Positions 1 through 57,186 of a stretch of DNA of 57,186 nt are shown piece after piece. Position numbers and translations under genes: made by a program. Origin of the DNA: a virus (Duplodnaviria; Caudoviricetes); the IMG/VR virus record IMGVR_UViG_3300044970_001263, positions 1 through 57,186 of that record; one strand, written 5' to 3'. Numbering within the stretch: the stretch's first letter is position 1; each line of letters opens with the position of its first letter. The notes beneath the pieces were generated by a model. That model made no database searches. It had not been told where the DNA came from and saw only the letters and a list, made by a program, of their open reading frames with translations.

Positions 1-82
1 GCGCCCGACGCGCTTATTTGTGCCACCTTGTACCACTTCCTACCACTATATACCCTAAACCCTAACATACCGCCCTGTCTGG

Positions 83-96
83 CGAACATCTGTTCT
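83..96. promoter_or_regulatory. LexA-type (Gram-positive/Chloroflexi) SOS box
   Basis: CGAAC-ATCT-GTTCT, between an A and a B box. Confidence 0.6.
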
Positions 97-241
97 ATTT
101 GGTCTGACCCTAGAACCTAACACGCCTGCGCGGGTCGGGATATTCTGATGGTCGCCCCTTGTAGGGGTGTGTGAGGATATAGGGACAGGGGGAGAGCACG
201 AGTACTCATACCAGACTGACCCTAGAACCTAACACGCCTAC

Positions 242-257
242 TAGAACAGGTGTTCTA
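242..257. promoter_or_regulatory. LexA-type SOS box
   Basis: TAGAAC-AGGT-GTTCTA, between two B boxes. Confidence 0.6.
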
Positions 258-349
258 TTCCTACTGACCCTAGACCCTAACACATCCCCCATAGGGAATA
301 GGCAGAGCGGGGGTAGGAGTCCCCGCCCTGCCTTGTATCTAGTGTATCC

Positions 350-514
350 CTAGTATCCTGCCTCTTTGAGGAAGTCTAGGAACTTTATGGTTGCCGCCGA
401 TTTCGTGTAGAAGTAGTAGACCTGCTTTACATAGTCTCCCTGATCGGAGATATAGGTCAGTACCCACGAGCCGTTGGCATTCTTGTATACGCTGATGTCT
501 CTCTTGTATGCCAT
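350..514 (-). CDS. Small hypothetical protein (54 aa, MAYKRDISVYKNANGSW...)
   Basis: Translated by hand. AGGAGG RBS, A box at 561, GC hairpin at ~300-332 after the stop. Confidence 0.8.
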   Translation of the reverse strand: MAYKRDISVYKNANGSWVLTYISDQGDYVKQVYYFYTKSAATIKFLDFLKEAGY

Positions 515-694
515 ACCTTGTGCCTCCTATCTTGTGGAGAGGATCTCTCTCCTACCATATACCCTAAACCCTAACATACCGCCTGTCAAGCCCTGACCCT
601 AGAACCTAACACATCTAGACAACAGGAGCGAGCAGGGGGCTCTCTTGTCCCCCTGCTCCCTTGCCTGCCCCGCCTTTATACGCGGGGTGTGTTG

Positions 695-991
695 TTAGGC
701 TCGCGCTACGCCTTGCCGTACCACGCTCTGATGGCGGCTGGTTGTGTGGCTGTACTTCTCCGCTGGTACAACCCACTCCCCGCGCTTTGTGTACCACGCG
801 ATCGGTGTGGCGTAAGAGTAGACAACATATGCCAACTCTCCCGCCGTTGCGTCTGCTAGGTACAACTCTGCCGCCCTGCCGTAGATTTGCCCTGTACCGC
901 TTGGGCTGCGGGTTGCCCAGATGCTGTTGCCTCTAAACTCTGCCCGCTGTGCCACCTTACCAATGGCATCGTGCCGTGTAGTGTATCCCAT
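695..991 (-). CDS. Hypothetical phage early protein (98 aa)
   Basis: RBS AGGAGG before MGYTT. The YVVYSYATPIAW...SHTTSRHQ pattern is familiar from small phage proteins. Confidence 0.8.
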   Translation of the reverse strand: MGYTTRHDAIGKVAQRAEFRGNSIWATRSPSGTGQIYGRAAELYLADATAGELAYVVYSYATPIAWYTKRGEWVVPAEKYSHTTSRHQSVVRQGVARA

Positions 992-1187
992 TTGTTGCCT
1001 CCTACTTTGTGGAGAGATTGTCTCTCCTATCATATACCCTAAACCCTAACATACCCGCCAGCCCCGCTATTGTCTGGCTCGTGCGTGATCTACTTAGTCC
1101 ATATATCCTCCTTCTCTTTCTTTCCTACCATATACCCTAGATCCTAACAGAGCAACCTGCCCCTAAACCCTAACACATCCAATAGAT

Positions 1188-1420
1188 AAAAGCAAGAGGA
1201 GCCAACCCCGTCGGGCTGGCTCCTCTTGATCGGGCTGATTCTGGCTCCCCCGTCGGGATAACCCTCCTCGCCGCCCTACGACTCCCAGACTTACAGCGTC
1301 TGCCCTAGTCGCCATCGCGTTGCCGTGCCTCTCTTCATCCCGCAGTTATGGTCGCGGCTGACTGATCGCTCGTCTAACAGCCTCACCATCGGTGGAGAGT
1401 TCCTAGGATCTCTCCTCCTA
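1188..1420 (-). ncRNA. Candidate structured small RNA (promoter box to terminator, no well-initiated ORF)
   Basis: A boxes at 1427 and 1498, several hairpins, strong terminator at 1188-1228. Only a 32-codon ORF without a properly spaced RBS. Confidence 0.45.
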
Positions 1421-1560
1421 ACATATACCCTAGATCCTAACAGACCTAGTGTATCTGCTGGTTGAGAGGGATTCTATCCCCTCTCTTCCTACTATATACC
1501 CTAGATCCTAACAGACCACTATGACCCTAGAACCTAACACATCAAATAAAACAAAATAAA

Positions 1561-1578
1561 ATAGAACAAATGTTCTAT
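1561..1578. promoter_or_regulatory. LexA-type SOS box
   Basis: ATAGAAC-AAAT-GTTCTAT, between B box 1524 and inverted box 1585. Confidence 0.6.
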
Positions 1579-1631
1579 TCGGTGTGTTAGCATCTAGGGT
1601 CGGGGGGAGAGTCGCCCCTCCCCCCTTCCTC

Positions 1632-1904
1632 CTAGAAGTGTGGATCTAGGTAGTCTTGCCCGATCCCGATTGCGAGATAGTGCCCGCCCAGTTCGCCGTG
1701 ATACCCATACTTTTCGTCGTACTTGATCTTGGCTCGGTGAACATTCTGACCACGCTTGATTACCGCGTACTTGACCCCGATACCCCACTTCTTGCTCTTG
1801 CGCCCGTTAGCGTACGGGATCAGTTCCGTGATCTCGTATGCGTATGAGTCTGACCCTACGCACAGGGTGGCAGGCATCCCTACCGCGATCTCCGTTTGTT
1901 TCAT
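1632..1904 (-). CDS. Hypothetical phage protein (90 aa)
   Basis: AGGAGGT RBS, A/B boxes upstream, GC hairpin downstream. Confidence 0.85.
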   Translation of the reverse strand: MKQTEIAVGMPATLCVGSDSYAYEITELIPYANGRKSKKWGIGVKYAVIKRGQNVHRAKIKYDEKYGYHGELGGHYLAIGIGQDYLDPHF

Positions 1905-2007
1905 CTCCTACCTCCTATCTTTCTGAGGGGTGTTTCCCTCACCATATACCCTAAACCCTAACAGACCTATCTGACCCTAGATCCTAACACACCGCTGAAA
2001 TACAAAC

Positions 2008-2021
2008 AGAACAGATGTTCT
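2008..2021. promoter_or_regulatory. LexA-type SOS box
   Basis: AGAAC-AGAT-GTTCT, between B box 1974 and inverted box 2044. Confidence 0.6.
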
Positions 2022-2090
2022 ATATTCAGGGTATTCGTAGGCGTGTTAGATTGTAGGGTCGGGGGGAGGTCGCTCCTCCCCCCTTTCCCC

Positions 2091-2252
2091 CTAGTTCTTT
2101 CGGTTTTCCAGTTCCTTCCAGATGATTTCGCGCATCATATACCAGACCCAGTACTGCTTGTCGTCCTTGTTTTCGTTCAGTACCTTTTCCAGTTCCACCA
2201 GTTCGGCTCGGAGATCCGCCTCCGTTGCCTCAGGGTTGATTCTGAGTCCCAT
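2091..2252 (-). CDS. Small helical hypothetical protein (53 aa)
   Basis: AGGAGG RBS before MGLRINP, A/B boxes upstream. Confidence 0.8.
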   Translation of the reverse strand: MGLRINPEATEADLRAELVELEKVLNENKDDKQYWVWYMMREIIWKELENRKN

Positions 2253-2464
2253 CTTTTTCCTCCTACCTTCTCTCTTGTTTCTCTCTGAGGGAGCGACCCT
2301 CACCATATACCCTGAACCCTAACATAGCAACCTGACCCTAGATCCTAACACACCAAAAAATAGAAATAAACAAATAAATCTAAGAGGTCTGACCCTAGAA
2401 CCTAACACACCTGCCAATAATCGGCAGAGACTGGCAGCCCCTGCCAGCCCCTGCCGATTCTCTC

Positions 2465-2803
2465 CTAGATTGTGATCGTCTCTCCCTTTCGGAGATCGTA
2501 GATCGCCATCTGGCGATTCTCTCGCCCTAGATTCAGCGCGTCTCTCTTGTTGCGGATGATTGTCGTCGGATCCAGATGGATCGTCTCACCATCAACCCAC
2601 GCTCCCAGATGACGCGTCCCGAAGCGATGCCAGATCAGAAACATCGCTTGACGGATTGTCGTCTCCGTCGCCGTGATCGGCAGACGAATCGCCGTCTCGC
2701 TTGTTGCGCCTACGGCGTAGCCTCGCTTTGGCGAGACCGCTACCATCGTGCGGCTCCTGATCGTTGCGCCCCCATTGCTGAGGATTGTCTCTCTGAGTCC
2801 CAT
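2465..2803 (-). CDS. Conserved phage protein, possibly SAM-lyase-like
   Basis: RBS and boxes present. The GGAT...GYAV...LGAW...ALNLGRENRQMAIYDL pattern loosely resembles T3 SAMase-type proteins; the function is inferred. Confidence 0.6.
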   Translation of the reverse strand: MGLRETILSNGGATIRSRTMVAVSPKRGYAVGATSETAIRLPITATETTIRQAMFLIWHRFGTRHLGAWVDGETIHLDPTTIIRNKRDALNLGRENRQMAIYDLRKGETITI

Positions 2804-2947
2804 ATTCTCCTCCTACTATCTCTGAGGGTATCTCCCTCACCATATACCCTGAATCCTAACAGACCTGCCTGACCCTAGAACCTAACACATCGCATAAATG
2901 GAAAAAGGGAGAGGCTGAGGGGTGTCGTCCCCAGCCTCTCCCTTGTA

Positions 2948-3187
2948 TCAGGCGACCTTCTTGGCGAGGAGCCTCGTGGCTCCAAAATCCCACCAGCCGT
3001 CGCCTCGTGCTTGATCGTTCACCAGCAGCCGCCCTGCGATAATGAGAGCCTTGCTCTTGTATTCACCAGCAGCCGCTGCCGTTGCGATTCTGAGCACCTG
3101 CTCTGATGGAGCCTGATTCGTGAGAGCCCTGCCGTGTCGTGCGCTCTTCCCGAACCCAGCCCATCGCTTCATTCCCCAGACCTTCAT
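2948..3187 (-). CDS. Hypothetical basic protein (79 aa)
   Basis: AGGAGG RBS, boxes upstream, terminator at 2902-2944. Confidence 0.8.
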   Translation of the reverse strand: MKVWGMKRWAGFGKSARHGRALTNQAPSEQVLRIATAAAAGEYKSKALIIAGRLLVNDQARGDGWWDFGATRLLAKKVA

Positions 3188-3372
3188 CTTACGCCTCCTA
3201 CCTTGTGGAGTCTCTTGTGAGCCTCCTACCTTATACCCTGAATCCTAACAGAGCGATCTGACCCTAGAACCTAACACACCTCCCAGAACCCAGCCCTGAC
3301 CCTAGAACCTAACACACCGAATAAACAAAAAAAGGCGAGAGGGTACGCTGACCCTCCCGCCTCTTGTTGATC

Positions 3373-3558
3373 TCAGATCTTGCGATAGTGATCCCGAAGG
3401 ATCTCGTCTACCTGATCCGCGATGAAGTAGACCACCACCAGAACCCCTAGACCTGTGAACCCTCCGATAATCCCGCCTGCGATACCTTGTAGCGTGTATC
3501 CTGCTGCTGCTCCTGCTACCAGAGAGCCTACCATCAGGAGCGTATCCTTCGTGCTCAT
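3373..3558 (-). CDS. Gly-rich small membrane protein, paralog of 52510-52707
   Basis: GxxxG-rich hydrophobic segments and a shared TKDTL N-terminus. RBS, boxes and terminator (~3327-3363) present. Confidence 0.85.
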   Translation of the reverse strand: MSTKDTLLMVGSLVAGAAAGYTLQGIAGGIIGGFTGLGVLVVVYFIADQVDEILRDHYRKI

Positions 3559-3664
3559 TTCTTGATCCTCCTACTATCTGGAGCCTCTAAGTGAGCCTCC
3601 TACCCTATACCCTGAACCCTAACAGAGCAGGCTGACCCTAGAACCTAACACACCGAAAAAGAGC

Positions 3665-3708
3665 AAAAAAAAAGAGAGACCAGAGCAGCCCCGCCGCTCT
3701 GGTCTCTC
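3665..3708 (-). terminator. Intrinsic terminator of the sigma-like gene
   Basis: GAGAGACCAGAGC...GCTCTGGTCTCTC stem followed by a T9 run on minus. Confidence 0.85.
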
Positions 3709-3734
3709 TCTGGCTGATCTCTCAGCCTCAGCCG

Positions 3735-4382
3735 TTAGTCTCGGCTGCTGTGAGGATCCTTACCCTCGGTGCGCTTCATTGCGCGGCTGACCGCCATATG
3801 AATCGCTTCCACGCTGAAGATCTCGCCCTGCTCAGCGAGCAGAGCCTGAATCTTTTTCGCGTAGCCATAATGCTTGCCACCTACCTGCTGAAGCAGGCTC
3901 AGCACGCGCTGATCATTCAGCGCGCCGCGCTCAGCGTTAGCGGCTCCCTGAGCCGCCTTATCGGATCCGTGAGCCTGAGCCGCTGCCTGAACGCGAGCCG
4001 CTGAAACCTGCTCAGCGAGCGTACCCTCAGCGATCCAACGCTCAGCCTGAGCGCGCTCAGCCGCGCTCAGCCCTGAGATAAATGAGCCGCGCTCATCAGC
4101 GATAGTCTCGCCGATTGTGAGCCCATCCTCTGAGCCTACTTTCGCGCTGAGATACGCGAAAGAAATCTCCTGCTGAACGCCCCCGAAGGAGCCGCGCTCT
4201 GCTCTAAGAGCCGCACGCGCTGCCTTGATAGCAGCAGCAGGATCCAGAGCGGGATTCTCCACAATCAGGAGAGCCGCCTCTTGGATCAGATCCTCTTGCG
4301 AGGCTGAGCCATTCAGCCCCCCGAAATATGAAGCAGCCTCAGCCTTGAGGCTCTTGTAAATGGAACCGAAATCCTGAGCCAT
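3735..4382 (-). CDS. Divergent sigma-70-like transcription factor
   Basis: EDLIQEAALL resembles region 2.2. S.KVGSEDGLTIGETIAD resembles region 3.2. C-terminal AKKIQALL...SVEAIHMAVSRAMKR resembles the region 4 HTH. Confidence 0.65.
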   Translation of the reverse strand: MAQDFGSIYKSLKAEAASYFGGLNGSASQEDLIQEAALLIVENPALDPAAAIKAARAALRAERGSFGGVQQEISFAYLSAKVGSEDGLTIGETIADERGSFISGLSAAERAQAERWIAEGTLAEQVSAARVQAAAQAHGSDKAAQGAANAERGALNDQRVLSLLQQVGGKHYGYAKKIQALLAEQGEIFSVEAIHMAVSRAMKRTEGKDPHSSRD

Positions 4383-4457
4383 TCTCAGAATCTCCTCTCT
4401 CCCCTATCAGAGCGGCGGGGAGCCGCATCAGAGAGGGGATCCCTCTCCGATAAGAGA

Positions 4458-4468
4458 AGCATACCACA
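4458..4468 (-). promoter_or_regulatory. Host-type extended -10 promoter for the sigma-like gene
   Basis: TGTGG-TATGCT on minus, no phage box upstream, stem-loop at ~4431-4447 just downstream. Confidence 0.55.
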
Positions 4469-4486
4469 AAAGCAGAGAGCGCAACT

Positions 4487-4563
4487 CTGCGAATCCCGCA
4501 ACAGCCCACGAGGGGAGACCTGCGGAATCCGCAAGAATCAGCCAGAATCCTGCGATATCCGCA
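4487..4563. repeat. Three CTGCG-N4-CCGCA quasi-palindromes
   Basis: Copies at 4487-4500, 4520-4533 and 4550-4563, spaced 33 and 30 bp. Confidence 0.75.
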
Positions 4564-4734
4564 GAATGCGCCCCCCCTCCGCTACGCTCCACAGCCAGCG
4601 CGGGGGACCCTATTTAGTACCTAGAGGAAATATACACAGAATCCCAAATATTATATAAGAAGAAACTTATACTGTAACACACCACATGTCTTTGCAAGAC
4701 CGTGCGCAAAGACGCAAAAATAAAAAAACGCCAA

Positions 4735-4946
4735 AGACTAATCTAACCCAGGCTAACCCAGTGGTCTCTCTCTGGAACGCTCTCTGGAACTTCTGTGCTC
4801 CCTCTCTCCCTCAAAAGAAAATACAGAGGGCTCACGCTTAATCTATAAGTTTAACTATTATATGAGACCAAAATAGCCCAAAAAAGCGCGTATAGAGTGA
4901 AGGGTTAAAGTCAGTACAGTAGACTAATCTAACCCAGTAAACCCAG
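4735..4946 (+). repeat. Direct repeat AGACTAATCTAACCCAG with a second AACCCAG unit
   Basis: Copies at 4735-4761 and 4921-4946. CTCTCTGGAAC also occurs twice at ~4768-4790. Confidence 0.75.
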
Positions 4947-4971
4947 CTAGTAGTCTAATGGGAGTAGAGTT

Positions 4972-5442
4972 ATGAGGCATCCAGATTGGTTTTCCACCTT
5001 ACCATTTAGTGTGGTATGTGAGAAGGGCATGACGAAGGACTACCTCAAGCGATACAAGCCAGCTCTGCTTATATTAGCGAGGGCGGTCACAAACGAAAAA
5101 ATTTTGCTGCGCCTGGTCAGGCTGCATTACCACGAAAGCGAGTACTGCCGAGACGCAGGGTTCGCCGAGGACTGGGTGCACAAGATCACGCTATGCTCCG
5201 CCGACATTGATACGGCACTCCACGAGCTAGCCCACGTCGCCACGCACTCCGAGCATTCGAAGCGCTGGGCGAAGTTCCTATTCCGACTGCACAAGAAGTA
5301 CATGTCACCAATCCAGTGCCAGCGCTGGGACTTGCGGGTTGCCCGCGACTACCCCACCGCAGCACGGTACTATAAGCGGCGCTACAAGCGGGAACCAAGC
5401 CCGTTCCGCAAGCGCCAGAAACAAGAGACACCAGATGTCTGA
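4972..5442 (+). CDS. HExxH (SprT/zincin-like) putative metalloprotease
   Basis: ALHELAHVATHSEHSKRW motif; start codon uncertain. Confidence 0.6.
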   Translation: MRHPDWFSTLPFSVVCEKGMTKDYLKRYKPALLILARAVTNEKILLRLVRLHYHESEYCRDAGFAEDWVHKITLCSADIDTALHELAHVATHSEHSKRWAKFLFRLHKKYMSPIQCQRWDLRVARDYPTAARYYKRRYKREPSPFRKRQKQETPDV

Positions 5443-5998
5443 TGAGACAATCGTTTCAAAAACCCAGGGTCAGATCCGTCGTGGTCGACCATCTGGGGCA
5501 CGAAATAAGCCAAAGCTTGATACCCAGCAGCTCAATGAGCTCAAGGACAAGGTTGGCAGGTTCCTCCCGCAGGCAGACTGGAACTACCTCGCAGGCGTGT
5601 TGGAGGGGACGGATAAACCAGTTCTTGAGAAAGATCTGGACATCTTCCTGACCCTTCAGCTCAAAGCCCTCTTGCCACAACTGGCGCAAGAGATTGAGGG
5701 TGGACAGCTGACAAAGGAGGCGACACAGCGCTCGAGCACCATCAAAGAACTTCTCGCTCTGCGATTCCAAATGGAAAAGCACGAGAAGGGCGAAGATACG
5801 CCGAATGCCGTGACGTTTATACAAAATGTCTTTGAATCCCGTGGAATTGATCAAGCCCGTCTCGCAACTCTCTCAGGAGGATTTGGCGGGTCTATTGAAG
5901 GTGTCGCCCGCGCTGTACCTGGAACTGCTCACGCAGACGAAAGGGGAGCCGACGAAACTGGAACCCTACCAGGTGAACTTCCTGAACGATCGGAGTAA
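5435..5998 (+). CDS. Putative terminase small subunit
   Basis: Directly before TerL. GRPSGARNK motif is typical of TerS N-termini. Confidence 0.6.
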   Translation: MSDETIVSKTQGQIRRGRPSGARNKPKLDTQQLNELKDKVGRFLPQADWNYLAGVLEGTDKPVLEKDLDIFLTLQLKALLPQLAQEIEGGQLTKEATQRSSTIKELLALRFQMEKHEKGEDTPNAVTFIQNVFESRGIDQARLATLSGGFGGSIEGVARAVPGTAHADERGADETGTLPGELPERSE

Positions 5999-7247
5999 GT
6001 TCCGCATTGTCGCTAAGTCGCGGCAGATCGGCTTCTCCTATATCATTTCTGGGGAAGGTCTCCACAACATCTCTACCAATGCTGGCAAGAAGGTCAACTA
6101 CGTTTCCATCAATCAGAAGGAAGCGTCGGACAAGATCAGTTACGCCAAGCAATTCTACTATTCAATCCCAGAGCAGTCTGGCTTCAGGGCTCCCGTCTAC
6201 ACGTCGGCAGAGTTCGAGTTCAGTCTGCACAACCACCCTAATACGTCATACATGATCAGCCAGCCCGCCTCTGCTGCGGTCCGTGGCGGCGAGAAAGATG
6301 TCTACTTCGATGAGTTCGCGTTTATTCGTGACGCTCGAAAGCTCTATGACGCTGCTATCCCTGCGACCACGCGAGGCAATGGGCGACTGACCGTTGTATC
6401 TACACCTCTCGGACAAAGCGGTCTCTTTTTTGAGATGGCGAACGATCGGGCTCGCTACCCAGAATACTCAGTGCACATTGTGCCCTGGTGGGAATGCTCC
6501 ATTATGTCCATCGATCCAGCCGAGAGTACGGCGCTTGCGCCAGACTTCGATACCGACCAGCGCGTCAAGCGTTGGGGAACGGATTCGATCAAGTCGATTT
6601 ACAATAACATGGGTCTCGACGCGTTCCAACAGGAGTACGAGTGCTCCTTCGCGGATGAGTCGGTCAACTTTTACCCATGGGGTTTGATTGTTAACTGTGT
6701 AGACGACGAACTTAATCAGCAAAACTATGATCCATCGCTCAGTTACGTTATAGGAATTGACATTGCCAAGAAGATCGACAAGACCGTAGTTACGGTCGCC
6801 ACTGTCGATGACGAGACTGGCAATATCACCATCCACAAGACATTTGAGACACAGGATGACTATAGTAAACAAGTTGAGTTCTTCAACAACCTTATTGCAG
6901 ACATTAAGCCTAACCGAGTTACCATTGACGCTACTGGCGTTGGTGGTGTTATTGCGGAGCAGCTAGTCGCCAAGCACGGCGGTATTGTGGAGGCTGTGAC
7001 CTTCACCAATGCCAACAAGGAACGATGGGCAACCACGTTCAAGGGCGATATGCAGATGGGCAAAGTGCGCTTCCCACGTAAGCGCGAACTTCTCGCTGAG
7101 ATCCACGCGATCGAGCGCAAGAAGACTGAAGCTGGCAACTACCAATTCAAAGCCCGCTCTGATGGGCACGACGACTATTTCTGGTCGGCGATGCTCGCAA
7201 TCTATGGCATGGGTCGCAAGGCTCCTGCCATCAACTTTGCATGGTAG
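5826..7247 (+). CDS. terL: Terminase large subunit
   Basis: KSRQIGFS Walker A, YFDEFAF Walker B, VSTP coupling motif, GIDIA and HDDYFWS nuclease motifs. Confidence 0.95.
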   Translation: MSLNPVELIKPVSQLSQEDLAGLLKVSPALYLELLTQTKGEPTKLEPYQVNFLNDRSKFRIVAKSRQIGFSYIISGEGLHNISTNAGKKVNYVSINQKEASDKISYAKQFYYSIPEQSGFRAPVYTSAEFEFSLHNHPNTSYMISQPASAAVRGGEKDVYFDEFAFIRDARKLYDAAIPATTRGNGRLTVVSTPLGQSGLFFEMANDRARYPEYSVHIVPWWECSIMSIDPAESTALAPDFDTDQRVKRWGTDSIKSIYNNMGLDAFQQEYECSFADESVNFYPWGLIVNCVDDELNQQNYDPSLSYVIGIDIAKKIDKTVVTVATVDDETGNITIHKTFETQDDYSKQVEFFNNLIADIKPNRVTIDATGVGGVIAEQLVAKHGGIVEAVTFTNANKERWATTFKGDMQMGKVRFPRKRELLAEIHAIERKKTEAGNYQFKARSDGHDDYFWSAMLAIYGMGRKAPAINFAW

Positions 7248-7385
7248 ATTTACGTCATGGGGCGCTACTGACCCCAATCAATAGCTACCTCATGACGGGC
7301 TGCTACCGAGCATTGCAAGGATGCAGGGTAACGGTCGAGCGCGTGGCTCCCCCCGTCCATCAACTAATAGAACAGAAGGTGCAGG

Positions 7386-7595
7386 ATGCCGAATTCGGTG
7401 AAGTGCGCGCACTGCGGCTCACTCTTCGGAATCGAAGGTGAAGACGGAGTACTGCGCATCAAGTTCAAAGATCTCTACCGAGAGATTGAAGGTCGTGTCA
7501 GCGGTCCATGTCGCAAGTGCGCCATGACTGTTGTATGGCCCAATGAGGATGTAATCCTTATTGCCAAGAAGATCAAGGAGGAAAGCCGTGGCTAA
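7386..7595 (+). CDS. Com-like zinc-ribbon protein
   Basis: VKCAHCGSLF...PCRKC, two CxxC pairs similar to Mu Com. Confidence 0.55.
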   Translation: MPNSVKCAHCGSLFGIEGEDGVLRIKFKDLYREIEGRVSGPCRKCAMTVVWPNEDVILIAKKIKEESRG

Positions 7596-8856
7596 CATCG
7601 AGCGAATCCCCGTGACCCGTTCCCAGACTCCACCTCGCATTGAGGGAAACCAGAGCCGTGAGACACCATTTAAGTCTCACTCAACCTACACGCGAATGTA
7701 CAAGCAGCACCCTATTGTTCGTGCTGTTATTGACAAGATTTCGCGCACTGCCGTTGCGACTGGTTATCAGTTGTCCCCAGTTGATTCGAAGGACGAATTG
7801 AATGAGTCAAACGCGCAGAAAATTGACCTGACGTTTCGTCGGTCAAAAATTATTTCTTTGCTCCGCCAGACCTACCAAGATCTTTTGATCTACGGTGATG
7901 CATTCTGGTACATTCTCCCAGCGCGTGATGGCGTTCCGTTCCGATTCTATCGGATTGCGCCACAGCAGGTAAACCTTGTTATTGATACTGAGACCCGTGA
8001 AGTCACAAGCTACATCACCCGTGATCCAAAGAATGGACGCGAGACTCAGTACGAGCCAGATGAGTTCCTGCACTTTAAGATCGCCGACCCAGACAACGAC
8101 TTCTACGGGCTAAGCCCGCTTGAGTCGCTTGGCTCAACCGTCGCGCAAGATCTGTTCGCGCAGACTTACAACGAATCATTCTTTGCTAACTCAGCCCAGA
8201 CAGGCATTGTCTTCAACATGAAGAATGCTTCGAAGGAAGAGGTCGAGCGCAACCGTGAGTTCCTGAAGAAGGAATACACTTCGGCTGCAAACGCGCACAA
8301 GCCACTGCTTCTTGAAGGCGATGTGGAAGTCAGCAAGTCCGTTTCCTCACCTGCAGAAATGCAGTTCATCGAGGGTCGACGACAGTTGACGATGGAGATC
8401 CTTGCGGTCTTCGACCTACCGTACACTAAGCTTGGCGGAACCTCAGAGAGCGCAAACCGCTCCCAGAGCGCCGAGAACGACAAGACCTATCGAACGGAGA
8501 CAATCTCTCCTCTGCAAGGTATTGTTGAAGAAGTTATTAATGAGAACTTAATCCTGACAACGTTTGGTATTGATGACGTGATGTTTGAACATCGTGAAGT
8601 CGATACTCGAGACGAAGCGACTCAGATGAAGTTGTACATTGATGCACTAACCCATGGAATTTACGACTTGAACTACATTCGTAATCAGCTAGGATTGGCT
8701 GCAATTCCGAACGGGAGCGAGCCGTTTATTCAAACCTCGACTGGTATCTTGCCAGTATCTCAGCTCCTTGGCGGAGCTCCGCAGCCAAATACGCCAGCTC
8801 CAGCAGAACCTGTTGGAGAAACGACTGACGATGTAGCGGAGGAAACTGATGTCTGA
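7588..8856 (+). CDS. Portal protein (HK97-like)
   Basis: AAGGAGG RBS plus GTG start. LLIYGDAFW, YGLSPLE and FFANSA..G motifs. Confidence 0.93.
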   Translation: MANIERIPVTRSQTPPRIEGNQSRETPFKSHSTYTRMYKQHPIVRAVIDKISRTAVATGYQLSPVDSKDELNESNAQKIDLTFRRSKIISLLRQTYQDLLIYGDAFWYILPARDGVPFRFYRIAPQQVNLVIDTETREVTSYITRDPKNGRETQYEPDEFLHFKIADPDNDFYGLSPLESLGSTVAQDLFAQTYNESFFANSAQTGIVFNMKNASKEEVERNREFLKKEYTSAANAHKPLLLEGDVEVSKSVSSPAEMQFIEGRRQLTMEILAVFDLPYTKLGGTSESANRSQSAENDKTYRTETISPLQGIVEEVINENLILTTFGIDDVMFEHREVDTRDEATQMKLYIDALTHGIYDLNYIRNQLGLAAIPNGSEPFIQTSTGILPVSQLLGGAPQPNTPAPAEPVGETTDDVAEETDV

Positions 8857-10672
8857 GATCGAACGAGCAGAGTCATACAGTCCTCCAGAGGGCGTTCGGG
8901 CAGCTGCAAAGCGTGCACTGAAGTGGATCGAAGAAGGCAAAGCTGGAAGCGGCTTTACTGACGTAGGTCGAAAACGCGCAGCAGATCTTGCTCGTGGAGC
9001 AGAGATCTCTGTTGCAACACTTGGACGAATGAAATCGTTCTTCGCTCGACACGAAGTTGACAAGAAAGCTACAGGCTTTAGTTCAGGAGAAGAGGGATAC
9101 CCCTCTCCTGGTCGAGTTGCTTGGGACGCTTGGGGCGGAGACGCTGGTCAGTCGTGGGCTAATAGCATCGTTAAAGACGAAAGGTCCCAAGACGATGAGG
9201 AAGAGCGTGCAATGGCAGGAGAAGTAAAAGAAGGCGATTTTGTCAGTTGGTATTCACCATCTGGTCTCGCTAGTGGTCGGGTAGAACATGTAATGCTTGA
9301 CGGCATTTATGGTCTTCCAGACTCAAACTTTGCACTCCCAGCAAGTCCAGAAAACCCAGCACTGGCAATTAGGATTTATCAGCCAGCTGGTGAGGGATGG
9401 ATTGAAACTGAAATGAGCATCGGCAAGAAAATGTCTGATGTTACAAAGATCAATCCTCTTACGAGCATGCGCTCTGAGGAGCTAATAATGACAACTAACA
9501 ACTGGAAGATCACTATCCCAGTCGATCGTGCCGAAGAGCAGGATGGCGGACTGTTCCTCTATGGACAGGCATCAGGTCCCGAGCGAGATTCTCATGGGAC
9601 TGAGATGGACCCCACTGCGATTCAGGACTTCGCGGATCAGATTGTATCTCGCACAAACGATGGTGATCCACTACCTTACCTAGACCATCACATGAAAGAT
9701 GGTGTCCTCCGCGAACTTGGAGAAGTTGTGGATGGCTCTGTTTCTAGCGACTATAGGTTGAACATCAAAGTTCGCCTACACCCAGATAACCCTGCAGCGG
9801 CGTATTTGCATAGCCGAATTAAGCAGGGTAAAAAGTATGGGATGTCGATCGCTGGAGATGGTGTCCAGTACCGCATGATTGATGACCCCTCCTCTGGAGA
9901 AAAGGTTATCCGATTCCTCAAGATTAAGTTGAAGGAAATTAGTAACACGACGCGCCCCTCGTGGGTACCGTCGTTCGGCACTGTGCTCGCTCGCTCCATC
10001 GAGGGCGAGGAGATTGGAGAAAATATGGCAGAAGAGCTCGTTAAGAGCGACGCAACCGAAGTGGTTGAGAACGTCGCCGCAAATGAGTCTGCGGAACCCG
10101 TTGCCGCTCAGGTGACCGAGCAGACCGAAGCCCCCGTTGTTGAAGCACCCGTTGCTGAGGCTGCACCTGCAGCTGAAGTAGCTCCCGTCGTGGAGGCTGC
10201 GCCTGTAGAGGCTGCTGCTCCCGCTGAGGAGAACGGTGAAGTCGTCGAGCGTGCACGCATCGCCAAGCGCGATGCTGAGAAGCTCGTCGAAGCATTCAAC
10301 GCGCTTAAGGGGCAACTCGAGACGCTCGGGGTATTTGAGCCCGACGCACCGCAGGCTGCAGCGGAAGCACCAGTCGCTAAGACTGAAGATGCTCCTGCAG
10401 ATGAGAACGTGGACTTTAATGGGGTTTCGGTTCGCCGCGACCTCGCTGAGGCTATTACCGCCTTTGTCGCCTCTAAGGTTGACGAGAGCACGGCAGTCCT
10501 CCGCGAGACAGTCGAGAAGCAGGCTGAATACATCAAGAAGCTCGAAGAGCTTCCTGCTGGCAAGTTGCCTGCTGCCGTTGTCCGCGAAAAGTTTGAGACT
10601 GGACTTCCAGACCTCGGCTCAATGAGCAATGAGGATAAGTTGAAGTACGCTCTCGGTAATATCTACAAGTAA
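8849..10672 (+). CDS. Multidomain prohead protease/scaffold protein
   Basis: N-terminal RMKSFFARHE...VAWDAWGGDAG domain and a Tudor-like VKEGDFVSW module. Protease core (RDSHG, DHH, GMSIAG, EISNTTRPS). Ala/Glu/Pro-rich scaffold tail. Confidence 0.85.
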   Translation: MSEIERAESYSPPEGVRAAAKRALKWIEEGKAGSGFTDVGRKRAADLARGAEISVATLGRMKSFFARHEVDKKATGFSSGEEGYPSPGRVAWDAWGGDAGQSWANSIVKDERSQDDEEERAMAGEVKEGDFVSWYSPSGLASGRVEHVMLDGIYGLPDSNFALPASPENPALAIRIYQPAGEGWIETEMSIGKKMSDVTKINPLTSMRSEELIMTTNNWKITIPVDRAEEQDGGLFLYGQASGPERDSHGTEMDPTAIQDFADQIVSRTNDGDPLPYLDHHMKDGVLRELGEVVDGSVSSDYRLNIKVRLHPDNPAAAYLHSRIKQGKKYGMSIAGDGVQYRMIDDPSSGEKVIRFLKIKLKEISNTTRPSWVPSFGTVLARSIEGEEIGENMAEELVKSDATEVVENVAANESAEPVAAQVTEQTEAPVVEAPVAEAAPAAEVAPVVEAAPVEAAAPAEENGEVVERARIAKRDAEKLVEAFNALKGQLETLGVFEPDAPQAAAEAPVAKTEDAPADENVDFNGVSVRRDLAEAITAFVASKVDESTAVLRETVEKQAEYIKKLEELPAGKLPAAVVREKFETGLPDLGSMSNEDKLKYALGNIYK

Positions 10673-10693
10673 TAATAATTAAGGAGACTTTCA

Positions 10694-11569
10694 ATGGCTG
10701 ACATTGAGCGAGCTCTTAGCACGTCCGTCGCATCTACTGGTGCATACCTCCTCCCAGAGGTAGTCGATCCAGTAATCCGCGATTACGTTTCTAAGGCTAC
10801 ACCTGTTCTTAGCGTTGTAACGCGTGTGAACTGGCCTACACAGACCTATTACATCCGCAAGCGAAGCGGGCTTCCTACGGCTGCATTCAGCACCGATGGT
10901 GGTTCACTTCCAAGCGCTTCAAGCTCGACCTACGCTAAGGTCGCAAAGACCGTCAAGTACCTGTACACCCGTGGTGAGGTCACTGGTCCGCTTATCGCGG
11001 CTGCTGGTGGCGTTGTCAACGCGCTGCAGGAAGAGATTCGCGTCCACTCGGGCGTGATTGCTGAGCGACTCGCCACGGCGATCTGCGTCGGCGACGGCAC
11101 CGAAGATACCAACGCTGGTATCATCGGCATCAAGCATCAGATCAACACTTCGACCCCTGGCAATGAGGGTGGTACGACGGACGCTTCGGCTGCCGCTCTC
11201 ACCCTTGCCATGTTGGACAAGGCTCTTGACGACACGAAGGGCGAGGCTGACGTTATCATGACGAGCCGCGCAGTTCGCCGCAAGATCAGTGCCCTTCTTC
11301 AGGGTCAGCAGCGCTTCCTCGACCGAGTTGAGGTTGGCGCTGGCTTCCGCGTTCTTTCGTATGACGGCGTGCCGATCGTTACGGACGACCACTACGAGGA
11401 GAACGAGATTCTCGTCTTCCGACGTGCTGACGCGAAGCTTATCGTGAACCAGGACTTCACGATGGAGATGCTTGCTAAGACCAAGGACGCTGAAGACTTC
11501 TACATCAAGGGGTACTTCGGCTTCGCTCTTGAGGGTCGCCCTGTGCGCCTCAAGAACTTCACGATCTAA
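10694..11569 (+). CDS. Major capsid protein (HK97 fold)
   Basis: GAYLLPE N-arm, ICVGDG...IIGI, YDGVPIV. Strong RBS, follows the scaffold. Confidence 0.92.
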   Translation: MADIERALSTSVASTGAYLLPEVVDPVIRDYVSKATPVLSVVTRVNWPTQTYYIRKRSGLPTAAFSTDGGSLPSASSSTYAKVAKTVKYLYTRGEVTGPLIAAAGGVVNALQEEIRVHSGVIAERLATAICVGDGTEDTNAGIIGIKHQINTSTPGNEGGTTDASAAALTLAMLDKALDDTKGEADVIMTSRAVRRKISALLQGQQRFLDRVEVGAGFRVLSYDGVPIVTDDHYEENEILVFRRADAKLIVNQDFTMEMLAKTKDAEDFYIKGYFGFALEGRPVRLKNFTI

Positions 11570-11594
11570 TTTTTTAGCGTGAACTAGGTGCTGC

Positions 11595-11622
11595 TAGGGG
11601 GGTGGAGAAATCCATCCCCCTA
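11595..11622 (+). terminator. Stem-loop after the capsid gene
   Basis: TAGGGGGGTGGA-GAAA-TCCATCCCCCTA with no U tract. Confidence 0.55.
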
Positions 11623-11645
11623 CCACACCACACAGAAGGAGGCAC

Positions 11646-11885
11646 ATGATGCCAAAGGCTAAGAAAGCCAACATGGAATTCATTACAGCTGATCTCGACA
11701 AGAGTGAAACTCAGGACCGAGAAGGTTTTGTGAAGATGCTTGCCCCAGTAAACTGGGAAAGGGTCAACTGTCTAGAAACGTTCTATGACGGCGAAGTTGA
11801 AGTTGTAGATGGGGTCGCCTACGTTCCAGCCGAGAACTACCACTGGGTAGATCGGATGCGAATGAATGGGTATGAAGTAGCATGA
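11646..11885 (+). CDS. Hypothetical protein
   Basis: AAGGAGG RBS, coupled to the next gene by ATGA. Confidence 0.8.
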   Translation: MMPKAKKANMEFITADLDKSETQDREGFVKMLAPVNWERVNCLETFYDGEVEVVDGVAYVPAENYHWVDRMRMNGYEVA

Positions 11886-13057
11886 AGATCCTCATGCTCG
11901 GTGATTCACCGTTCCTTAAAACTGGTTTCGGAATCGTCAACTCGGTTGCTGTAGAGCATCTGAAGTCTAGCGGTCACCAGCTGGTGGTCATTGGAGGTCA
12001 GGATACGCAGAAGCGTGATCTTGGCAAGGGTCATCACTACTACCCAATCGAGTCGATGCAGAAAGATGCAATTGGCTGGAAGAACGTGTCAATCACGCTA
12101 AAGAAGCACAAGATTGATGCGGTGCACATTATTGCCGATCCAGCGACCGTAGTCATGTGGCTACTTCGCCGAGATCTGATCAAGCTCCCTATTACGGTAT
12201 ATATGCCGATTGAGGGTGCCCCGATGAACTATAACTGGGTTCAGGTTCTGCATCAGACACCGAACCTAAAGATCATTACGTGCTCACAGTATGGCGTTGA
12301 TGAGCTCAAGCGAAACGGACTTGAGTCGACAATGGCGTACCATGGAGTGTCTGATGACTTCTACCAGTATGAGCCAGAACACCGACGGTTCCTTCGGGAG
12401 TCCGTTGGATGGGATGACAAGTTCGTTGTCATGAATGTGGCTCAGAACGTTGAGCGTAAGCAGTGGCCTCGGCTATTCGAGGCAATCAAGATTGTAGCTT
12501 ACAAGCACCCGCAAGTGGTGCTCTACGCGCACACCGTGCCGTTTGATAACTACCATCTTGGTGGACATGATCTCCCTCAGCTTGCTCACCAACTGGACAT
12601 TGTAGAGAACGTGCTTTTTTCAGGAAAGCATGCGAAACACAATGACTCAGTTGCTTTAACTTCTCAAAACTATCCTGGTCTTGTTGACCTTTACAACATG
12701 GCTGACTGCTTTGTTTTACCTTCGCAGGTAGAAGGATTCGGTCTTCCACTGGTTGAGGCAATGGCTTGCGGTCTTCCAGTCGCTCACACAAACTACGGCG
12801 CAGGCGCTGAAGTTGTGGGAGATGCTGGGACGTTGATTCAGCCACACGACTGGATAGTCAATAAGAGTCATAGTCGATATGCAAATCTCAGCCCAGAGTC
12901 AATCGCGGCAGAGATTGAGAAGATGTTCCTTAGCCCGTCTCTGCGAGAGCAGATGCGTGAGAAGGGGCTGAGCCGTGCAAAGCAGTTCTCATGGGACGGC
13001 TATCGCACAGCACTATGGAGGGCATTCAATGGCGAAAGCCCGACCATTCACAAATAA
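11882..13057 (+). CDS. GT-B family 4 glycosyltransferase
   Basis: YNMADCFVLPSQVEGFGLPLVEAMACGLPV signature. Confidence 0.93.
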   Translation: MKILMLGDSPFLKTGFGIVNSVAVEHLKSSGHQLVVIGGQDTQKRDLGKGHHYYPIESMQKDAIGWKNVSITLKKHKIDAVHIIADPATVVMWLLRRDLIKLPITVYMPIEGAPMNYNWVQVLHQTPNLKIITCSQYGVDELKRNGLESTMAYHGVSDDFYQYEPEHRRFLRESVGWDDKFVVMNVAQNVERKQWPRLFEAIKIVAYKHPQVVLYAHTVPFDNYHLGGHDLPQLAHQLDIVENVLFSGKHAKHNDSVALTSQNYPGLVDLYNMADCFVLPSQVEGFGLPLVEAMACGLPVAHTNYGAGAEVVGDAGTLIQPHDWIVNKSHSRYANLSPESIAAEIEKMFLSPSLREQMREKGLSRAKQFSWDGYRTALWRAFNGESPTIHK

Positions 13058-13232
13058 AGTTAATACTAAGTCGCTTATCCGTAAATTTAAGGTTAATAAA
13101 CGAGCAGATCTTTCCCTTCGCGGAAGGTTGCGCTTCAGGCGGCGTAGGCTGCGCCTGATTGTTCGGGCACGCCTTGCCGCAGTGAAGTTGATTCCAACTG
13201 CATTCCGAAATAAGAAGAAACGATCAGTTTAA
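13029..13232 (+). CDS. Very basic Arg/Lys-rich small protein
   Basis: GGAGG RBS before MAKARPF; fills the gap before the connector gene. Confidence 0.65.
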   Translation: MAKARPFTNKVNTKSLIRKFKVNKRADLSLRGRLRFRRRRLRLIVRARLAAVKLIPTAFRNKKKRSV

Positions 13233-13241
13233 GGAGGCGCA

Positions 13242-13808
13242 ATGGCGCGGAAGTATATCACTGCTACGGAGTTTAAGGATAAGCCCCTGGGCATTGCTCT
13301 GCGCCAGTACTCCAGCGATCAGCTGGATTCTCTTATTGAGATTGCGACCGAACAGGTTGAGAGCTATTGCGAACGCGTCTTTGAGCAGGCTACCTACACA
13401 GAGACCTTCGTTGGCGATGGCTCTTCAACCTACTTGACGCTTCAGTACCCGTTGACCTCAGTGACTTCAATCTCTGAAACAACAATTGCGACTACCCCAG
13501 TTACAACGACAATTACCCCGAGCACGCTGGTTCGGACAACGGAGACAGATAAGTTTGGCAAGCTCCTTCTTGGACCTGCCAGCGAAACAACGCTGTTCTC
13601 GCCGAGTTCCAAGTATACCATCGTCTATACCGCTGGATACGCCACGCTACCACCAGCTATCAAGCACGCTACTGCGCTGTTCGTCAGCGAGCTAGTAAAG
13701 CCTGACTACGGCGGAGCGCAGGACAGCACACCAGAGATTATTCCGATGACCAGCCAACAGATTGCTGACTTGCTCAGCATCTACCGTCGCCGAAGGATCG
13801 GTGTCTAA
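13242..13808 (+). CDS. Head-tail connector (gp6-like)
   Basis: ATEQVESYCER and YTAGYATLPPAIKHA motifs. Confidence 0.85.
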   Translation: MARKYITATEFKDKPLGIALRQYSSDQLDSLIEIATEQVESYCERVFEQATYTETFVGDGSSTYLTLQYPLTSVTSISETTIATTPVTTTITPSTLVRTTETDKFGKLLLGPASETTLFSPSSKYTIVYTAGYATLPPAIKHATALFVSELVKPDYGGAQDSTPEIIPMTSQQIADLLSIYRRRRIGV

Positions 13809-14569
13809 TGGCTTACGAGCGTGGTAAAAATGCCCCAATTTTTGGTATTAGCCTCACGCCAAAGTTTGTTAGTGGCAGGATGACAAGGTTCTTTGGGACC
13901 ACTGTTGAATCAATTGCTTTAACTAGGTCATCAAAAAAGCAAACCGACTTCTACAAAAACCTACAATATTGGAGCATGGATGCTTTCAATAATTTAGGTA
14001 TCAGGGTAAACAACAAAATTGACGAAGCATTCGTCCAGGAAAAAGATCCGACAACTGGTAAAAAGTGGAAAAAGCTTGCAAAGAAAACTCTTAGGGCAAG
14101 AAGGGAATCTGGAAAATCTTTGAAGTATCCAGATAAACCACTCTACTTTACTGGCAAGATGTACCATGTTGCCGCAGGTATTAGGCTAAAAACATTCTCT
14201 GGTGGAAGTGGTCAACAGAAAACTGGAAACATTCGAACAGATGGATTGCAACTAGTAATCCGAAATAACTACCAGCTTGGCGAAAGCGCTATCCTTGGTA
14301 GTTATATGTGGAGACTAGATGGACCAAAAGCTCGTCACCTATTTGGGTACACTGAGCAGTTTGAAAACGTCTACCGTGGCAAGAAATCTGAAAAGAAAAC
14401 TTATGTTGTTCCAGCACGACCATTTGTGCCAAAGTTTAGCAACTCATTCTTCTCTTCTTGGAAGAAGGGACTAAACAAGGATTTCCAAAAGATTATCCAA
14501 GCTACAGAAAAGAACTCTACACTAGTGACCACTCGTTTTGAGCGAGGATCTGGCAGAGGAAAGGTGTAA
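13808..14569 (+). CDS. Virion morphogenesis/tail completion protein (Mu gpG/P2 gpS-like)
   Basis: DP.TGKKWKKL..KT, L..TG and VPARPF motifs. Confidence 0.75.
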   Translation: MAYERGKNAPIFGISLTPKFVSGRMTRFFGTTVESIALTRSSKKQTDFYKNLQYWSMDAFNNLGIRVNNKIDEAFVQEKDPTTGKKWKKLAKKTLRARRESGKSLKYPDKPLYFTGKMYHVAAGIRLKTFSGGSGQQKTGNIRTDGLQLVIRNNYQLGESAILGSYMWRLDGPKARHLFGYTEQFENVYRGKKSEKKTYVVPARPFVPKFSNSFFSSWKKGLNKDFQKIIQATEKNSTLVTTRFERGSGRGKV

Positions 14570-14573
14570 CTAA

Positions 14574-15044
14574 GTGGAAGAGGTAATTGACCGTCTTATT
14601 GAAGAGATCAAAAAGTTGACGAGCTTGACTCGCGCTGACGGTGGTCTCGCAGATGTACTCGAAGTGAAGTCTGTCTATTTTGGTGACCCTGGTATCATCC
14701 CGCAAAGCCTTATGCCTTGTGCGATGGTTGAACCAATTGCTGAGTCACCAGATGGGGAAACGACTTCGTACGACAAGCGTGTCGTTGACATAAGCATCTT
14801 GCTTATGATTGATGCTCGTGAGTACTTCGAAGTGGATGCTAGCGAGGCGATGGGAGATAGGAAGCTAGTCCAGTCCGCAGAAATAGTCTCCCGATATTTC
14901 AGGTCCCAAGACAAGCGACAGCTTGATGGACTAGTCAATGATATCAAGGTGAATGATACCACCTACGATATCCAAGATCGCGGAAATGCGATCGTCAAAA
15001 CAGCAAGGGTCAACCTTCAGATCATGAAGGCGTTTACCCGCTAA
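14574..15044 (+). CDS. Putative tail terminator
   Basis: Size and position immediately before the tail tube gene. Confidence 0.6.
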   Translation: MEEVIDRLIEEIKKLTSLTRADGGLADVLEVKSVYFGDPGIIPQSLMPCAMVEPIAESPDGETTSYDKRVVDISILLMIDAREYFEVDASEAMGDRKLVQSAEIVSRYFRSQDKRQLDGLVNDIKVNDTTYDIQDRGNAIVKTARVNLQIMKAFTR

Positions 15045-15055
15045 GGAGAAAATAC

Positions 15056-16063
15056 ATGGCTAACAACATTGGCGTTGGCGCTCTAGGGTATATCGCCTAC
15101 GGGAAGGAAACCACCGAAGGTACGTTCGTTACCGCAGGTAATTTCCTCGCTGCCAACAGCTTCAACTTCGACGACACAAACGACTACCTGAGCCCAATGA
15201 CGATCCGTGGCTCAAAGGATATGACGCTCGCCATGCCTGCTCCGTTCAATGTGACGGGTACGCTGGAGATGCCTCTTGTTCCTGACGACATCGAGCTCCT
15301 GCTCAAGTCTGCATTCTCGGCTTCGTCCGTGACGACTGCAGGCGCTTCGAGCAGCTACTCGCATGTCTTCACCCCTGGCGCAATTTCGCCAACTTTTACG
15401 TTTGAGGCTTACACTGGTGGTAGCGATGGTCTCACGACTGACGGCTTGATCCGCCAGTACGGTGGTGTCCGCGTTAACACGCTTGAGCTCCGCGCAGCCT
15501 TCGGTGAAATTGTCACCGCTTCGTTCGGTCTTGACGGCTCAACCCGTCAGGTAAAGCCACTTGCTGGCGGAAACCTTGACCCACTTACGCCTTCCTACGC
15601 TGCCACGTCGCTTCAGCCGTTCCACTTCAATGGTGCGAAGGTTGCGATTGCTGGCTCGGACAGCGCGATTGTCAAGGATCTTACCTTCTCAATCAACAAC
15701 AATGTGGAGCACATTGGTACCCTTCGCCAGACCCGAAACTTCAGCCGTGTTGCCTCTGGCGCACGCGAGATTACGCTTTCCATGGCGATGGACTTCCAGG
15801 ACACGGCTGACTATCAGCGCCTTCTGGATGAGACTGAGTTTGCTGTTTCGATCGAGCTTCGCGGCTCGCTCGTTGGTGGCTCTGTCTACAACAAGCTCAC
15901 GATTGACCTTCCACGTGTGAAGTATCGCCGAGTTGGTGTGCCGATCACTGCTGGTGAGTTCATTACGCAGGACGTTGAGTGCACGGTTCTCAAGCCAAAC
16001 TCCTCGGACATCGCTACGGTGACCTTGGTGAACGGCTCGAGCGCTGCTGCTGCTGGTCTATAA
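15056..16063 (+). CDS. Major tail (tube) protein
   Basis: YGKETTEGT start, HVFTPG...TFTFE, TFSINNN; precedes chaperone and tape measure. Confidence 0.88.
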   Translation: MANNIGVGALGYIAYGKETTEGTFVTAGNFLAANSFNFDDTNDYLSPMTIRGSKDMTLAMPAPFNVTGTLEMPLVPDDIELLLKSAFSASSVTTAGASSSYSHVFTPGAISPTFTFEAYTGGSDGLTTDGLIRQYGGVRVNTLELRAAFGEIVTASFGLDGSTRQVKPLAGGNLDPLTPSYAATSLQPFHFNGAKVAIAGSDSAIVKDLTFSINNNVEHIGTLRQTRNFSRVASGAREITLSMAMDFQDTADYQRLLDETEFAVSIELRGSLVGGSVYNKLTIDLPRVKYRRVGVPITAGEFITQDVECTVLKPNSSDIATVTLVNGSSAAAAGL

Positions 16064-16100
16064 TCTAAGTTAATATCAAGAAAGAGGAGTTAAGACTTCC

Positions 16101-16478
16101 ATGACTGAAAATACATCTAAGTTCCTTCGTCCCGTCGATCGTACGTTGACGAAGAAGTATGAGCACGAATCTGGCGATTGGCTTGAGCTGCGCCAGAATC
16201 TCTCAAAGCGCGAGGTCAATGCGATCCTTCGCGTAATGCCTGCAGATGCCATTAACGGCACTGCGGACAATAAGAGCGGAGCCGAGATGGTCGACATGTT
16301 GACCTCTGTGGCTGAGACGCTCTTTACCAACCTCGTTGTCGGCTGGTCAGTCGATGACGCTCCTAGCGTTGAGACCTATCTTTCCCTTCCAAGCGACGCT
16401 GCTGGCTGGGTAGACAAGATTCTCTTCGAGCACTTTAACGCTCAGAGCCTTACAGGTGAAGAGCAGGGAAAGCGCTAG
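16101..16478 (+). CDS. Tail assembly chaperone (gpG-like)
   Basis: Position, LVVGWS motif, slippery G GGA AAG at 16466-16472. Confidence 0.85.
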   Translation: MTENTSKFLRPVDRTLTKKYEHESGDWLELRQNLSKREVNAILRVMPADAINGTADNKSGAEMVDMLTSVAETLFTNLVVGWSVDDAPSVETYLSLPSDAAGWVDKILFEHFNAQSLTGEEQGKR

Positions 16479-16771
16479 ACCTCGCTAAGGGGGCAGCGGA
16501 AGGATACCCGAGGGCGCAAGTCCTCAATAAGTATCCCCGCCTAGCCGAGGCTTACGCCCTATATGACCAATGCCGAACTCGGCAACTAGTTGTTCATGAA
16601 GTACCGAAGCCTGGAGGCAAGACGGAAGTACGGATGGCATTCGTGCCTACTGGATATTCGTTCTTGCCATACCAGGGAGGACTGCTGGATCAGCCCGCAT
16701 TCATCGTTGACGCATTCTCCGAGTTTATGCACGGAGAACGTCTTGGATCAATGAAGAGCCTGACCAAGTAG
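16466..16771 (+). CDS. -1 frameshift extension of the tail chaperone (gpGT-like)
   Basis: The -1 frame is open from GGGAAAG to TAG at 16771 and contains LPYQGGLLDQP. Confidence 0.85.
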   Translation, partial: GKALDLAKGAAEGYPRAQVLNKYPRLAEAYALYDQCRTRQLVVHEVPKPGGKTEVRMAFVPTGYSFLPYQGGLLDQPAFIVDAFSEFMHGERLGSMKSLTK

Positions 16772-16776
16772 CCACT

Positions 16777-16820
16777 AGATGCCCACGTAGGTTCACCCCT
16801 GCGTGGGCATCTTTTTATTT
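16777..16820 (+). terminator. Intrinsic terminator before the tape measure gene
   Basis: AGATGCCCACGTAGG...CCTGCGTGGGCATCT followed by TTTTATTT. Confidence 0.85.
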
Positions 16821-16833
16821 ATCTGGAGGACCA

Positions 16834-19800
16834 ATGGCTGATGCAAGGTTCGTAGCAAAAGTAGACGGCGACCTAAGTGGTCTAAAGAAAGCTGCTGGAG
16901 AGGCGCAGAGTCTCTTTAAGCAGTTTGCCCCTACTGGGCTAAAAGCTGAATACGAGAAGACTGGCAAAGCCATTGGCGATATGCTTAAGGCTCCTAAGGG
17001 AACCTCAACATCTGCTAAGGTTGCTGTCGGCGGAGCCCTTATTAAAGAAGTCAAGAATGCAGAGAATGCGTTCAACGGCTTGATTAGGAACCTTGGCGAC
17101 AAGCTCGGCTACGCCTTTGGGCGAGCTCTTACGCCAGCAGAAAAACTACGACGCACGATCGCGGACACCAGCGCTGACAAGATGAAGCGCAGCCTCGATA
17201 ACGCTGCGAAAGAAATCCCCAAGATCTCCACCGCACTATTTAAAGTGGACGACGCGTGGAAGGGCATTTCTGTACAGGCGGAACTTCAGCGAAAGAAGCT
17301 GAAGGATCAAGCCTCATATATTTCTACACTTAAACAGAATGTTGCGAACCTCCGCAAGGAGTACGACGCACGAGCCGAAGTCGCTAAGACTGAAGCCGCA
17401 GTCAAGAAGCTCGGAGAAACCCGAAAGCGTCTTGATGAATCTGAAAAGGCTCTTAAGGCTGCTGTCAAGAAGTCAGAAGAAGACCTTAGGAAGAAAGAGT
17501 CTGAGCGAGTTGCCGTACTTGGCAGCATTAATGCTCAGGTCTCTAAGGGTCTTAGTGCGCTCAAGCTTACAACCGAAGAAGAGAAAAAGCTTAGCGTTTC
17601 AGAGAAGCTTCGCCTTGTCACACAAAAGCAACTTACAGAAGAGCAGACCAAACAAGCTAAGATCGCAGCGCAGCAGCAACAGATTGACGCTGCTCGTCGT
17701 CAGGCATATGCCCTTACGATTGCTGGCGGTCAGCTAAAGAACTACGGCGATCAGATGAACCAACTGTCGATGCAGAGCGCAGAGGCATTTGGTAACATCG
17801 ACTACCAGATCCGCCGAGCTGCAGCAGCCAGTGGCGCTAGTGCTGAAATGGTCAATGAGCTAACACAGGCAGCAAAGCGTGCCGCAGAAGAAATGGGATA
17901 TTTCTCGTCTGAGGAAATTGCGAAGGGTATGTACTTCTTCGCATCAACCACAGGTGCGGCTGTAGATAGCACTAGCGATCTAGCGAAGATGATGTCTGAG
18001 CTAACGCCAATTATGCAGGCTGCTGCAATCACTTCGTCCGACATGGAAACAACCATTAAGGGCGTATACGGTGTTCTTAACCAATTCGGTTTGCCAATGG
18101 AGAACGCCTCCAATGTGACCGAAATGCTCTACTACGCAGCGCAGAAGACTGCTGCTGAGCTTCCAGACTTTGTTGAATCACTAAAGATGCTTGGTCCTGT
18201 GGCAGCACAGGCTGGAGTATCGTTCGAAGACACACTTAAGGCGCTTGCGCTGCTTGCTGACAACGGCATTCGTGGAACCATGGCTGGACGCGCAGTCCGA
18301 CAGATGTTCTTGCAGCTGAACGACCCAGCAAACCGCGCAACAGAAGCACTTGACGGTGCTGTAAAAGCGCAGCTTGGGGTAAACAAGAGCTTCAAGGATC
18401 TTGTGTTCCCGAAGGGCGAGTTCATTGGTATGGCTGGATACATTCGCACCCTTGCGAAAGTAACTGCCAACATGAACGACAGGCAGCGTGGTAATATCCT
18501 CGGAATTATCGCAACTGCCGCCGAAGTCCCAGCACTCACAAAGCTTATTGAAGCAGAAACTATTGCCATGAAGAATGGCACAAGCGCCCTAAACGACAAC
18601 ACCAAGGGTATTGGCGATGCTGCTGCAGCGAACGCATTGTTTGCAGACAGCTTGGAGCTTGTTGGTGCTTCTACTAAGGCTAACCTTGGTAGGATTAGCG
18701 CTTCTATTACAAACATTAAGGCAACGATGGGTGAGGCTCTTGCCCCAGCCATCGAGCGCCTATCGATGGTACTCGCAGATGTCTCCGAGAAGTTTGATGC
18801 GTTTGCTAAGGCAAACCCAGAACTTGTCAAGACAATCGCAAACTTTGCAGTTCTTGGTGGAGTTGTAGCGACTGTCGGCGGAGCGCTTCTTGCATTCTTC
18901 GGAGCATTCCGACTCGTAACAAAAGTTGCGTTTGCGGAAATTGCTCTTATTGCCAGGGGTGGAAAGTCAGCAACAGCCGCACTAACTGGTGGCGCTGCTG
19001 GCATGGAAGCCACTGCAGTTGCCGCTGGAGCGGCTGCTAAGCAGACCGCTGGTCTATCAAAAACCACGAGCTTCCTTGGCGGACTCTTTGGTGGTCTTAA
19101 GGCTAAGGCAGCAGCACCGTTCACAGCGATCAAAGCTGGCGGTGGTGTTGGCGCTAAGATCCTTGGTGTTCTTGGCAAGCTCGGAGGATTCCTCGGTGGA
19201 ATCTTCAGGGTGCTTGGTCTTAAGGTACAAGCAGTAATTACAATCTTTGCTGGTCTATTCACTGGTTTGTTCCAGGGTCTAAGCGGTGGCAAGGGCGAAA
19301 CAGATGCGCTTGGTGGCGCAATGAGCGTTCTCGGCACGGTTCTTGAAGGTGTTGGGAAAGTCGTTGAGATCCTATCTGCAGCGTTTGGCTTCTTGTTTGA
19401 AGCTGCTAGGACAGCTGGTATTTTTATCGGTCAGCTCTTCGGAGAAGGCGGACCACTATCTGGCGTTGCTGATGTCATTGGTGGGACTTTTGGTCTTGTC
19501 GGGGATATTCTTGGCAACATCGGCGGGTTCGTCGGTGATGTAACAAATAACCTTAAGCAAATGAATGATGACGCGCTAAACCCACAGGGTAAGCGTCTTC
19601 GTGAAATTGATGCTGAGGTAGCAAGGCTTAAAGCTGGCTATGGCGCGATGAGTGAGTCCGTTAAGGACGACACCCGTGAGCGAATCAGGCTTCTTAACCT
19701 TGAGCGTAACACGATTCTTGGTCTTACTAATGCAACTACAAACGCATGGGCAAACAGTCAGGCATTCATCGACTTCCGAAAGGGAGAGCGAGGAGAGCTA

Positions 19801-21318
19801 GGTTCAGACTGGACTAAAGGCATTATCGCACAGATTAATGCTAATAAGCCTAAGACTGGCGGTGGTGGAGGTGGTGGTGGCAGCGATGCTGGCACTGCTG
19901 CAAAAACAGCGCAAGAGAAAGCTCTTGAGCTTGCTCAACAGGCTGCAAGCCTTGCCGAAGCACTGTACAAGATTGACGGTCTTGACCTTAAAGCTTTGGT
20001 GAAGAGGTCAATGGGCAAGGTGGCGGAAGCCATGAAGCTTGCTATTAAGTACTCACTTCCATACGCAAAGGCATTCTCTGCAAAGACGTTAACTGTTGTT
20101 GGTAACTTTGCTGATGCAGTTGGTAAGGTTGCCTCTGCAATCGGTGGCATGGTTGACGCAGCTGAAAAGATTGCGACATACAAAGCACCTAAGCCAGCGG
20201 CTCTTAAGCAGATTGTAGCAGATATCTCTGTTGCAATGAAGTACATGATTGCCGAGTCGAAGAAATTCGCGGGCAGCTCAGTCGTTCAGGTACAGGCATT
20301 CGCTGACTCAGCGCAGGCTGTTGTAGGCTCCATTGGGGCTGCAGTAGATGCCTTTAACTCAATGGCTACGGGCGTGTACAGCCCACCTGGAGATATCCTA
20401 AAGAAGATTGCTGACGACATTAGTAAGGCAGTTGCTGCATTTGTGGCACAGCTTGCTAGTGCGCCAACGCAGCCAATGCTTGACAAGGCTCAGGCATTTG
20501 CTACGGCGGCTGACGCAACTCTTGGGACAATCGGAAATGCTGTAAACGCATTTAAGGATCTACGAAAGTTTGTACGACCACTACCAGGTGACCTACAAGC
20601 AGTAGTTGACACCATTGAACTTGCCATCCGAAAGATGCTTGTTTCTATGGGCAACTTCAGCTTGACTAAGGACCAACTTGAGGTAGTGAATACGTTTGCT
20701 GGAGTAGCAAAGGCGATTGCTGATGCAGTCGGCGGAACCTACGATGCGTTCGTAAAACAGATGGATTTTGTCGACCAGTTTAGGACCGAAATCGATTACG
20801 ATAAGGTATTTGGCTGGATCGAGATGGGCATCCGCAAGATGGCGGATATCGCAGGGGCTATGCCAGTCGGAATGATTGCCATGGCAAATGATGCAGCGGA
20901 GGCTGCCCAAGCAATTGCTGGGGCGCTCGAGTCATTCTTTAACCTTGCAGTAAATACTGGTGGCGACCCAGCGCTGCTTGCAGATTCTCTGCAGGTTGCG
21001 GTGAACAGCGTACTCGCAGTCATTGAGGCATTTGCCTCCACGACCGAGTTTGTTGGCGCACAGTTCGTTGACAGTCTAATCGTCGGGATGCAGTCCCGTG
21101 AGTCTGCACTGGCGGCTGAGGCTGCTCGACTTACACAGATTATGGGTAGCGTTGGTGGAACCTCTCTCATGAGGACCAACAACAATACCATGACCATTAA
21201 CCATGTGGTCACTGATCCGAACGGCGTTCTCAAGAATGCCTCGGCTCAAGAGGTCGCTAACTTGCTTAGCGGAGATGTGTTCATTAGCAATCTCCAGCAT
21301 AGCATTAAGACACAGTAG
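16834..21318 (+). CDS. Tape measure protein
   Basis: 1494 aa and Ala-rich. TP901-type core (LADNGIRGTMAGRAVR) plus hydrophobic Gly-rich segments. Confidence 0.95.
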   Translation: MADARFVAKVDGDLSGLKKAAGEAQSLFKQFAPTGLKAEYEKTGKAIGDMLKAPKGTSTSAKVAVGGALIKEVKNAENAFNGLIRNLGDKLGYAFGRALTPAEKLRRTIADTSADKMKRSLDNAAKEIPKISTALFKVDDAWKGISVQAELQRKKLKDQASYISTLKQNVANLRKEYDARAEVAKTEAAVKKLGETRKRLDESEKALKAAVKKSEEDLRKKESERVAVLGSINAQVSKGLSALKLTTEEEKKLSVSEKLRLVTQKQLTEEQTKQAKIAAQQQQIDAARRQAYALTIAGGQLKNYGDQMNQLSMQSAEAFGNIDYQIRRAAAASGASAEMVNELTQAAKRAAEEMGYFSSEEIAKGMYFFASTTGAAVDSTSDLAKMMSELTPIMQAAAITSSDMETTIKGVYGVLNQFGLPMENASNVTEMLYYAAQKTAAELPDFVESLKMLGPVAAQAGVSFEDTLKALALLADNGIRGTMAGRAVRQMFLQLNDPANRATEALDGAVKAQLGVNKSFKDLVFPKGEFIGMAGYIRTLAKVTANMNDRQRGNILGIIATAAEVPALTKLIEAETIAMKNGTSALNDNTKGIGDAAAANALFADSLELVGASTKANLGRISASITNIKATMGEALAPAIERLSMVLADVSEKFDAFAKANPELVKTIANFAVLGGVVATVGGALLAFFGAFRLVTKVAFAEIALIARGGKSATAALTGGAAGMEATAVAAGAAAKQTAGLSKTTSFLGGLFGGLKAKAAAPFTAIKAGGGVGAKILGVLGKLGGFLGGIFRVLGLKVQAVITIFAGLFTGLFQGLSGGKGETDALGGAMSVLGTVLEGVGKVVEILSAAFGFLFEAARTAGIFIGQLFGEGGPLSGVADVIGGTFGLVGDILGNIGGFVGDVTNNLKQMNDDALNPQGKRLREIDAEVARLKAGYGAMSESVKDDTRERIRLLNLERNTILGLTNATTNAWANSQAFIDFRKGERGELGSDWTKGIIAQINANKPKTGGGGGGGGSDAGTAAKTAQEKALELAQQAASLAEALYKIDGLDLKALVKRSMGKVAEAMKLAIKYSLPYAKAFSAKTLTVVGNFADAVGKVASAIGGMVDAAEKIATYKAPKPAALKQIVADISVAMKYMIAESKKFAGSSVVQVQAFADSAQAVVGSIGAAVDAFNSMATGVYSPPGDILKKIADDISKAVAAFVAQLASAPTQPMLDKAQAFATAADATLGTIGNAVNAFKDLRKFVRPLPGDLQAVVDTIELAIRKMLVSMGNFSLTKDQLEVVNTFAGVAKAIADAVGGTYDAFVKQMDFVDQFRTEIDYDKVFGWIEMGIRKMADIAGAMPVGMIAMANDAAEAAQAIAGALESFFNLAVNTGGDPALLADSLQVAVNSVLAVIEAFASTTEFVGAQFVDSLIVGMQSRESALAAEAARLTQIMGSVGGTSLMRTNNNTMTINHVVTDPNGVLKNASAQEVANLLSGDVFISNLQHSIKTQ

Positions 21319-21366
21319 TAGAAATGGGGGAGGGGCTGCGGCTCCTCCCCCTGATTGAGAGGTCAG

Positions 21367-24348
21367 ATGCCAACTCAGACATACGCTTGCTCAGCAGACG
21401 CTTCGGCTCTTAAGGGCGCAGATGGTACGAACTATACTTCAGACTGGAACGGCACTGGCTACATGACCCCTATTGGGGTTTCTGCATCTGGGACCTTTGT
21501 GTTCCGTGGTCTTATGCACTTTAGTTCATTTACGACCAGTGGGATCACTAGCATTACCTCGGCTACTCTTCAACTTAACTATTATAATAACGGTCCTGAC
21601 GGCGGAAACGCGCTCAATGCTGGAAACAGCACGAACAGGACAGTTGAAGTATACCTAGCCCCATCTTCCTTTGTTAATGCTGGTGCTGCTGCTGGATTCC
21701 CAGCAACTGGTTGGACTAACTACTCACCATATACTTACGAAGCTAAATGCACTGGATATCTTACTACTCCAAAAGCAACCTACCTGGTTAGCGGTACTAA
21801 AGCCGACGGAGCAAACATCAACATCGATGTTACTAGCCTTATGGCTTATGTTCTTGCAAACCCTTCGTTTACTTTTCGAGGGTTTGTGCTCAAGGTTAGC
21901 AGTGAGTCAGCAAGCAGCACAAACTCGTGCGTACAATTCTACTCAATCGACTCAAGCGTTTCTGCTAATGATCCAGTTCTTAGCGTAACGTATAACAGCA
22001 ATACTGCTCCAAACGCGCCAACCAGCTTGACCCCTACTGGGGGAGGCTTTACAACAAGCAAAGTTCTTTCTGCAACTTTTAGCGATCCAGATTCTGGAGA
22101 TTCTTTAAGTGCCTACCAGGTGCAGATTTCTACAGGCAGTGCATTCTCTACAATCCTCTATGATTCAGGAGAAGTGGCGGACACTGGCACTTCTATTGCC
22201 CATACACACACGGCAGCACTTACCTACAACACGACCTACTACTGGCGTGCTAGGACAAAGGATGCTGCTGGTCTCTGGGGTCCGTACTCTGCTGGAACGG
22301 ACTCGTTCAAGCCTAACACGAAGCCGAATACTCCGTCTAACCTAACGCCTTCTGGTGGATCTATCGTAAACAGCCTAACGCCAACATTCAGCGGAAGTTC
22401 GTCAGATCCAGATAGCGGTGACTCCCTTGCGCTTGCAAGGATTCGTGTGTACCGATCCAGCGATAACCGCATGGAGTGGGACAGCGGAGACTTTGCTTCT
22501 GGCGTTGCATCGTTTACGAAGATCTTCGGAAGCGGCGGAACTACATACAATAACCTAAGTCTCAATACTGATTACTATTGGACTGCTGTCGTAAAAGACA
22601 GTAACGGAGCCTCATCCTCGACCTCATCCTCTGCAACGTTTGCAACGTACGCATCAGGTGTAGGCGACATGACACCATCAGTCACAAATGGTGATGGCTG
22701 GGTCAAGACCCTTACTCCATCGTTCAACTTTACTACACCAGTAGATATGAATCAGTATACCCTTAGGATCTATGATACTAACGGTACACTAATTAGGACT
22801 ATCGGTCCAACGACCGTAAGCCCAGTGGCGACAACGCTATCGACTGCGTACACTTACTCTGGGGCACCTGCTCTTGAGTTTGGTAATAGGTATCAGTGGA
22901 CTGCTCAGTTTCGAGACACTAACAACGTAACTCAAACCGAGTCGGCGAAGGAAGTGTTTTGGACGAACGCGGCCCCTGTAGCAAATAATATTTTCCCATC
23001 GAACAACCAGGCCGTTACGTCAATTAACCCTGCGATCGAAGTAGGGTTTGCTGACCAAGACCTGTCCAATGGGTTCGCTGACTCTCCAACGGCTCTGTCC
23101 GTCGAGGTCAGCCGATCTAGCGACAGTGTAATCATGTACACGATGAGCAAGACTGCTTCGCTTTCTAGCGTAAGCAATGCCTTGTCACAGGGTGCTTCTG
23201 GTGTAACAACTACGGCTGGTGCTGGCGGGACGACCTTAACAAAGAACGTTCAATACCGATACCGTAGCCGCTATACGGACAACTCAGCCGCATCAAACGC
23301 GGTCGGTTCTTACAGCGAGTACGTATTCTTCAAGCCGACAGATGGTCCAAGCGCAGCATATAAAACCAGTGGTGGGTACACCAGCGGTGTTGCTGATAGC
23401 GACCTGACCACAGGCAAGATCAATAACCCTCTGCCAGAGCTAAGCTACACCTTTACTGGTGCTTTTAGCAAAACGCAGAAAAACCGACGGCTCAGGATTA
23501 TTGAGACATCTGCAAGCAATGCCATTCGGTATGACAGCGGATTTGTTCTTACTTCTGAGTCAACGCTGACCGTCCCAGATAGTATTATTCTTAATAATGC
23601 TACCTACAAATTTGAGATCACTGCAGTAGATACGGACGATCTTGCTGCTACTCCAATCGAGACGACACTTGTTGCCCTGTGGAATGCTCCAGCTCAGATT
23701 ACTGGTCTTGACGTTCAGCAAGGCAACGGTACGCTAAAGCTTACTTGGAACCAGACGGCAGATGCAAACTTTACAAAGTATAACATCTACCGTCGACTTT
23801 TTGGATCTGGTTTGCAGTTCACGCTGCTGACAAGCATCTCGGATAGCACAGTGCTCAACTACACAGACTACTCCGCAGGAGTGGGCGTGAAGTACGAGTA
23901 CAAAATTACCCAGACTTCTCAGCCTCCTGCATCTAACTCAGTAGACTCGGACATCGACGCTGCTTCTGCAGTGACCGCTGCCTCAGAGTCGGATAACTGG
24001 TGGATTGTCTACGAAGGCGACGAGAGCCTTGGTGTCGAGCTGTACGTAGATTCAGAGAGCCGCACCAATCCGTACCAAGAAGAAATCTTTGAGCCGTTCG
24101 GACGACCCCGCAAGGTCGTTGTCCGATACGCTCAGTTTGGCGTTGAGGGTAGCCTCTCTGCGTACATCCCGAACGACGAGTCTTCGGTCAAGATGCCGAA
24201 GATCAAGTTGCTGTTTGGGCTTAGCGTTCCGCTCTATCTAAAGACACCGTTTGGTGACGTGTACAAGGTCTACTTCGGTACGCCGACGTACGAATACGCC
24301 ACCGCTGGAACGGTCAAGCTATCAGTAGGATATATCGAGGTTGATTAA
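21367..24348 (+). CDS. Minor tail protein with Fn3/Ig-like repeats
   Basis: Repeated N..PN.P..LTP / SDPDSGD / YYW modules; C-terminal LYLKTPFGD distal-tail-like end. Confidence 0.8.
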   Translation: MPTQTYACSADASALKGADGTNYTSDWNGTGYMTPIGVSASGTFVFRGLMHFSSFTTSGITSITSATLQLNYYNNGPDGGNALNAGNSTNRTVEVYLAPSSFVNAGAAAGFPATGWTNYSPYTYEAKCTGYLTTPKATYLVSGTKADGANINIDVTSLMAYVLANPSFTFRGFVLKVSSESASSTNSCVQFYSIDSSVSANDPVLSVTYNSNTAPNAPTSLTPTGGGFTTSKVLSATFSDPDSGDSLSAYQVQISTGSAFSTILYDSGEVADTGTSIAHTHTAALTYNTTYYWRARTKDAAGLWGPYSAGTDSFKPNTKPNTPSNLTPSGGSIVNSLTPTFSGSSSDPDSGDSLALARIRVYRSSDNRMEWDSGDFASGVASFTKIFGSGGTTYNNLSLNTDYYWTAVVKDSNGASSSTSSSATFATYASGVGDMTPSVTNGDGWVKTLTPSFNFTTPVDMNQYTLRIYDTNGTLIRTIGPTTVSPVATTLSTAYTYSGAPALEFGNRYQWTAQFRDTNNVTQTESAKEVFWTNAAPVANNIFPSNNQAVTSINPAIEVGFADQDLSNGFADSPTALSVEVSRSSDSVIMYTMSKTASLSSVSNALSQGASGVTTTAGAGGTTLTKNVQYRYRSRYTDNSAASNAVGSYSEYVFFKPTDGPSAAYKTSGGYTSGVADSDLTTGKINNPLPELSYTFTGAFSKTQKNRRLRIIETSASNAIRYDSGFVLTSESTLTVPDSIILNNATYKFEITAVDTDDLAATPIETTLVALWNAPAQITGLDVQQGNGTLKLTWNQTADANFTKYNIYRRLFGSGLQFTLLTSISDSTVLNYTDYSAGVGVKYEYKITQTSQPPASNSVDSDIDAASAVTAASESDNWWIVYEGDESLGVELYVDSESRTNPYQEEIFEPFGRPRKVVVRYAQFGVEGSLSAYIPNDESSVKMPKIKLLFGLSVPLYLKTPFGDVYKVYFGTPTYEYATAGTVKLSVGYIEVD

Positions 24349-25553
24349 TGTATTCAAGCATCCCTAATCTTGCAGAGTTCAAAGAGGCGCTAAACGCGCC
24401 AATTCGTGACGTTAAGATTCGGGTTACTGCTTTGAACAGCAGCCTCACCCCAATTGAGGAGGTCACTGCCTCCACGATTGAAGGCACTGTCTACGTCGAT
24501 ACGGCGCGAGCGACACGCAGGACGTGTCAGCTCCGCCTTATCGACAAAGACGGTCAGTATACTCCTAAGGATTCAAGCTCAGTCTTCTACTGGGACAAGC
24601 TCATTAAGATTGAGTATGGTCTCAAGGTAGGCGGCGATTATACCTACATTCCGCTCGGCATCTTCACGATTGACCGATCTGAGGTCATCGCGGAGAACGG
24701 TGCCGCAGTCATCAACCTTGACGGCAGCGACCAGTGGGACTCGTTCTCAATGGCAAACTTTGCAAGCAGCAGTGGCTGGGCAAGCGGAACTTCAATCAAT
24801 ACGATTATTACCGATGTCGCTACAACGTACGGTGTTCCATCATCTCGGCTAACGCTCGATCCGTTAACCACGCGGGGAGCAACTGAGAAGCAGGTCAACG
24901 TCACGTGGCGATACCAACTCGGCGAAAACGTCGGGGAGCGGCTCAAGAAGTGGGCTGAGGACTGGTCGATCGACATCTACTTTGATGTGAACGGCAACCT
25001 CGTAACCCGCGACATGACACTGCCACCGTACACTGGTACGTCTAACAGCGCACCAGATGCGATCTTCACATCTGGCGAGAACGCCATTATGCTTGGAATC
25101 CAGAAGGCTCAATCGTCGCATACGATCTATAACCACATCGTGGTTACTGGAGATACTGGCGATGGTACCGCTGCAGTTCGCGGCGAGTACATCGAGGGCA
25201 CTGGAACCAACGTAAGCACTGCCCCACTTAAGCGAACATTCAACCAGCGATCAAACACTGGTCTGACTGTTTCTGAGCTTGGCGACAAGGTGCTCATTAT
25301 CCGAACAACGACGCTGAAGACTTCGCAGCAATGCCTCGACCGAGCAATGGTTGAACTTTCTAAGAACCTTGTGGTTGAAGAGACGATCAACCTCCCGACA
25401 ATCGTAAACCCTCTCTTCGAGGGGAAAGACGTGATTGAGATTACAGAGACGAACACTGGTCTTAACCAGCAGCGGTACACGCTGGATTCGTTTGACATTC
25501 CAATGCGTTCTAGCCGACAGGTCTTGAACGTCAAGAAGATGAGGGCACTGTAA
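24348..25553 (+). CDS. Tail hub/baseplate protein
   Basis: RRTCQL, IPLGIF, YFDVNG and YNHIVVTG motifs seen in siphovirus tail-tip proteins. Confidence 0.8.
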   Translation: MYSSIPNLAEFKEALNAPIRDVKIRVTALNSSLTPIEEVTASTIEGTVYVDTARATRRTCQLRLIDKDGQYTPKDSSSVFYWDKLIKIEYGLKVGGDYTYIPLGIFTIDRSEVIAENGAAVINLDGSDQWDSFSMANFASSSGWASGTSINTIITDVATTYGVPSSRLTLDPLTTRGATEKQVNVTWRYQLGENVGERLKKWAEDWSIDIYFDVNGNLVTRDMTLPPYTGTSNSAPDAIFTSGENAIMLGIQKAQSSHTIYNHIVVTGDTGDGTAAVRGEYIEGTGTNVSTAPLKRTFNQRSNTGLTVSELGDKVLIIRTTTLKTSQQCLDRAMVELSKNLVVEETINLPTIVNPLFEGKDVIEITETNTGLNQQRYTLDSFDIPMRSSRQVLNVKKMRAL

Positions 25554-26515
25554 TGGCAGAGATTGGCGATAAAGTATTTACGACAGACATGATCCAGTTG
25601 ATCAAGGATGCTGTCAAGGCTGAGTTGGGAACCAACGCATATGTCAACCGCTACTTGGCGGAAGTCACTGCGGTAGATACCACAACATCAGCAGTGTCGG
25701 TCAAACTTTCAGGTTCTGACTCTGTGTCAGACAGTTTCCGAGCACGCGGCATTCACTTGCCAGAAGTTGGGCAGCAGGTTGTCGCCTGTATTGATGGGCA
25801 AGACCGATGGATTGAATCAGTGATTCGACCAACAACCAGTACACCGTATTTTACTTTTGATACTGCTGCAGCCGTCCCAACTGGGGCAATTGTAGCATGG
25901 CTTACGACTACTGCACCAACTGGCTGGCTGTTCTGTGATGGAACAACAAAAAATTATAATGATTACCCAGAACTTGGTGCACTGCGCGGAGGTACTGCAG
26001 GCGGAACATTTACTGTCCCTAACTTGCAAGATCGTTTTATCGCAGGAAATTCATCAGTAACAAGTGCAGCGTCAAACAATTCTGGAACATTTGCTCCAAC
26101 TTCTAGACTATCAGATCATAGCCATTCCTTTACTGGAGATTCTCATTCTCATGATATTGCTCACGGTCATGCAAACAATATTTCAGTAGGTACACACGGA
26201 GATCACACCCACACCGTTAACCCAGCAGCAACATCAAGCGGAACTGCTTCTGTTGGTGCTATTGACAACACTCAGTTTGCTTATATTGCAAGCGGGGCAA
26301 CTTACCGTGCGCATACTCACTCAACAGACATTGGTTCTACGACTTCTTCTGCTGAAAATGCTAATCTTACCCATACCGTTAGTGGTGGAGTAACAAACCT
26401 TGGGTCAACCCAAAGCCTTGCTACAACTGCTACTGGTACAAATAGTGTTCAGGACTGGACTACTGCTGAGGCTACTGCTAAAGCGTCATTACTAAACTTT
26501 ATTATTAAAACCTAA
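25553..26515 (+). CDS. Tail fibre/spike with collar domain
   Basis: PTGAIVAW...PTGWLFCDG...FTVPNLQDRF collar motif and HxH metal-binding repeats. Confidence 0.88.
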   Translation: MAEIGDKVFTTDMIQLIKDAVKAELGTNAYVNRYLAEVTAVDTTTSAVSVKLSGSDSVSDSFRARGIHLPEVGQQVVACIDGQDRWIESVIRPTTSTPYFTFDTAAAVPTGAIVAWLTTTAPTGWLFCDGTTKNYNDYPELGALRGGTAGGTFTVPNLQDRFIAGNSSVTSAASNNSGTFAPTSRLSDHSHSFTGDSHSHDIAHGHANNISVGTHGDHTHTVNPAATSSGTASVGAIDNTQFAYIASGATYRAHTHSTDIGSTTSSAENANLTHTVSGGVTNLGSTQSLATTATGTNSVQDWTTAEATAKASLLNFIIKT

Positions 26516-26524
26516 GGAGGGCTT

Positions 26525-26878
26525 ATGCCTGCTGGAAAGCATGACATTATTATCGAGCAAGGGGCTACCTTCCGACGGGTTATTACCTGGAAGGATTCGT
26601 CTGGATCTCCAATCAATCTTACTGGGTATACAGCCAAGATGCAAGTGCGCGAGCGAGTCCGCGATTCGGACGTGGTACTCGAGTGCAGTACATCTAATGG
26701 GCGAATCACGCTAGGCGGCTCCGCTGGCACGATTACAATCGTTGCCCAGGATGAGGTGACTGTACTTTTAAGCGAGATGCCAAAGGCTGTGTACGACCTA
26801 GAGTTGACTTCTGCTGGCGGTGAAGTCACTCGTCTACTACGAGGTAACGCCGAAATTATTGGCGAGGTAACGCGATGA
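26525..26878 (+). CDS. Tail fibre adaptor-like beta protein
   Basis: IEQGATF...INLTGYTAKMQVR...YDLEL...RLLRG pattern. Confidence 0.7.
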   Translation: MPAGKHDIIIEQGATFRRVITWKDSSGSPINLTGYTAKMQVRERVRDSDVVLECSTSNGRITLGGSAGTITIVAQDEVTVLLSEMPKAVYDLELTSAGGEVTRLLRGNAEIIGEVTR

Positions 26879-27231
26879 GCAATACCACAGTAGAGCAGCC
26901 AGCAAACGTCGTTATTATTGACGAAGAGCACATTGCCGTAACTGTACAGGAAAACGCATTTGACGTTATCCTTGCAGAGACTGGTGTGCAAGGTCCACAG
27001 GGTCCGCAAGGTCTGCAGGGCACTCCTGGAATTGACCGAAATACTTATGTACACAATCAGAATGTTCCTTCTGCGGTCTGGAACATTGTTCACAACCTAG
27101 GCTCGTACCCGTCGGTGACGGTTATCGACAGCGCAGGAACTACCGTTGTTGGTGACGTTCTATACGTCTCAGCCAACGCGATAACAATCACCTTCTCTGG
27201 GTCGTTCTCAGGGCAGGCATTTTTGAATTAA
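26875..27231 (+). CDS. Short collagen-repeat tail protein
   Basis: GPQGPQGLQG and WNIVHNLGSYPSV. Confidence 0.75.
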   Translation: MSNTTVEQPANVVIIDEEHIAVTVQENAFDVILAETGVQGPQGPQGLQGTPGIDRNTYVHNQNVPSAVWNIVHNLGSYPSVTVIDSAGTTVVGDVLYVSANAITITFSGSFSGQAFLN

Positions 27232-27240
27232 GGAGAATAC

Positions 27241-28398
27241 ATGGCTACGCGATTTCTCGCTAACATCAACCTAAGCCAGAACGAACTTCAGAACGCTCGA
27301 GTCCAGAACCTTACGACCACACAGATCAACGCGATCAGCGCGCCAGTCGATGGTCAGATCGTTTACGACTCAACGCTAGACTACCTGAAGTATTACAATG
27401 GCAGTGCATGGGTTGCGCTTTCGACTGCAACTGGTACGGTCACAACCGTTACGGCATCTAGCCCTCTTGCTTCGACTGGCGGCAATACGCCAGACATCAG
27501 CATCCAGGACGGTACGACCAGCGCCAAGGGTGCTGTGCAACTTGAGGACTCGTACTCGAGCACCTCGACCACCAAGGCTGCAACGCCTGCTGCTGTTAAG
27601 GCTGCTTACGACCTTGCTGCTGGCAAGGCAAGCACTGCTAACAAACTGAGCGACTTTGCTGCGACGACTTCCGCCGAACTCGCTGGTGTCATCACTGATG
27701 AGACTGGCTCTGGCGCACTCGTCTTTGCTACTAGCCCAACGCTCGTTACGCCGAACATCGGTGTAGCAAGCGGTACGAGCCTGACCCTTTCTGGTGACCT
27801 GACGGTCAACGGAACGACGACGACGGTAAACTCGACGACCGTAACGGTTGACGATAAGAACCTTGAACTCGGTTCAATCGCAAGCCCAACTGATGCTGCT
27901 GCTGATGGCGGTGGTATTACTCTTAAGGGTACGACCGACAAGACTCTTAACTGGGTCGACGCAACTGACGCATGGACCTCATCGGAGAACTTTAATCTTG
28001 CCACTGGCAAGGTCTACGAAATCAACGGAACCAGCGTTCTTAGCGCAAGCACTCTTGGCAGCGGCGTAACCGCCTCAAGCCTTACCTCTGTCGGAACCAT
28101 CACCTCTGGTGTGTGGAACGGCACAGACATCGCCGTCGCAGACGGTGGTACGGGCGCAAGCGATGCGGCTGGTGCTAAGACCAATCTAGGATTCATGACC
28201 CGCTATGCAGTCACGGCAACGTGGACTGCTGGTGAGAACAAGACTGTTACTCACTCGCTCGGAACGAAGGACGTTATCGTTAACGTCTACGATTCGTCCG
28301 ATGCAATGGTCATCGCAGATGTGGTGACCACTTCTACCAGCGCAATCACTGTGATGTGCAGTGTCGCTGGCGACTACCGAGTAGTCGTAATCGGCTGA
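27241..28398 (+). CDS. Tail fibre protein
   Basis: KGAVQL...AATPAAVKAAYD fibre repeat, SSLTSVGTI, GGTGAS. Confidence 0.85.
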   Translation: MATRFLANINLSQNELQNARVQNLTTTQINAISAPVDGQIVYDSTLDYLKYYNGSAWVALSTATGTVTTVTASSPLASTGGNTPDISIQDGTTSAKGAVQLEDSYSSTSTTKAATPAAVKAAYDLAAGKASTANKLSDFAATTSAELAGVITDETGSGALVFATSPTLVTPNIGVASGTSLTLSGDLTVNGTTTTVNSTTVTVDDKNLELGSIASPTDAAADGGGITLKGTTDKTLNWVDATDAWTSSENFNLATGKVYEINGTSVLSASTLGSGVTASSLTSVGTITSGVWNGTDIAVADGGTGASDAAGAKTNLGFMTRYAVTATWTAGENKTVTHSLGTKDVIVNVYDSSDAMVIADVVTTSTSAITVMCSVAGDYRVVVIG

Positions 28399-28416
28399 TA
28401 ACTAAAGGAGGTTTAA

Positions 28417-29577
28417 ATGCCTAAGTTTACTGCGTCACTAAATCTCCCCAAGTACGCCGCTGCTCCATCTACTCCTGTTGACGGAGACGTTTACTACAAC
28501 ACGGCTGACCACAAGGTCTATTCTCGCATCAATGGTGCGTGGGTAGACCTTGGGGCAACCTCTTCACCAGGTGCTGGAATCCCAGAGACCATTATCGACG
28601 CTAAGGGCGACCTTATTGTCGGGTCTGCTGCCGATACAGCGGTACGACTTGCTGTTGGCTCAGACGGTCAAATCGTTTCTGCTAATAGCGCTGTTGCTGG
28701 CGGAGTCGAGTGGATTGACAACGTTGCCGATGAAACTCGCCTTCTTGTTAAGAACCAGACTGGCTCCACTCTTACTAAGGGTCAAGTTGTTTACATCAAC
28801 GGTGCAAGCGGCAATCTCCCAACGGTTACGCTTTCTCAGGCTAATTCAGAGACGACATCTTCCAAGACAGTCGGTGTTGTTCGGCAAACAATCGTCAATA
28901 ATGAAAGCGGATATGTAACGCTTTCTGGGCTACTAAAAAACGTTGATACGCAAGGTTTTACTGCTGGTCAAGCGGTCTGGCTGTCTGCTGCTACGGCTGG
29001 TGCATTTACTGCAACACGACCACCTGCGCCAGACCACGCCGTACTAATCGGCTATGTCCCAAAGGTTTCTGCTAATGGCGAGATCTTTGTAATGATTCAG
29101 AATGGTTTTGAACTACAAGAACTTCATAATGTCTCTATTACTGGCGCTGCTAGCGGAGACTACCTTAGGTATAACGGAACACTTTGGACGCATGACGATC
29201 AGGTTGTCACTCTTACAGGGACACAAACACTCAGCGGTAAAACTATCGATACTCCAATTATTACTGGAAGCGGAATCGATATCCCAGACAACACTGCTTA
29301 TAAAATTAACGCTGTAGAAGTCCTGAATGAAACCACACTCGGAAGCGCAGTTGTAAACTCCTCTCTTACCAGCGTTGGCACAATCGGCATTGGTACATGG
29401 AACGGAACGGCGATTGCAATCCAGCACGGTGGAACGGGTCACGACACAGCGGCAGAGGCAATCAATGCCCTGCTCCCAGTTCAAACAAGCCATACTGGTA
29501 AGTTTCTTACCACAAACGGGACTGACCCATCATGGGTTGATCTCAATAATATTACGCTTGATGGCGGAGGAGCCTAA
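28417..29577 (+). CDS. Tail fibre-associated protein
   Basis: DAKGDLIVG, TGTQTLSGKT, SSLTSVGTI, GKFLTTNGT motifs. Confidence 0.8.
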   Translation: MPKFTASLNLPKYAAAPSTPVDGDVYYNTADHKVYSRINGAWVDLGATSSPGAGIPETIIDAKGDLIVGSAADTAVRLAVGSDGQIVSANSAVAGGVEWIDNVADETRLLVKNQTGSTLTKGQVVYINGASGNLPTVTLSQANSETTSSKTVGVVRQTIVNNESGYVTLSGLLKNVDTQGFTAGQAVWLSAATAGAFTATRPPAPDHAVLIGYVPKVSANGEIFVMIQNGFELQELHNVSITGAASGDYLRYNGTLWTHDDQVVTLTGTQTLSGKTIDTPIITGSGIDIPDNTAYKINAVEVLNETTLGSAVVNSSLTSVGTIGIGTWNGTAIAIQHGGTGHDTAAEAINALLPVQTSHTGKFLTTNGTDPSWVDLNNITLDGGGA

Positions 29578-30306
29578 ATGAAAAACATCACATTTACCTC
29601 AAGGTATGATGTTCAGAAAGAATACTACCCACGACCTTCATCCCAGAACCTACCAGAGTGGTATGTAAAACTTCAGTCTTACGGAGGCTTCGGCAGCCAA
29701 AGGGATCAAGGGCTTTTTAAGAAGAGTGTACTTCGCGGTAGTACTGACCCAAACGCAACCATTAAAAAGTGCGTCCCAGTTCTTGATGCAATGACTGCTG
29801 GGTATCTTCTTGTTACACCAGCAGATATTTGGGTAGAAATGGCGGACGGAGAAAGCGACCAGACCTTTAGCACACGGGGTTTTTTCAAGGTAAGCGGTCA
29901 TGACTACGGTCAAGCATCTGGAAACCCATATGTCAAGTCCGATAAAATTATCCCTAAGTTGAATAATCCATGGGGGATAAAAACACCTTCTGGTTACTCA
30001 GTTCTGATTACTGCTCCAATGCATAGCGATAATGGATACTTTACTTGCCTTCCTGCAGTAGTTGATACTGACACTTATACGGCAGAAATCAATTTTCCTT
30101 TTGTTCTAAATGACCCTAACTTTACTGGTCTCATCCCTGCTGGAACTCCAATGGTTCAAGTTATTCCCTTTAAACGTGATTCTTGGGAGATGAAGATTGG
30201 CTCAGAAAAAGATTTAGAGAATATTAAGAAAACATCCGATAAGCACCTTACTAAAATCTTTAATTCCTACAAGACTCAGTTCTGGTCCAAGAAGGAGTTC
30301 AAATAA
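29578..30306 (+). CDS. Conserved beta-rich (DUF6065/dUTPase-fold-like) protein
   Basis: TIKKCVPVLDAMTAGY, NPWGIKTPSGYS and GTPMVQVIPFKR pattern familiar from aquatic phage tail regions. Confidence 0.6.
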   Translation: MKNITFTSRYDVQKEYYPRPSSQNLPEWYVKLQSYGGFGSQRDQGLFKKSVLRGSTDPNATIKKCVPVLDAMTAGYLLVTPADIWVEMADGESDQTFSTRGFFKVSGHDYGQASGNPYVKSDKIIPKLNNPWGIKTPSGYSVLITAPMHSDNGYFTCLPAVVDTDTYTAEINFPFVLNDPNFTGLIPAGTPMVQVIPFKRDSWEMKIGSEKDLENIKKTSDKHLTKIFNSYKTQFWSKKEFK

Positions 30307-30309
30307 CAT

Positions 30310-31659
30310 ATGGCAAACATTATCAAGTTGCGACGAGATACTGCTACAGCGTGGTCATCTGTTAACCCTGTCCTCGCTAATGGCGAGATGGGGCTAGATA
30401 CCACGAACGACAAAATCAAAATCGGCGACGGCTCGAGCACTTGGTCCGCATTGCCATATGCTTTTGATACTCCTTCAGAGGTGACAACAAAAGCAACCAA
30501 CGCTCAGGCTGCTGCAGAGTCTACTGCCGCAGGCGCTCTTACGGCGCACGAGGGCGATGTTTCAACGCACGGCGTTGGCGTTGTTGTCGGCACTTCAGAA
30601 TCTCAAACCCTAACAAACAAGACCATTGACGGAAACAGCAATACCCTTACTGTTCTGAATAGTCAGACAACGGCTACTTCATCAAGCACTGCCAGCGCTA
30701 TTGTGTCAAGGGATTCAAGTGGCAACACTGCCATCAATCAGGTCACTCTTGGCGCTGACCCGACAGACGCGATGCACGCCGCGACAAAGCAGTACACAGA
30801 CAACCTTGCATCTGGTCTTCACGCTGCTCCATCGGTTCTTGCTGCAACAACCGCGAACCTTTCTGCTACCTACCTCAACGGCACTCTCGGAGTAGGGGCG
30901 ACTCTGACGAGCACGTCAAATGGCGCGTTTCCAGGTGTAGATGGCGTAACAACTGGCTGGACCCAATACAAGGGAATACTTGTCAAGAATCAAAGCAGTT
31001 CCTTCCAGAATGGTCGATACTTCCTATCCACTGTAGGAAATGGATCTACCCCTTGGGTTCTAACGAGGTGTCCTTTCTGCGATGAGGCAGACGAGATCCC
31101 TGGTTCTTATATCTTTGTACAAGAAGGAACCGCCAACGCTGGCAAGGGTTTTGTCGGGCTAGTGGGGGATGCGACTACATTCGTTGTCGGCACAGACGCT
31201 ATTACATACACCCAATTTACATCCTCTTCGTCTATTAGCGCAACTGCCCCTTTGGATCTGACGGATAACGTCTTGACCATTGCAGCGGCAACCACCTCTG
31301 TTCCTGGGTCAATGAGCGCAGCAGATAAGACGAAGCTCGATGCGCTCGAAATGCCTATCTCGTTTCACATTGCTGGAACGCTTAGTGCTGGAGTCAAGCA
31401 GCCTAGGTTTATCTCGCCAATTGCCTGTACCCTTGTGAATGCTCGAGCGTACGCTGGAGGTGGGTCTGGTGTGACATACCGACTTGTAAAAAATGGATCT
31501 ACAAACTCAAACACAAGCGGAACAGTTGGAAACTCTGTTGTGACCACTTCTCTTTCCACAGTCACATCGCTGGCTGTTGGAGACACACTTCAAGTGGAAA
31601 TTGTTAGCGCTGGAACATCTGGTGCAGACCTTTCCGTAACCGTGGAGGCTACCTACTAA
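30310..31659 (+). CDS. Tail fibre with Mtd-N-like N-terminus
   Basis: LRRDTATAWSSVNPVLANGEMG...KIGDG...W..LPY, ILVKNQ...NG.Y and MSAADKTKLD. Confidence 0.85.
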   Translation: MANIIKLRRDTATAWSSVNPVLANGEMGLDTTNDKIKIGDGSSTWSALPYAFDTPSEVTTKATNAQAAAESTAAGALTAHEGDVSTHGVGVVVGTSESQTLTNKTIDGNSNTLTVLNSQTTATSSSTASAIVSRDSSGNTAINQVTLGADPTDAMHAATKQYTDNLASGLHAAPSVLAATTANLSATYLNGTLGVGATLTSTSNGAFPGVDGVTTGWTQYKGILVKNQSSSFQNGRYFLSTVGNGSTPWVLTRCPFCDEADEIPGSYIFVQEGTANAGKGFVGLVGDATTFVVGTDAITYTQFTSSSSISATAPLDLTDNVLTIAAATTSVPGSMSAADKTKLDALEMPISFHIAGTLSAGVKQPRFISPIACTLVNARAYAGGGSGVTYRLVKNGSTNSNTSGTVGNSVVTTSLSTVTSLAVGDTLQVEIVSAGTSGADLSVTVEATY

Positions 31660-32855
31660 TGCCCATTACAGTTTCTGATACGTTTACTCGTGCAAATACA
31701 TCTGTTGGTACACTGGGATCTACAGAAACTGGGCAAGTCCTTGCATGGCAAAATGCTGTGGACTGGCAAATCAGTGGAAACGTAGCCCAAAATGATGGCA
31801 CAACAGCCTCACCAGCTTGGGTGCGTAACGAAGTTGCAAATGCCACAGTCTCCATGGAGACCCTAAATGGCAATGGACCTGGCATTGCATTCTGGGTAAA
31901 AGACTCTACAAATTTCTGGATGACATGGCTACGATCAAACAGGTACGTTGCTAGTACATCAGTAACATGCAATTCTTGTTCTGATTGCGCATGCGGAGGT
32001 TGCAACGTCTCTGGATATACAGGGTGTAGCAAAAGTTCGAGCACGGCGCTAGCCCAGTCATTCAGTGGGTGCGGAGCATGTTCTGCTGGATCATGCACTA
32101 CAGCAAGCCATTCGTGTGGAAATAGCGGAAACGGAACTTTTTCATTGTTCACATATGCAGTTTGTGGTGCTGGCTGCACTAATAGGAGAACGTGTAGCAG
32201 AGGCTGCAATGGAGCGAATGCCTGTGGCTCAGTTAGCTGTAACGCTTATAGCTGTTCAACATCTTGCAGCACAGCAAATGCAAACAACAGATGCGGAAGC
32301 AGTCCTCTTTGCGGAAGTTACTCTAGTACTCAATGCGGTTCATCTTGCGGGTCTACTGGCAGATCAAACCGAAACTGTTCAGCAGTTTGTAGCGGATGCA
32401 CTGAAACATATAATGCTGCGGATTCCTGCAGTGGCGGTGGTGGATCTAGTATCAACAGTGAGGCATGCCAAAACTGTGGATATACTACAAGCACAAACTA
32501 CGACTACGACTATTATCTGCGTGTAGATCGGGTAGTAAATGGTACTGCAACAAACGTTGTAAACCAGTTCTATGCCGATCTTGGTAGTAGTAGTGGATTC
32601 TTCGCAGCGATGCGTGTAATAACCAGCGGGAACACATATCGAGTTCAGGGGTACAGTGATACTGGCTTTGCGACCTCAGTATCCGATACTGGTGTTCTTA
32701 CTGATGCAAACAACTCACACCTTCTTGCCGTTGGGCATGGTATTGTGGTTGGCGCTCTAGGATCTGCAAGTCCAGGTTCTGGAAACCAAGTTGACAATTT
32801 CACTTTAGAGTTTGAGCCGCTTGGCGGTGATAGCGTTGGAATTATTACAGGATAG
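31659..32855 (+). CDS. Lectin-like tail protein with a large Cys/Ser/Gly-rich insert
   Basis: DTFTRAN...VDNF beta-sandwich ends flank about 170 aa containing roughly 30 Cys. Confidence 0.75.
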   Translation: MPITVSDTFTRANTSVGTLGSTETGQVLAWQNAVDWQISGNVAQNDGTTASPAWVRNEVANATVSMETLNGNGPGIAFWVKDSTNFWMTWLRSNRYVASTSVTCNSCSDCACGGCNVSGYTGCSKSSSTALAQSFSGCGACSAGSCTTASHSCGNSGNGTFSLFTYAVCGAGCTNRRTCSRGCNGANACGSVSCNAYSCSTSCSTANANNRCGSSPLCGSYSSTQCGSSCGSTGRSNRNCSAVCSGCTETYNAADSCSGGGGSSINSEACQNCGYTTSTNYDYDYYLRVDRVVNGTATNVVNQFYADLGSSSGFFAAMRVITSGNTYRVQGYSDTGFATSVSDTGVLTDANNSHLLAVGHGIVVGALGSASPGSGNQVDNFTLEFEPLGGDSVGIITG

Positions 32856-32867
32856 GAGAGGTAAAAG

Positions 32868-33527
32868 ATGCCTAAGAAAAATGATGCGTGGAAAAAACTA
32901 ATTCAGGAACATTCTGATAGCCCCGTGTTGTATTATTTCAGCACGGAAGATTGTCCATTCTGCGTTCGGGCAAAGCCATATATCGATGTCCTTGCCGAAA
33001 AATATGAAAAGCTTGGTCTTAAAGTTGTTAAGGTTGATGTCGATTCTGAGCCAGACATTATTAGTGCTGCAAATGTCGACCAATGGCCTTCATACATTTT
33101 TGTTGAAGATGGCGAGCCAAAAGCTAAGGACGTTGGATGGGAAGAGGGTCAGCGCGTTTGGCTAGAAGAGCGCCTTGGTCTTGATAAGCGATTTGGTTTG
33201 CTTGCTGGACTGGCTCTAAGCCAAGAAGAAATGGATGCAATCAAGGAAGACCCTAATGCAAAAGTCGGTGGCGTTGCCAGTGATGAATATGCAAACCCAT
33301 CCTCTAACAAGAATGGCTGTGGAGATTCCACACAGCAAGTAGCAGAGATCGCCGCTGGTATGGATGAGGCGCTGACCAAGATCGACAACAAACTTCGCTC
33401 TATCCTTGCTCGCCTTGATGCGATCGAGTCGCGCTTTGCGCCGCTGTCTGATGACATCATGGCAGCAGTGGGCGCAAAGCCAGAGACTGGTAGCAAGTGC
33501 AAGTGCGGTAAGCACAAGGAGGACTGA
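32868..33527 (+). CDS. Thioredoxin-fold protein with C-terminal coiled coil
   Basis: YYFSTEDCPFC, KVDVD and WPSY (cis-Pro loop). Confidence 0.88.
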   Translation: MPKKNDAWKKLIQEHSDSPVLYYFSTEDCPFCVRAKPYIDVLAEKYEKLGLKVVKVDVDSEPDIISAANVDQWPSYIFVEDGEPKAKDVGWEEGQRVWLEERLGLDKRFGLLAGLALSQEEMDAIKEDPNAKVGGVASDEYANPSSNKNGCGDSTQQVAEIAAGMDEALTKIDNKLRSILARLDAIESRFAPLSDDIMAAVGAKPETGSKCKCGKHKED

Positions 33528-33528
33528 C

Positions 33529-33753
33529 ATGTCCTCTAAGCCTTGGGATCTACTAAACCCGAACATCGGTCGAGTCTCTGATGAGGTGCTTGAGCAGCGT
33601 CTCGCTATCTGTAAGGGCTGTGAGTTCTTCATTAAACTGTCGAAGCAGTGTAAGAAATGCGGCTGCTTCATGCGGCTTAAAGGCTCCCTCCCACATTCGG
33701 AATGTCCTGTGGGGAAGTGGGGAAAGGTAAAGGACGACAATGGCTCCATCTGA
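33529..33753 (+). CDS. Small Cys-cluster protein (DUF6171-like)
   Basis: RLAICKGC...CKKCGCFM..K...CPVGKW; AAGGAGG RBS. Confidence 0.75.
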   Translation: MSSKPWDLLNPNIGRVSDEVLEQRLAICKGCEFFIKLSKQCKKCGCFMRLKGSLPHSECPVGKWGKVKDDNGSI

Positions 33754-33925
33754 TACAAAGCAGATCCTTGAGCGCCTTGAGCGCATCGAGAATGATCTTA
33801 ATGAAATCAAACTAGAAATGGCAGAAACCCGTGGTGCATACCGCCTTGCAAAGTTTGTGATTGCCCTTCTGGGCTTGAGCGGACTAGGCGGCTTGACCGC
33901 ATGGCTATCTGGGATGGGCAAGTGA
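33740..33925 (+). CDS. Coiled-coil plus single TM protein (holin/XhlA-like)
   Basis: N-terminal heptads and a C-terminal hydrophobic helix. Confidence 0.6.
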   Translation: MAPSDTKQILERLERIENDLNEIKLEMAETRGAYRLAKFVIALLGLSGLGGLTAWLSGMGK

Positions 33926-34182
33926 TGTCAGAGCCAGTTCTAACAGTACAGTACGCTCCTAACTACCCTGGGCTGCCAGGTGAGGAGCACGCTTTCTTTG
34001 TTCATTTTGCCTACCAGCTACAGGGCGATACATATACTGGAAAGTTTTTTATGTATTCTCACCCAGCTGTTTCATGCCTCATTGACCATAACGCTCGTCT
34101 TGCTGACGAGGAGATTACTGATGCTGGCAGGCTAGAAGTTCGCAAAATGATCTGGGAAATTCACAATAAGTTAGGGATTTAA
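33925..34182 (+). CDS. Hypothetical protein
   Basis: TGATG-coupled ORF. Confidence 0.65.
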   Translation: MSEPVLTVQYAPNYPGLPGEEHAFFVHFAYQLQGDTYTGKFFMYSHPAVSCLIDHNARLADEEITDAGRLEVRKMIWEIHNKLGI

Positions 34183-34203
34183 CCATACCCTGAGGAGGTG
34201 CGT

Positions 34204-35364
34204 ATGAACCGACTCAGAGTTACTATAGTAACCACGATTATCTTTACCGCCGCGTTTACTGCGGCACTATTCTCCGCTACGCCAGTCAAGGGGCTGGACG
34301 ATGCGGATACTTGGGATCAGCAGATTGATGCCAATGGCACGATCACGCTGGAAGAAGGCTCCATTGTAATCGACGGGTCAAATTATCCGTTGCCAGGGCA
34401 GCCTACGCAGAATACCTCAACGCAAATCACCACCATTGTATTGGATGGTGAGACAGTCACCTTTGACTGGTCTTATTTCACCACCGACGGCGCGTTCTTT
34501 GACAAGCCGCAGGTGCTCTGGAACGGCGAGTGGTACAACCTCGTTGAGGGAAATGCGCAGAGTGGAAATGGAACGATGACTGGGTATATCGCCGCTGGCG
34601 GTCTATTCGGGTTTAGAGTTCTGTCCACAGATTCCTGCTGTGGCGTAGGGACGCTTACGATTACGAATACCTCTTGGATTGTCGGACCTCCGCCAACTCC
34701 AGAGCCAACTCCTGAACCAAGCCCAGAACCAACCCCGACTCCTGAGCCGACACCAGAGCCAACTCCTGAGCCGACCCCTGAGCCAACGCCTACCCCAACC
34801 GTAGAGCCAACGCCAACTCCGACTCCAGAGCCTACGCCTGAGCCTACGCCAGAGCCGACGCTGCCGCCAACGCCAGAGCCAACTGTAGAGCCAACGCCTG
34901 AGCCGACACCGACTCCAGAGCCAACGCCACAGCCAACTCCAGCGCCAAGTCCGCAGCCAAGCGAGGAGCCGTCAATTGAACCAACACCGAACCCGACTGC
35001 CACACCCGAGCCGTCGCCCGAAGCGACCGCTTCGCCCGTTCCTGTGGTATCTCCTGATCCCACTAGCGTTCCTTCTCCTGAGCCAGAACAGCCCACTCTG
35101 CCGTCTCCCGTAGAGGCAATTGGTGCGGCTGCTGAGGCAGTAGGAGAGGCTGTCGCTGCGGTCGGCGAGACCATTGGTGCAGCAGTTGAAACCGTTACCA
35201 ATCTCGGCAAGGATCTCTCTCCAGTTGAGAGGGAGAAGGCTCGTGAAGCCGTACTGCCAGCAATCATTGTCACTCAGGTGGCGCAGGCTGCAGTCGGAAT
35301 GGCTATGGCTGCACTCGGCAATACACCTTCAGGTGGCAGCAGCACGACAAGGAGCCGTAAGTGA
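34204..35364 (+). CDS. Secreted/surface protein with a PTPE-repeat stalk
   Basis: Signal-peptide-like N-terminus, beta domain, about 140 aa Pro/Thr/Glu linker, hydrophobic C-terminal helix. Confidence 0.8.
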
Positions 35365-35531
35365 TTAAGAAGATCATTAATGAAATCGTAGCCACTGGCT
35401 GGACTGTTTTCGGTCTTGCCATTGCATGGGCAGTTTTGCCCGACGGAGCAACCCGCGACTTTGTTGGCGCGACCCTGTTGTTTCTGACACTAATCTGGGG
35501 TCTTACGATGCCCCTTCGCATTAAAGACTGA
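35361..35531 (+). CDS. Small two-TM membrane protein (56 aa)
   Basis: Translated by hand ([29 protein letters not shown]...); AAGGAG RBS, GTGA overlap. Confidence 0.75.
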
Positions 35532-35541
35532 GGAGAAACTC

Positions 35542-36177
35542 ATGAAGTTTAAGGTCAAGTCACAACTCGACCACGTTGAAAAGGGCGGAATTCTGGATGA
35601 CTGCGGTCCTTCCAGCGTGGCTGCTCTAGTCGCTTGGGCATCCAAGTACAAGGTTGATCCCTCCGCTGGAGATGGCATCAAGGCAAAGGCGAAGGCAACT
35701 GGCTTCGTTGAGAAGCAGGGCGTATCCGATAACGGATCATCGCTGGGAGACCTTATCAAGACGGCAAAAGTCCTTGGCGCTACCGCTCGGTACGCAAAGT
35801 CTTGGGACGATGTTGTCGCTTCCGCAACTCGCGGCGCTGGTATCGGCGTGTGGGTGCAGCAGCCTGTTGGCTATCCAGTAGGTCTAGAGATCTCTGAGTG
35901 GCACAAGCGCTGGGAGAAGTGGTGGGGTCCTAAGGGTGGCGGCGGGAAGAAAGACCCGAAGCACATCAAACTTGGCTACGGTCACATGACCGCTGCTGGG
36001 TGGGACTCAGTAGAAGGCTGGCAGTGGGCTTGCCCAACTCGTTCAGGCAAGGGCAAGGAGCAGTTCGCCGTCAAGGTGACTGAGGCGCAACTCAAGGAGA
36101 TCGCCGACTCTAAGCGCGTTTCTGGAAAGAGCAAGGGTCTCCCACACAAGCACGTCATTATTGTTGAATGGAAGTAG
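35542..36177 (+). CDS. C39-like cysteine peptidase, candidate endolysin
   Basis: SQLD...DCGPSSVAAL catalytic Cys motif, downstream GH; lies next to a holin-like gene. Confidence 0.65.
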   Translation: MKFKVKSQLDHVEKGGILDDCGPSSVAALVAWASKYKVDPSAGDGIKAKAKATGFVEKQGVSDNGSSLGDLIKTAKVLGATARYAKSWDDVVASATRGAGIGVWVQQPVGYPVGLEISEWHKRWEKWWGPKGGGGKKDPKHIKLGYGHMTAAGWDSVEGWQWACPTRSGKGKEQFAVKVTEAQLKEIADSKRVSGKSKGLPHKHVIIVEWK

Positions 36178-36185
36178 GGGTAAAT

Positions 36186-36479
36186 ATGTACGCAGATCTT
36201 AAGGCATGGGTTCAGCACATCAAGGACAACACTGGGGTCGATGAGGCTCTCGTGGAGTTCTTCCGCACCTTCGTAACGGTTTCAATTTCCGTTGCGCTTG
36301 GTCTTGGTATTCCACTTCTGGACATCTCTGGCGGTGACTTCCGAACAATTCTTTCGGCTGGTCTCGCTTCTGGTCTCCAGATTCTTGTAAAGTATCTTGA
36401 CCCAAAGAACACAGCGTTTGGAATCAAGGAGAAGGCTCCTGAGGATAAGGACGCTGATAACGTTCAGTACGACATCTAA
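36186..36479 (+). CDS. Holin-like membrane protein
   Basis: Two hydrophobic helices, KYLDP...FG and a charged tail. Confidence 0.65.
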   Translation: MYADLKAWVQHIKDNTGVDEALVEFFRTFVTVSISVALGLGIPLLDISGGDFRTILSAGLASGLQILVKYLDPKNTAFGIKEKAPEDKDADNVQYDI

Positions 36480-36495
36480 TTAGAACGACAGAACT

Positions 36496-36532
36496 CGCCC
36501 CCTTCAGGCTACGGCTTGAGGGGGGCGGTTTT
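36496..36532. terminator. Terminator between convergent arms
   Basis: CGCCCCCTTCAGG...CTTGAGGGGGGCG followed by GTTTT. Confidence 0.75.
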
Positions 36533-37156
36533 GTGTTTCCTGTAGATAAAGAAGCGACCGACCCAATCAGTCCCATCAAACGCCTCGTCAAGTGCAACCT
36601 CGCTTCGGTGGATTGGAACCCACTCTGGGTGCAGTTCGGCGATCTTCTTCTCCCACCACTCACGGCTCTTCATCGTGACGTGCGTAACGTCCACATCATG
36701 CTCTGCTGATGCTCCGTCTGAGAGTGCAATGCGGAGCCAGATCTCCCCGCCGACTTTAACTACGCGGCTCATGTCATCAAGAATTGAGCCGACCTTACCC
36801 TCTGGGATGTGCTCAAAAAACTCCCACGATGTGAGGATGTCAAATACCTCAGTCGCGTACGGGAGACCGTACTCCACATTGGCAACGGTCAATGCGCCTT
36901 GAGCCATCGGTGCGCAGTTCTCCACTGCGTAGCGGCTTACATCAACACCAAGAGCCTCGTGCCCACGCATATTGCAATGGTGCACGAACCACCCTTTGGC
37001 TGCTCCTACATCAAGGATGGTAAGACCGCGCATACCATACGGCTCCTCAATGAGATTGATAATCGGATTCCAGCGAGGATCGTCAGAGTAGTTCTTGTAG
37101 TTAGAGCCTTCTGCTCGCTCGAAATACCCCTCGCCGTACTGTTCCTCAGCCGTCAT
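36509..37156 (-). CDS. Class I SAM-dependent methyltransferase
   Basis: ILDVGAAKG, GVDVS, FDILTSWEFFEHI, RVVKVGG. Confidence 0.88.
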   Translation of the reverse strand: MTAEEQYGEGYFERAEGSNYKNYSDDPRWNPIINLIEEPYGMRGLTILDVGAAKGWFVHHCNMRGHEALGVDVSRYAVENCAPMAQGALTVANVEYGLPYATEVFDILTSWEFFEHIPEGKVGSILDDMSRVVKVGGEIWLRIALSDGASAEHDVDVTHVTMKSREWWEKKIAELHPEWVPIHRSEVALDEAFDGTDWVGRFFIYRKHKTAPLKP

Positions 37157-37338
37157 TCTCCCCTTCTCCGATCTTTCTTTGCCCAGCCTTCTCCTTTGTA
37201 GAGAACTCCTGGCGCAGTAAAGACCCGCTTCATCTTGGTGTTGTCTTCTGGGCAGCGAACTTCTTTGTTGCTGTTCATAGACACTACCACGTCCATCACG
37301 AGGTCGCACTTCTTGCAGATGTACTCGTAGGTAGCCAT
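37153..37338 (-). CDS. FmdB-family zinc ribbon protein
   Basis: TYEYICKKC...CP....MKRVF...YKGEGW. Confidence 0.85.
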   Translation of the reverse strand: MATYEYICKKCDLVMDVVVSMNSNKEVRCPEDNTKMKRVFTAPGVLYKGEGWAKKDRRRGE

Positions 37339-37339
37339 G

Positions 37340-37501
37340 TTAGCGAAGGTTGATAAGTGCGAACAACGAGATGGCGTGGATTGCGAACGCTACATTGCGT
37401 ACTGCCAGCGACTCGCCGTCCTTGTGCTGGAGATAGGCTCGCATAAAGCCGATGCTCTGGAAGATCCAGATCACGACGAGCCACGCATACCAGAAGTTCA
37501 T
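37340..37501 (-). CDS. Small membrane protein (53 aa)
   Basis: Translated by hand (MNFWYAWLVVIWIFQ...); GGAGG RBS, ATGA overlap. Confidence 0.7.
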   Translation of the reverse strand: MNFWYAWLVVIWIFQSIGFMRAYLQHKDGESLAVRNVAFAIHAISLFALINLR

Positions 37502-38019
37502 CGTGGATCCTCCAATTTATCTAGAATGGCCAATTTAATTTTCATAATACCACGGCTCTTGGATACACCAAGTGCATCCCAAACCTCTGGGGCGAGGTCA
37601 ATCAACCGCTCGTCTCCATCCACCTTAACCTTGCCCTTGCAAGAACACCAGTCCACCACCCAGACAAGGACGCTGCGACCCGTTGCCACCGAAGTGACTA
37701 GGACGGTATAGGGCTTGTTGGCGTAGGTAAAGTTTCGGTACTTTCGGAGTTCTGGACCAGCCGCACCGTAGAATCGGTATGGACCATCCTGCTGGTTGCG
37801 AGCAGAACCCCCATTCTTGCGTGTGTACCACGCATTGTTCTTTGTTGCATCATACCAAGTAGCAATTCCCTCAAGGGTCACGATGTTCTTGATAGTGACC
37901 TCAACTTCAGGGGTTGGACTTGGTGACGGCTCCACTACCGCTGGCTTCGGAAGCACAATCGTTCCCGAGAGTGCGACTACAAAGATCGCGGTGAAGAGCG
38001 CGTTCAGGATGAACCTCAT
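37498..38019 (-). CDS. Membrane-anchored RlpA-like double-psi beta-barrel protein
   Basis: N-terminal TM, GIATWY, V.VVD and RLIDLAP..W.ALG. Confidence 0.75.
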   Translation of the reverse strand: MRFILNALFTAIFVVALSGTIVLPKPAVVEPSPSPTPEVEVTIKNIVTLEGIATWYDATKNNAWYTRKNGGSARNQQDGPYRFYGAAGPELRKYRNFTYANKPYTVLVTSVATGRSVLVWVVDWCSCKGKVKVDGDERLIDLAPEVWDALGVSKSRGIMKIKLAILDKLEDPR

Positions 38020-38372
38020 TAGTCGGTGAACCCTAGCCACGATTGCTCGTTGCGGCTCACAAAGACTGGCATACACCCCTTATCGCTTGCGGCGTATGCC
38101 CCAGCGATGTTGAAGTCAAAAAACTCCACAGCCTCAAGGTAGAAGTCGCGGTCGCTCAGATCGTCCATTGGGAACGACTCCTTCGCGCTGACCTCAAACT
38201 CTTGCTGGAGCGCCTCAATAATCTTGTCTCGGTCGTACACCGCAACTGGCTTGATGCCCTGTGGCGTGAAGTGCGAGCCGTAGCCGATGAATGCGTAGTC
38301 ATGCTCGCGCATAACTACTGCGCCATCAAACTCCTCGCTGTACATTGTGTCGTGCTTAATCTCTGGAGTCAT
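38019..38372 (-). CDS. Acidic hypothetical protein
   Basis: AVYDRDKII...EAVEFFDFNIAGAY...P pattern familiar from aquatic phages. Confidence 0.75.
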   Translation of the reverse strand: MTPEIKHDTMYSEEFDGAVVMREHDYAFIGYGSHFTPQGIKPVAVYDRDKIIEALQQEFEVSAKESFPMDDLSDRDFYLEAVEFFDFNIAGAYAASDKGCMPVFVSRNEQSWLGFTD

Positions 38373-38830
38373 GCTTCACCTCGCTTCTTATACCGTGGAG
38401 CCTGATCGTCACCGCCATAGAGATCCTCAATGGAGATGTTCAGAATCTCCAGCAGCGCAGGGATCATGTTGGAACGAGGAGTCGTTCGTCCATGCTCCCA
38501 GAGACTGACTGCTGCCTGCTTGATACCAAGCGCATTAGCCAGTTGCTGCTGCGATACATTCGCCGCCTTACGGTAGCGTCGGATGTTATTACCGATTGTA
38601 CTCGCCGTTTGAGATACGTCAAGCGAGCGGACACGGAAGCGTGGCTGCTCGTACGTCTTGACCTGATCCGCATTGACGACGACTGGTGAATCTGATCCCT
38701 CAATCCGAACCACATAGTAGTCCAGCGTGGCTCCATCGGCAGTACCCACACGGATACGCTCCTTGAGCACCTCGCCACGGATTGAGACGATTGCACCTCC
38801 TTTAAACGAGAAATCTACATTGTCGGACAT
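38369..38830 (-). CDS. XRE-family HTH regulator with an extra N-terminal domain
   Basis: IRRYRKAANVSQQQLANALGIKQAAVSLWEHGRTTP. Confidence 0.9.
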   Translation of the reverse strand: MSDNVDFSFKGGAIVSIRGEVLKERIRVGTADGATLDYYVVRIEGSDSPVVVNADQVKTYEQPRFRVRSLDVSQTASTIGNNIRRYRKAANVSQQQLANALGIKQAAVSLWEHGRTTPRSNMIPALLEILNISIEDLYGGDDQAPRYKKRGEA

Positions 38831-38847
38831 CTAGTGCCTCTCTCTTT

Positions 38848-39477
38848 CTACGATTGCCAGCGCGTGGAGTGGAGTTCTGGGTACCCATCTTCATTCCCTG
38901 ATGGTGTCTTATGGATACCAGTTGCGTTCCTAAAGATTTCCTCAATGGCTTCCTGCGTGTCCACATATCGTGGGTGTCCGTAGGTCTCCATTGCTAGTGC
39001 GTTTACGAAGTCTACTGGATCTACCTTGCCCATACTGTCCCAGTCCTTTGCGAACGCAAGGCAGTACTGCTTGGTGATCTGACCCTCATAAGTCTTGAGA
39101 GTATCACAACTACGCTTTACATCGCGGACGCGGACTCGACCTACGAAGATAATGTTTACAAAGTCTTCAACAAACATCTCTTCGCCGTCAGCCTGCTTCG
39201 CCGCTTGCATCATCTGGGCTATCGTCGACTGTCCACTCTTCACCCTCGTCGTTATACGAGATGCCATATCCGAGAGATAAGCCAAGCGATTCTTCTGTTC
39301 GTCGGTAAGCGGCATCAAGATCTTCGAATCGCCCAGTAGACGTTGGGCTTCCACAAGTGACTCGAGGGCACCACGCCCACGATCCTTCGCCGCTACTTTT
39401 GGCGAGGGTGTAGGTCGGGTCTCCACAAGAGGCACAAGGGGGACCGTCGCCAAGTTGCCGAACTTTACGTCGCTCAT
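38848..39477 (-). CDS. Hypothetical protein
   Basis: GGAGG RBS, ATGA overlap, no motif recognised. Confidence 0.75.
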   Translation of the reverse strand: MSDVKFGNLATVPLVPLVETRPTPSPKVAAKDRGRGALESLVEAQRLLGDSKILMPLTDEQKNRLAYLSDMASRITTRVKSGQSTIAQMMQAAKQADGEEMFVEDFVNIIFVGRVRVRDVKRSCDTLKTYEGQITKQYCLAFAKDWDSMGKVDPVDFVNALAMETYGHPRYVDTQEAIEEIFRNATGIHKTPSGNEDGYPELHSTRWQS

Positions 39478-39719
39478 AGCGTACACCCTCCGTCGCATTC
39501 TGGTTCGTCGCAGTCGTAGCAGAGTCCGCTATCGGTTCGCTGCTGGTCGCAGAGGAGAGTGACTCCTCGCCGACAGGCATCGCATTCACAGGATTGGACT
39601 TCAATGACTGGCTGCTCCTCCCCCTCTTCGGGAGAGGAGCGCCTGTCTGGTTCTTCTTCCGCGACAACCGCAATGATTGTTTCATGATCTTCTGGATCTA
39701 GTCCAGACCAATCAGTCAC
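39474..39719 (-). CDS. Small acidic Cys-rich protein
   Basis: CECDAC and CYDCDEPEC; overlaps both neighbours in operon fashion. Confidence 0.65.
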   Translation of the reverse strand: MTDWSGLDPEDHETIIAVVAEEEPDRRSSPEEGEEQPVIEVQSCECDACRRGVTLLCDQQRTDSGLCYDCDEPECDGGCTL

Positions 39720-40284
39720 CGTTTACCAGCGATGCCACGGCTGCGGCGTACGCTGGGTCAACGGATGGTGCGGTGTTCGTTGCTGGCTGGCTGATCTCAG
39801 CAGACCCAACGCTTCGGCGACCAGCCAAAGGCTTGATCGTCACAACGCGGTTCTTCTGCTTGCCATCGTTCTTTCCCAAGTAGACAATCAGCGAGAGGCG
39901 AACCTCACGACCAACCAACTCCTCAGTATCGCCCGAAGGAATCTTGGAGTTCAGGTCAGAGATACCATTTGCTGCGAGGAAGAACTGGCGAGCAATGCTT
40001 GCCGTGCCATCCTGCTTGAACCCCATGCGGCTTGGATCAACGTCCTTCCAGATCCAGCGGGACTCAACCTTATTGCCGTCAATGTCCTCAATCGGAGCAC
40101 CGTCAGCGAATGAAAGGATGTCAAACTTAATGGTGAAGACATCAATGATCTTCCCCTCAAAGTTTGGCTTAGCCTGCTGCTTGATCTCTAGGATCTTGGC
40201 GCGATAGTCTTCGTTTCCTGGAAGTGCCTTTCGGTCTTCCACTCCACTAAACTCGTCTGCCCCAGGAACTGAATAGTTAGCCAT
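39712..40284 (-). CDS. Putative single-stranded DNA-binding protein (DUF669-like)
   Basis: LP...Y.AKI.E, ELVGREV and KNRV beta pattern with a disordered tail. Confidence 0.65.
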   Translation of the reverse strand: MANYSVPGADEFSGVEDRKALPGNEDYRAKILEIKQQAKPNFEGKIIDVFTIKFDILSFADGAPIEDIDGNKVESRWIWKDVDPSRMGFKQDGTASIARQFFLAANGISDLNSKIPSGDTEELVGREVRLSLIVYLGKNDGKQKNRVVTIKPLAGRRSVGSAEISQPATNTAPSVDPAYAAAVASLVNGD

Positions 40285-40345
40285 TCTAACTTACCTGCCT
40301 TTCTTTTCTCTCTCTATCTATCTTACCTGTTATTCAGGTCAGCCC

Positions 40346-40374
40346 AGTATAAGGGTTAAGAAATCGGCTGTCAA
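40346..40374 (-). promoter_or_regulatory. Near-consensus sigma-70 promoter
   Basis: TTGACA-N17-TATACT on minus, upstream of the SSB-like operon. Confidence 0.85.
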
Positions 40375-40453
40375 CACAACCGATAACTTATACTTATCTT
40401 AGTCTATCATATACAAGTTATAAGTACCTCCTCTCCACTTGTCCACAAACTGG

Positions 40454-40464
40454 TGTGCTATAGT
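40454..40464 (+). promoter_or_regulatory. Extended -10 promoter for the replication operon
   Basis: TGTGC-TATAGT upstream of the GAGGAGG RBS. Confidence 0.6.
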
Positions 40465-40498
40465 CCCCCCGTCAAACATTTTAGTTAGAGGAGGTTCT

Positions 40499-41431
40499 AT
40501 GCCAGTAATAGGGTTCATCTCATCGGATGGTACATCAGACCAGCCAGAAGGTCAAGGGCATTGCTCATTTGAGTTTGCCCTCCAACTGGCTAAGGATCGC
40601 CACGAGGCGTTCCCTTATCCGTACCCACTCCTTAAGGGGATCGTGGACGCTGTTCAGAATCGGGGCGACTACATCAGCGCGACTTCCGTGCTGCATTGTC
40701 TCCGTGCCGACTACATGAAGCGGAAGGAAGATTACTACTCCACCGTGGAGTCCATGTACCCATCCTTCCGTGGCACGCTGTTCCACGGCTTGCTTGAAAA
40801 GAATGCGCCAGACAATGCGCGCATTGAAGAGAAGGTTAAGCGAACGCATAAGGGAATTGAGATCGGCGGTACGTTTGATTCGCTGCTCTGCTTCCCTGAC
40901 GCTGACGAAAAGAAGTACATCATTCAGGACTGGAAGACGACGGACAATCTGCCGAAGTACGACAGTCCATACTCGTCGCACGTCGTTCAGGTAAACCTCT
41001 ATCGCTGGCTGCTTGGGTTCAAGCCTGAGGATGTCGTGATGGAAGTGCACTACTTCTCCATGAAGGGTCATAAGGTCTGCCGCCTCAAGGATGGCACAGG
41101 CATTGCCCGAGGTGGACGCGCTCCAGTAAACCAGCATTGGTCGGATGCGCAGGTGGAATCGTACCTAGACGACCGACTGATCAAACTCAAAGCCTCAATG
41201 GTGGCTGGCATTCCGATGCCGTACAACATGGTGGGCGAGGACGAGAAGTGGGAGTGCGAGTACTGCCCAGTCCGACAGAAGTGCGCAACGCTCGCTCGCA
41301 GCGAGGAGGAAGCCACATGGCGCAAGCGCGCAGGGCTGCCACCGACAGGTGCTGAGGGCGAAGATTCGGTAGCGTGGGTAGAACTCATCAAGGGCGTAGA
41401 GGCTCGCATCGCTAAGGCTGGTGCAAAGTGA
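40499..41431 (+). CDS. Cas4-like PD-(D/E)xK exonuclease
   Basis: C...GTLFH...GTFD...QDWKT...QVNLY...CEYCP....C. Confidence 0.88.
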   Translation: MPVIGFISSDGTSDQPEGQGHCSFEFALQLAKDRHEAFPYPYPLLKGIVDAVQNRGDYISATSVLHCLRADYMKRKEDYYSTVESMYPSFRGTLFHGLLEKNAPDNARIEEKVKRTHKGIEIGGTFDSLLCFPDADEKKYIIQDWKTTDNLPKYDSPYSSHVVQVNLYRWLLGFKPEDVVMEVHYFSMKGHKVCRLKDGTGIARGGRAPVNQHWSDAQVESYLDDRLIKLKASMVAGIPMPYNMVGEDEKWECEYCPVRQKCATLARSEEEATWRKRAGLPPTGAEGEDSVAWVELIKGVEARIAKAGAK

Positions 41432-42783
41432 ACGCCGTTGCTGCCGTAGGGACTACACCGCACAGCAGGGAGGCTGAGGCTTCCTTCCTTGCGTCGTGTC
41501 TCATTGACGAGAACGCCGTGGAGATCGGACTGGATCTGGACATTAAGCCAGAGGACTTCTTCGTGCCAGCGAACGCTGACATCTGGAAGGTCATGACCAG
41601 TCTGAAGAACAACCGCAAGGTTGTTGATATGATCACGGTCTCCGAAGCGTTGCGTGGGTGCGCAAGCATTGAGTTCCCCGCCAGTTTCATTGCGGAACTG
41701 AGCCGCGCCAATGCTGGGCTGTCCTACAACGCGAAGGACTACGCCCAGATCGTCCGTGATAAGGCGAGCCGACGCGCTCTGCTCAGCGCCACTCAGCAAA
41801 TCGCTGGGCTGGCGTACGACGAGAGCCGTCATGTGGATGTGATCTTTGATCAGGCTGACGCTGCCTTCCGCCGCGTCACCGCAAAGGTCGTAGACACCGC
41901 CACCGATCCTAGCCCCGCCGCCGTCATTGAGCGGATGGAGCAAACCAAGTCCACAGGAGTCCCAGTCAAGTTCCCGCGACTCAACCAGATTACTGGCGGT
42001 CTCGTCAAGGGACACCTCTGGGTCGTCGGTGGCTTCTCGTCCACAGGAAAGAGCGCATTCGCGGTCAATCTGCTGGACGATGTTGCTCGTGCTGGACAGG
42101 CTTCGGTGATGTTCTCCACGGAGATGAGCGCGGAGCAGTATATGCACCGTATGATCTCGCTGACCAGCCAGATCCCACAGCGTGTGCTGAAGAACGGCGC
42201 GATGACGCTGGAGGAAAGCCAGTCGTACAAACTGGCGACTGACTACTGGAAGTCCAAGAAGGTCATGATCTACGATAGCCTCTACACGGTCACCAAGATC
42301 CGACGCGCTGCCAAGCGCATCAAGGAACAGCAGGGTCTGGATGTCGTCTTCGTGGACTTCATCCAGAACTTGTCGGAGACTGGCGATGAGGTCAAGGACG
42401 CTCGCCTTGCCGCAATCCAACTGCAAGCGATGGCGAAGGAACTGGATGTCTGCGTCGTAGCACTCAGCCAGATCTCCAACGCTCAGGCGATGCAGCAGAA
42501 CGAGAGCGGGGCGATGGGCAACTACTACGCCTTCAAGGGCAGCGGTGCGATCAAGGATGCCGCCGATGTTGCCATTATGCTTGACCGTGACCGCGTGAAC
42601 AAGCCTGATGTCCTCTGGGTGAACATCGTCAAGAACCGCCACGACTCCATTGACCGACTCGCTGGTTGGTTTGAGTTGTCCACTGGCACGATCCGCCCGA
42701 TGACTATGGATGAGCAGATGGCGGCAGACCCAAACAGCGGTCGCCGCTCCAAGCAGAAGGAGGGCACCGATGAAGTTTCCTAA
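41428..42783 (+). CDS. dnaB: Replicative DNA helicase
   Basis: PHSREAE N-domain, GFSSTGKS, FSTEM, VDFIQ, ALSQ, ADVAI, KNRH. Confidence 0.95.
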   Translation: MNAVAAVGTTPHSREAEASFLASCLIDENAVEIGLDLDIKPEDFFVPANADIWKVMTSLKNNRKVVDMITVSEALRGCASIEFPASFIAELSRANAGLSYNAKDYAQIVRDKASRRALLSATQQIAGLAYDESRHVDVIFDQADAAFRRVTAKVVDTATDPSPAAVIERMEQTKSTGVPVKFPRLNQITGGLVKGHLWVVGGFSSTGKSAFAVNLLDDVARAGQASVMFSTEMSAEQYMHRMISLTSQIPQRVLKNGAMTLEESQSYKLATDYWKSKKVMIYDSLYTVTKIRRAAKRIKEQQGLDVVFVDFIQNLSETGDEVKDARLAAIQLQAMAKELDVCVVALSQISNAQAMQQNESGAMGNYYAFKGSGAIKDAADVAIMLDRDRVNKPDVLWVNIVKNRHDSIDRLAGWFELSTGTIRPMTMDEQMAADPNSGRRSKQKEGTDEVS

Positions 42784-43015
42784 AGGCATAGAAGTAGAAA
42801 AGGTATTTGTTCCAGAGACAGGCGACTTGACCGCAGACGGCAAGCGAGCCATTGAGAACTTGATAGACAAGGACATCTTGATCACCGTTCGTGGAAAGAT
42901 TAGGTATGTCGGAAGCCGCGTAGCAACCATCCAAGCAACCGATGCGTATGACAAAGTGGATACCATCGGAGTAAGGCTGAGCGATATTGCGGGGCTGGAG
43001 TTCCCAAATGAGTAG
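42770..43015 (+). CDS. Hypothetical protein
   Basis: AAGGAGG RBS before MKFPK. Confidence 0.75.
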   Translation: MKFPKGIEVEKVFVPETGDLTADGKRAIENLIDKDILITVRGKIRYVGSRVATIQATDAYDKVDTIGVRLSDIAGLEFPNE

Positions 43016-43394
43016 CCAAGTAACGCAGAGCGAGCAGGAACTGCTGGCTCATGTACTCCAGATGCTTGGAACAGGTCAGGCAACAACACAGAATCTTGAC
43101 GACTATGTGATTGGATACGCCGTCTTAGGGCGCATCGTAGCCATTGCACAGGGTGAGGCGGAGCGAGCGGAGCAGGAGCGCAAGGTTTCTTGGGCACGAG
43201 CATTCGCTGACGCAAAGTCCTCGCCAGAAAAGACGAGTGACAAACTTGCCGAAGTCAAGGCAGACCTCGTAGTGGAGAGCCTCCGACTCAAGGAGATCAA
43301 CGCACGGGAGCGGCTGACGAACCTTCGCAATACTTGGCAAGCGGTGGAGCAAGCCATCAACGCCATCAAGTTCTTGGGAAGGAACGGTGCGTAA
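43008..43394 (+). CDS. Helical hypothetical protein (UvsY-like pattern, uncertain)
   Basis: Coiled-coil character; located in the replication operon. Confidence 0.6.
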   Translation: MSSQVTQSEQELLAHVLQMLGTGQATTQNLDDYVIGYAVLGRIVAIAQGEAERAEQERKVSWARAFADAKSSPEKTSDKLAEVKADLVVESLRLKEINARERLTNLRNTWQAVEQAINAIKFLGRNGA

Positions 43395-43790
43395 ATGCGA
43401 GATCCATTTCGCAAGCCTCCAGTAAACGCTGGCTCCAATGTGGTGTGTGTGGACTTTGACGGAACGCTGTTTCCGTATCGTCCACTGTATGAATTAAATC
43501 CTCCACTTGCTGGCGCAGTTGAGGCTGTACGATGGATGAAGGCGCAGGGGTATAAGGTCGTGATCTTTACCTCTCGTTGCTCCACTACTTGGTGTGAGCA
43601 GTCTGGCGAAAGCCTCGCTGCCAACCTCGTGTGGGTCATTGACCGACTGATTGAGAATGGGATTCCGTATGACGACATCACGGCAGAGAAAGTCCCAGCA
43701 GAGTTTTATATTGACGACCGAGCGATTGAGTTCCGAGGAGACTGGAACGAGATAATGAACCGCCTGAAGGCAGAACGGAGGACGCATTGA
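43395..43790 (+). CDS. HAD-superfamily phosphatase
   Basis: VDFDGTL, IFTSR, K..A..YIDDRA. Confidence 0.88.
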   Translation: MRDPFRKPPVNAGSNVVCVDFDGTLFPYRPLYELNPPLAGAVEAVRWMKAQGYKVVIFTSRCSTTWCEQSGESLAANLVWVIDRLIENGIPYDDITAEKVPAEFYIDDRAIEFRGDWNEIMNRLKAERRTH

Positions 43791-44401
43791 AGAACATCGC
43801 CATTGCTGGCAAGTTCGCTGTCGGCAAGACTAGCGTAGCGAACATCCTAGAAGCCAACCACGGATACATCAGGATGTCCATTGCGTCGTCCCTGAAGCAG
43901 TTCGTGAACGAAATGTACGCCCGTGATGTGTACGGGTCGGACGAGAACGCGGTGCTGCAGAAGTCGGACATCGTGTTTATCAACTCGTCGGATGGTCGCA
44001 AGGCTGTGAGTGTCCGTCAGTTGCTGCAGGACATCGGCAACACAATGAAGACGATTGACCAAGACATTTGGCTTCGTGGCGTACGGCATCAGGTGCTCCT
44101 CTGGAACGACATGGGGAAGTCAGTTGTCATTGACGATGTGCGCTTCCCACGAGAAGCAGAGTACCTCAAGATGATTGGGTTTGTCAATGTTCGGCTGACT
44201 GCCAAAGAAGATACGCGGCTTGAGCGATACTTCAGGACATACGGCATCACCCCAAGCCGACAGGAACTAGACGACAAGAGCGAGACACTCGTAGATGCCA
44301 TCATGCCAGACCACGATCTGGATGGGGAGCGTTCGGCTGAGGAGTTGGCTGATGTGATTTCAGCCATCGCTCAGGAGCAGCCGAATGATTTTGTGTACTA
44401 A
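43787..44401 (+). CDS. Deoxynucleoside monophosphate kinase
   Basis: GKFAVGKTS P-loop, RQLLQDIG, IDDVRFPREA. Confidence 0.9.
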   Translation: MKNIAIAGKFAVGKTSVANILEANHGYIRMSIASSLKQFVNEMYARDVYGSDENAVLQKSDIVFINSSDGRKAVSVRQLLQDIGNTMKTIDQDIWLRGVRHQVLLWNDMGKSVVIDDVRFPREAEYLKMIGFVNVRLTAKEDTRLERYFRTYGITPSRQELDDKSETLVDAIMPDHDLDGERSAEELADVISAIAQEQPNDFVY

Positions 44402-44516
44402 ATGCCGAAAGAAGTTCAACGGGCTGGAAGCGCAGACCCGCAAGTTTGGCAAGAGCAAGAAGGTGCAATGTCCCTTCTGTTCGGAATGGATTGAGTATGC
44501 TAAAGCCGTACGATGA
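44385..44516 (+). CDS. Small zinc-finger protein (43 aa)
   Basis: Translated by hand (MILCTKC...QCPFC); AGGAG RBS. Confidence 0.65.
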   Translation: MILCTKCRKKFNGLEAQTRKFGKSKKVQCPFCSEWIEYAKAVR

Positions 44517-44883
44517 AGGTGAAGTCCTCCGTATTGACAGCATCGTATATTCGCTAGACGGCGACATTGACTACCTTAAGTTTCTGATTGCCGAGCAGCC
44601 GTACATCCGAAGCGCAATGCTGGCGACTAGCCCACCGACTGACCCAGAGGAATGGACTGGTCGCTACCCGACCACCATCGGCAATGCCCTGCACTGCGAC
44701 CTCATTGAGTTGGAAGCGTGGATGGAGACGCTCGCCCCTAACGACCGATACATTCTTACTGAGTGGGCGAATCGCCAGAAGGCGAAGCCCTACTTTGCAG
44801 CGGCTAAGATCCGTCGTGTCAAGCACCTGATTGGGAAGTTCCCTCAGGCTCGTCGCGGACGAAGGAGCCGAGATGAGGAATAA
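44497..44883 (+). CDS. Hypothetical protein, weak resemblance to sigma region 4/late regulators
   Basis: LEAWMETLAPNDRYIL segment only. Confidence 0.5.
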   Translation: MLKPYDEGEVLRIDSIVYSLDGDIDYLKFLIAEQPYIRSAMLATSPPTDPEEWTGRYPTTIGNALHCDLIELEAWMETLAPNDRYILTEWANRQKAKPYFAAAKIRRVKHLIGKFPQARRGRRSRDEE

Positions 44884-45076
44884 CTTTTCTGGTGATGCTG
44901 CACTAAAGTTTATGTACGAGAAGTATTTGGAGGATCGTGAGAAGTCAGGCAAGAAGGTCAGTTTCCACAAATGGCTCAAGGTACGAGGCATCCTCTCTCC
45001 CGATGCGGAGCAGATGATTCGCCAGAACGAGTTCCCAATGAGCGAAGATGGATTTGAAAGTGAGGAGAAATCATAA
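44873..45076 (+). CDS. Hypothetical protein
   Basis: AAGGAG RBS, coupled to the next gene. Confidence 0.7.
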   Translation: MRNNFSGDAALKFMYEKYLEDREKSGKKVSFHKWLKVRGILSPDAEQMIRQNEFPMSEDGFESEEKS

Positions 45077-46170
45077 TGCCTAATAGCGGATTCTTTTGGA
45101 CGGAAGAGATCTTGAAGAAACTTCTGACCATCACAAAGGAGCAGTTCCTTAGTGAGCACCCAGAAGTCACGAAGCACGCCTATCGTCAGCGATTGGCGGA
45201 GGAGTTGAAAGGTATGAAGGACAAGGCGAAGGTAGCGGTTGTAGATGTCTCGCTGTCGCAGGTGCATCACGAGATTGCTCCTGTGACCCCAGTCAAGTAC
45301 TCGTACATTGACAAGATCGGCAAGCCGATTGAGAAGCGCGGTGAGATTGTGATCGCGGCTGGGGATTTCCAGTTCCCATTTGAAGATCCCGATGTGTTTG
45401 CTGCGTTCCTGACATTCCTCGCCACCGAGAAGCCAGACCGCATCGTGCTGACTGGCGACATCCTTGACCTGACCAGCGTCTCCGCCTTTGAGCGAGACCC
45501 GCGTCTTGGTCTCCCTGTGCAGGACGAGTTGAACCACGCCCACAAGCGGCTGGCTGAGATCCGTGCTGCTGCTGGCAAGAAGGCAAAGATCTTTTTCATC
45601 TACGGCAACCACGAAGCGCGCTTCTCCAAGTGGCTGGCTCGCAAGGCTCCCGACCTCGTTGGTCTCCACGATGCCAACGGCGTAGAGATGCTCTCGCTGG
45701 CGAATCTCTTGCGGCTTGATGCGCTGGACATTACTCCGTGCATTGACAACGCTGTCTCGTACAGCGGACCAGAACATTTGCGCTCGTACTACAAGATCAC
45801 CGAGGATCTGATTGCGACGCACGGCACTTACTCGCGCACCGCTGGTGGCGCTTCGTCCATCATTCCGATTTGTGAAGCGGCGGGCGTTTCCGTTGTTGGC
45901 GGGCACGATCATTCGCAAGGTATGGCATTCCGCACAATGGGTGGGTTCGCCGAACTTGAGGAGAAGCGAATGGTTGCGATCTCCACAGGGATGATGTGCC
46001 GACGCACCGAACTGGGCTACCTCGCCCAGCATCAGGTCGCTCGCTGGGCGGCTGGCTTTGCGGTCATTGAGTTGTGGGGTGAGGGTGCTGGTGAGTGGCA
46101 GCCTGACTTTGCTTCGTGGACTGGCACCTCGCTGGTCTGGCGCGGCAAGCGCTACGCGGGGAAGCCGTGA
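45076..46170 (+). CDS. Calcineurin-like metallophosphoesterase
   Basis: GDFQ, GDILD, GNHE, THG, GHDH motifs. Confidence 0.9.
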   Translation: MPNSGFFWTEEILKKLLTITKEQFLSEHPEVTKHAYRQRLAEELKGMKDKAKVAVVDVSLSQVHHEIAPVTPVKYSYIDKIGKPIEKRGEIVIAAGDFQFPFEDPDVFAAFLTFLATEKPDRIVLTGDILDLTSVSAFERDPRLGLPVQDELNHAHKRLAEIRAAAGKKAKIFFIYGNHEARFSKWLARKAPDLVGLHDANGVEMLSLANLLRLDALDITPCIDNAVSYSGPEHLRSYYKITEDLIATHGTYSRTAGGASSIIPICEAAGVSVVGGHDHSQGMAFRTMGGFAELEEKRMVAISTGMMCRRTELGYLAQHQVARWAAGFAVIELWGEGAGEWQPDFASWTGTSLVWRGKRYAGKP

Positions 46171-46727
46171 AAGCGCGAGGACGAGATAGTGGGATGCTGC
46201 GCGATCCATTTGGGCAGCCGCTTGTGAAGCAGGAGTCCAAGTCCACGGACGAGCAAAAGAAATCAAAGCGCGCACTCCTGCGCCGATCCAAAGATGCAGA
46301 GCGCGAGTTCGCTCGCTGGCTCACAGACAAGGATGGCTTTGACGAGAAGTACCGCAACCTCACATCGTCCACTGGTCGCATTGGTCAGATCACTGGTATT
46401 CAAGCGGACATCCTTTCTGTTCATTATATCGGTGAAGCGAAGAACGAGAAGTTCCCGCTGAAGTGGCTACGCTATTGGCATAAGATTGTTCAGAAGGGTG
46501 CGGAGTGGAAGAAGGATTCAATCCTTATGATCCTCCCGCCCAACCGAGGCGAAGTAGATCCGAGGCTACCAGCGCTCCATATCATTACGCCAGAGCGTCA
46601 CGCAGAACTGCTCCGCAAGGAGAAGTACTACGACGAACACGACGGCGATGCTGAAGCAAAGTTTATCCAGCCCATCAACCCTAACCCAGTTACTAAGATC
46701 GCAAAGGAGTTAAAGAATGGCAAGTAA
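46167..46727 (+). CDS. Putative Holliday-junction resolvase-like nuclease
   Basis: KDAERE...ADI...GEAK PD-(D/E)xK pattern. Confidence 0.6.
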   Translation: MKARGRDSGMLRDPFGQPLVKQESKSTDEQKKSKRALLRRSKDAEREFARWLTDKDGFDEKYRNLTSSTGRIGQITGIQADILSVHYIGEAKNEKFPLKWLRYWHKIVQKGAEWKKDSILMILPPNRGEVDPRLPALHIITPERHAELLRKEKYYDEHDGDAEAKFIQPINPNPVTKIAKELKNGK

Positions 46728-46914
46728 GAAGCCAGCAAAACTAGCGGTAAAAGAGGCGCGTTCGTCTCGCCCATTCCCACTAAAACTTTGCTACAAGTGC
46801 GGCAAGACTATTGCAGCGGCAAAAGATTATCTGACCGTTCTGGTTATCAACCGAAACGATACCAGCCGTTCTAGCCGCTATCAAGATTGCCACCGCACTT
46901 GCATCAAGGTTTAG
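46717..46914 (+). CDS. Small basic zinc-binding protein
   Basis: CxxC...HxxC; AAGGAG RBS. Confidence 0.7.
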   Translation: MASKKPAKLAVKEARSSRPFPLKLCYKCGKTIAAAKDYLTVLVINRNDTSRSSRYQDCHRTCIKV

Positions 46915-47402
46915 GCTCCTCGCCCATCAAGTTGTGGGTGAGACGGCGCACCGCCGTACTCGTGGCGGCGCTTGTAGTTGTACTTGCGATGGTAAAACAA
47001 ATGCTTGCACACAAGGCTAAGTGCGCGGCTCACATCATTGCGATCCCATCCATCAATCATAATGCTGCCCTGCTCCGCTTGCGACGCTGGCAGAATCACG
47101 ACATTCCCGACAAGGAATGACTTGACATCCAACTCGTGCAGGAGCGCGGTGGCATTACGATTGAGCGGACTGATGTGCTCCCACAGAGCCTCAGGGTCGC
47201 CGTAAATATTTACGAGCACCCCCTTGCTGGGGTCTACGATCTCAGGAAGCCAGACATCGCGGTACAGAATCCCAGCATCAGGGGCGGTGATTAGCCCCTT
47301 GATTGCAGTGATCCAGTCCTTGTGCGTTGCAGTCTGCTCCTCCGAGAACCGAGCCACCTCTGGCTCACTCATTGCTCCGATATAGATTCCGTACTGACTC
47401 AT
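46911..47402 (-). CDS. DUF3846-like hypothetical protein
   Basis: PLNRNATAL...LVGNVVI pattern; AGGAGG RBS. Confidence 0.55.
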   Translation of the reverse strand: MSQYGIYIGAMSEPEVARFSEEQTATHKDWITAIKGLITAPDAGILYRDVWLPEIVDPSKGVLVNIYGDPEALWEHISPLNRNATALLHELDVKSFLVGNVVILPASQAEQGSIMIDGWDRNDVSRALSLVCKHLFYHRKYNYKRRHEYGGAPSHPQLDGRGA

Positions 47403-47413
47403 CTCTCCTCCTT

Positions 47414-49573
47414 TCATTCTCCGATTATCCCACGCATCGTGAGTTTGCGCAAGAGGCTCGCCATCTTGACTGGCAACTCCGACGGATCGGCGCAGTCAAT
47501 AAACTCTGGGTACATCTTGCGGTTGTCGTCGTCAGCCCCATAAGTCCCGATGCCTACACCGATCACGATGCCGCCCTCTTTGCGGATTGACTCCACGAGA
47601 TCCTTGACATTCTCAGCGACCGCGCCATCCGTGAACTGAACCACGATGCGCTTCTTAGCATCAACCGCCTTGAGCCGCTCCCACGCCACAGCCAGACCTT
47701 CAGCGGCTGGCGTACCGCCACCACCCCAAGTCCACATATTGGTGAGAGCCTCGTGCGTCAGCGGATCGCTGAACTTCTTGACGATGCCAACCCGCCAGTC
47801 GGAGAATGCGTGCACCTCGTGCGGGATGCTGGAGCGCGAGAGCGCAGCCGACATCAACGCCGATGCTTGCAAGGCGTAGTAGAGCGGCGGGATAATCCCA
47901 CGCCGACCATACATTTCCTTACGAGCAGCATCCAGATCCAGTTTGCTCTTGTGCCCATTGGCGATCCAGTCCTGCGCTAGTCGCATTACTGAACCTTCGT
48001 GCTGATTCAGCGACTCTGCGAAGTCCTTGAGTTGCGTTGTGTGAGCCGCACCCTCCGTCATTGAACCGCTGAGATCCACCGACAGAATGAATGCGCTGCC
48101 ACCGCTGCGACCAGTATCTGGCTCGCGGAAAATATTCATCTTACCAAGTGCAGCCTGTGACGCACGGCGTACATCAAGCCGACCAGTCCGCTCAAACGAG
48201 CGATGCTTACGCCCCGCCTTTGTCTGAGAGAATGTCCGCATCTGCAGAGCCAACGCATTTGCATAAGCACCGACCTCAGCCACCATATTTGCAGCCGCTG
48301 CCTTGTCCTGCTTGAGCACTTCCTCTGATGGCGCGTAGTACTGGTTGCGATTGACTGGTACGACATTGACAGACGCTCCGTCATAGCCGACCTTGCCGCT
48401 GCCGATGGATACCTTGACACGACCATACTCGTCGCCGAGATTCTCAAAGTCCAAGTCCAACTTATTCAGCGGACTGCTTCCACGATTCTGAGTCGGAGTC
48501 AGATTAGTCTGCGGCGCATAGGTGGACTGCTCCACATTGTCGCTCCACAGCGTTGCCTCTGGCTTGAGGGCATCCAACTTCTTGATGAGGCTACGAGCAC
48601 GGCGGCGGATTGAGTCGCTGGTTGCGCCACCCACCACCTTGTCGTTCTTGCCATCAGAGTTGATTTCCCTGCGTGAGTCGCTAACCTGCGTCCCATCTCC
48701 CATACGCTGCATTGCCTCTCGCTCGTGGCGACGCTCATCCGCATCGTAGGTCGTGCTGTCGGTCTCCTTGATTTGGGCTGTGCTTGAATCGCCGCCCGAC
48801 GCTGAGCCTCGTGCAGACCCCCCATCTTGAGCATCCTGATTAGACGCGCTAGGAGCCTCGTTGCCGCTCTTAGGGTCACCAGACCCTACTCCCTGACCCT
48901 GCGTGCCTCCTCGTGGCTCCTGCCCCCCTGTACGAGGCATCTCTGGGGCTGGGGACGGCTGTGCTGCAGCCTTTGCCTTGCGCCCACGGCTGGCGATCTG
49001 GTCGGCTACCTCATCAAAGAGTGGGAACACCCGCTCTACGATTGGCAGCAACTCCTCCGTTGTCTTTGCAGCCCGAGCCGCATCACGCAGCCCAGACTCG
49101 CGGAACTTCTTTGCCAACTCCCGCGCTCGCGGCTTGAGAATCTGTGAGTCGTATTCATATCCTGCTACCTCTAGATACAGCGACTTGATTGCCTGAATGA
49201 TCCACGCTTCTCCCTGAACCTGAGGGATCGTCTGATCTACAAGGTTGCGCTGGAACTGCACGCGCAGACCACGCTTCTTGTGGAATGACTTGCGCTCCAT
49301 ACGCCCATCCTCAAGAGAGTTTAGAATCATCATAGTGCCTTCGTCCAAGTGCCGAGCCGCAGTTGCCGAAGTGCTCGTGATATGCAGAGCCTCGTGCGCT
49401 GCTAGATCCTGAGCATACGGCGACCCGACTGGCAGACTGACCACGCGCTGAGGAATGTGAGTGTTGGCTCCGTGAGCGATGTCACGGATGACAACTGGAT
49501 CCCCACTATTCCCAGCGAATGCGTCAATGTACGATGCCAACTGAGAGCGGTTGAAGCGGTACTTCTTAGACAT
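47414..49573 (-). CDS. CobT-like vWA-domain protein
   Basis: HEALH and NSLEDGRME N-domain, disordered linker, GRLD, MIDAS DLSGSM, GGTP, FTDG. Confidence 0.88.
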   Translation of the reverse strand: MSKKYRFNRSQLASYIDAFAGNSGDPVVIRDIAHGANTHIPQRVVSLPVGSPYAQDLAAHEALHITSTSATAARHLDEGTMMILNSLEDGRMERKSFHKKRGLRVQFQRNLVDQTIPQVQGEAWIIQAIKSLYLEVAGYEYDSQILKPRARELAKKFRESGLRDAARAAKTTEELLPIVERVFPLFDEVADQIASRGRKAKAAAQPSPAPEMPRTGGQEPRGGTQGQGVGSGDPKSGNEAPSASNQDAQDGGSARGSASGGDSSTAQIKETDSTTYDADERRHEREAMQRMGDGTQVSDSRREINSDGKNDKVVGGATSDSIRRRARSLIKKLDALKPEATLWSDNVEQSTYAPQTNLTPTQNRGSSPLNKLDLDFENLGDEYGRVKVSIGSGKVGYDGASVNVVPVNRNQYYAPSEEVLKQDKAAAANMVAEVGAYANALALQMRTFSQTKAGRKHRSFERTGRLDVRRASQAALGKMNIFREPDTGRSGGSAFILSVDLSGSMTEGAAHTTQLKDFAESLNQHEGSVMRLAQDWIANGHKSKLDLDAARKEMYGRRGIIPPLYYALQASALMSAALSRSSIPHEVHAFSDWRVGIVKKFSDPLTHEALTNMWTWGGGGTPAAEGLAVAWERLKAVDAKKRIVVQFTDGAVAENVKDLVESIRKEGGIVIGVGIGTYGADDDNRKMYPEFIDCADPSELPVKMASLLRKLTMRGIIGE

Positions 49574-50558
49574 TTGCCACCTCCTCCACAACAGGCTGGC
49601 TCTCATCGTCGCCAGCGAACGCATCCAAGAACAACTTGTGAACGACAGGACGATCCTCGCCGTTGATCTTATTAGTGAACGCGATCTCTACCGCAGCCAT
49701 AATGCTGATCTCTGTTGAGAGCAGCGCGATGTCAATGGCGCGGCGGGTACTAGCCGTCACGAACATTGAGAGCGGTTGCTGCTTGACCTTCTGAGTCTCT
49801 GAGCCATCCTCATTCTTGATCGTCTCAAGAACTGGCTCGCCCAGACCAGCAGCACGGCGCACGCTGTTGAATACCTCAACGATGCGAGTCGCACGAGAAT
49901 GCTTGATCTTGCCAGCACGAGCGATGACTGCCGCTTCCTTCTCAGGATTCTCCAGACCGAGATACGCAACCTCTGCTACAATAAAGCGGTCAAGAGTTGC
50001 CTCGTTCAGAATGCGAGCACCAGCGTACTGACCGCTGTCTGCAGGGTTCGCCGTTGCCACCAACATAAATGCTGGATGCGGCTCAATGAACTCTGCACCA
50101 TCGGGCTTCTCATAGACATTGAGTCGGTACTCCGTTGCCAAGAAGTCGTGCAGTCGCATCAGCGTCCGCTCATCGGCAGCGTTGATCTCGTCCAAGACGA
50201 GGATGCCACCCTGACGCAGAGCCGTAGGGAGCGCACCATCACGCCACTCCACAGCGATGCCACCATTGCCAGTCACAGGGATCGGCATACCAATCAACTG
50301 ATCGGTCGTCGTTCCCTCAGCCAGCGAGACAACATAGACAGGCAGCCCCAACTGGTTGGCGAACCAACGAATCGCAGCATTCTTACCAGTCCCAGTATGC
50401 CCAGTCAGCATTACAGGACGCTTGTGCTTGAACCCAAGAGCGAGAGCCGTAGCCTCCTCACCCTGAATCTCGTAATCCTCAGGCTTCGGGATTAGATGCT
50501 CCCCACCTGAAATCTTTGGCTTCTCCAATGAGATGCCCTGAATCTGTACTTCTGCCAC
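49566..50558 (-). CDS. MoxR/CobS-like AAA+ ATPase
   Basis: GHTGTGKN, LVLDEIN, ATANP, LNEATLDRF, STR. Confidence 0.92.
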   Translation of the reverse strand: MAEVQIQGISLEKPKISGGEHLIPKPEDYEIQGEEATALALGFKHKRPVMLTGHTGTGKNAAIRWFANQLGLPVYVVSLAEGTTTDQLIGMPIPVTGNGGIAVEWRDGALPTALRQGGILVLDEINAADERTLMRLHDFLATEYRLNVYEKPDGAEFIEPHPAFMLVATANPADSGQYAGARILNEATLDRFIVAEVAYLGLENPEKEAAVIARAGKIKHSRATRIVEVFNSVRRAAGLGEPVLETIKNEDGSETQKVKQQPLSMFVTASTRRAIDIALLSTEISIMAAVEIAFTNKINGEDRPVVHKLFLDAFAGDDESQPVVEEVANV

Positions 50559-50629
50559 ATTACACCTCCTCCATACTTCGGGGCAGCCGAACGACTGCCC
50601 TCACAACCTATACCCTGAAACCTAACAGA

Positions 50630-50903
50630 CCTGATTTCCATTTCCTTTGTCCTTCCATTTACTAGCGGCTGGTTTGTGGGGGGTGCACTCTTACTACAAA
50701 GTCCCCACCGACCAATCTTGAGGCTAATGAACCAAAGGTTCGCCCCAGCAGAACAGGTAGTTCGGGGTGTCTGCCACCTCATCCCCTAGCGATAGATCTT
50801 TGATGGCTACCTTTCACCGAGAGCGGCGCAACTGGCTTATGTACACTCCACCAGTCACTAATGCTCAGGGTTACCACGAGTCGCCAGACCCATCGTCCCT
50901 TCC
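50630..50903 (-). ncRNA. Candidate ~270-nt structured RNA
   Basis: Lies between boxes 50911 and 50612 with no RBS-led ORF; several hairpins. Confidence 0.45.
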
Positions 50904-51031
50904 ACTATATACCCTAGATCCTAACATAGCATCTTTGGTACACAGGATACCCTAAACCCTAACACACCATACTGACCCTAGATTCTAACACACCAACCAT
51001 TTGTTATAAAATAAACAAATGGTAAATAAAT

Positions 51032-51229
51032 CTAAACCTTCAATCCGTACCGACGCAGATCGCGTTTGAGATTCTGCACCGCACGATTATCGCTTGGCGT
51101 GAACGATGAGAACACCTTCGCACCATTCGGGGAGACCCACGATAGATGCGTGTTCTTTCGCTGCTCAACTCGCCAGCCCTGCGAAACCGCGATGTCAAAT
51201 AAATCTTGGTAAACCTTCGGGACTCTCAT
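51032..51229 (-). CDS. HicA-like protein
   Basis: QGWRVE....HL....P.G......TPSD.RA..NL..DLRR.G. Confidence 0.75.
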   Translation of the reverse strand: MRVPKVYQDLFDIAVSQGWRVEQRKNTHLSWVSPNGAKVFSSFTPSDNRAVQNLKRDLRRYGLKV

Positions 51230-51366
51230 CTCAGAATGCTCCAAACAATAATCCCCAAAGTAATCAGCGCGCAGACTGCGATGGTCGCATCCTGCCGCTC
51301 TCGTGTCTTACGAGCCTCCTTCACATAATATGACTCAATGTTGCGTACCTTCTTGCGTGTCCTCAT
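51226..51366 (-). CDS. Small basic single-TM protein (46 aa)
   Basis: Translated by hand; AAGGAGG RBS, ATGA overlaps on both sides. Confidence 0.7.
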   Translation of the reverse strand: MRTRKKVRNIESYYVKEARKTRERQDATIAVCALITLGIIVWSILR

Positions 51367-51731
51367 TCCACACCTCCTTGCTCAATGTCCAAATAGCGGG
51401 ACTTCTTGCCCACAACAAACTCCAGTTGCGTTAGCAGCCGCTTCGCCTCGTCCAGTTTGAGACGGATCGGCATCAAGTCATCAGCCAGATCACGACCTTC
51501 TGGGCTTGAGACCCAGATCGTCACGAGCGCATCCTGACCTAGTTCGCTCTGCTCATCAAAGTCTGCGTCCACCCATAGAGAGATCTGACCGACGATGCCG
51601 ACGAACGGATCGCTGTAGACAGGAACCTCCTGCCCATAGTCAAACACATTCTTGTCGTTCTCCTGTCGCTCAATCGTTGCGTGAACCGCATCCTGAATCA
51701 CCAGCGGGAAATCTTTCGCGTTCATACTCAA
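51363..51731 (-). CDS. Acidic hypothetical protein
   Basis: RBS and ATGA coupling. Confidence 0.75.
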   Translation of the reverse strand: MSMNAKDFPLVIQDAVHATIERQENDKNVFDYGQEVPVYSDPFVGIVGQISLWVDADFDEQSELGQDALVTIWVSSPEGRDLADDLMPIRLKLDEAKRLLTQLEFVVGKKSRYLDIEQGGVE

Positions 51732-52510
51732 CCTCCGATGCTCATAAAGCCTTCGTCATTCCAAAGGCGCATTCCGTTGTCGTAATATTCCTTACTGATC
51801 ACTCGCTTAGGGTCGTCCTCCCAGAATGGATCAACCTCAATAGTCTCACCTTCTGACTCAACTTCCCAGAAGCCTTCGTCTGTGCATTCTCCGTTGATGA
51901 AAGTATTCTCTCCGATGAAGCCCATCCCCATCTCTGCAAACTTGATATGCACGATCAGGTCAGGATACTTCGCCGATAGTTTTTCTAGGATACGCATCGG
52001 TGGAGACCACGCCGTATCAAAGTTGATAGACACAGCGCGGTCGTACTGGTTGTAGCCAGAGACGGATACATCATCCCCGCTAACGCCCCACTTCGTGCCC
52101 CAGTTTGCGATATTCCAGTTCCACCAGAATAGTGGGTGCTCCGACACCTTGATTCCCAAGTGTTCTGGGCAACGCTCAACAGGAGAGCCGATCTCGCTGG
52201 CAAACGATCCGTCAATCTTTGCGTTATCCTTCAGCGGTGGCTTGCCATTGACTAGCCACGCTCCATTAGGAGCCTCGCCCACATACTCAGCCTTGCAGTC
52301 GCACCCTACATAAGAGTGCTGCGACGGCTCGCCCCGATAGATGCGCGCATCCTCTGGGTCGCCAATCGGCGGTGGCACAATCTTGGCGAAGTCAAAGTCA
52401 GAGTGCTCCGACTTGATCTCGCTAAGAATCTGCTTCAGTCTCTCCTCCGCAGACTCAGCCTTGTCGCTCTCAGCCCTGAGCGTAATAGTATTGCCGCACC
52501 AGTTAGGCAT
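51728..52510 (-). CDS. DUF1281/YubB ferredoxin-like domain protein
   Basis: MPNWC.N, WNIANWGTKW, FDTAWSPP. Confidence 0.85.
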   Translation of the reverse strand: MPNWCGNTITLRAESDKAESAEERLKQILSEIKSEHSDFDFAKIVPPPIGDPEDARIYRGEPSQHSYVGCDCKAEYVGEAPNGAWLVNGKPPLKDNAKIDGSFASEIGSPVERCPEHLGIKVSEHPLFWWNWNIANWGTKWGVSGDDVSVSGYNQYDRAVSINFDTAWSPPMRILEKLSAKYPDLIVHIKFAEMGMGFIGENTFINGECTDEGFWEVESEGETIEVDPFWEDDPKRVISKEYYDNGMRLWNDEGFMSIGG

Positions 52511-52707
52511 TAGAACCTCCCCTTCTTGTTGTAATGATTGCTAAGCGTCTGATCAACCTTGTCGCCGACCAGTAGGATCACACCAAGCAGACCAAGACCA
52601 GACAACGCCCCGACGATCACGCCGAGAGAGTTGTTGCCGTTCAGCCCTGCGATGAATCCACCTCCGAACATAAACCCGAATGCTACTAGCGTATCCTTCG
52701 TATCCAT
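52510..52707 (-). CDS. Gly-rich small membrane protein, paralog of 3373-3558
   Basis: MDTKDTL...GLG.L....D.VD..L..HY. Confidence 0.85.
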   Translation of the reverse strand: MDTKDTLVAFGFMFGGGFIAGLNGNNSLGVIVGALSGLGLLGVILLVGDKVDQTLSNHYNKKGRF

Positions 52708-52773
52708 CTCAACCTCCTTCTCTACTTGATGAGGGAACTTCCCTCATTATATACCCTAGATCCTAACAGACCA

Positions 52774-53184
52774 CTATTCCCAAACATATTCCAAGTCAGG
52801 AGATTCATCCCAACCGAACTTAGAATAGTACTCAGGATTCTTACGCAGCAGATTGCTCCGATGCGATGCGTGGAAGTCCTCGCGTCCCAACCACTTTGGA
52901 ACTACGATAGCCGTCTTGTAGTTTCGGTACGCCATAATCTTGGCGAAGCAAGTGTCCTTGTATCCTCGCTTGATCCACTCAGTACAAATCACCATCCCAT
53001 AGATCGCCAGAGCGTTCTCGTAGCCGCGCCACATCTTTGTGGCGGGATGGTTCACCCACCCCTTTGTCTCGCCAGCCAACGCTTTCAGCAGTTGTAAAAC
53101 TTCTACGCGCTGCTTACCAAGTCGTTGGCGGTCAAGAACTTGCGCCGACTTCTCAAAGTCGTTGTACGGCAGGAAAGTCTGCAT
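52774..53184 (-). CDS. Pyrimidine-dimer glycosylase/endonuclease V-like (MSMEG_6728 family)
   Basis: MQTFLPY...LD..RLGKQRVE...HPA..MW...SHRSNLLRK. Confidence 0.85.
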   Translation of the reverse strand: MQTFLPYNDFEKSAQVLDRQRLGKQRVEVLQLLKALAGETKGWVNHPATKMWRGYENALAIYGMVICTEWIKRGYKDTCFAKIMAYRNYKTAIVVPKWLGREDFHASHRSNLLRKNPEYYSKFGWDESPDLEYVWE

Positions 53185-53600
53185 TAGTCCCACCACCAGA
53201 CTACTTGGTCGCCACGAATCTCAAACTCGTCCGCTCCAAGATTCGCACCTCGTAGCGCAGCAAGAGTCAGCGTCTTTGAGTCTCCGACAGGCGTAGAGGC
53301 ACACAGACCCTCAACGCTAAGTCGTGCGTCCGTGCGTCCTTGACCGACAACATACCCGATGAAGTGAACATCTAGTCCCTGCTCCATCAGTTTGCCAGCC
53401 TCAATGAGAAGCATCGGCAGACCGATAAAGTTATTCCATCGTGTAATATCTGCCAACTCAGGAGCAGCCTCAATCGCACCGATCAACTCGCCGACCGACA
53501 CATTTGAGAACCTTCGTAGCCCACCGCTCCAGTCGCCATCAAAGTTCCCGACCAGCGCATCCTCAATACGAGAGACCGCCAGATCCTTATCCTCAGACAT
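53184..53600 (-). CDS. Hypothetical protein
   Basis: GAGGAGG RBS; C-terminal WWWD. Confidence 0.75.
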   Translation of the reverse strand: MSEDKDLAVSRIEDALVGNFDGDWSGGLRRFSNVSVGELIGAIEAAPELADITRWNNFIGLPMLLIEAGKLMEQGLDVHFIGYVVGQGRTDARLSVEGLCASTPVGDSKTLTLAALRGANLGADEFEIRGDQVVWWWD

Positions 53601-53802
53601 TATCCACCTCCTCATCTAAATCCTCAAACCCAGAGACCAGAGCCTCCCCGACAATCTGTCGTGGGTCAGCATCGTAAACCACAGGGACGGCTCGGTCAAT
53701 AACCTTGTCGTCCTCCTGAATCACGATTACATCCAGCCCCTCAATATCGGTTGTCGCATCAGCGACTAGACCACCACGAACCTGAATCACTACTACTGGC
53801 AT
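53593..53802 (-). CDS. Small acidic protein
   Basis: I.V.GG.V motif; A box at 53826 plus RBS. Confidence 0.8.
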   Translation of the reverse strand: MPVVVIQVRGGLVADATTDIEGLDVIVIQEDDKVIDRAVPVVYDADPRQIVGEALVSGFEDLDEEVDNV

Positions 53803-53845
53803 ACTTCCCTCCTTCCCTACTATATACCCTAGAACCTAACATACC

Positions 53846-54175
53846 TTATTGGTGCTGCTCTGGCAGACAAGCCGCGCAGTACGGAACACCTATATCGGTA
53901 TTCAGTTGCTTAGACGCTGGGTCGTACCAAATAATATCGTCCTCAACCACAATGCCGTCGCACTCTGAGCAGTTCTCTACATCGTCAAACTTCTCAGCCC
54001 TGCGATCCTCGCAGCCCCGACAATAAACCAGCACCACGCCAGACCAGTTCTTGTTGCTGTAAAACCACTCGCCGTTGTTATCATTGGCTTGTAGCGACTC
54101 GCCGCATTGGTCGCACTTTGTTGGCTCCTCGTCCATCAAAATCTTTCTATTCATCTGATCACTCATCGCTGCCAT
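53846..54175 (-). CDS. Double zinc-ribbon protein
   Basis: Four CxxC pairs. Confidence 0.75.
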   Translation of the reverse strand: MAAMSDQMNRKILMDEEPTKCDQCGESLQANDNNGEWFYSNKNWSGVVLVYCRGCEDRRAEKFDDVENCSECDGIVVEDDIIWYDPASKQLNTDIGVPYCAACLPEQHQ

Positions 54176-54378
54176 CAGTCCTCCTCGTAGCCGTCAAACC
54201 ACGCGCCGTACTTTGCCGTGTGTGCCTTACCCGCTACGCTCTGCGTCGTGCTGCTGCTTGTGTCTGGGTCGGAGCACCATCGCTGAACCTGTTCTAGCGT
54301 CTTGCCCCTTGCCAGAACCCGCGTAGGCTCGTCGCTCAGATACATCCGAACCACCTTGTACTTCTTGCCGTCGCTCAT
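54175..54378 (-). CDS. Hypothetical protein
   Basis: A box at 54399 and AAGGAGG; TLEQVQRWC.DP.TSS...WFDGY. Confidence 0.8.
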   Translation of the reverse strand: MSDGKKYKVVRMYLSDEPTRVLARGKTLEQVQRWCSDPDTSSSTTQSVAGKAHTAKYGAWFDGYEED

Positions 54379-54401
54379 AGCCACCTCCTTCACTATATAC
54401 C

Positions 54402-54767
54402 CTAGACCCTAACAGACCGCTCTACGCTCTTGACCGATCCACAACGATGGCATCGGAAAGTCTTGCCGTCCCACTTGTCTGGTTCTGGCTCAACCTCCAC
54501 GCCTCCTGCGTCAGTCGTCCCGAATCCGTCCGCGTTCACATCATTACCGCACTCGCAGACAAGGAAGTCGCCGTCGTACCTGATCTCGTGCTCCTGATGG
54601 TCGTAGGCTCGTCCCGCGTGAACCGCGCTGATCTCCTCCTCCCACCAGTCGCCGATCTCCATCTCTCTGGCGATCTCCTCAGCCTTCCGCATTGCTTCCG
54701 CTGCGGTCTTGGCTTCCACTCTGATCTCAACATCCGCTACCTTGCGAACCTCAACCTCAAAGATCAT
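54402..54767 (-). CDS. Zinc-ribbon hypothetical protein
   Basis: CECG and CHRC; the stop codon lies inside a box. Confidence 0.75.
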   Translation of the reverse strand: MIFEVEVRKVADVEIRVEAKTAAEAMRKAEEIAREMEIGDWWEEEISAVHAGRAYDHQEHEIRYDGDFLVCECGNDVNADGFGTTDAGGVEVEPEPDKWDGKTFRCHRCGSVKSVERSVRV

Positions 54768-55039
54768 TACTGAACCTCCTCGTCAATGAATCCGTCCAGT
54801 CGGAACTGATCAACGATCACCCCCGCTGGCACTTCCGTGCCGTATACCCGATGCGAGACACCCTCTGGCATCTCAATGCGCTCGTCGCTGTCTCCGTTGC
54901 GTACCGCCTCAATCGCCGCCTGTGCCACCGCGATCATAGATCGTGGCGGTGCGGGATAGAGATTGCTGGTCATATGCCACTCCAACGCGACATCCTCGCT
55001 TGCTACCTCGCGCATCCCCATCAGTCCTGTGTATCCCAT
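54767..55039 (-). CDS. Hypothetical protein
   Basis: A box at 55063 plus AAGGAGG. Confidence 0.8.
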   Translation of the reverse strand: MGYTGLMGMREVASEDVALEWHMTSNLYPAPPRSMIAVAQAAIEAVRNGDSDERIEMPEGVSHRVYGTEVPAGVIVDQFRLDGFIDEEVQ

Positions 55040-55081
55040 ATCAGTACCTCCTTCCACTATATACCCTAGAACCTAACATAC

Positions 55082-55387
55082 CTATTCTAGATACCACTCA
55101 ACCTCAGCGAGATCGCCGTCGTAGAGCATCTGCTCAACCGCAGCGAGATCCATCCCTCGCACCACTTGCGCGAACGCCGTGTCGCAGTCCAAGCAGTAGA
55201 GTTCCTCAGCCGTAGTCTGGTCAGGGAATAGATCCTCGTAGAAGTCGCTCAGCCAGAACGCCCGACCACCATCCTCAAAAGGTTTCAGGTTTGCCAGCAC
55301 CTTCGCCGTGATGCTGATGCCACGAGGGTAGTCCGCTTCCTTTGCCTCGTCGCACTTGTGTCTGTAATACTTATTCTCTCCTGCCAT
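55082..55387 (-). CDS. Hypothetical protein (HxC...CxxC)
   Basis: A box at 55424 plus AAGGAGG. Confidence 0.8.
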   Translation of the reverse strand: MAGENKYYRHKCDEAKEADYPRGISITAKVLANLKPFEDGGRAFWLSDFYEDLFPDQTTAEELYCLDCDTAFAQVVRGMDLAAVEQMLYDGDLAEVEWYLE

Positions 55388-55426
55388 ATAGCACCTCCTT
55401 CTTGCTATGCCTTCCTACTATATACC

Positions 55427-55687
55427 CTAAACCCTAACATACCGCAAGATATTCTGCGCTGTGTGTGCCACAAACTTCTCGTGCTCCCCGCACTCGCACG
55501 GAGCGCAGTCCAAGCAGTAGAAACTCGTTGCCTCAGCAGCGTTATCCTCATTGACCACGATAAAGATATTCTTGGGGTGATCCGAATCCACCCGCACGCC
55601 TCTATCGCTCACCCAGAATCCAGCCACCACCTCGTCGGGGTAGTAGATCAGCGTGTCGCACTTGCTACAAGTCCTTGCCTCGTACAT
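55427..55687 (-). CDS. Cys-rich hypothetical protein
   Basis: A box at 55710 plus AAGGAGG; the stop codon lies inside a box. Confidence 0.8.
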   Translation of the reverse strand: MYEARTCSKCDTLIYYPDEVVAGFWVSDRGVRVDSDHPKNIFIVVNEDNAAEATSFYCLDCAPCECGEHEKFVAHTAQNILRYVRV

Positions 55688-55728
55688 TGTTCCCTCCTTC
55701 CTACTATATACCCTAGACCCTAACATAC

Positions 55729-55998
55729 CTACTTGTTGGCAGGGAATCGCTCCACGAGCCAGTCGTATGCCTTCTTAGCGTCCTCGTCCCCTGCTGCCAT
55801 AGCGTTGCCTAGATGCCCTGCGATATTCACGATAGATCCGATCAGAGCACGAGCGTTGTCGCGTTGCTCACGCTCCACCACGCTCACAATGTTATCCCCA
55901 AAGAGAGCCGCCATCGTCGCGTATCCCTGCTTGTCGGGAGTCAGGTCAATGAATCCCTCGTTGCGTTCCTTGATTGCTGCGTCCTTCATAGCACCCAT
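55729..55998 (-). CDS. Hypothetical protein
   Basis: A box at 56022 plus AAGGAGG. Confidence 0.8.
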   Translation of the reverse strand: MGAMKDAAIKERNEGFIDLTPDKQGYATMAALFGDNIVSVVEREQRDNARALIGSIVNIAGHLGNAMAAGDEDAKKAYDWLVERFPANK

Positions 55999-56078
55999 AT
56001 CAGCACCTCCTTCTACTCTATACCCTAAACCCTAACATAGCGGTCGGGGGAGCCAGTCGCCCGACTCCCCCGATACCC

Positions 56079-56444
56079 CTAAATATAATCGCTCAACGCT
56101 ACTACCTTCTCCATAGTCTCACCCCACGCGCAGCGGTAGTGCTTCACTCGTAGATCGCTCCACCCCTTACGCCACTCCACATATGGTCGGTTCTCCTGAT
56201 CCTGCGGGTCAATCCCACGACCACACACATAGCAGTCTCGTGGCTCAACCTTGTAGGCATCAAGGTGCGCGATCCCACACTTCCAAGTGCGAGTCCTAGC
56301 CCACGCCCGACGAAAATCGTCAAGGGTATCCGCACCCTCATACGCCATCCACCGCTTGCTGATGTGCTCACGCCCATCAGGGAGCGTGGTTCTAATCACA
56401 CCCCAATGCTCTGGCAGCGAAGTATTCCCCTTGTAGTATCCCAT
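56079..56444 (-). CDS. Hypothetical protein (CxxC...HxxC)
   Basis: A box at 56494; hairpin at ~56045-56073 downstream. Confidence 0.8.
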   Translation of the reverse strand: MGYYKGNTSLPEHWGVIRTTLPDGREHISKRWMAYEGADTLDDFRRAWARTRTWKCGIAHLDAYKVEPRDCYVCGRGIDPQDQENRPYVEWRKGWSDLRVKHYRCAWGETMEKVVALSDYI

Positions 56445-56514
56445 ACCCTACCCCCTACTCTATCGGGATCAGATTGTCTGACCCTCACCATATACCCTAG
56501 ACCCTAACATACCC

Positions 56515-56691
56515 CTATGGCAGCAGAGTCTGATACTCCTTTGGGCACTCCTTGTCGTACCCATTGCGCGCTCCGATCCAAGTAAGATCCTCGTGCTGAG
56601 CGAATAGTCGGGTGAACTGCTTAGTCCACCCCTTCTCGCACGCCTCGTCAATCTCCTTCTGAATCTGAACCAGTCGCTCGTCAATGCTCAT
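56515..56691 (-). CDS. Small hypothetical protein (58 aa, MSIDERLVQ...)
   Basis: Translated by hand; A box at 56713 plus AGGAGG. Confidence 0.8.
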   Translation of the reverse strand: MSIDERLVQIQKEIDEACEKGWTKQFTRLFAQHEDLTWIGARNGYDKECPKEYQTLLP

Positions 56692-56810
56692 ATGCTCCTC
56701 CTTCCAACATATACCCTAAATCCTAACATACCTATTTGCTTATAAATATTGCGTAAATAATACCCTTATATACCCCTAAAAATCGCCCGAAATACCCTAG
56801 ATATATCAAC

Positions 56811-56984
56811 TCATAGGGGAGTCTGCTTCCCTCTACGAGCCAGTAGTGCCTCCTGCTCCATACGCTTCTGACGAGCCTTCTCCATCAGTTCGTTGTGGAG
56901 TCTAAGCGTACCCTTCCCACTCATTACCATACGGAATGAGCGTGAATCTACCTTCTTGTCTCTATTGCTCTTGTCGTAGTCCAT
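56811..56984 (-). CDS. Small basic protein (57 aa, MDYDKSNRD...)
   Basis: Translated by hand; A box at 57005 plus GAGGAGG. Confidence 0.8.
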   Translation of the reverse strand: MDYDKSNRDKKVDSRSFRMVMSGKGTLRLHNELMEKARQKRMEQEALLARRGKQTPL

Positions 56985-57059
56985 ATCCTACCTCCTCACT
57001 ATATACCCTAAATCCTAACATAGCAGTCTAGGCATAATCCTAGCGTATAACAAGGCGAC

Positions 57060-57186
57060 GCGCCCGACGCGCTTATTTGTGCCACCTTGTACCACTTCCT
57101 ACCACTATATACCCTAAACCCTAACATACCGCCCTGTCTGGCGAACATCTGTTCTATTTGGTCTGACCCTAGAACCTAACACGCCT
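57060..57186 (+). repeat. 127-bp duplicate of bases 1-127 (circular assembly overlap)
   Basis: Identical by eye; 127 is a common assembler k-mer. Confidence 0.92.

Follow-up and report, generated by a model that had tools for sequence, protein, structure and literature searches.

A lineage-specific promoter-like box in the early arm of a lake phage and a candidate factor that may read it

The early arm of an uncultured phage carries about 38 copies of a 16-base box, TGTTAGG-N4-AGGGT, arranged around small genes and replaced by a different box in sister phages that also encode a strongly diverged version of one early protein. We give roughly even odds to the reading that these boxes are phage-private signals and that this 215-residue protein, encoded at 3735-4382 on the minus strand, reads them and redirects host RNA polymerase to them. 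Protein-box binding, RNA polymerase binding, positive action and start positions are what we infer. A sequence-only reading had proposed a sigma switch of this kind; the phage-specific box and the co-varying protein stand, but homology of the protein to sigma-70 is not established.

Box classes and cassette anatomy

The window (the whole stretch of DNA analysed, 57,186 nt) comes from an uncultured lake phage with a direct terminal repeat: bases 57060-57186 are an exact 127-bp copy of bases 1-127, and the unique genome is 57,059 bp. A slightly relaxed regular expression finds 40 boxes on the minus strand, matching the roughly 40 first counted, and one on the plus strand; because of the terminal repeat, two of the 40 are duplicates (one type A, one type B; see below). 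Within the unique genome, exact TGTTAGG-N4-AGGGT occurs 36 times on the minus strand and never on the plus strand, and two type B copies with one mismatch (1160-1175 and 50975-50990) bring the number of boxes to about 38. When up to two mismatches are allowed, there are 50 matches, compared to 3.45 ± 1.84 expected (at most 9 in 100 shuffles). All copies are confined to the early arm, at 52-3650 and 50612-57020. As originally noticed, the structural and replication regions are free of them: no exact copy lies in 3651-50611, where seven two-mismatch matches correspond to chance level. The array had been placed at 45-4470; it is real but extends over both ends of the record (1-3650 and 50612-57020). 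The few reverse-oriented copies (1585 and 2044) have equivalents in a sister phage (L044).

Two classes can be distinguished. In type A, which accounts for 23 of the 36 exact copies, the box continues each time as A-TAnnnT, exactly the number first reported; the remaining exact copies continue as CAG or CAT (12 copies) or as ATCCTG (one). Type B boxes (n = 14) have a G just before the box, CAG after it and no TAnnnT, and most of them precede a type A box by 26 bp, right behind a terminator. Their G at -1 is fixed, and a TTCT core is found in 9/12 of them, compared to 2/23 type A boxes. The original description of the box was correct for type A, but had not set apart type B, the terminators or the 5' hairpins.

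Downstream of 18/23 type A boxes, a Shine-Dalgarno sequence and an ORF of at least 30 residues are found within 70 nt, which bears out the claim that most boxes precede a ribosome-binding site and a small ORF. None of the 23 qualifies when scored as a sigma-70 -35/-10 promoter, as expected from the reported near-absence of -35 elements, and with a gap of 1 nt to the TAnnnT hexamer the box is not itself a -35 element at sigma-70 spacing. This recognition half occupies roughly -29 to -14, adjoining the hexamer, in a register that is exact in 23/23 copies and in 14/14 copies of a second lineage. In the 3' start module, TA-nAnnnT-AGGAG, the A and T are invariant in the same 23/23 and 14/14 copies and the middle bases vary, a pattern that, judged on sequence, marks a -10 element of the sigma-70 family. 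Hairpins occur in 12/23 type A leaders (275/1544 control windows; mean of 0.9 and maximum of 3/23 in shuffles), and most begin 0-2 nt past the hexamer. In seven units the start codon is just 13-16 nt past the hexamer, so that the Shine-Dalgarno sequence begins within a few nucleotides of it.

The left early arm (45-3650, minus strand) holds 11 type A boxes, starting at 52, 561, 1036, 1134, 1427, 1498, 1948, 2309, 2846, 3235 and 3609, and 13 type B boxes, starting at 107, 219, 267, 596, 1160, 1524, 1974, 2335, 2392, 2872, 3261, 3299 and 3635. It is built as a repeating cassette of terminator, type B box, type A box, 5' hairpin, ribosome-binding site and small ORF, with 12 terminator-like sites against 3.3 expected. 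Every left-arm gene is flanked by a terminator on one side and a B/A pair on the other, so initiation must restart there. The right early arm (50612-57020, minus strand) contains 12 type A boxes, starting at 50612, 50911, 52753, 53826, 54399, 55063, 55424, 55710, 56022, 56494, 56713 and 57005, one type B box (50975) and one odd copy (50949). Its genes follow one another tightly, boxes filling the gap from one stop codon to the following ribosome-binding site, and its last box is the putative promoter of a CobS/CobT-like pair at 50558-47414 (minus strand).

Joint replacement of protein and box half in sister phages

Sister phages, which come from lake metagenomes according to their habitat labels, fall into two lineages. 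In lineage 1, formed by the window, G005 (L041) and the first part of G001 (L042), the 215-residue proteins are 77-83% identical, and G005 and the first part of G001 share the TGTTAGG box and the layout of the window, with 10 and 36 forward copies, respectively. In lineage 2, formed by the second part of G001 (L044) and G003 (L045), the protein is 40-42% identical and there are no TGTTAGG boxes. The upstream box half is instead TGTGAAATGAT-N-TCGGC, with the 3' start module unchanged; TGTGAAATGATnTCGGCTAGAGGGTAGG is present in 14 full and three short copies, and nine promoter-less TGTGAAATGAT..TGGC copies lie behind terminators. The lineage 2 hexamer, GAGGGT, is a weak one for a primary sigma acting unaided.

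This replacement is local. Outside the factor/box region the sister phages are about 75-97% identical, with protein identities of 93% for TerL, 97% for the portal, 98% for MCP and 95% for the CobS-like protein. Window positions 4563-13780 show 90% nucleotide identity, which ends about 180 nt upstream of the factor ATG. At 41.7%, the factor has the lowest identity of all shared ORFs longer than 100 residues (77% in the same-box lineage); other early proteins have diverged as well, namely those encoded at 53184-53615 (48.6%) and 55082-55387 (52.6%). The expected co-variation of protein and box was found, in the form of one switch between two lineages, and the use of another upstream half by such close relatives upholds the view that the signal is specific to the phage rather than to the host. 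From the sequences compared, the joint change suggests a private, swappable transcription switch.

The 215-residue protein and its own promoters

The candidate specificity factor gene (3735-4382, minus strand) was delineated from the ORF list, homologues and structural models. As the sequence-only reading had it, this is the only early-arm gene without an upstream box, and host-type -10 elements are found there instead. The proximal element, TGgTATGCT (4458-4466, minus strand; hexamer 4463-4458), is followed by a hairpin at 4448-4431. It had been called an extended -10: TAnnnT is kept in 6/6 aligned relatives, with variable middle bases, but the TG in only 2/6. This proximal promoter thus consists of TAnnnT without a clear -35. 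Further upstream lies a sigma-70-type promoter, GTTACA-17-TATAAT (4650-4678, minus strand), whose TATAAT (4655-4650) lies at the start of a 42-nt block (4657-4616) shared unchanged by both lineages; the pattern of this block was found in eight stretches in six viral records. The unit is closed by a strong intrinsic terminator with a 19-bp stem and a T-run (3671-3711, minus strand), and the first B/A pair comes next. As a reference for the host sigma, we used a canonical promoter in the replication/lysis region, TTGACA-17-TATACT (40346-40374, minus strand). Both of its hexamers are kept in G001 despite three changed spacer bases, a conservation under divergence which suggests that the host reads canonical promoters.

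Structural models (pLDDT 68 and 73) predict an all-helical protein with an N-terminal three-helix domain (residues 1-60), a variable middle and a C-terminal helix-turn-helix (HTH)-like domain (residues ~145-206); the C-terminal HSSRD tail is invariant. The protein has 16 homologues, none of them named, and at E ≤ 0.001 a search of 1.84 billion representatives returned nine proteins. It had been called sigma-70-like, a label that sequence homology does not bear out. No family in Pfam or PHROGs was matched at E ≤ 0.01, six-frame searches with PF04542 and PF08281 returned nothing at E ≤ 10, a PDB profile search gave a best E of 0.89 with no sigma among the matches, and Foldseek of the models against PDB and BFVD returned nothing at E ≤ 0.001. 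Alignment to RpoE with hhalign had a probability of 2% and paired only the region-2.1 motif EDLIQEA with DVVQEAF. Pfam Sigma70_r2 matched 2/17 family members (best E 0.093) and Sigma70_r4_2 one of 17 (E 0.0015, 18.6 bits against a cut-off of 25.7); among neighbour clusters in the Atlas, some carry Sigma70_r2 (52% of members) or Sigma70_r4 (10%).

In the fold comparison (VIA), the top matches for residues 1-75 of two independent models are sigma-2 domains, but every Z score for the protein is under the noise bar of 8. The best matches are SigH (5zx2_F; Z 5.5, rmsd 2.9, 64 aligned residues), RpoE (5uxx_C; Z 5.4) and ShbA (Z 5.0), followed by sigma-70, sigma-28, SigR, SigC and T4 gp55 at Z 4.6-4.7; the T4 gp55 entry 7d7d_F has Z 4.4-4.6 across the fold matches. 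HTH matches to the C-terminal domain include SigL sigma-4 (Z 4.2-4.5). These sigma-like hints are each weak on their own. In a complex test, residues 1-80 against E. coli beta' 250-330 scored 0.49, compared to 0.00 for the best of three controls, passing a mark that 58/80 solved complexes and 2/110 mismatched pairs reach, although at scores of 0.60 or less only 7/80 solved complexes reach it, together with both passing mismatches. The runs share at least 72% of contacts, and partner pLDDT is at least 66. These models lend weak support to binding of the beta' clamp helices, and the result may stem from resemblance to known sigma/beta' structures rather than from real binding.

Mode of action and competing explanations

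Under the factor reading, host RNA polymerase with its primary sigma would transcribe the box-free factor gene from TATAAT and TAnnnT upstream of it, and its product would associate with that polymerase. Its most likely role is that of a highly diverged, ECF-like member of the sigma-70 family whose N-terminal domain contacts the beta' clamp helices; a MotA-style adaptor working alongside host sigma is less likely. The protein would then guide the polymerase to start at the 23 type A sites, where the C-terminal HTH would read the lineage-specific half TGTTAGG-N4-AGGG and the shared TA-nAnnnT would act as a -10-like melting element. Type B boxes, which have the recognition half without the melting module, would be extra sites that load or hold the factor near the promoter behind terminators. 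Speaking against a sigma, the recognition half abuts the hexamer, while sigma-4, seated on the beta flap, contacts -35 to -30. Type B boxes, with their fixed G and TTCT core, and the reverse copies would fit a free DNA-binding protein better. The geometry is also awkward, as starting at the canonical distance of about 7 nt would sever a hairpin arm or the Shine-Dalgarno sequence. The missing sequence homology to sigma factors, the dependence of the co-variation on a single switch and the divergence of other early proteins weigh against the factor reading as well.

Known phage factors offer partial parallels. PMC2988021 describes nearly 60 T4 middle promoters, with the MotA box 12 ± 1 bp from the -10 and a monomeric MotA. 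Shared with T4 MotA/AsiA are an early phage protein of ~210 residues with two domains and dozens of promoters where a phage-specific box replaces the -35 beside a host-like -10. Here, however, the box is 1 nt from the hexamer, with the TGTTAGG heptamer 10 nt away, and the C-terminal domain is predicted to be all-helical, whereas that of MotA is a beta-rich "double wing"; we know of no T4 counterpart to the promoter-less type B copies. In 7-11/phiEco32, according to PMC4331800, host polymerase makes a phage sigma that reads conserved phage-specific promoters. That order of events, a host-made factor followed by phage-specific promoters, would be common to SPO1 gp28, T4 gp55 and phiEco32/7-11, but those sigmas are recognisable by sequence and control middle/late genes, whereas the class here is an "early" arm of small genes with a far higher copy number (23 putative promoters and 14 extra boxes in ~11 kb).

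The strongest competitor, which we nevertheless consider unlikely, makes the 215-residue protein a repressor. The boxes would be asymmetric operators, type A being -10 promoters read by the host with an operator over the spacer and type B extra operators or roadblocks behind terminators, and the first early product would shut the early arm off, Cro-like or in the manner of the Cluster A mycobacteriophage repressor. The latter is a monomeric two-domain protein with asymmetric operators and stoperators oriented with transcription (PMC9283540). The formal parallel is close: a DNA-binding protein of about 180-215 residues (here ~200, predicted to be helical with two domains and an HTH) and more than 20 asymmetric sites (here more than 30, all pointing along transcription), placed at promoters and between genes. 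Operators are typically found at a position such as -29 to -14, a repressor would be expected to change together with its sites just as much, and since the factor gene's proximal promoter is likewise just TAnnnT, -10-only promoters may work in this host. However, stoperators spread genome-wide, whereas these sites are missing from 3651-50611, and an operator would not need one exact register with a -10-like hexamer. The lineage 2 GAGGGT would be very weak unaided, yet the phage has a canonical TTGACA/TATACT promoter elsewhere. Searches with positive controls found no tyrosine or serine integrase, and 185,579 species, each represented by one genome, yielded no relative, which makes an immunity repressor unlikely. 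Finally, no fold or sequence match to the Cluster A repressor, and no L5-type repressor structure, is among the matches listed, which does not by itself exclude such a repressor.

Initiation by an unrecognised phage-encoded or virion-borne RNA polymerase appears improbable. The ~23-nt unit (box plus TATA..GT) would be its promoter, with a start inside or just past TAnnnT, and the 215-residue protein a cofactor or unrelated. Transcription beginning where the conserved unit ends on its 3' side would fit the leader hairpins and the seven short leaders, and this geometry, with its binding and initiation halves, resembles promoters of single-subunit phage polymerases. However, the hexamer pattern is that of a sigma-70-family -10, and no polymerase is recognisable among ORFs of at least 300 residues. 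Three of these ORFs have no matches (34198-35364, 388 residues; 28417-29577; 31659-32855), and all others are structural, replication or CobS/T-like. A six-frame PF00940 search was empty, although control genomes were silent too and it thus lacked a positive control.

It is highly improbable that the box acts in mRNA as a processing or translational-control site for an RNA-binding phage protein, as coding-strand placement, boxes between stop codon and ribosome-binding site throughout 53826-57020 and structured leaders after many copies might suggest, because B/A pairs sit right behind strong terminators where little upstream RNA is expected, the -10-like conservation has no obvious RNA reading and a few copies lie on the opposite strand.

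We give equally little credence to an optimal promoter or UP-like context for host sigma, multiplied by cassette duplication with the 215-residue protein uninvolved. TAnnnT in 23/23 copies would fit, and phage early promoters can be conserved far past host consensus, as PMC2988021 describes for T4. However, the sister phages have an unrelated upstream half, one 83-kb record has both box sets, and the boxes lack a -35, whereas a perfect one is present in the host-type promoter at 40374-40346. In favour of this reading, the repeated terminator/promoter cassettes also resemble the promoter-early stem-loops (PeSLs) of T4-like phages; PeSL promoters are host sigma-70 early promoters, whereas the boxes here are lineage-specific and without -35. 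PMC4122927 describes PeSLs as composites of terminator and promoter that recur around variable ORFs of small size. The cassettes described here also surround small ORFs, and their order varies between lineages.

Oriented boxes in the early arm of the phage

The window spans an entire IMG/VR virus record and carries a 127-bp exact direct repeat at its two ends, so its unique genome is 57,059 bp, and the phage is siphovirus-like. TerL (5826-7247), portal (7561-8856), major head protein (10694-11569), tape measure (16834-21318), and tail fibers (up to ~33 kb) are encoded on the plus strand, as are an exonuclease (40439-41431), DnaB (41428-42783), and, after DnaB, a dNMP kinase and a phosphoesterase. 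On the minus strand are a methyltransferase, a CobS/CobT-like AAA+/VWA pair (49566-50558 and 47414-49624), and ~30 small ORFs. A glycosyltransferase gene lies within the head module (11882-13057), and a pyrimidine-dimer DNA glycosylase amid the early genes (52774-53196). We found no tRNA in the window, no recognizable RNA polymerase in family scans of its proteins, no match in it to PF00940 (a search run without a positive control), and, with positive controls, no tyrosine/serine integrase or resolvase. When window 1-8000 was compared by blastn with 50,697 phage records there was no match, and the best TerL match among phage records was 31.5%, to Brevibacillus phage Emery. The DNA of this phage is present in lake-water metagenomes: window 1-4700 gave 24 rows from DNA metagenomes of lake water and other origin and, for RNA, nothing beyond two wastewater rows (0.07 share) guessed to be of that kind.

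The TGTTAGG-N4-AGGGT box described by the sequence-only reading is real. At up to two mismatches it has 50 matches versus 3.45 expected, and its exact copies in the unique genome number 36 on the minus strand and 0 on the plus strand. When one-mismatch copies are included there are 38 sites, all in 52-3650 and 50612-57020, while 3651-50611 holds no exact copy. The 23 type A boxes are preceded by A or C and, as had been claimed, every one continues as A plus TAnnnT (23/23); no -35 element is found at sigma-70 spacing upstream of their hexamers. Of the 23, 18 have a Shine-Dalgarno sequence downstream together with an ORF of at least 30 aa. The type B boxes (12 exact and 2 one-mismatch sites) are followed by CAG or CAT and have no hexamer; G precedes all 12 exact copies, and a TTCT core occurs in 9/12 of them versus 2/23 type A boxes. 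For eight type B boxes the distance to the box that follows, start to start, is exactly 26 bp, the partner being type A for seven and the odd copy at 50949 for the one at 50975; the remaining spacings are 35, 38, 48, 55, 57, and 112 bp. Reverse-oriented copies occur at 1585 and 2044 in the window.

In the left arm, the repeat unit runs intrinsic terminator, T-rich tract, type B box, type A box, hairpin, RBS, and small ORF, and terminator-like sites in 1-5200 number 12 versus 3.3 expected. In the right arm (53826-57020) the genes are packed, and each gap between stop codon and RBS contains a single type A box and no type B box. The last box promoter (50612-50627) would drive the CobS/CobT-like pair (47414-50558). 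The type A box at 1134-1149 has a good RBS and then a mini-ORF of two codons (ATG GAC TAA) ahead of the next unit, to ~1100, and those starting at 52, 1498, and 50911 are followed by the next box or a long leader, without an ORF. Every box in 52-3650 can also be read as two telomere-like repeats, G-TTAGGG-TTTAGGG-T, which together with the hexamer make three TAnnnT-like heptads with a 7-nt period.

Factor and box half in two phage lineages

The candidate factor, called the factor below, is the 215-aa protein encoded on the minus strand at 3735-4382. It has 16 homologs in 5.8 billion clusters, and a profile search of 1.84 billion representatives yielded 9 proteins at E<=0.001; no protein in either set is named. 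Six viral loci encode relatives. In two of them (L041 in record G005, and L042 in the first part of record G001) the factor is 77-83% identical, and TGTTAGG boxes lie directly downstream of its gene in the same layout, with 10 and 36 forward copies, respectively. In two others, which form a second lineage (L044 in the second part of G001, and L045 in G003), the factor is 40-42% identical, and no TGTTAGG box is present. Records G002 and G004, which fall in this second group, end at the factor gene.

The second lineage has boxes of its own. Its type A' box, TGTGAAATGATnTCGGCTAGAGGGTAGG, is followed by hairpin, RBS, and ORF; L044 contains 14 full copies, 3 shortened ones, and several reverse-oriented box copies. 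The type B' box, ATATGTGAAATGAT..TGGC.C, stands behind terminators in 9 copies. In an alignment of units anchored at the 3' end, TA-nAnnnT-AGGAG is common to both lineages (TA-TATGGT versus TA-GAGGGT), and the 15-17 nt upstream of this common module are entirely different. The hexamer is TAnnnT in 23/23 units of the window and GAGnnT in 14/14 of lineage 2, whose box lacks the internal heptad repeat.

The genomes are otherwise close. Nucleotide identity is 90% over window 4563-13780, ending ~180 nt before the factor start codon, and protein identity between lineages is 93% for TerL, 97% for the portal, 98% for the head protein, 95% for the CobS-like protein, and 84% for the ORF in small-terminase position. 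The factor (41.7%) is the most diverged shared ORF longer than 100 aa, ahead of 53184-53615 (48.6%), 55082-55387 (52.6%), and 53846-54175 (57.8%). We considered these three ORFs as alternative factors and rejected them; none has a DNA-binding or otherwise informative family. Each stands behind a box itself. Factor and recognition half were thus replaced jointly on a conserved chassis, in one event between two lineages. Box and factor thus co-vary in related phages, a comparison that the sequence-only reading had put forward: both changed together, in two lineages and one event.

A metagenome search with factor alignment A1 added one lineage-2 locus, L050, and the same alignment found no factor relative in genome contigs of one genome from each of 185,579 species. 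In the search for a third lineage, homologs P0019 and P0020 led to no viral locus, and P0017 led to lineage-2 records only. The putative recognition helix differs in P0010-P0014, which come from short ENA/Logan contigs. P0022 (1481 aa, 7 matched stretches) was dismissed as a relative; it has Ig/cadherin-type domains, and we treated it as a low-complexity match.

Record G001 (IMGVR_UViG_3300027608_000021; L042, L044, and L047-L049) spans 83 kb, or ~1.45 genome lengths. Positions 1-28001 match the window from 44408 through the ends to 13896 and carry the TGTTAGG set; 48193-83149 match it from 35344 through the ends to 13780 and carry the TGTGAAATGAT set. Either the assembly is a chimera of two phages that occur together, or the record is a mixed concatemer. 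Homologous early cassettes are reordered between lineages (L042 11123-13593 versus L044 10467-12675), and several of their small ORFs are found in one lineage only. Such reordering is expected if the repeated boxes mediate shuffling, as in the repeated terminator/promoter/stem-loop cassettes known as PeSLs (PMC4122927). The phage resembles these in having such units flanking small variable ORFs, the PeSL-type features here being the excess of terminators, hairpins in 12/23 leaders, and a cassette order that depends on lineage.

Sequence and predicted fold of the factor

No known family was found for the factor by sequence. It matches 0 Pfam families at E<=0.01, and tblastn against the 50,697 phage records gave no match at E<=0.1. 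Among 17 members of the factor family, Sigma70_r2 (PF04542) had sub-threshold matches in two (best E 0.093) and Sigma70_r4_2 matched one, P0015 (E 0.0015, 18.6 bits, below the cut-off of 25.7), so that no region 4 HTH (PF08281 / PF04545) was found above threshold. Six-frame searches of the phage gave nothing at E<=10 for PF04542 (control positive in 11/14 genomes) or for the region 4 HTH. Comparison by hhalign of the wide alignment A2 with RpoE, using a narrow profile of 12 sequences each at least 86% identical to the E. coli RpoE query, reached a probability of 2% over 18 columns, covering only the region-2.1 motif (EDLIQEA with DVVQEAF).

Two AlphaFold models (pLDDT 68 and 73) share the same predicted layout: three helices form the N-terminal domain, the middle is poorly predicted, the C-terminal domain is helical with an HTH, and the tail is disordered. 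An AHG...ARGAAN..G..ND motif at residues 137-157 is kept in the family down to 25% identity, as is an invariant C-terminal HS(S/A)RD at residues 207-215, within the tail. Conservation of a segment predicted to be disordered suggests a docking peptide for a partner.

Foldseek searches with the models gave no match at E<=0.001 in PDB or BFVD, and the weak PDB rows were mostly sigma chains. In VIA comparisons, where every Z for the factor is below the noise bar of Z 8, ECF sigma-2 domains ranked top for residues 1-75 of both models (Z 5.4-5.5, rmsd 2.9-3.8, 64-69 aligned), with SigH at Z 5.5 (rmsd 2.9, 64 aligned), RpoE at Z 5.4, ShbA at Z 5.0, and sigma-70, sigma-28, SigR, SigC, SigE, and T4 gp55 at ~Z 4.2-4.7; the C-terminal domain matched the HTH domains of ISWI SANT/SLIDE, Fis, DosR, Fur, and SigL sigma-4, the last at Z 4.2-4.5. 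Language-model neighbors of the factor include phage clusters with sigma domains.

To probe contact with the beta' clamp helices of core RNA polymerase, we used residues 250-330 of E. coli beta' as a stand-in; the predicted complex with residues 1-80 of the factor scored 0.49 versus 0.00 for the best control, a pass graded weak, with contact agreement of at least 72% between runs and partner pLDDT of at least 66. The docking mark was reached by 58/80 solved complexes and 2/110 mismatched pairs, and scores of 0.60 or under comprised 7/80 solved complexes and both mismatches; by this calibration a weak pass is wrong more often than not, unless the guess already had good odds. The pass may simply reflect likeness to solved sigma/beta' complexes. 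We put the odds that the factor is a true, very divergent sigma-family protein at about even. Of its earlier description as sigma-like, what stands is a set of sequence, language-model, fold, and docking hints, all weak; no sigma family was reached at threshold.

Candidate readings of the boxes

We propose, with a probability of about 0.5, that the phage-encoded factor retargets the host RNA polymerase to the boxes. The host polymerase would make the factor, since the phage has host-type promoters ahead of its gene, and the factor would then redirect polymerase to the 23 type A promoters, its HTH reading the lineage-specific 5' part of the box and the common 3' module serving as the melting and initiation part. 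Type B boxes would be factor-binding sites without initiation capacity. Type A promoters should be weak for the primary sigma alone, because they lack a -35 and lineage 2 offers merely GAGnnT. The terminators ahead of type A boxes imply that transcription must re-initiate, and the boxes are the only conserved candidates. Earlier, a sigma-like phage protein made by the host polymerase had been proposed to switch on more than 20 boxed units; the phage-specific boxes and their co-variation with the factor support this scheme in part, sigma membership of the factor being put at about even odds.

A host-type -10 ahead of the factor gene, also claimed from the sequence, was upheld by two elements: a proximal TAnnnT (4463-4458, minus strand), kept in 6/6 relatives, and the TATAAT of GTTACA-17-TATAAT (4678-4650, minus strand), which opens a 42-nt block at 4616-4657 (minus strand; TATATAATATTT..GATTCTGT.TATATTTCCTCTAGGTACT). 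All six aligned relatives, from both lineages, keep the block unchanged, with flanks far less conserved. It occurs in 8 stretches across 6 viral records, and searching with it gave a single new record, ending at the factor gene. Another host-type promoter, TTGACA-17-TATACT (40374-40346, minus strand), has both hexamers kept and three spacer bases changed in G001.

Known phage-encoded routes for retargeting host polymerase include T4 gp55 and SPO1 gp28. Others are the sigma factors of phiEco32 and 7-11 (PMC4331800) and MotA/AsiA of T4 (PMC2988021). As for the sigma-70 family, a -10-like hexamer is present here, but the -35 at 16-18 bp is absent and the specific element abuts the hexamer. Measured against the literature on stoperators, phage sigma factors, PeSLs, and MotA, what is new is a factor family beyond recognition by sequence methods, a compact promoter with abutting elements, a second, promoter-less box class, and two alternative factor/box sets that occur as a natural pair on one chassis. 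Sigma-54-like -24/-12 elements, and the box's own TAGGGT as a -10, were both dropped because lineage 2 does not fit the register.

Three rivals stay alive because the position of the specific element, the type B and reverse-oriented copies, and the start-site geometry do not fit. The specific element covers about -29 to -14 instead of -35, and type B sites and reverse-oriented copies look like those of a free DNA-binding protein. Both points would suit a Cro-like or stoperator-like repressor acting on the boxes (compare PMC9283540), a reading we find unlikely. Cluster A-type repressors likewise have many asymmetric sites oriented with transcription, but they belong to temperate phages, with sites genome-wide, whereas here no integrase or resolvase was found and the sites are confined to one arm. 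The exact box-hexamer register and the poor lineage-2 hexamer further argue against a pure repressor; an early shut-off protein may be compatible with this evidence. Were the factor a repressor after all, the boxes would form a stoperator-like network in a phage that is apparently lytic; outside temperate actinophages we are aware of no earlier example, the literature on stoperators included.

The same misfits keep a MotA-like adaptor in play, which is less likely than a sigma. A host -10 with a phage box replacing the -35 is an architecture common to T4 MotA-type promoters and those described here. The window boxes differ from the MotA box spacing of 12 +/- 1 bp (PMC2988021), the C-terminal domain of MotA is a beta-rich "double wing" whereas that of the factor is predicted to be helical throughout in both models, MotA has no row in the fold lists of the factor, and the small early proteins scanned gave no family matches.

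The third rival, a non-host polymerase that escaped recognition and reads the boxes, is very improbable and draws on start-site geometry. A hairpin of <=-8 kcal/mol is present in 12/23 type A leaders, versus 275/1544 same-strand windows and, in shuffles, a mean of 0.9 and a maximum of 3/23. In 10 of the 12 it begins 0-2 nt past the hexamer's final T, and homologous units of relatives keep it with changed stem sequences. In seven units the start codon is 13-16 nt past the hexamer. If the hexamer were a -10 at canonical distance, transcription would start inside the 5' arm of the hairpin and, in these seven units, within the Shine-Dalgarno sequence or past it. This leaves an unusually close start, a hairpin and Shine-Dalgarno sequence that serve read-through transcripts, or a polymerase other than the host's. 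Such close packing of box, hexamer, hairpin, and RBS poses the question of where a bacterial polymerase starts on such a promoter.

Retargeting of the host polymerase could take a more specific form, which we consider distinctly unlikely as a whole: a new specificity-factor family, unrecognizable as sigma by sequence, would use a ~23-nt promoter with the specific element set against the melting element and the start at or inside TAnnnT, and the TGTTAGG-type and TGTGAAATGAT-type boxes would belong to two orthogonal factor/promoter sets on almost the same phage chassis, each of ~20 promoters plus promoter-less docking sites. To our knowledge, this geometry is without precedent for a bacterial multisubunit polymerase. 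If the factor does retarget the host polymerase, whether in this form or the general one, two closely related phages would present a natural specificity swap, differing mainly in a small protein and the upstream half of ~35 boxes, so that promoter recognition could be tested directly by cross-assays of the two protein/box sets. Such retargeting would also add a new protein family to the few known phage routes for retargeting host RNA polymerase and provide ready-made orthogonal promoter/factor pairs.

Two further repeats accompany this system. The palindrome TAGAACA-NN-TGTTCTA occurs four times at 0-2 mismatches in the left early arm (82-97, 242-257, 1562-1577, and 2007-2022), always beside type B boxes; the first copy is duplicated at 57141-57156. 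At up to three mismatches it has 7 matches versus 1.9 expected, and it is also found in lineage 2 (L044 near 12000). Its pattern is GAAC-N4-GTTC, which we take to be the LexA-box type of Gram-positive bacteria, and a second regulator may use it as operator. CTGGGTTAGATTAGTCT has two exact copies (4735-4751 and 4921-4937, minus strand; 0.13 expected) within the divergent region that separates the factor gene from the packaging genes, with related words recurring at loci L043 and L046; it could serve packaging, an origin, or a regulator.

Follow-up and report, generated by a model that had tools for sequence, protein, structure and literature searches.

In phage T5, EcoRI sites are reported to matter only within the first-step-transfer (FST) DNA (10.1101/866236), and BF23 and further tequintaviruses are described as showing the same dependence for Type I and Type II systems (PMC10644984). 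Sites elsewhere are tolerated, since pre-early products shield the later DNA by a mechanism that is given as still unknown (10.1101/866236, PMC10644984). In Autographiviridae (T7; Murciavirus), the position of a motif relative to the first-injected end likewise sets sensitivity. Murciavirus is restricted by a Type I motif only if the motif lies in the early-injected region, and the leading regions of these phages are hypervariable and thought to carry anti-defence genes (PMC12455610). According to the authors of the latter study, bioinformatic surveys have overlooked site location. The leading region found in conjugative plasmids is a further comparison system (PMC12455610; PMC13478746; 10.1101/2023.02.15.528439), which differs in its single-stranded entry by conjugation and its statistical effect sizes; complete multi-kb deserts are not reported in the available parts of these sources. 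Genome-wide avoidance was surveyed for whole genomes by Rusinov et al. 2018 (PMC6286503). A text search of that paper yielded no passage on site position, and its survey does not cover the polar class of motifs seen in the present genome.

The DNA analysed here (the window, 57,186 nt) stems from an uncultured phage of lake water. After removal of a 127-nt assembly overlap, it represents a complete, virulent-looking, siphovirus-like genome of 57,059 bp that was assembled as a circle (Table 1). As in T5, a site-free segment that may be the first to enter, here adjoining ~4.6 kb, is combined with sites elsewhere, and the leading ~10 kb of T5 is also dense in small genes, promoters, terminators and repeats (T5 annotation). 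Entry of T5, in contrast, is binary, proceeding in two steps with a single stop signal, whereas depletion is graded over ~28 kb in the present genome and a common inner boundary is lacking, the range being 53180 (TGCA) to 34065 (AGCT). Further differences are that the T5 FST is a 10-kb terminal repeat, that the present genome is half the size of T5 with unrelated structural genes, and that none of the 56 ORFs scanned with PHROGs or the 58 scanned with Pfam matched a family annotated as T5 A1/A2 (pre-early, DNA transfer). The first-step region of T5 is free of a few 6-mers (e.g. AGATCT, 0 vs 21) but contains no 4-mer palindrome desert, its per-kb densities resembling those of the remaining genome. 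The two systems are thus analogous in principle but not in signature. Murciavirus differs in that a single Type I motif was addressed by experiment (PMC12455610), as opposed to a multi-motif genomic signature. Autographiviridae are podoviruses that encode an RNA polymerase of their own and have all genes co-oriented; in the present genome, two orientation flips were seen and no RNA polymerase was found among the scanned ORFs.

Table 1 Features of the window and extent of the motif deserts. Positions refer to the 57,186-nt window; for deserts, the last site before and the first site after the gap are given
Feature	Position	Strand	Remark
Early leftward arm, part 2	1–3650	−	repeating box-gene-terminator units
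Depleted arm, part 2	1–4604		beyond assembly junction; 0 sites of all 13 polar motifs
gp1 (215 aa)	3735–4382	−	first sizeable gene of the depleted arm
CTGCGNNNNCCGCA exact repeat, three copies	4487, 4520, 4550 (span 4487–4563)	+	spacing 30–33 nt
Sawtooth discontinuity	4565–4605		observed/expected 0 left, ~1 right
AT-rich block	4612–4680	−	kept in 7/7 aligned sequences
Late (structural) arm	4972–34182	+	polar motifs at or near expected density
TerL	5826–7247	+	late arm
Portal	7561–8856	+	late arm
Capsid	10694–11569	+	late arm
GT4 glycosyltransferase	11882–13057		within late operon
Tape measure	16834–21318	+	late arm
Tail fibres	up to ~33.5 kb	+	late arm
Depleted arm, part 1	34069–57186		motifs vanish successively going rightward
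Lysis-like genes	34198–36479	+
Replication and nucleotide-metabolism block	40439–46727	+	PD-(D/E)XK nuclease, DnaB helicase, dNMP kinase, metallophosphoesterase
Early leftward arm, part 1	50612–57186	−	small ORFan genes, each with 16-nt box upstream
AGCT desert	34065 to 4945		exact count; gap 28,066 nt (27,939 in the 57,059-bp circular genome)
TCGA desert	39362 to 5257		exact count
CCWGG desert	40262 to 4748
GTYRAC desert	40370 to 5484
ACGT desert	40980 to 5234		exact count
AATT desert	43492 to 5100
CATG desert	44302 to 4685		exact count
GGWCC desert	45766 to 4605
TTAA desert	46710 to 4838
ACNGT desert	46834 to 4671
CASTG desert	47306 to 4759
GTWAC desert	50870 to 4674
TGCA desert	53180 to 4693		exact count

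Polar depletion of palindromic motifs

A sequence-only reading of the window had described deserts of AGCT, TCGA, ACGT, CATG and TGCA, and exact counts reproduce all of their coordinates. The deserts of AATT, TTAA, CCWGG, GGWCC, ACNGT, CASTG, GTWAC and GTYRAC were absent from that reading. The 13 polar motifs have circular gaps of 8.6–28 kb, and every right edge falls inside 4605–5484, just upstream of the terminase genes. The first site of a polar motif that lies right of the depleted arm is a GGWCC, and the AGCT desert comprises 49% of the genome. Large gaps are lacking for GATC, GCGC, CGCG, GTAC and CTAG, as had been claimed. A further group of motifs is avoided across the whole genome, similar to the class surveyed in PMC6286503. 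The scarcity of CCGG and GGCC in both arms, also seen in the sequence-only reading, amounts to 0 and 7 sites, respectively, the last GGCC before the remainder of the depleted arm being located at 37528; CCGCGG, CGCGCG, GGCGCC, TCGCGA and GRCGYC are zero or near-zero as well.

The 136 reverse-complement 4-mer classes were ranked by gap. Palindromes occupy all of the top eight ranks (approximate P from 8.7e-32 to 7.9e-13, with CCGG lacking any site), followed by ACTG with a gap of 2.2 kb (P 3.6e-7). Synonymous-codon shuffles (200 per gene) were used to obtain expected counts for the arm from 34066 to 4684. AGCT was observed 0 times compared to 85.3±6.4 expected (shuffle minimum 67) and TCGA 8 times compared to 124.0±8.7, followed by ACGT (13 vs 65.5), AATT (15 vs 42.1), CATG (25 vs 64.7), TTAA (19 vs 42.4) and TGCA (61 vs 78.7). 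For CCGG, the shuffles yielded 65.4 expected sites in the early and 56 in the late arm, with 0 observed in both; for GGCC, 1 site was found in the early arm (69.8 expected) and 6 in the late arm (69 expected). The control palindromes GATC (197 vs 182.7), GTAC (103 vs 109.7) and CTAG (80 vs 80.6) were close to expectation in the same arm. The five motifs named first are common in the structural arm, with 113 AGCT, 129 TCGA and 155 TGCA sites. Since the shuffles lie far above the observed counts and the controls are at expectation, amino-acid or codon composition does not explain the depletion. An artefact of strand skew, codon usage or low complexity, which the strongly negative GC skew and numerous repeats of the early arm might suggest, is refuted: codon shuffles and maximal-order Markov models predict 42–131 sites where 0–25 are seen, and the counts of seven further palindromic 4-mers in this DNA agree with expectation.

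The shape of the depletion was analysed by pooling seven four-base motifs in 4-kb bins of distance leftward from 4680. Relative to the codon-shuffle expectation, the ratios are 0, 0, 0.14, 0.23, 0.23, 0.42, 0.64, 0.82, 0.75, 0.80, 0.90, 0.76, 0.88, 0.96 and 1.02, and the controls (GATC, GCGC, CGCG, GTAC, CTAG, ATAT, TATA) are flat over the same bins (0.83–1.05). The profile is a sawtooth with one discontinuity: it climbs from 0 to ~1 leftward round the circle and abruptly returns to 0 at ~4.6 kb. This is a continuous gradient rather than a record of discrete steps, and the proposal that the nested boundaries record entry order was overstated; nesting arises automatically because all deserts share one anchor. 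The boundaries of ACGT, AATT, CATG, GGWCC and TTAA sit within the plus-strand replication block and are therefore not coupled to transcription units. The AGCT boundary is located inside the late plus-strand operon, ahead of the lysis-like genes. As boundaries fall mid-gene and in blocks of either orientation, the gradient is positional, not modular.

Related loci and the discontinuity near 4.6 kb

Among 30 related IMG/VR loci, 17 include at least 2 kb upstream of TerL and were hence assessable. Polarity is present in all seven loci with a TerL identity of ≥79%. The ten loci with an identity of ≤72% are not polar, L015 being so only partly (TCGA 8/113 upstream/downstream). In L009, the upstream/downstream counts are 0/57 for AGCT, 0/57 for TCGA, 0/44 for ACGT, 0/41 for AATT and 0/49 for TTAA. 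Nesting recurs in the longer sequences of G001 (1.5 genome units) and G008 (27-kb fragment), the motif sets of which are lineage-specific: G008 has an additional GATC desert of 11.1 kb, and TGCA and CATG are avoided in one G001 variant but not in the other. In a more distant relative (G004), AGCT, ACGT, AATT and GATC are missing genome-wide. The early arms of close relatives are hypervariable, and high-identity homology to the window starts at 4561–4571 in six of the eight close relatives that reach that far. That divergent early arms all lack the motifs argues for maintained selection and not for shared ancestry.

The discontinuity is located ~1.2 kb upstream of TerL and contains a GC-rich imperfect hairpin (4573–4606). 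Directly to its left are the three copies of CTGCGNNNNCCGCA, candidate protein-binding sites with no further exact copy in the window. Lambda has a cos genome, the last-packaged end of which is injected first. The position of the discontinuity upstream of the terminase genes is consistent with cos, and we infer a fixed genome end at a cos-like site. TerL belongs to the Terminase_6N/6C family, which does not settle the packaging type. With headful packaging, the leading end would be expected to blur into the late genes, so the sharp edge with full density right after it argues against this type. The AT-rich block contains a sigma-70-like promoter (GTTACA-17-TATAAT, minus strand, 4678 to 4650) that points to the early arm; that it lies to the 'trailing' side of the discontinuity fits poorly with a simple cos model.

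The DNA is contained in 20 sequencing runs, in all of them as Logan contigs, and four runs were compared. Contigs bridge the proposed end in three of the four (X5, 4436–5039; X6, 4297–4861; X9, 4442–4696), and in X4 two contigs overlap at 4650–4675. The bridging contigs are compatible with concatemers, circles or a terminal repeat and lend no positive support to an end at this position. A depth step in the X4 contigs near 4676 (6.2 to 3.8) is too small to be informative.

The leftward early arm stops at 46911, and gene orientation switches at ~46.8 kb and ~40.3 kb. The 16-nt box of this arm is ACCCTRRAYCCTAACA (as written on the plus strand), followed by ATAT. On the circle, 38 boxes are grouped into 24 units; 18 of these precede the start of a minus-strand ORF by ≤120 nt. 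Several of the small early-arm proteins are acidic (pI 4.1–4.7). The gene gp1, followed by a strong terminator (3711–3671), occupies a position common to the relatives and exists in two variants with ~40% mutual identity. It is the 'sigma gene' after which the sequence-only reading had named this end. No family could be assigned to gp1: a Sigma70 match (region 2 or 4) was not obtained in Pfam, NCBIfam, PHROGs or PDB profiles, the single Pfam match at E≤10 is unrelated (0.21), and the AlphaFold model is too poor to use (pLDDT 55.8). A weak language-model lead (Atlas) points to clusters whose members carry Sigma70_r2 in 52% and Sigma70_r4 in 10% of cases. The label thus lacks support, whereas the depletion itself proved real, palindrome- and motif-specific, polar and sharply anchored beside the terminase genes.

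Proposed genome entry and competing explanations

A depletion of multiple palindromic motifs that is strongest at one end is the pattern expected from selection against several host Type II specificities, and the interpretation given in the sequence-only reading is partly supported. Motif specificity, independence from coding constraint, the sawtooth shape and recurrence in relatives are observed features of the pattern; a physical end, polar and slow entry, and an early-arm function of broad anti-restriction effect are postulated in addition. With a probability of roughly 65%, the genome has fixed ends and enters with its ~4.6-kb side first, and avoidance is graded by exposure time before early proteins neutralise restriction. 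The virion DNA would most likely have its fixed end, as lambda does, directly upstream of the terminase genes at ~4565–4605, and the last-packaged end would be the hypervariable early arm, leftward from ~4.56 kb across the assembly junction. This end would enter the cell first, with the remainder following slowly or in stages. The entering DNA would be exposed to Type II enzymes of the host population until early proteins neutralise restriction, and sites nearest the leading end would be the most harmful. Selection may thereby have purged at least 13 palindromic specificities from the first 8.6–11 kb and progressively fewer further in, the trailing structural arm being effectively neutral.

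Regarding the mode of entry, the orientation flips count against a T7-style process: transcription-driven entry cannot account for the whole graded zone, in which the replication block and the lysis-like genes lie on the plus strand, and no RNA polymerase family was found. Two further observations count against the main reading. The AGCT desert implies that half of the DNA is inside before the respective enzyme is neutralised, and neither an anti-restriction gene nor a DNA methyltransferase was recognised in scans of 56 ORFs (PHROGs) and 58 ORFs (Pfam), and the same is true of a phage RNA polymerase and of A1/A2-annotated homologues.

A sawtooth anchored beside the terminase genes is likewise predicted if virion DNA carries a position-dependent protection, i.e. 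a modification laid down at replication or packaging from cos/pac that fades with distance and covers the first-packaged late arm, so that the last-packaged arm alone would need site avoidance. The GT4 glycosyltransferase, the dNMP kinase and a HAD-like phosphatase that is also encoded would fit such a scheme. However, no DNA-modifying enzyme family was recognised among the proteins of the genome, the sole methyltransferase being Methyltransf_11 of the small-molecule type, and one modification would have to block at least 13 specificities including the A/T-only AATT and TTAA. In addition, the genome-wide avoidance of CCGG and GGCC indicates that the late arm is not generally protected. A graded, packaging-coupled DNA modification is not known to have a precedent. 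We consider this explanation unlikely.

Somewhat less probable again is an effect of expression priority, where the whole genome enters together and cuts in early or middle genes are lethal, while late cuts are re-ligated or repaired by recombination. The AGCT desert does correspond roughly to all non-structural genes, and a PD-(D/E)XK exonuclease and a helicase are encoded. Yet the AGCT boundary precedes the lysis-like genes within the late operon, other boundaries are mid-gene, and the observed/expected ratio climbs smoothly without steps at gene-class borders; it also appears implausible that a late arm with several hundred cuts would be rescued.

That the phage avoids sites of its own host-degrading nuclease(s) is an idea published for T5, where Davison proposed it for A1 (10.1101/866236), and the early arm is rich in ORFans without assigned function. 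Sites would have to be missing only from DNA that is in the cell during nuclease activity, so staged entry is still required and the idea is a variant of the main model rather than an alternative. We judge it very unlikely, as at least 13 unrelated specificities, with variation from one close relative to the next (GATC in G008 alone, TGCA and CATG variable), are unlike the action of one or a few nucleases. Just as improbable is a mosaic history, in which the arms derive from phages whose hosts differed in their restriction repertoires, and inheritance instead of maintenance accounts for the pattern. The early arm is indeed a recombination hot spot at whose edge the homology of relatives breaks, but the gradient is monotonic round the entire circle, all 13 deserts are anchored at a single point, highly divergent early arms are depleted in seven of seven close relatives, and the absence of CCGG from both arms implies a common host range.

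The principle of position-dependent restriction sensitivity is already experimental in T5/BF23 and Murciavirus; its occurrence as a multi-motif signature over half a genome is a new form. Beyond selection on a first-entering end, the sawtooth could be a sequence-encoded record of slow, gated entry, a proposal we regard as tentative and rather doubtful. The 24 box-gene(-terminator) units that make up the first ~11 kb would then act as a transcription-dependent ratchet that meters DNA, and the small, often acidic early proteins would accumulate until a wide range of Type II enzymes is blocked in a T5-like manner. The lineage-specific promoter-like boxes co-vary with the lineage-specific gp1. If this proposal is true, the place where each motif reappears would indicate, in kb, how long the respective host enzyme stays dangerous, and the profile could place genome ends and entry polarity of uncultured phages by sequence alone.

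Extent and shape of the palindrome desert

In the depleted, early arm (34066 through the assembly junction to 4684), the sites of seven palindromic tetranucleotides fall below the expectation obtained by shuffling synonymous codons 200 times, gene by gene: AGCT 0 observed vs 85 expected, TCGA 8 vs 124, ACGT 13 vs 66, AATT 15 vs 42, CATG 25 vs 65, TTAA 19 vs 42 and TGCA 61 vs 79. A maximal-order Markov model expects 32-131 sites per motif in the same arm. Control palindromes match the codon-shuffle expectation there. In the late arm, CATG and TGCA are at or near the shuffled values, and AGCT (113 vs 168 expected), AATT and TTAA are slightly low. Codon or amino-acid composition is thereby refuted as the cause, both models expecting far more sites than are seen, and a general avoidance of palindromes is ruled out by seven normal control palindromes. 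A sequencing or assembly artefact is likewise ruled out, as the same pattern is found in independent assemblies.

The sequence-only reading had described deserts of AGCT, TCGA, ACGT, CATG and TGCA. Exact counts reproduced each of its coordinates exactly, and the desert proved broader than these five motifs, with AATT, TTAA and several degenerate palindromes behaving alike (see table). When all 136 classes of tetranucleotides were compared, gaps of this size were restricted to palindromes. GATC, GCGC, CGCG, GTAC, CTAG, ATAT and TATA are unaffected, as are the degenerate motifs GANTC, GCNGC, CTNAG, TCNGA, AGNCT and TGNCA. Genome-wide, CCGG, CCGCGG, CGCGCG, GGCGCC, TCGCGA and GRCGYC have no sites and GGCC has 7. 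The early arm has one CGATCG site, against 13 in the late arm.

To obtain a profile, each site was assigned to a 4-kb bin according to how far to the left of 4680 it lies, and counts were divided by the expectation from 150 codon-preserving shuffles. The pooled observed/expected ratio of the seven tetranucleotides is 0, 0, 0.14, 0.23, 0.23, 0.42, 0.64 and 0.82 in bins 1-8 and 0.75, 0.80, 0.90, 0.76, 0.88, 0.96 and 1.02 in bins 9-15; that of the control palindromes stays between 0.83 and 1.05. The depletion profile is a sawtooth, rising continuously round the whole circle with a single discontinuity. The inner boundaries of the deserts sit within genes, and the blocks concerned run in either direction; the gradient therefore follows position, not operon structure.

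Genome layout and position of the discontinuity

The first 127 nt of the 57,186-nt window, an IMG/VR virus record, are identical to its last 127 nt, so that the assembly closes into a circle of 57,059 bp whose junction is arbitrary. A related 83-kb contig, in which the large terminase gene (TerL) recurs with a period of 55.3 kb, supports a genome of about 55-57 kb; the CheckV completeness estimate of 44% is at odds with a complete genome of this size. A siphovirus-like late operon occupies the plus strand (PHROGs and Pfam). The window has no recognisable tRNA gene, integrase, DNA methyltransferase or RNA polymerase, and megablast returned no cultured-phage match to 50000-57186. A GT4-family glycosyltransferase gene (11882-13057, +), whose product may add sugars to virion proteins or to DNA, is found within the structural operon, where the capsid and head-tail adaptor genes flank it. 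At 47414-50558 (-), where the early leftward arm has its inner end, the gene of an AAA_5 (MoxR-like) ATPase is paired with that of a 736-aa protein that carries a VWA domain at its C-terminus, and a gene for a DenV-like pyrimidine-dimer glycosylase is located at 52774-53196.

Gene blocks and additional motif deserts of the window (arrows denote intervals read through the assembly junction)
Feature	Position	Strand	Assignment
TerL	5826-7247	+	PHROGs/Pfam
Portal	7561-8856	+	PHROGs/Pfam
Protease/scaffold	8849-10672	+	PHROGs/Pfam
Capsid	10694-11569	+	PHROGs/Pfam
Tape measure	16834-21318	+	PHROGs/Pfam
Tail fibres	to ~33.5 kb	+	PHROGs/Pfam
Lysis-like genes	34198-36479	+	
Minus-strand block	36509-40284	-	
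Replication and nucleotide block (PD-(D/E)XK nuclease, DnaB, dNMP kinase, metallophosphoesterase)	40439-46727	+	
Long leftward arm, mostly small ORFans	~4.5 kb down through junction to 46911	-	
AATT desert	43492→5100		
TTAA desert	46710→4838		
CCWGG desert	40262→4748		
GGWCC desert	45766→4605		
ACNGT desert	46834→4671		
CASTG desert	47306→4759		
GTWAC desert	50870→4674		
GTYRAC desert	40370→5484		

The lowest first sites to the right of the edge are GGWCC at 4605, ACNGT at 4671, GTWAC at 4674 and CATG at 4685, which places the discontinuity at or below 4605. As the polar motifs combined occur once per ~27 bp in the late arm, it should lie at most a few tens of bp below this position. Of the 8 close relatives with contigs extending to this point, 6 have a long high-identity alignment to the window that starts at 4561-4571. 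The motif edge and the homology edge, two independent signals, thus both point to 4565-4605, which is about 1.2 kb upstream of TerL. Headful packaging was rejected, as the edge is too sharp.

For evidence on molecule ends, Logan contigs were the only data for all 20 sequencing runs, and four runs were mapped, with short unitigs, a depth of 3-7 and no molecule ends in view. In three of the four, a contig spans the proposed end; concatemers, circles or a terminal repeat would each give such bridging, which lends no positive support to an end at this place. Over positions 1-10000 in three runs (X4, X5 and X6), the summed contig depth left of ~4676 exceeds that just right of it about 1.5-fold. The drop in X4 is from 6.2 to 3.8, where the contigs break at 4650-4675. 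Such a step could hint at a terminal repeat, but it cannot serve as evidence, as the depth is low, is a per-contig value and recovers further right.

Early-arm boxes and conservation among relatives

Directly left of the discontinuity, CTGCGNNNNCCGCA occurs in three exact copies at 4487, 4520 and 4550 (4487-4563), spaced 30-33 nt. In an alignment with relatives, different short repeats, resembling AATATTCAT or AAATAGAACAA, occupy this position. To the right of the discontinuity, a conserved AT-rich block contains a sigma-70-like promoter that is directed leftward (4678-4650). The first sizeable early-arm gene, gp1 (3735-4382, -), is followed by a strong terminator. Further along the arm (50612-57186 and 1-3650), the 16-nt box ACCCTRRAYCCTAACA is present in 38 copies (≤2 mismatches) forming 24 units, all but one copy in the same orientation and often in pairs 26 nt apart. 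Each box is followed by ATAT(G/A)GT on the gene strand. The units lie upstream of small minus-strand ORFs (18 of 24 within 120 nt of the ORF start), often with strong terminators ahead of them, and the boxes account for a local excess of CTAG, TATA and ATAT. Acidic proteins are encoded at 51363-55387 of this arm. This box region of ~11 kb coincides with the core that is free of every polar motif. The motif-free core measures 8.6 kb for TGCA in the window and 9.9-11.1 kb for TGCA, CATG and GATC in G008, a 27-kb fragment of a relative.

The box sequence varies by lineage and tracks the gp1 variant across the window, five TerL loci of relatives (L003, L009, L004, L008 and L007) and the early arms of four longer sequences (G001, G008, G002 and G003). 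Two gp1 variants, ~40% identical to each other, each come with their own box: one pair is common to the window, L003 and copy 1 of G001, the other to copy 2 of G001 and L007. G008, G002 and G003 have a box of their own each. From sequence, this suggests that gp1 may be a specificity factor for early promoters, forming a lineage-specific factor-promoter pair, a role comparable to that of a phage sigma factor or T4 MotA. The designation of gp1 as a sigma gene is not supported, as no sigma family profile matched it, and the AlphaFold model, built on an alignment of 6 sequences, was of too low quality for fold searching.

A TerL search recovered 30 IMG/VR loci, of which the 17 that extend 2 kb or more upstream of TerL were assessed for polarity. 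The same profile, looked for in related genomes, is present in all seven close relatives assessed (TerL identity ≥79%) and in none of the ten more distant loci, L015 being partial only. The same nesting is seen in G001 (1.5 genome units) and in ~19.7 kb upstream of TerL in G008. G001 is an 83,149-nt IMG/VR contig (L008, L009, L034-L038) with TerL copies 96% and 93% identical to that of the window, and its two early arms are unlike in box and in the motifs avoided; the contig resembles two strains merged in one assembly, or a heterodimeric concatemer. A search for whole-genome relatives by DnaB found nothing beyond G001.

The sets of avoided motifs differ by lineage. AGCT is without any site throughout the clade of 79% TerL identity, G008 has an additional GATC desert of 11.1 kb, and TGCA and CATG are avoided in one G001 variant but not in the other, nor in L007. 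In the clade of ~50% TerL identity, the 51-kb G004 (L041-L043) lacks AGCT, ACGT, AATT and GATC genome-wide, with no polarity. AGCT, AATT and GATC are missing from all sequence seen of G004 and L019-L027, and ACGT in G004 and L027 only. Genome-wide avoidance is an alternative strategy of this clade.

The source of the DNA is lake water. A TerL scan of GTDB genomes gave as its sole match a 1.9-kb contig in an Actinomycetes MAG bin (53% identity over 162 residues). The nearest cultured portal matches are actinophages at ~25% identity, in a database dominated by actinophages, and a tail-associated protein matches haloarchaeal viruses at 33-36%. The cyanobacterial HIP1 octamer GCGATCGC has 0 occurrences in the window. 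The TerL and portal matches hint weakly at Actinomycetota as the possible host.

Staged entry as the likely origin of the gradient

The desert is real, statistically overwhelming and evolutionarily maintained. A graded palindrome depletion with a sharp edge beside the terminase genes is best explained jointly by a fixed genome end at this edge, by entry of the last-packaged early arm into the host first, and by a protective function that would accumulate while the remaining DNA enters. In lambda and SPP1, the last-packaged end enters first. We infer the slowness of entry, the motor behind it and the existence of an anti-restriction function. The flips in gene orientation argue against a purely T7-like, transcription-driven entry, and the leftward promoter sits beyond the inferred end, on its trailing side.

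Other explanations fit less well, namely a graded modification of the late arm linked to packaging or replication, a priority of early expression without staged entry, and avoidance of a nuclease of the phage itself. A mosaic history of the two arms also fits less well: despite their hypervariability, the early arms are depleted in every case, so that the pattern is kept by selection and not passively inherited. A compositional artefact is the poorest fit.

The desert acts like the leading-region effect of T5 and Murciavirus. In T5, EcoRI and CRISPR are reported to be effective on first-step-transfer DNA only (10.1101/866236), and BF23 and other tequintaviruses are described as resisting Type I and II systems as long as the first-step-transfer region holds no sites (PMC10644984). 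The comparable broad anti-restriction function of T5 is still unidentified according to these accounts (10.1101/866236; PMC10644984). A Type I motif is reported to restrict Murciavirus only if it falls within the region injected early; its authors state that bioinformatic surveys ignore site location and predict that the position effect should not hold for headful phages (PMC12455610). Unlike the window, T5 has no 4-mer desert in its own first-step region, and by the features testable here the window phage belongs to neither the T5 nor the T7 system. A text search of Rusinov et al. 2018 returned nothing on positional site analysis, and among the matches listed by full-text literature searches, none described a graded desert of many motifs over half of a phage genome. 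As a genomic signature, such a desert is a new form of the known leading-region principle.

Whole-genome avoidance statistics can miss or dilute strong selection on part of a genome, an issue raised experimentally by the Murciavirus authors in 2025 (PMC12455610). The sawtooth is a computational read-out of the leading genome end and of the fall-off of selection along the DNA. It is directly usable to infer, for uncultured phages, where the genome ends lie and with which polarity the DNA enters, and a scan for it could extend to millions of their genomes. It also flags this lake-phage lineage as one in which broad anti-restriction is to be expected among the functions encoded by the early arm, and the gain and loss of GATC, TGCA and CATG avoidance between close relatives provides a natural time series of adaptation to a changing host restriction pool.
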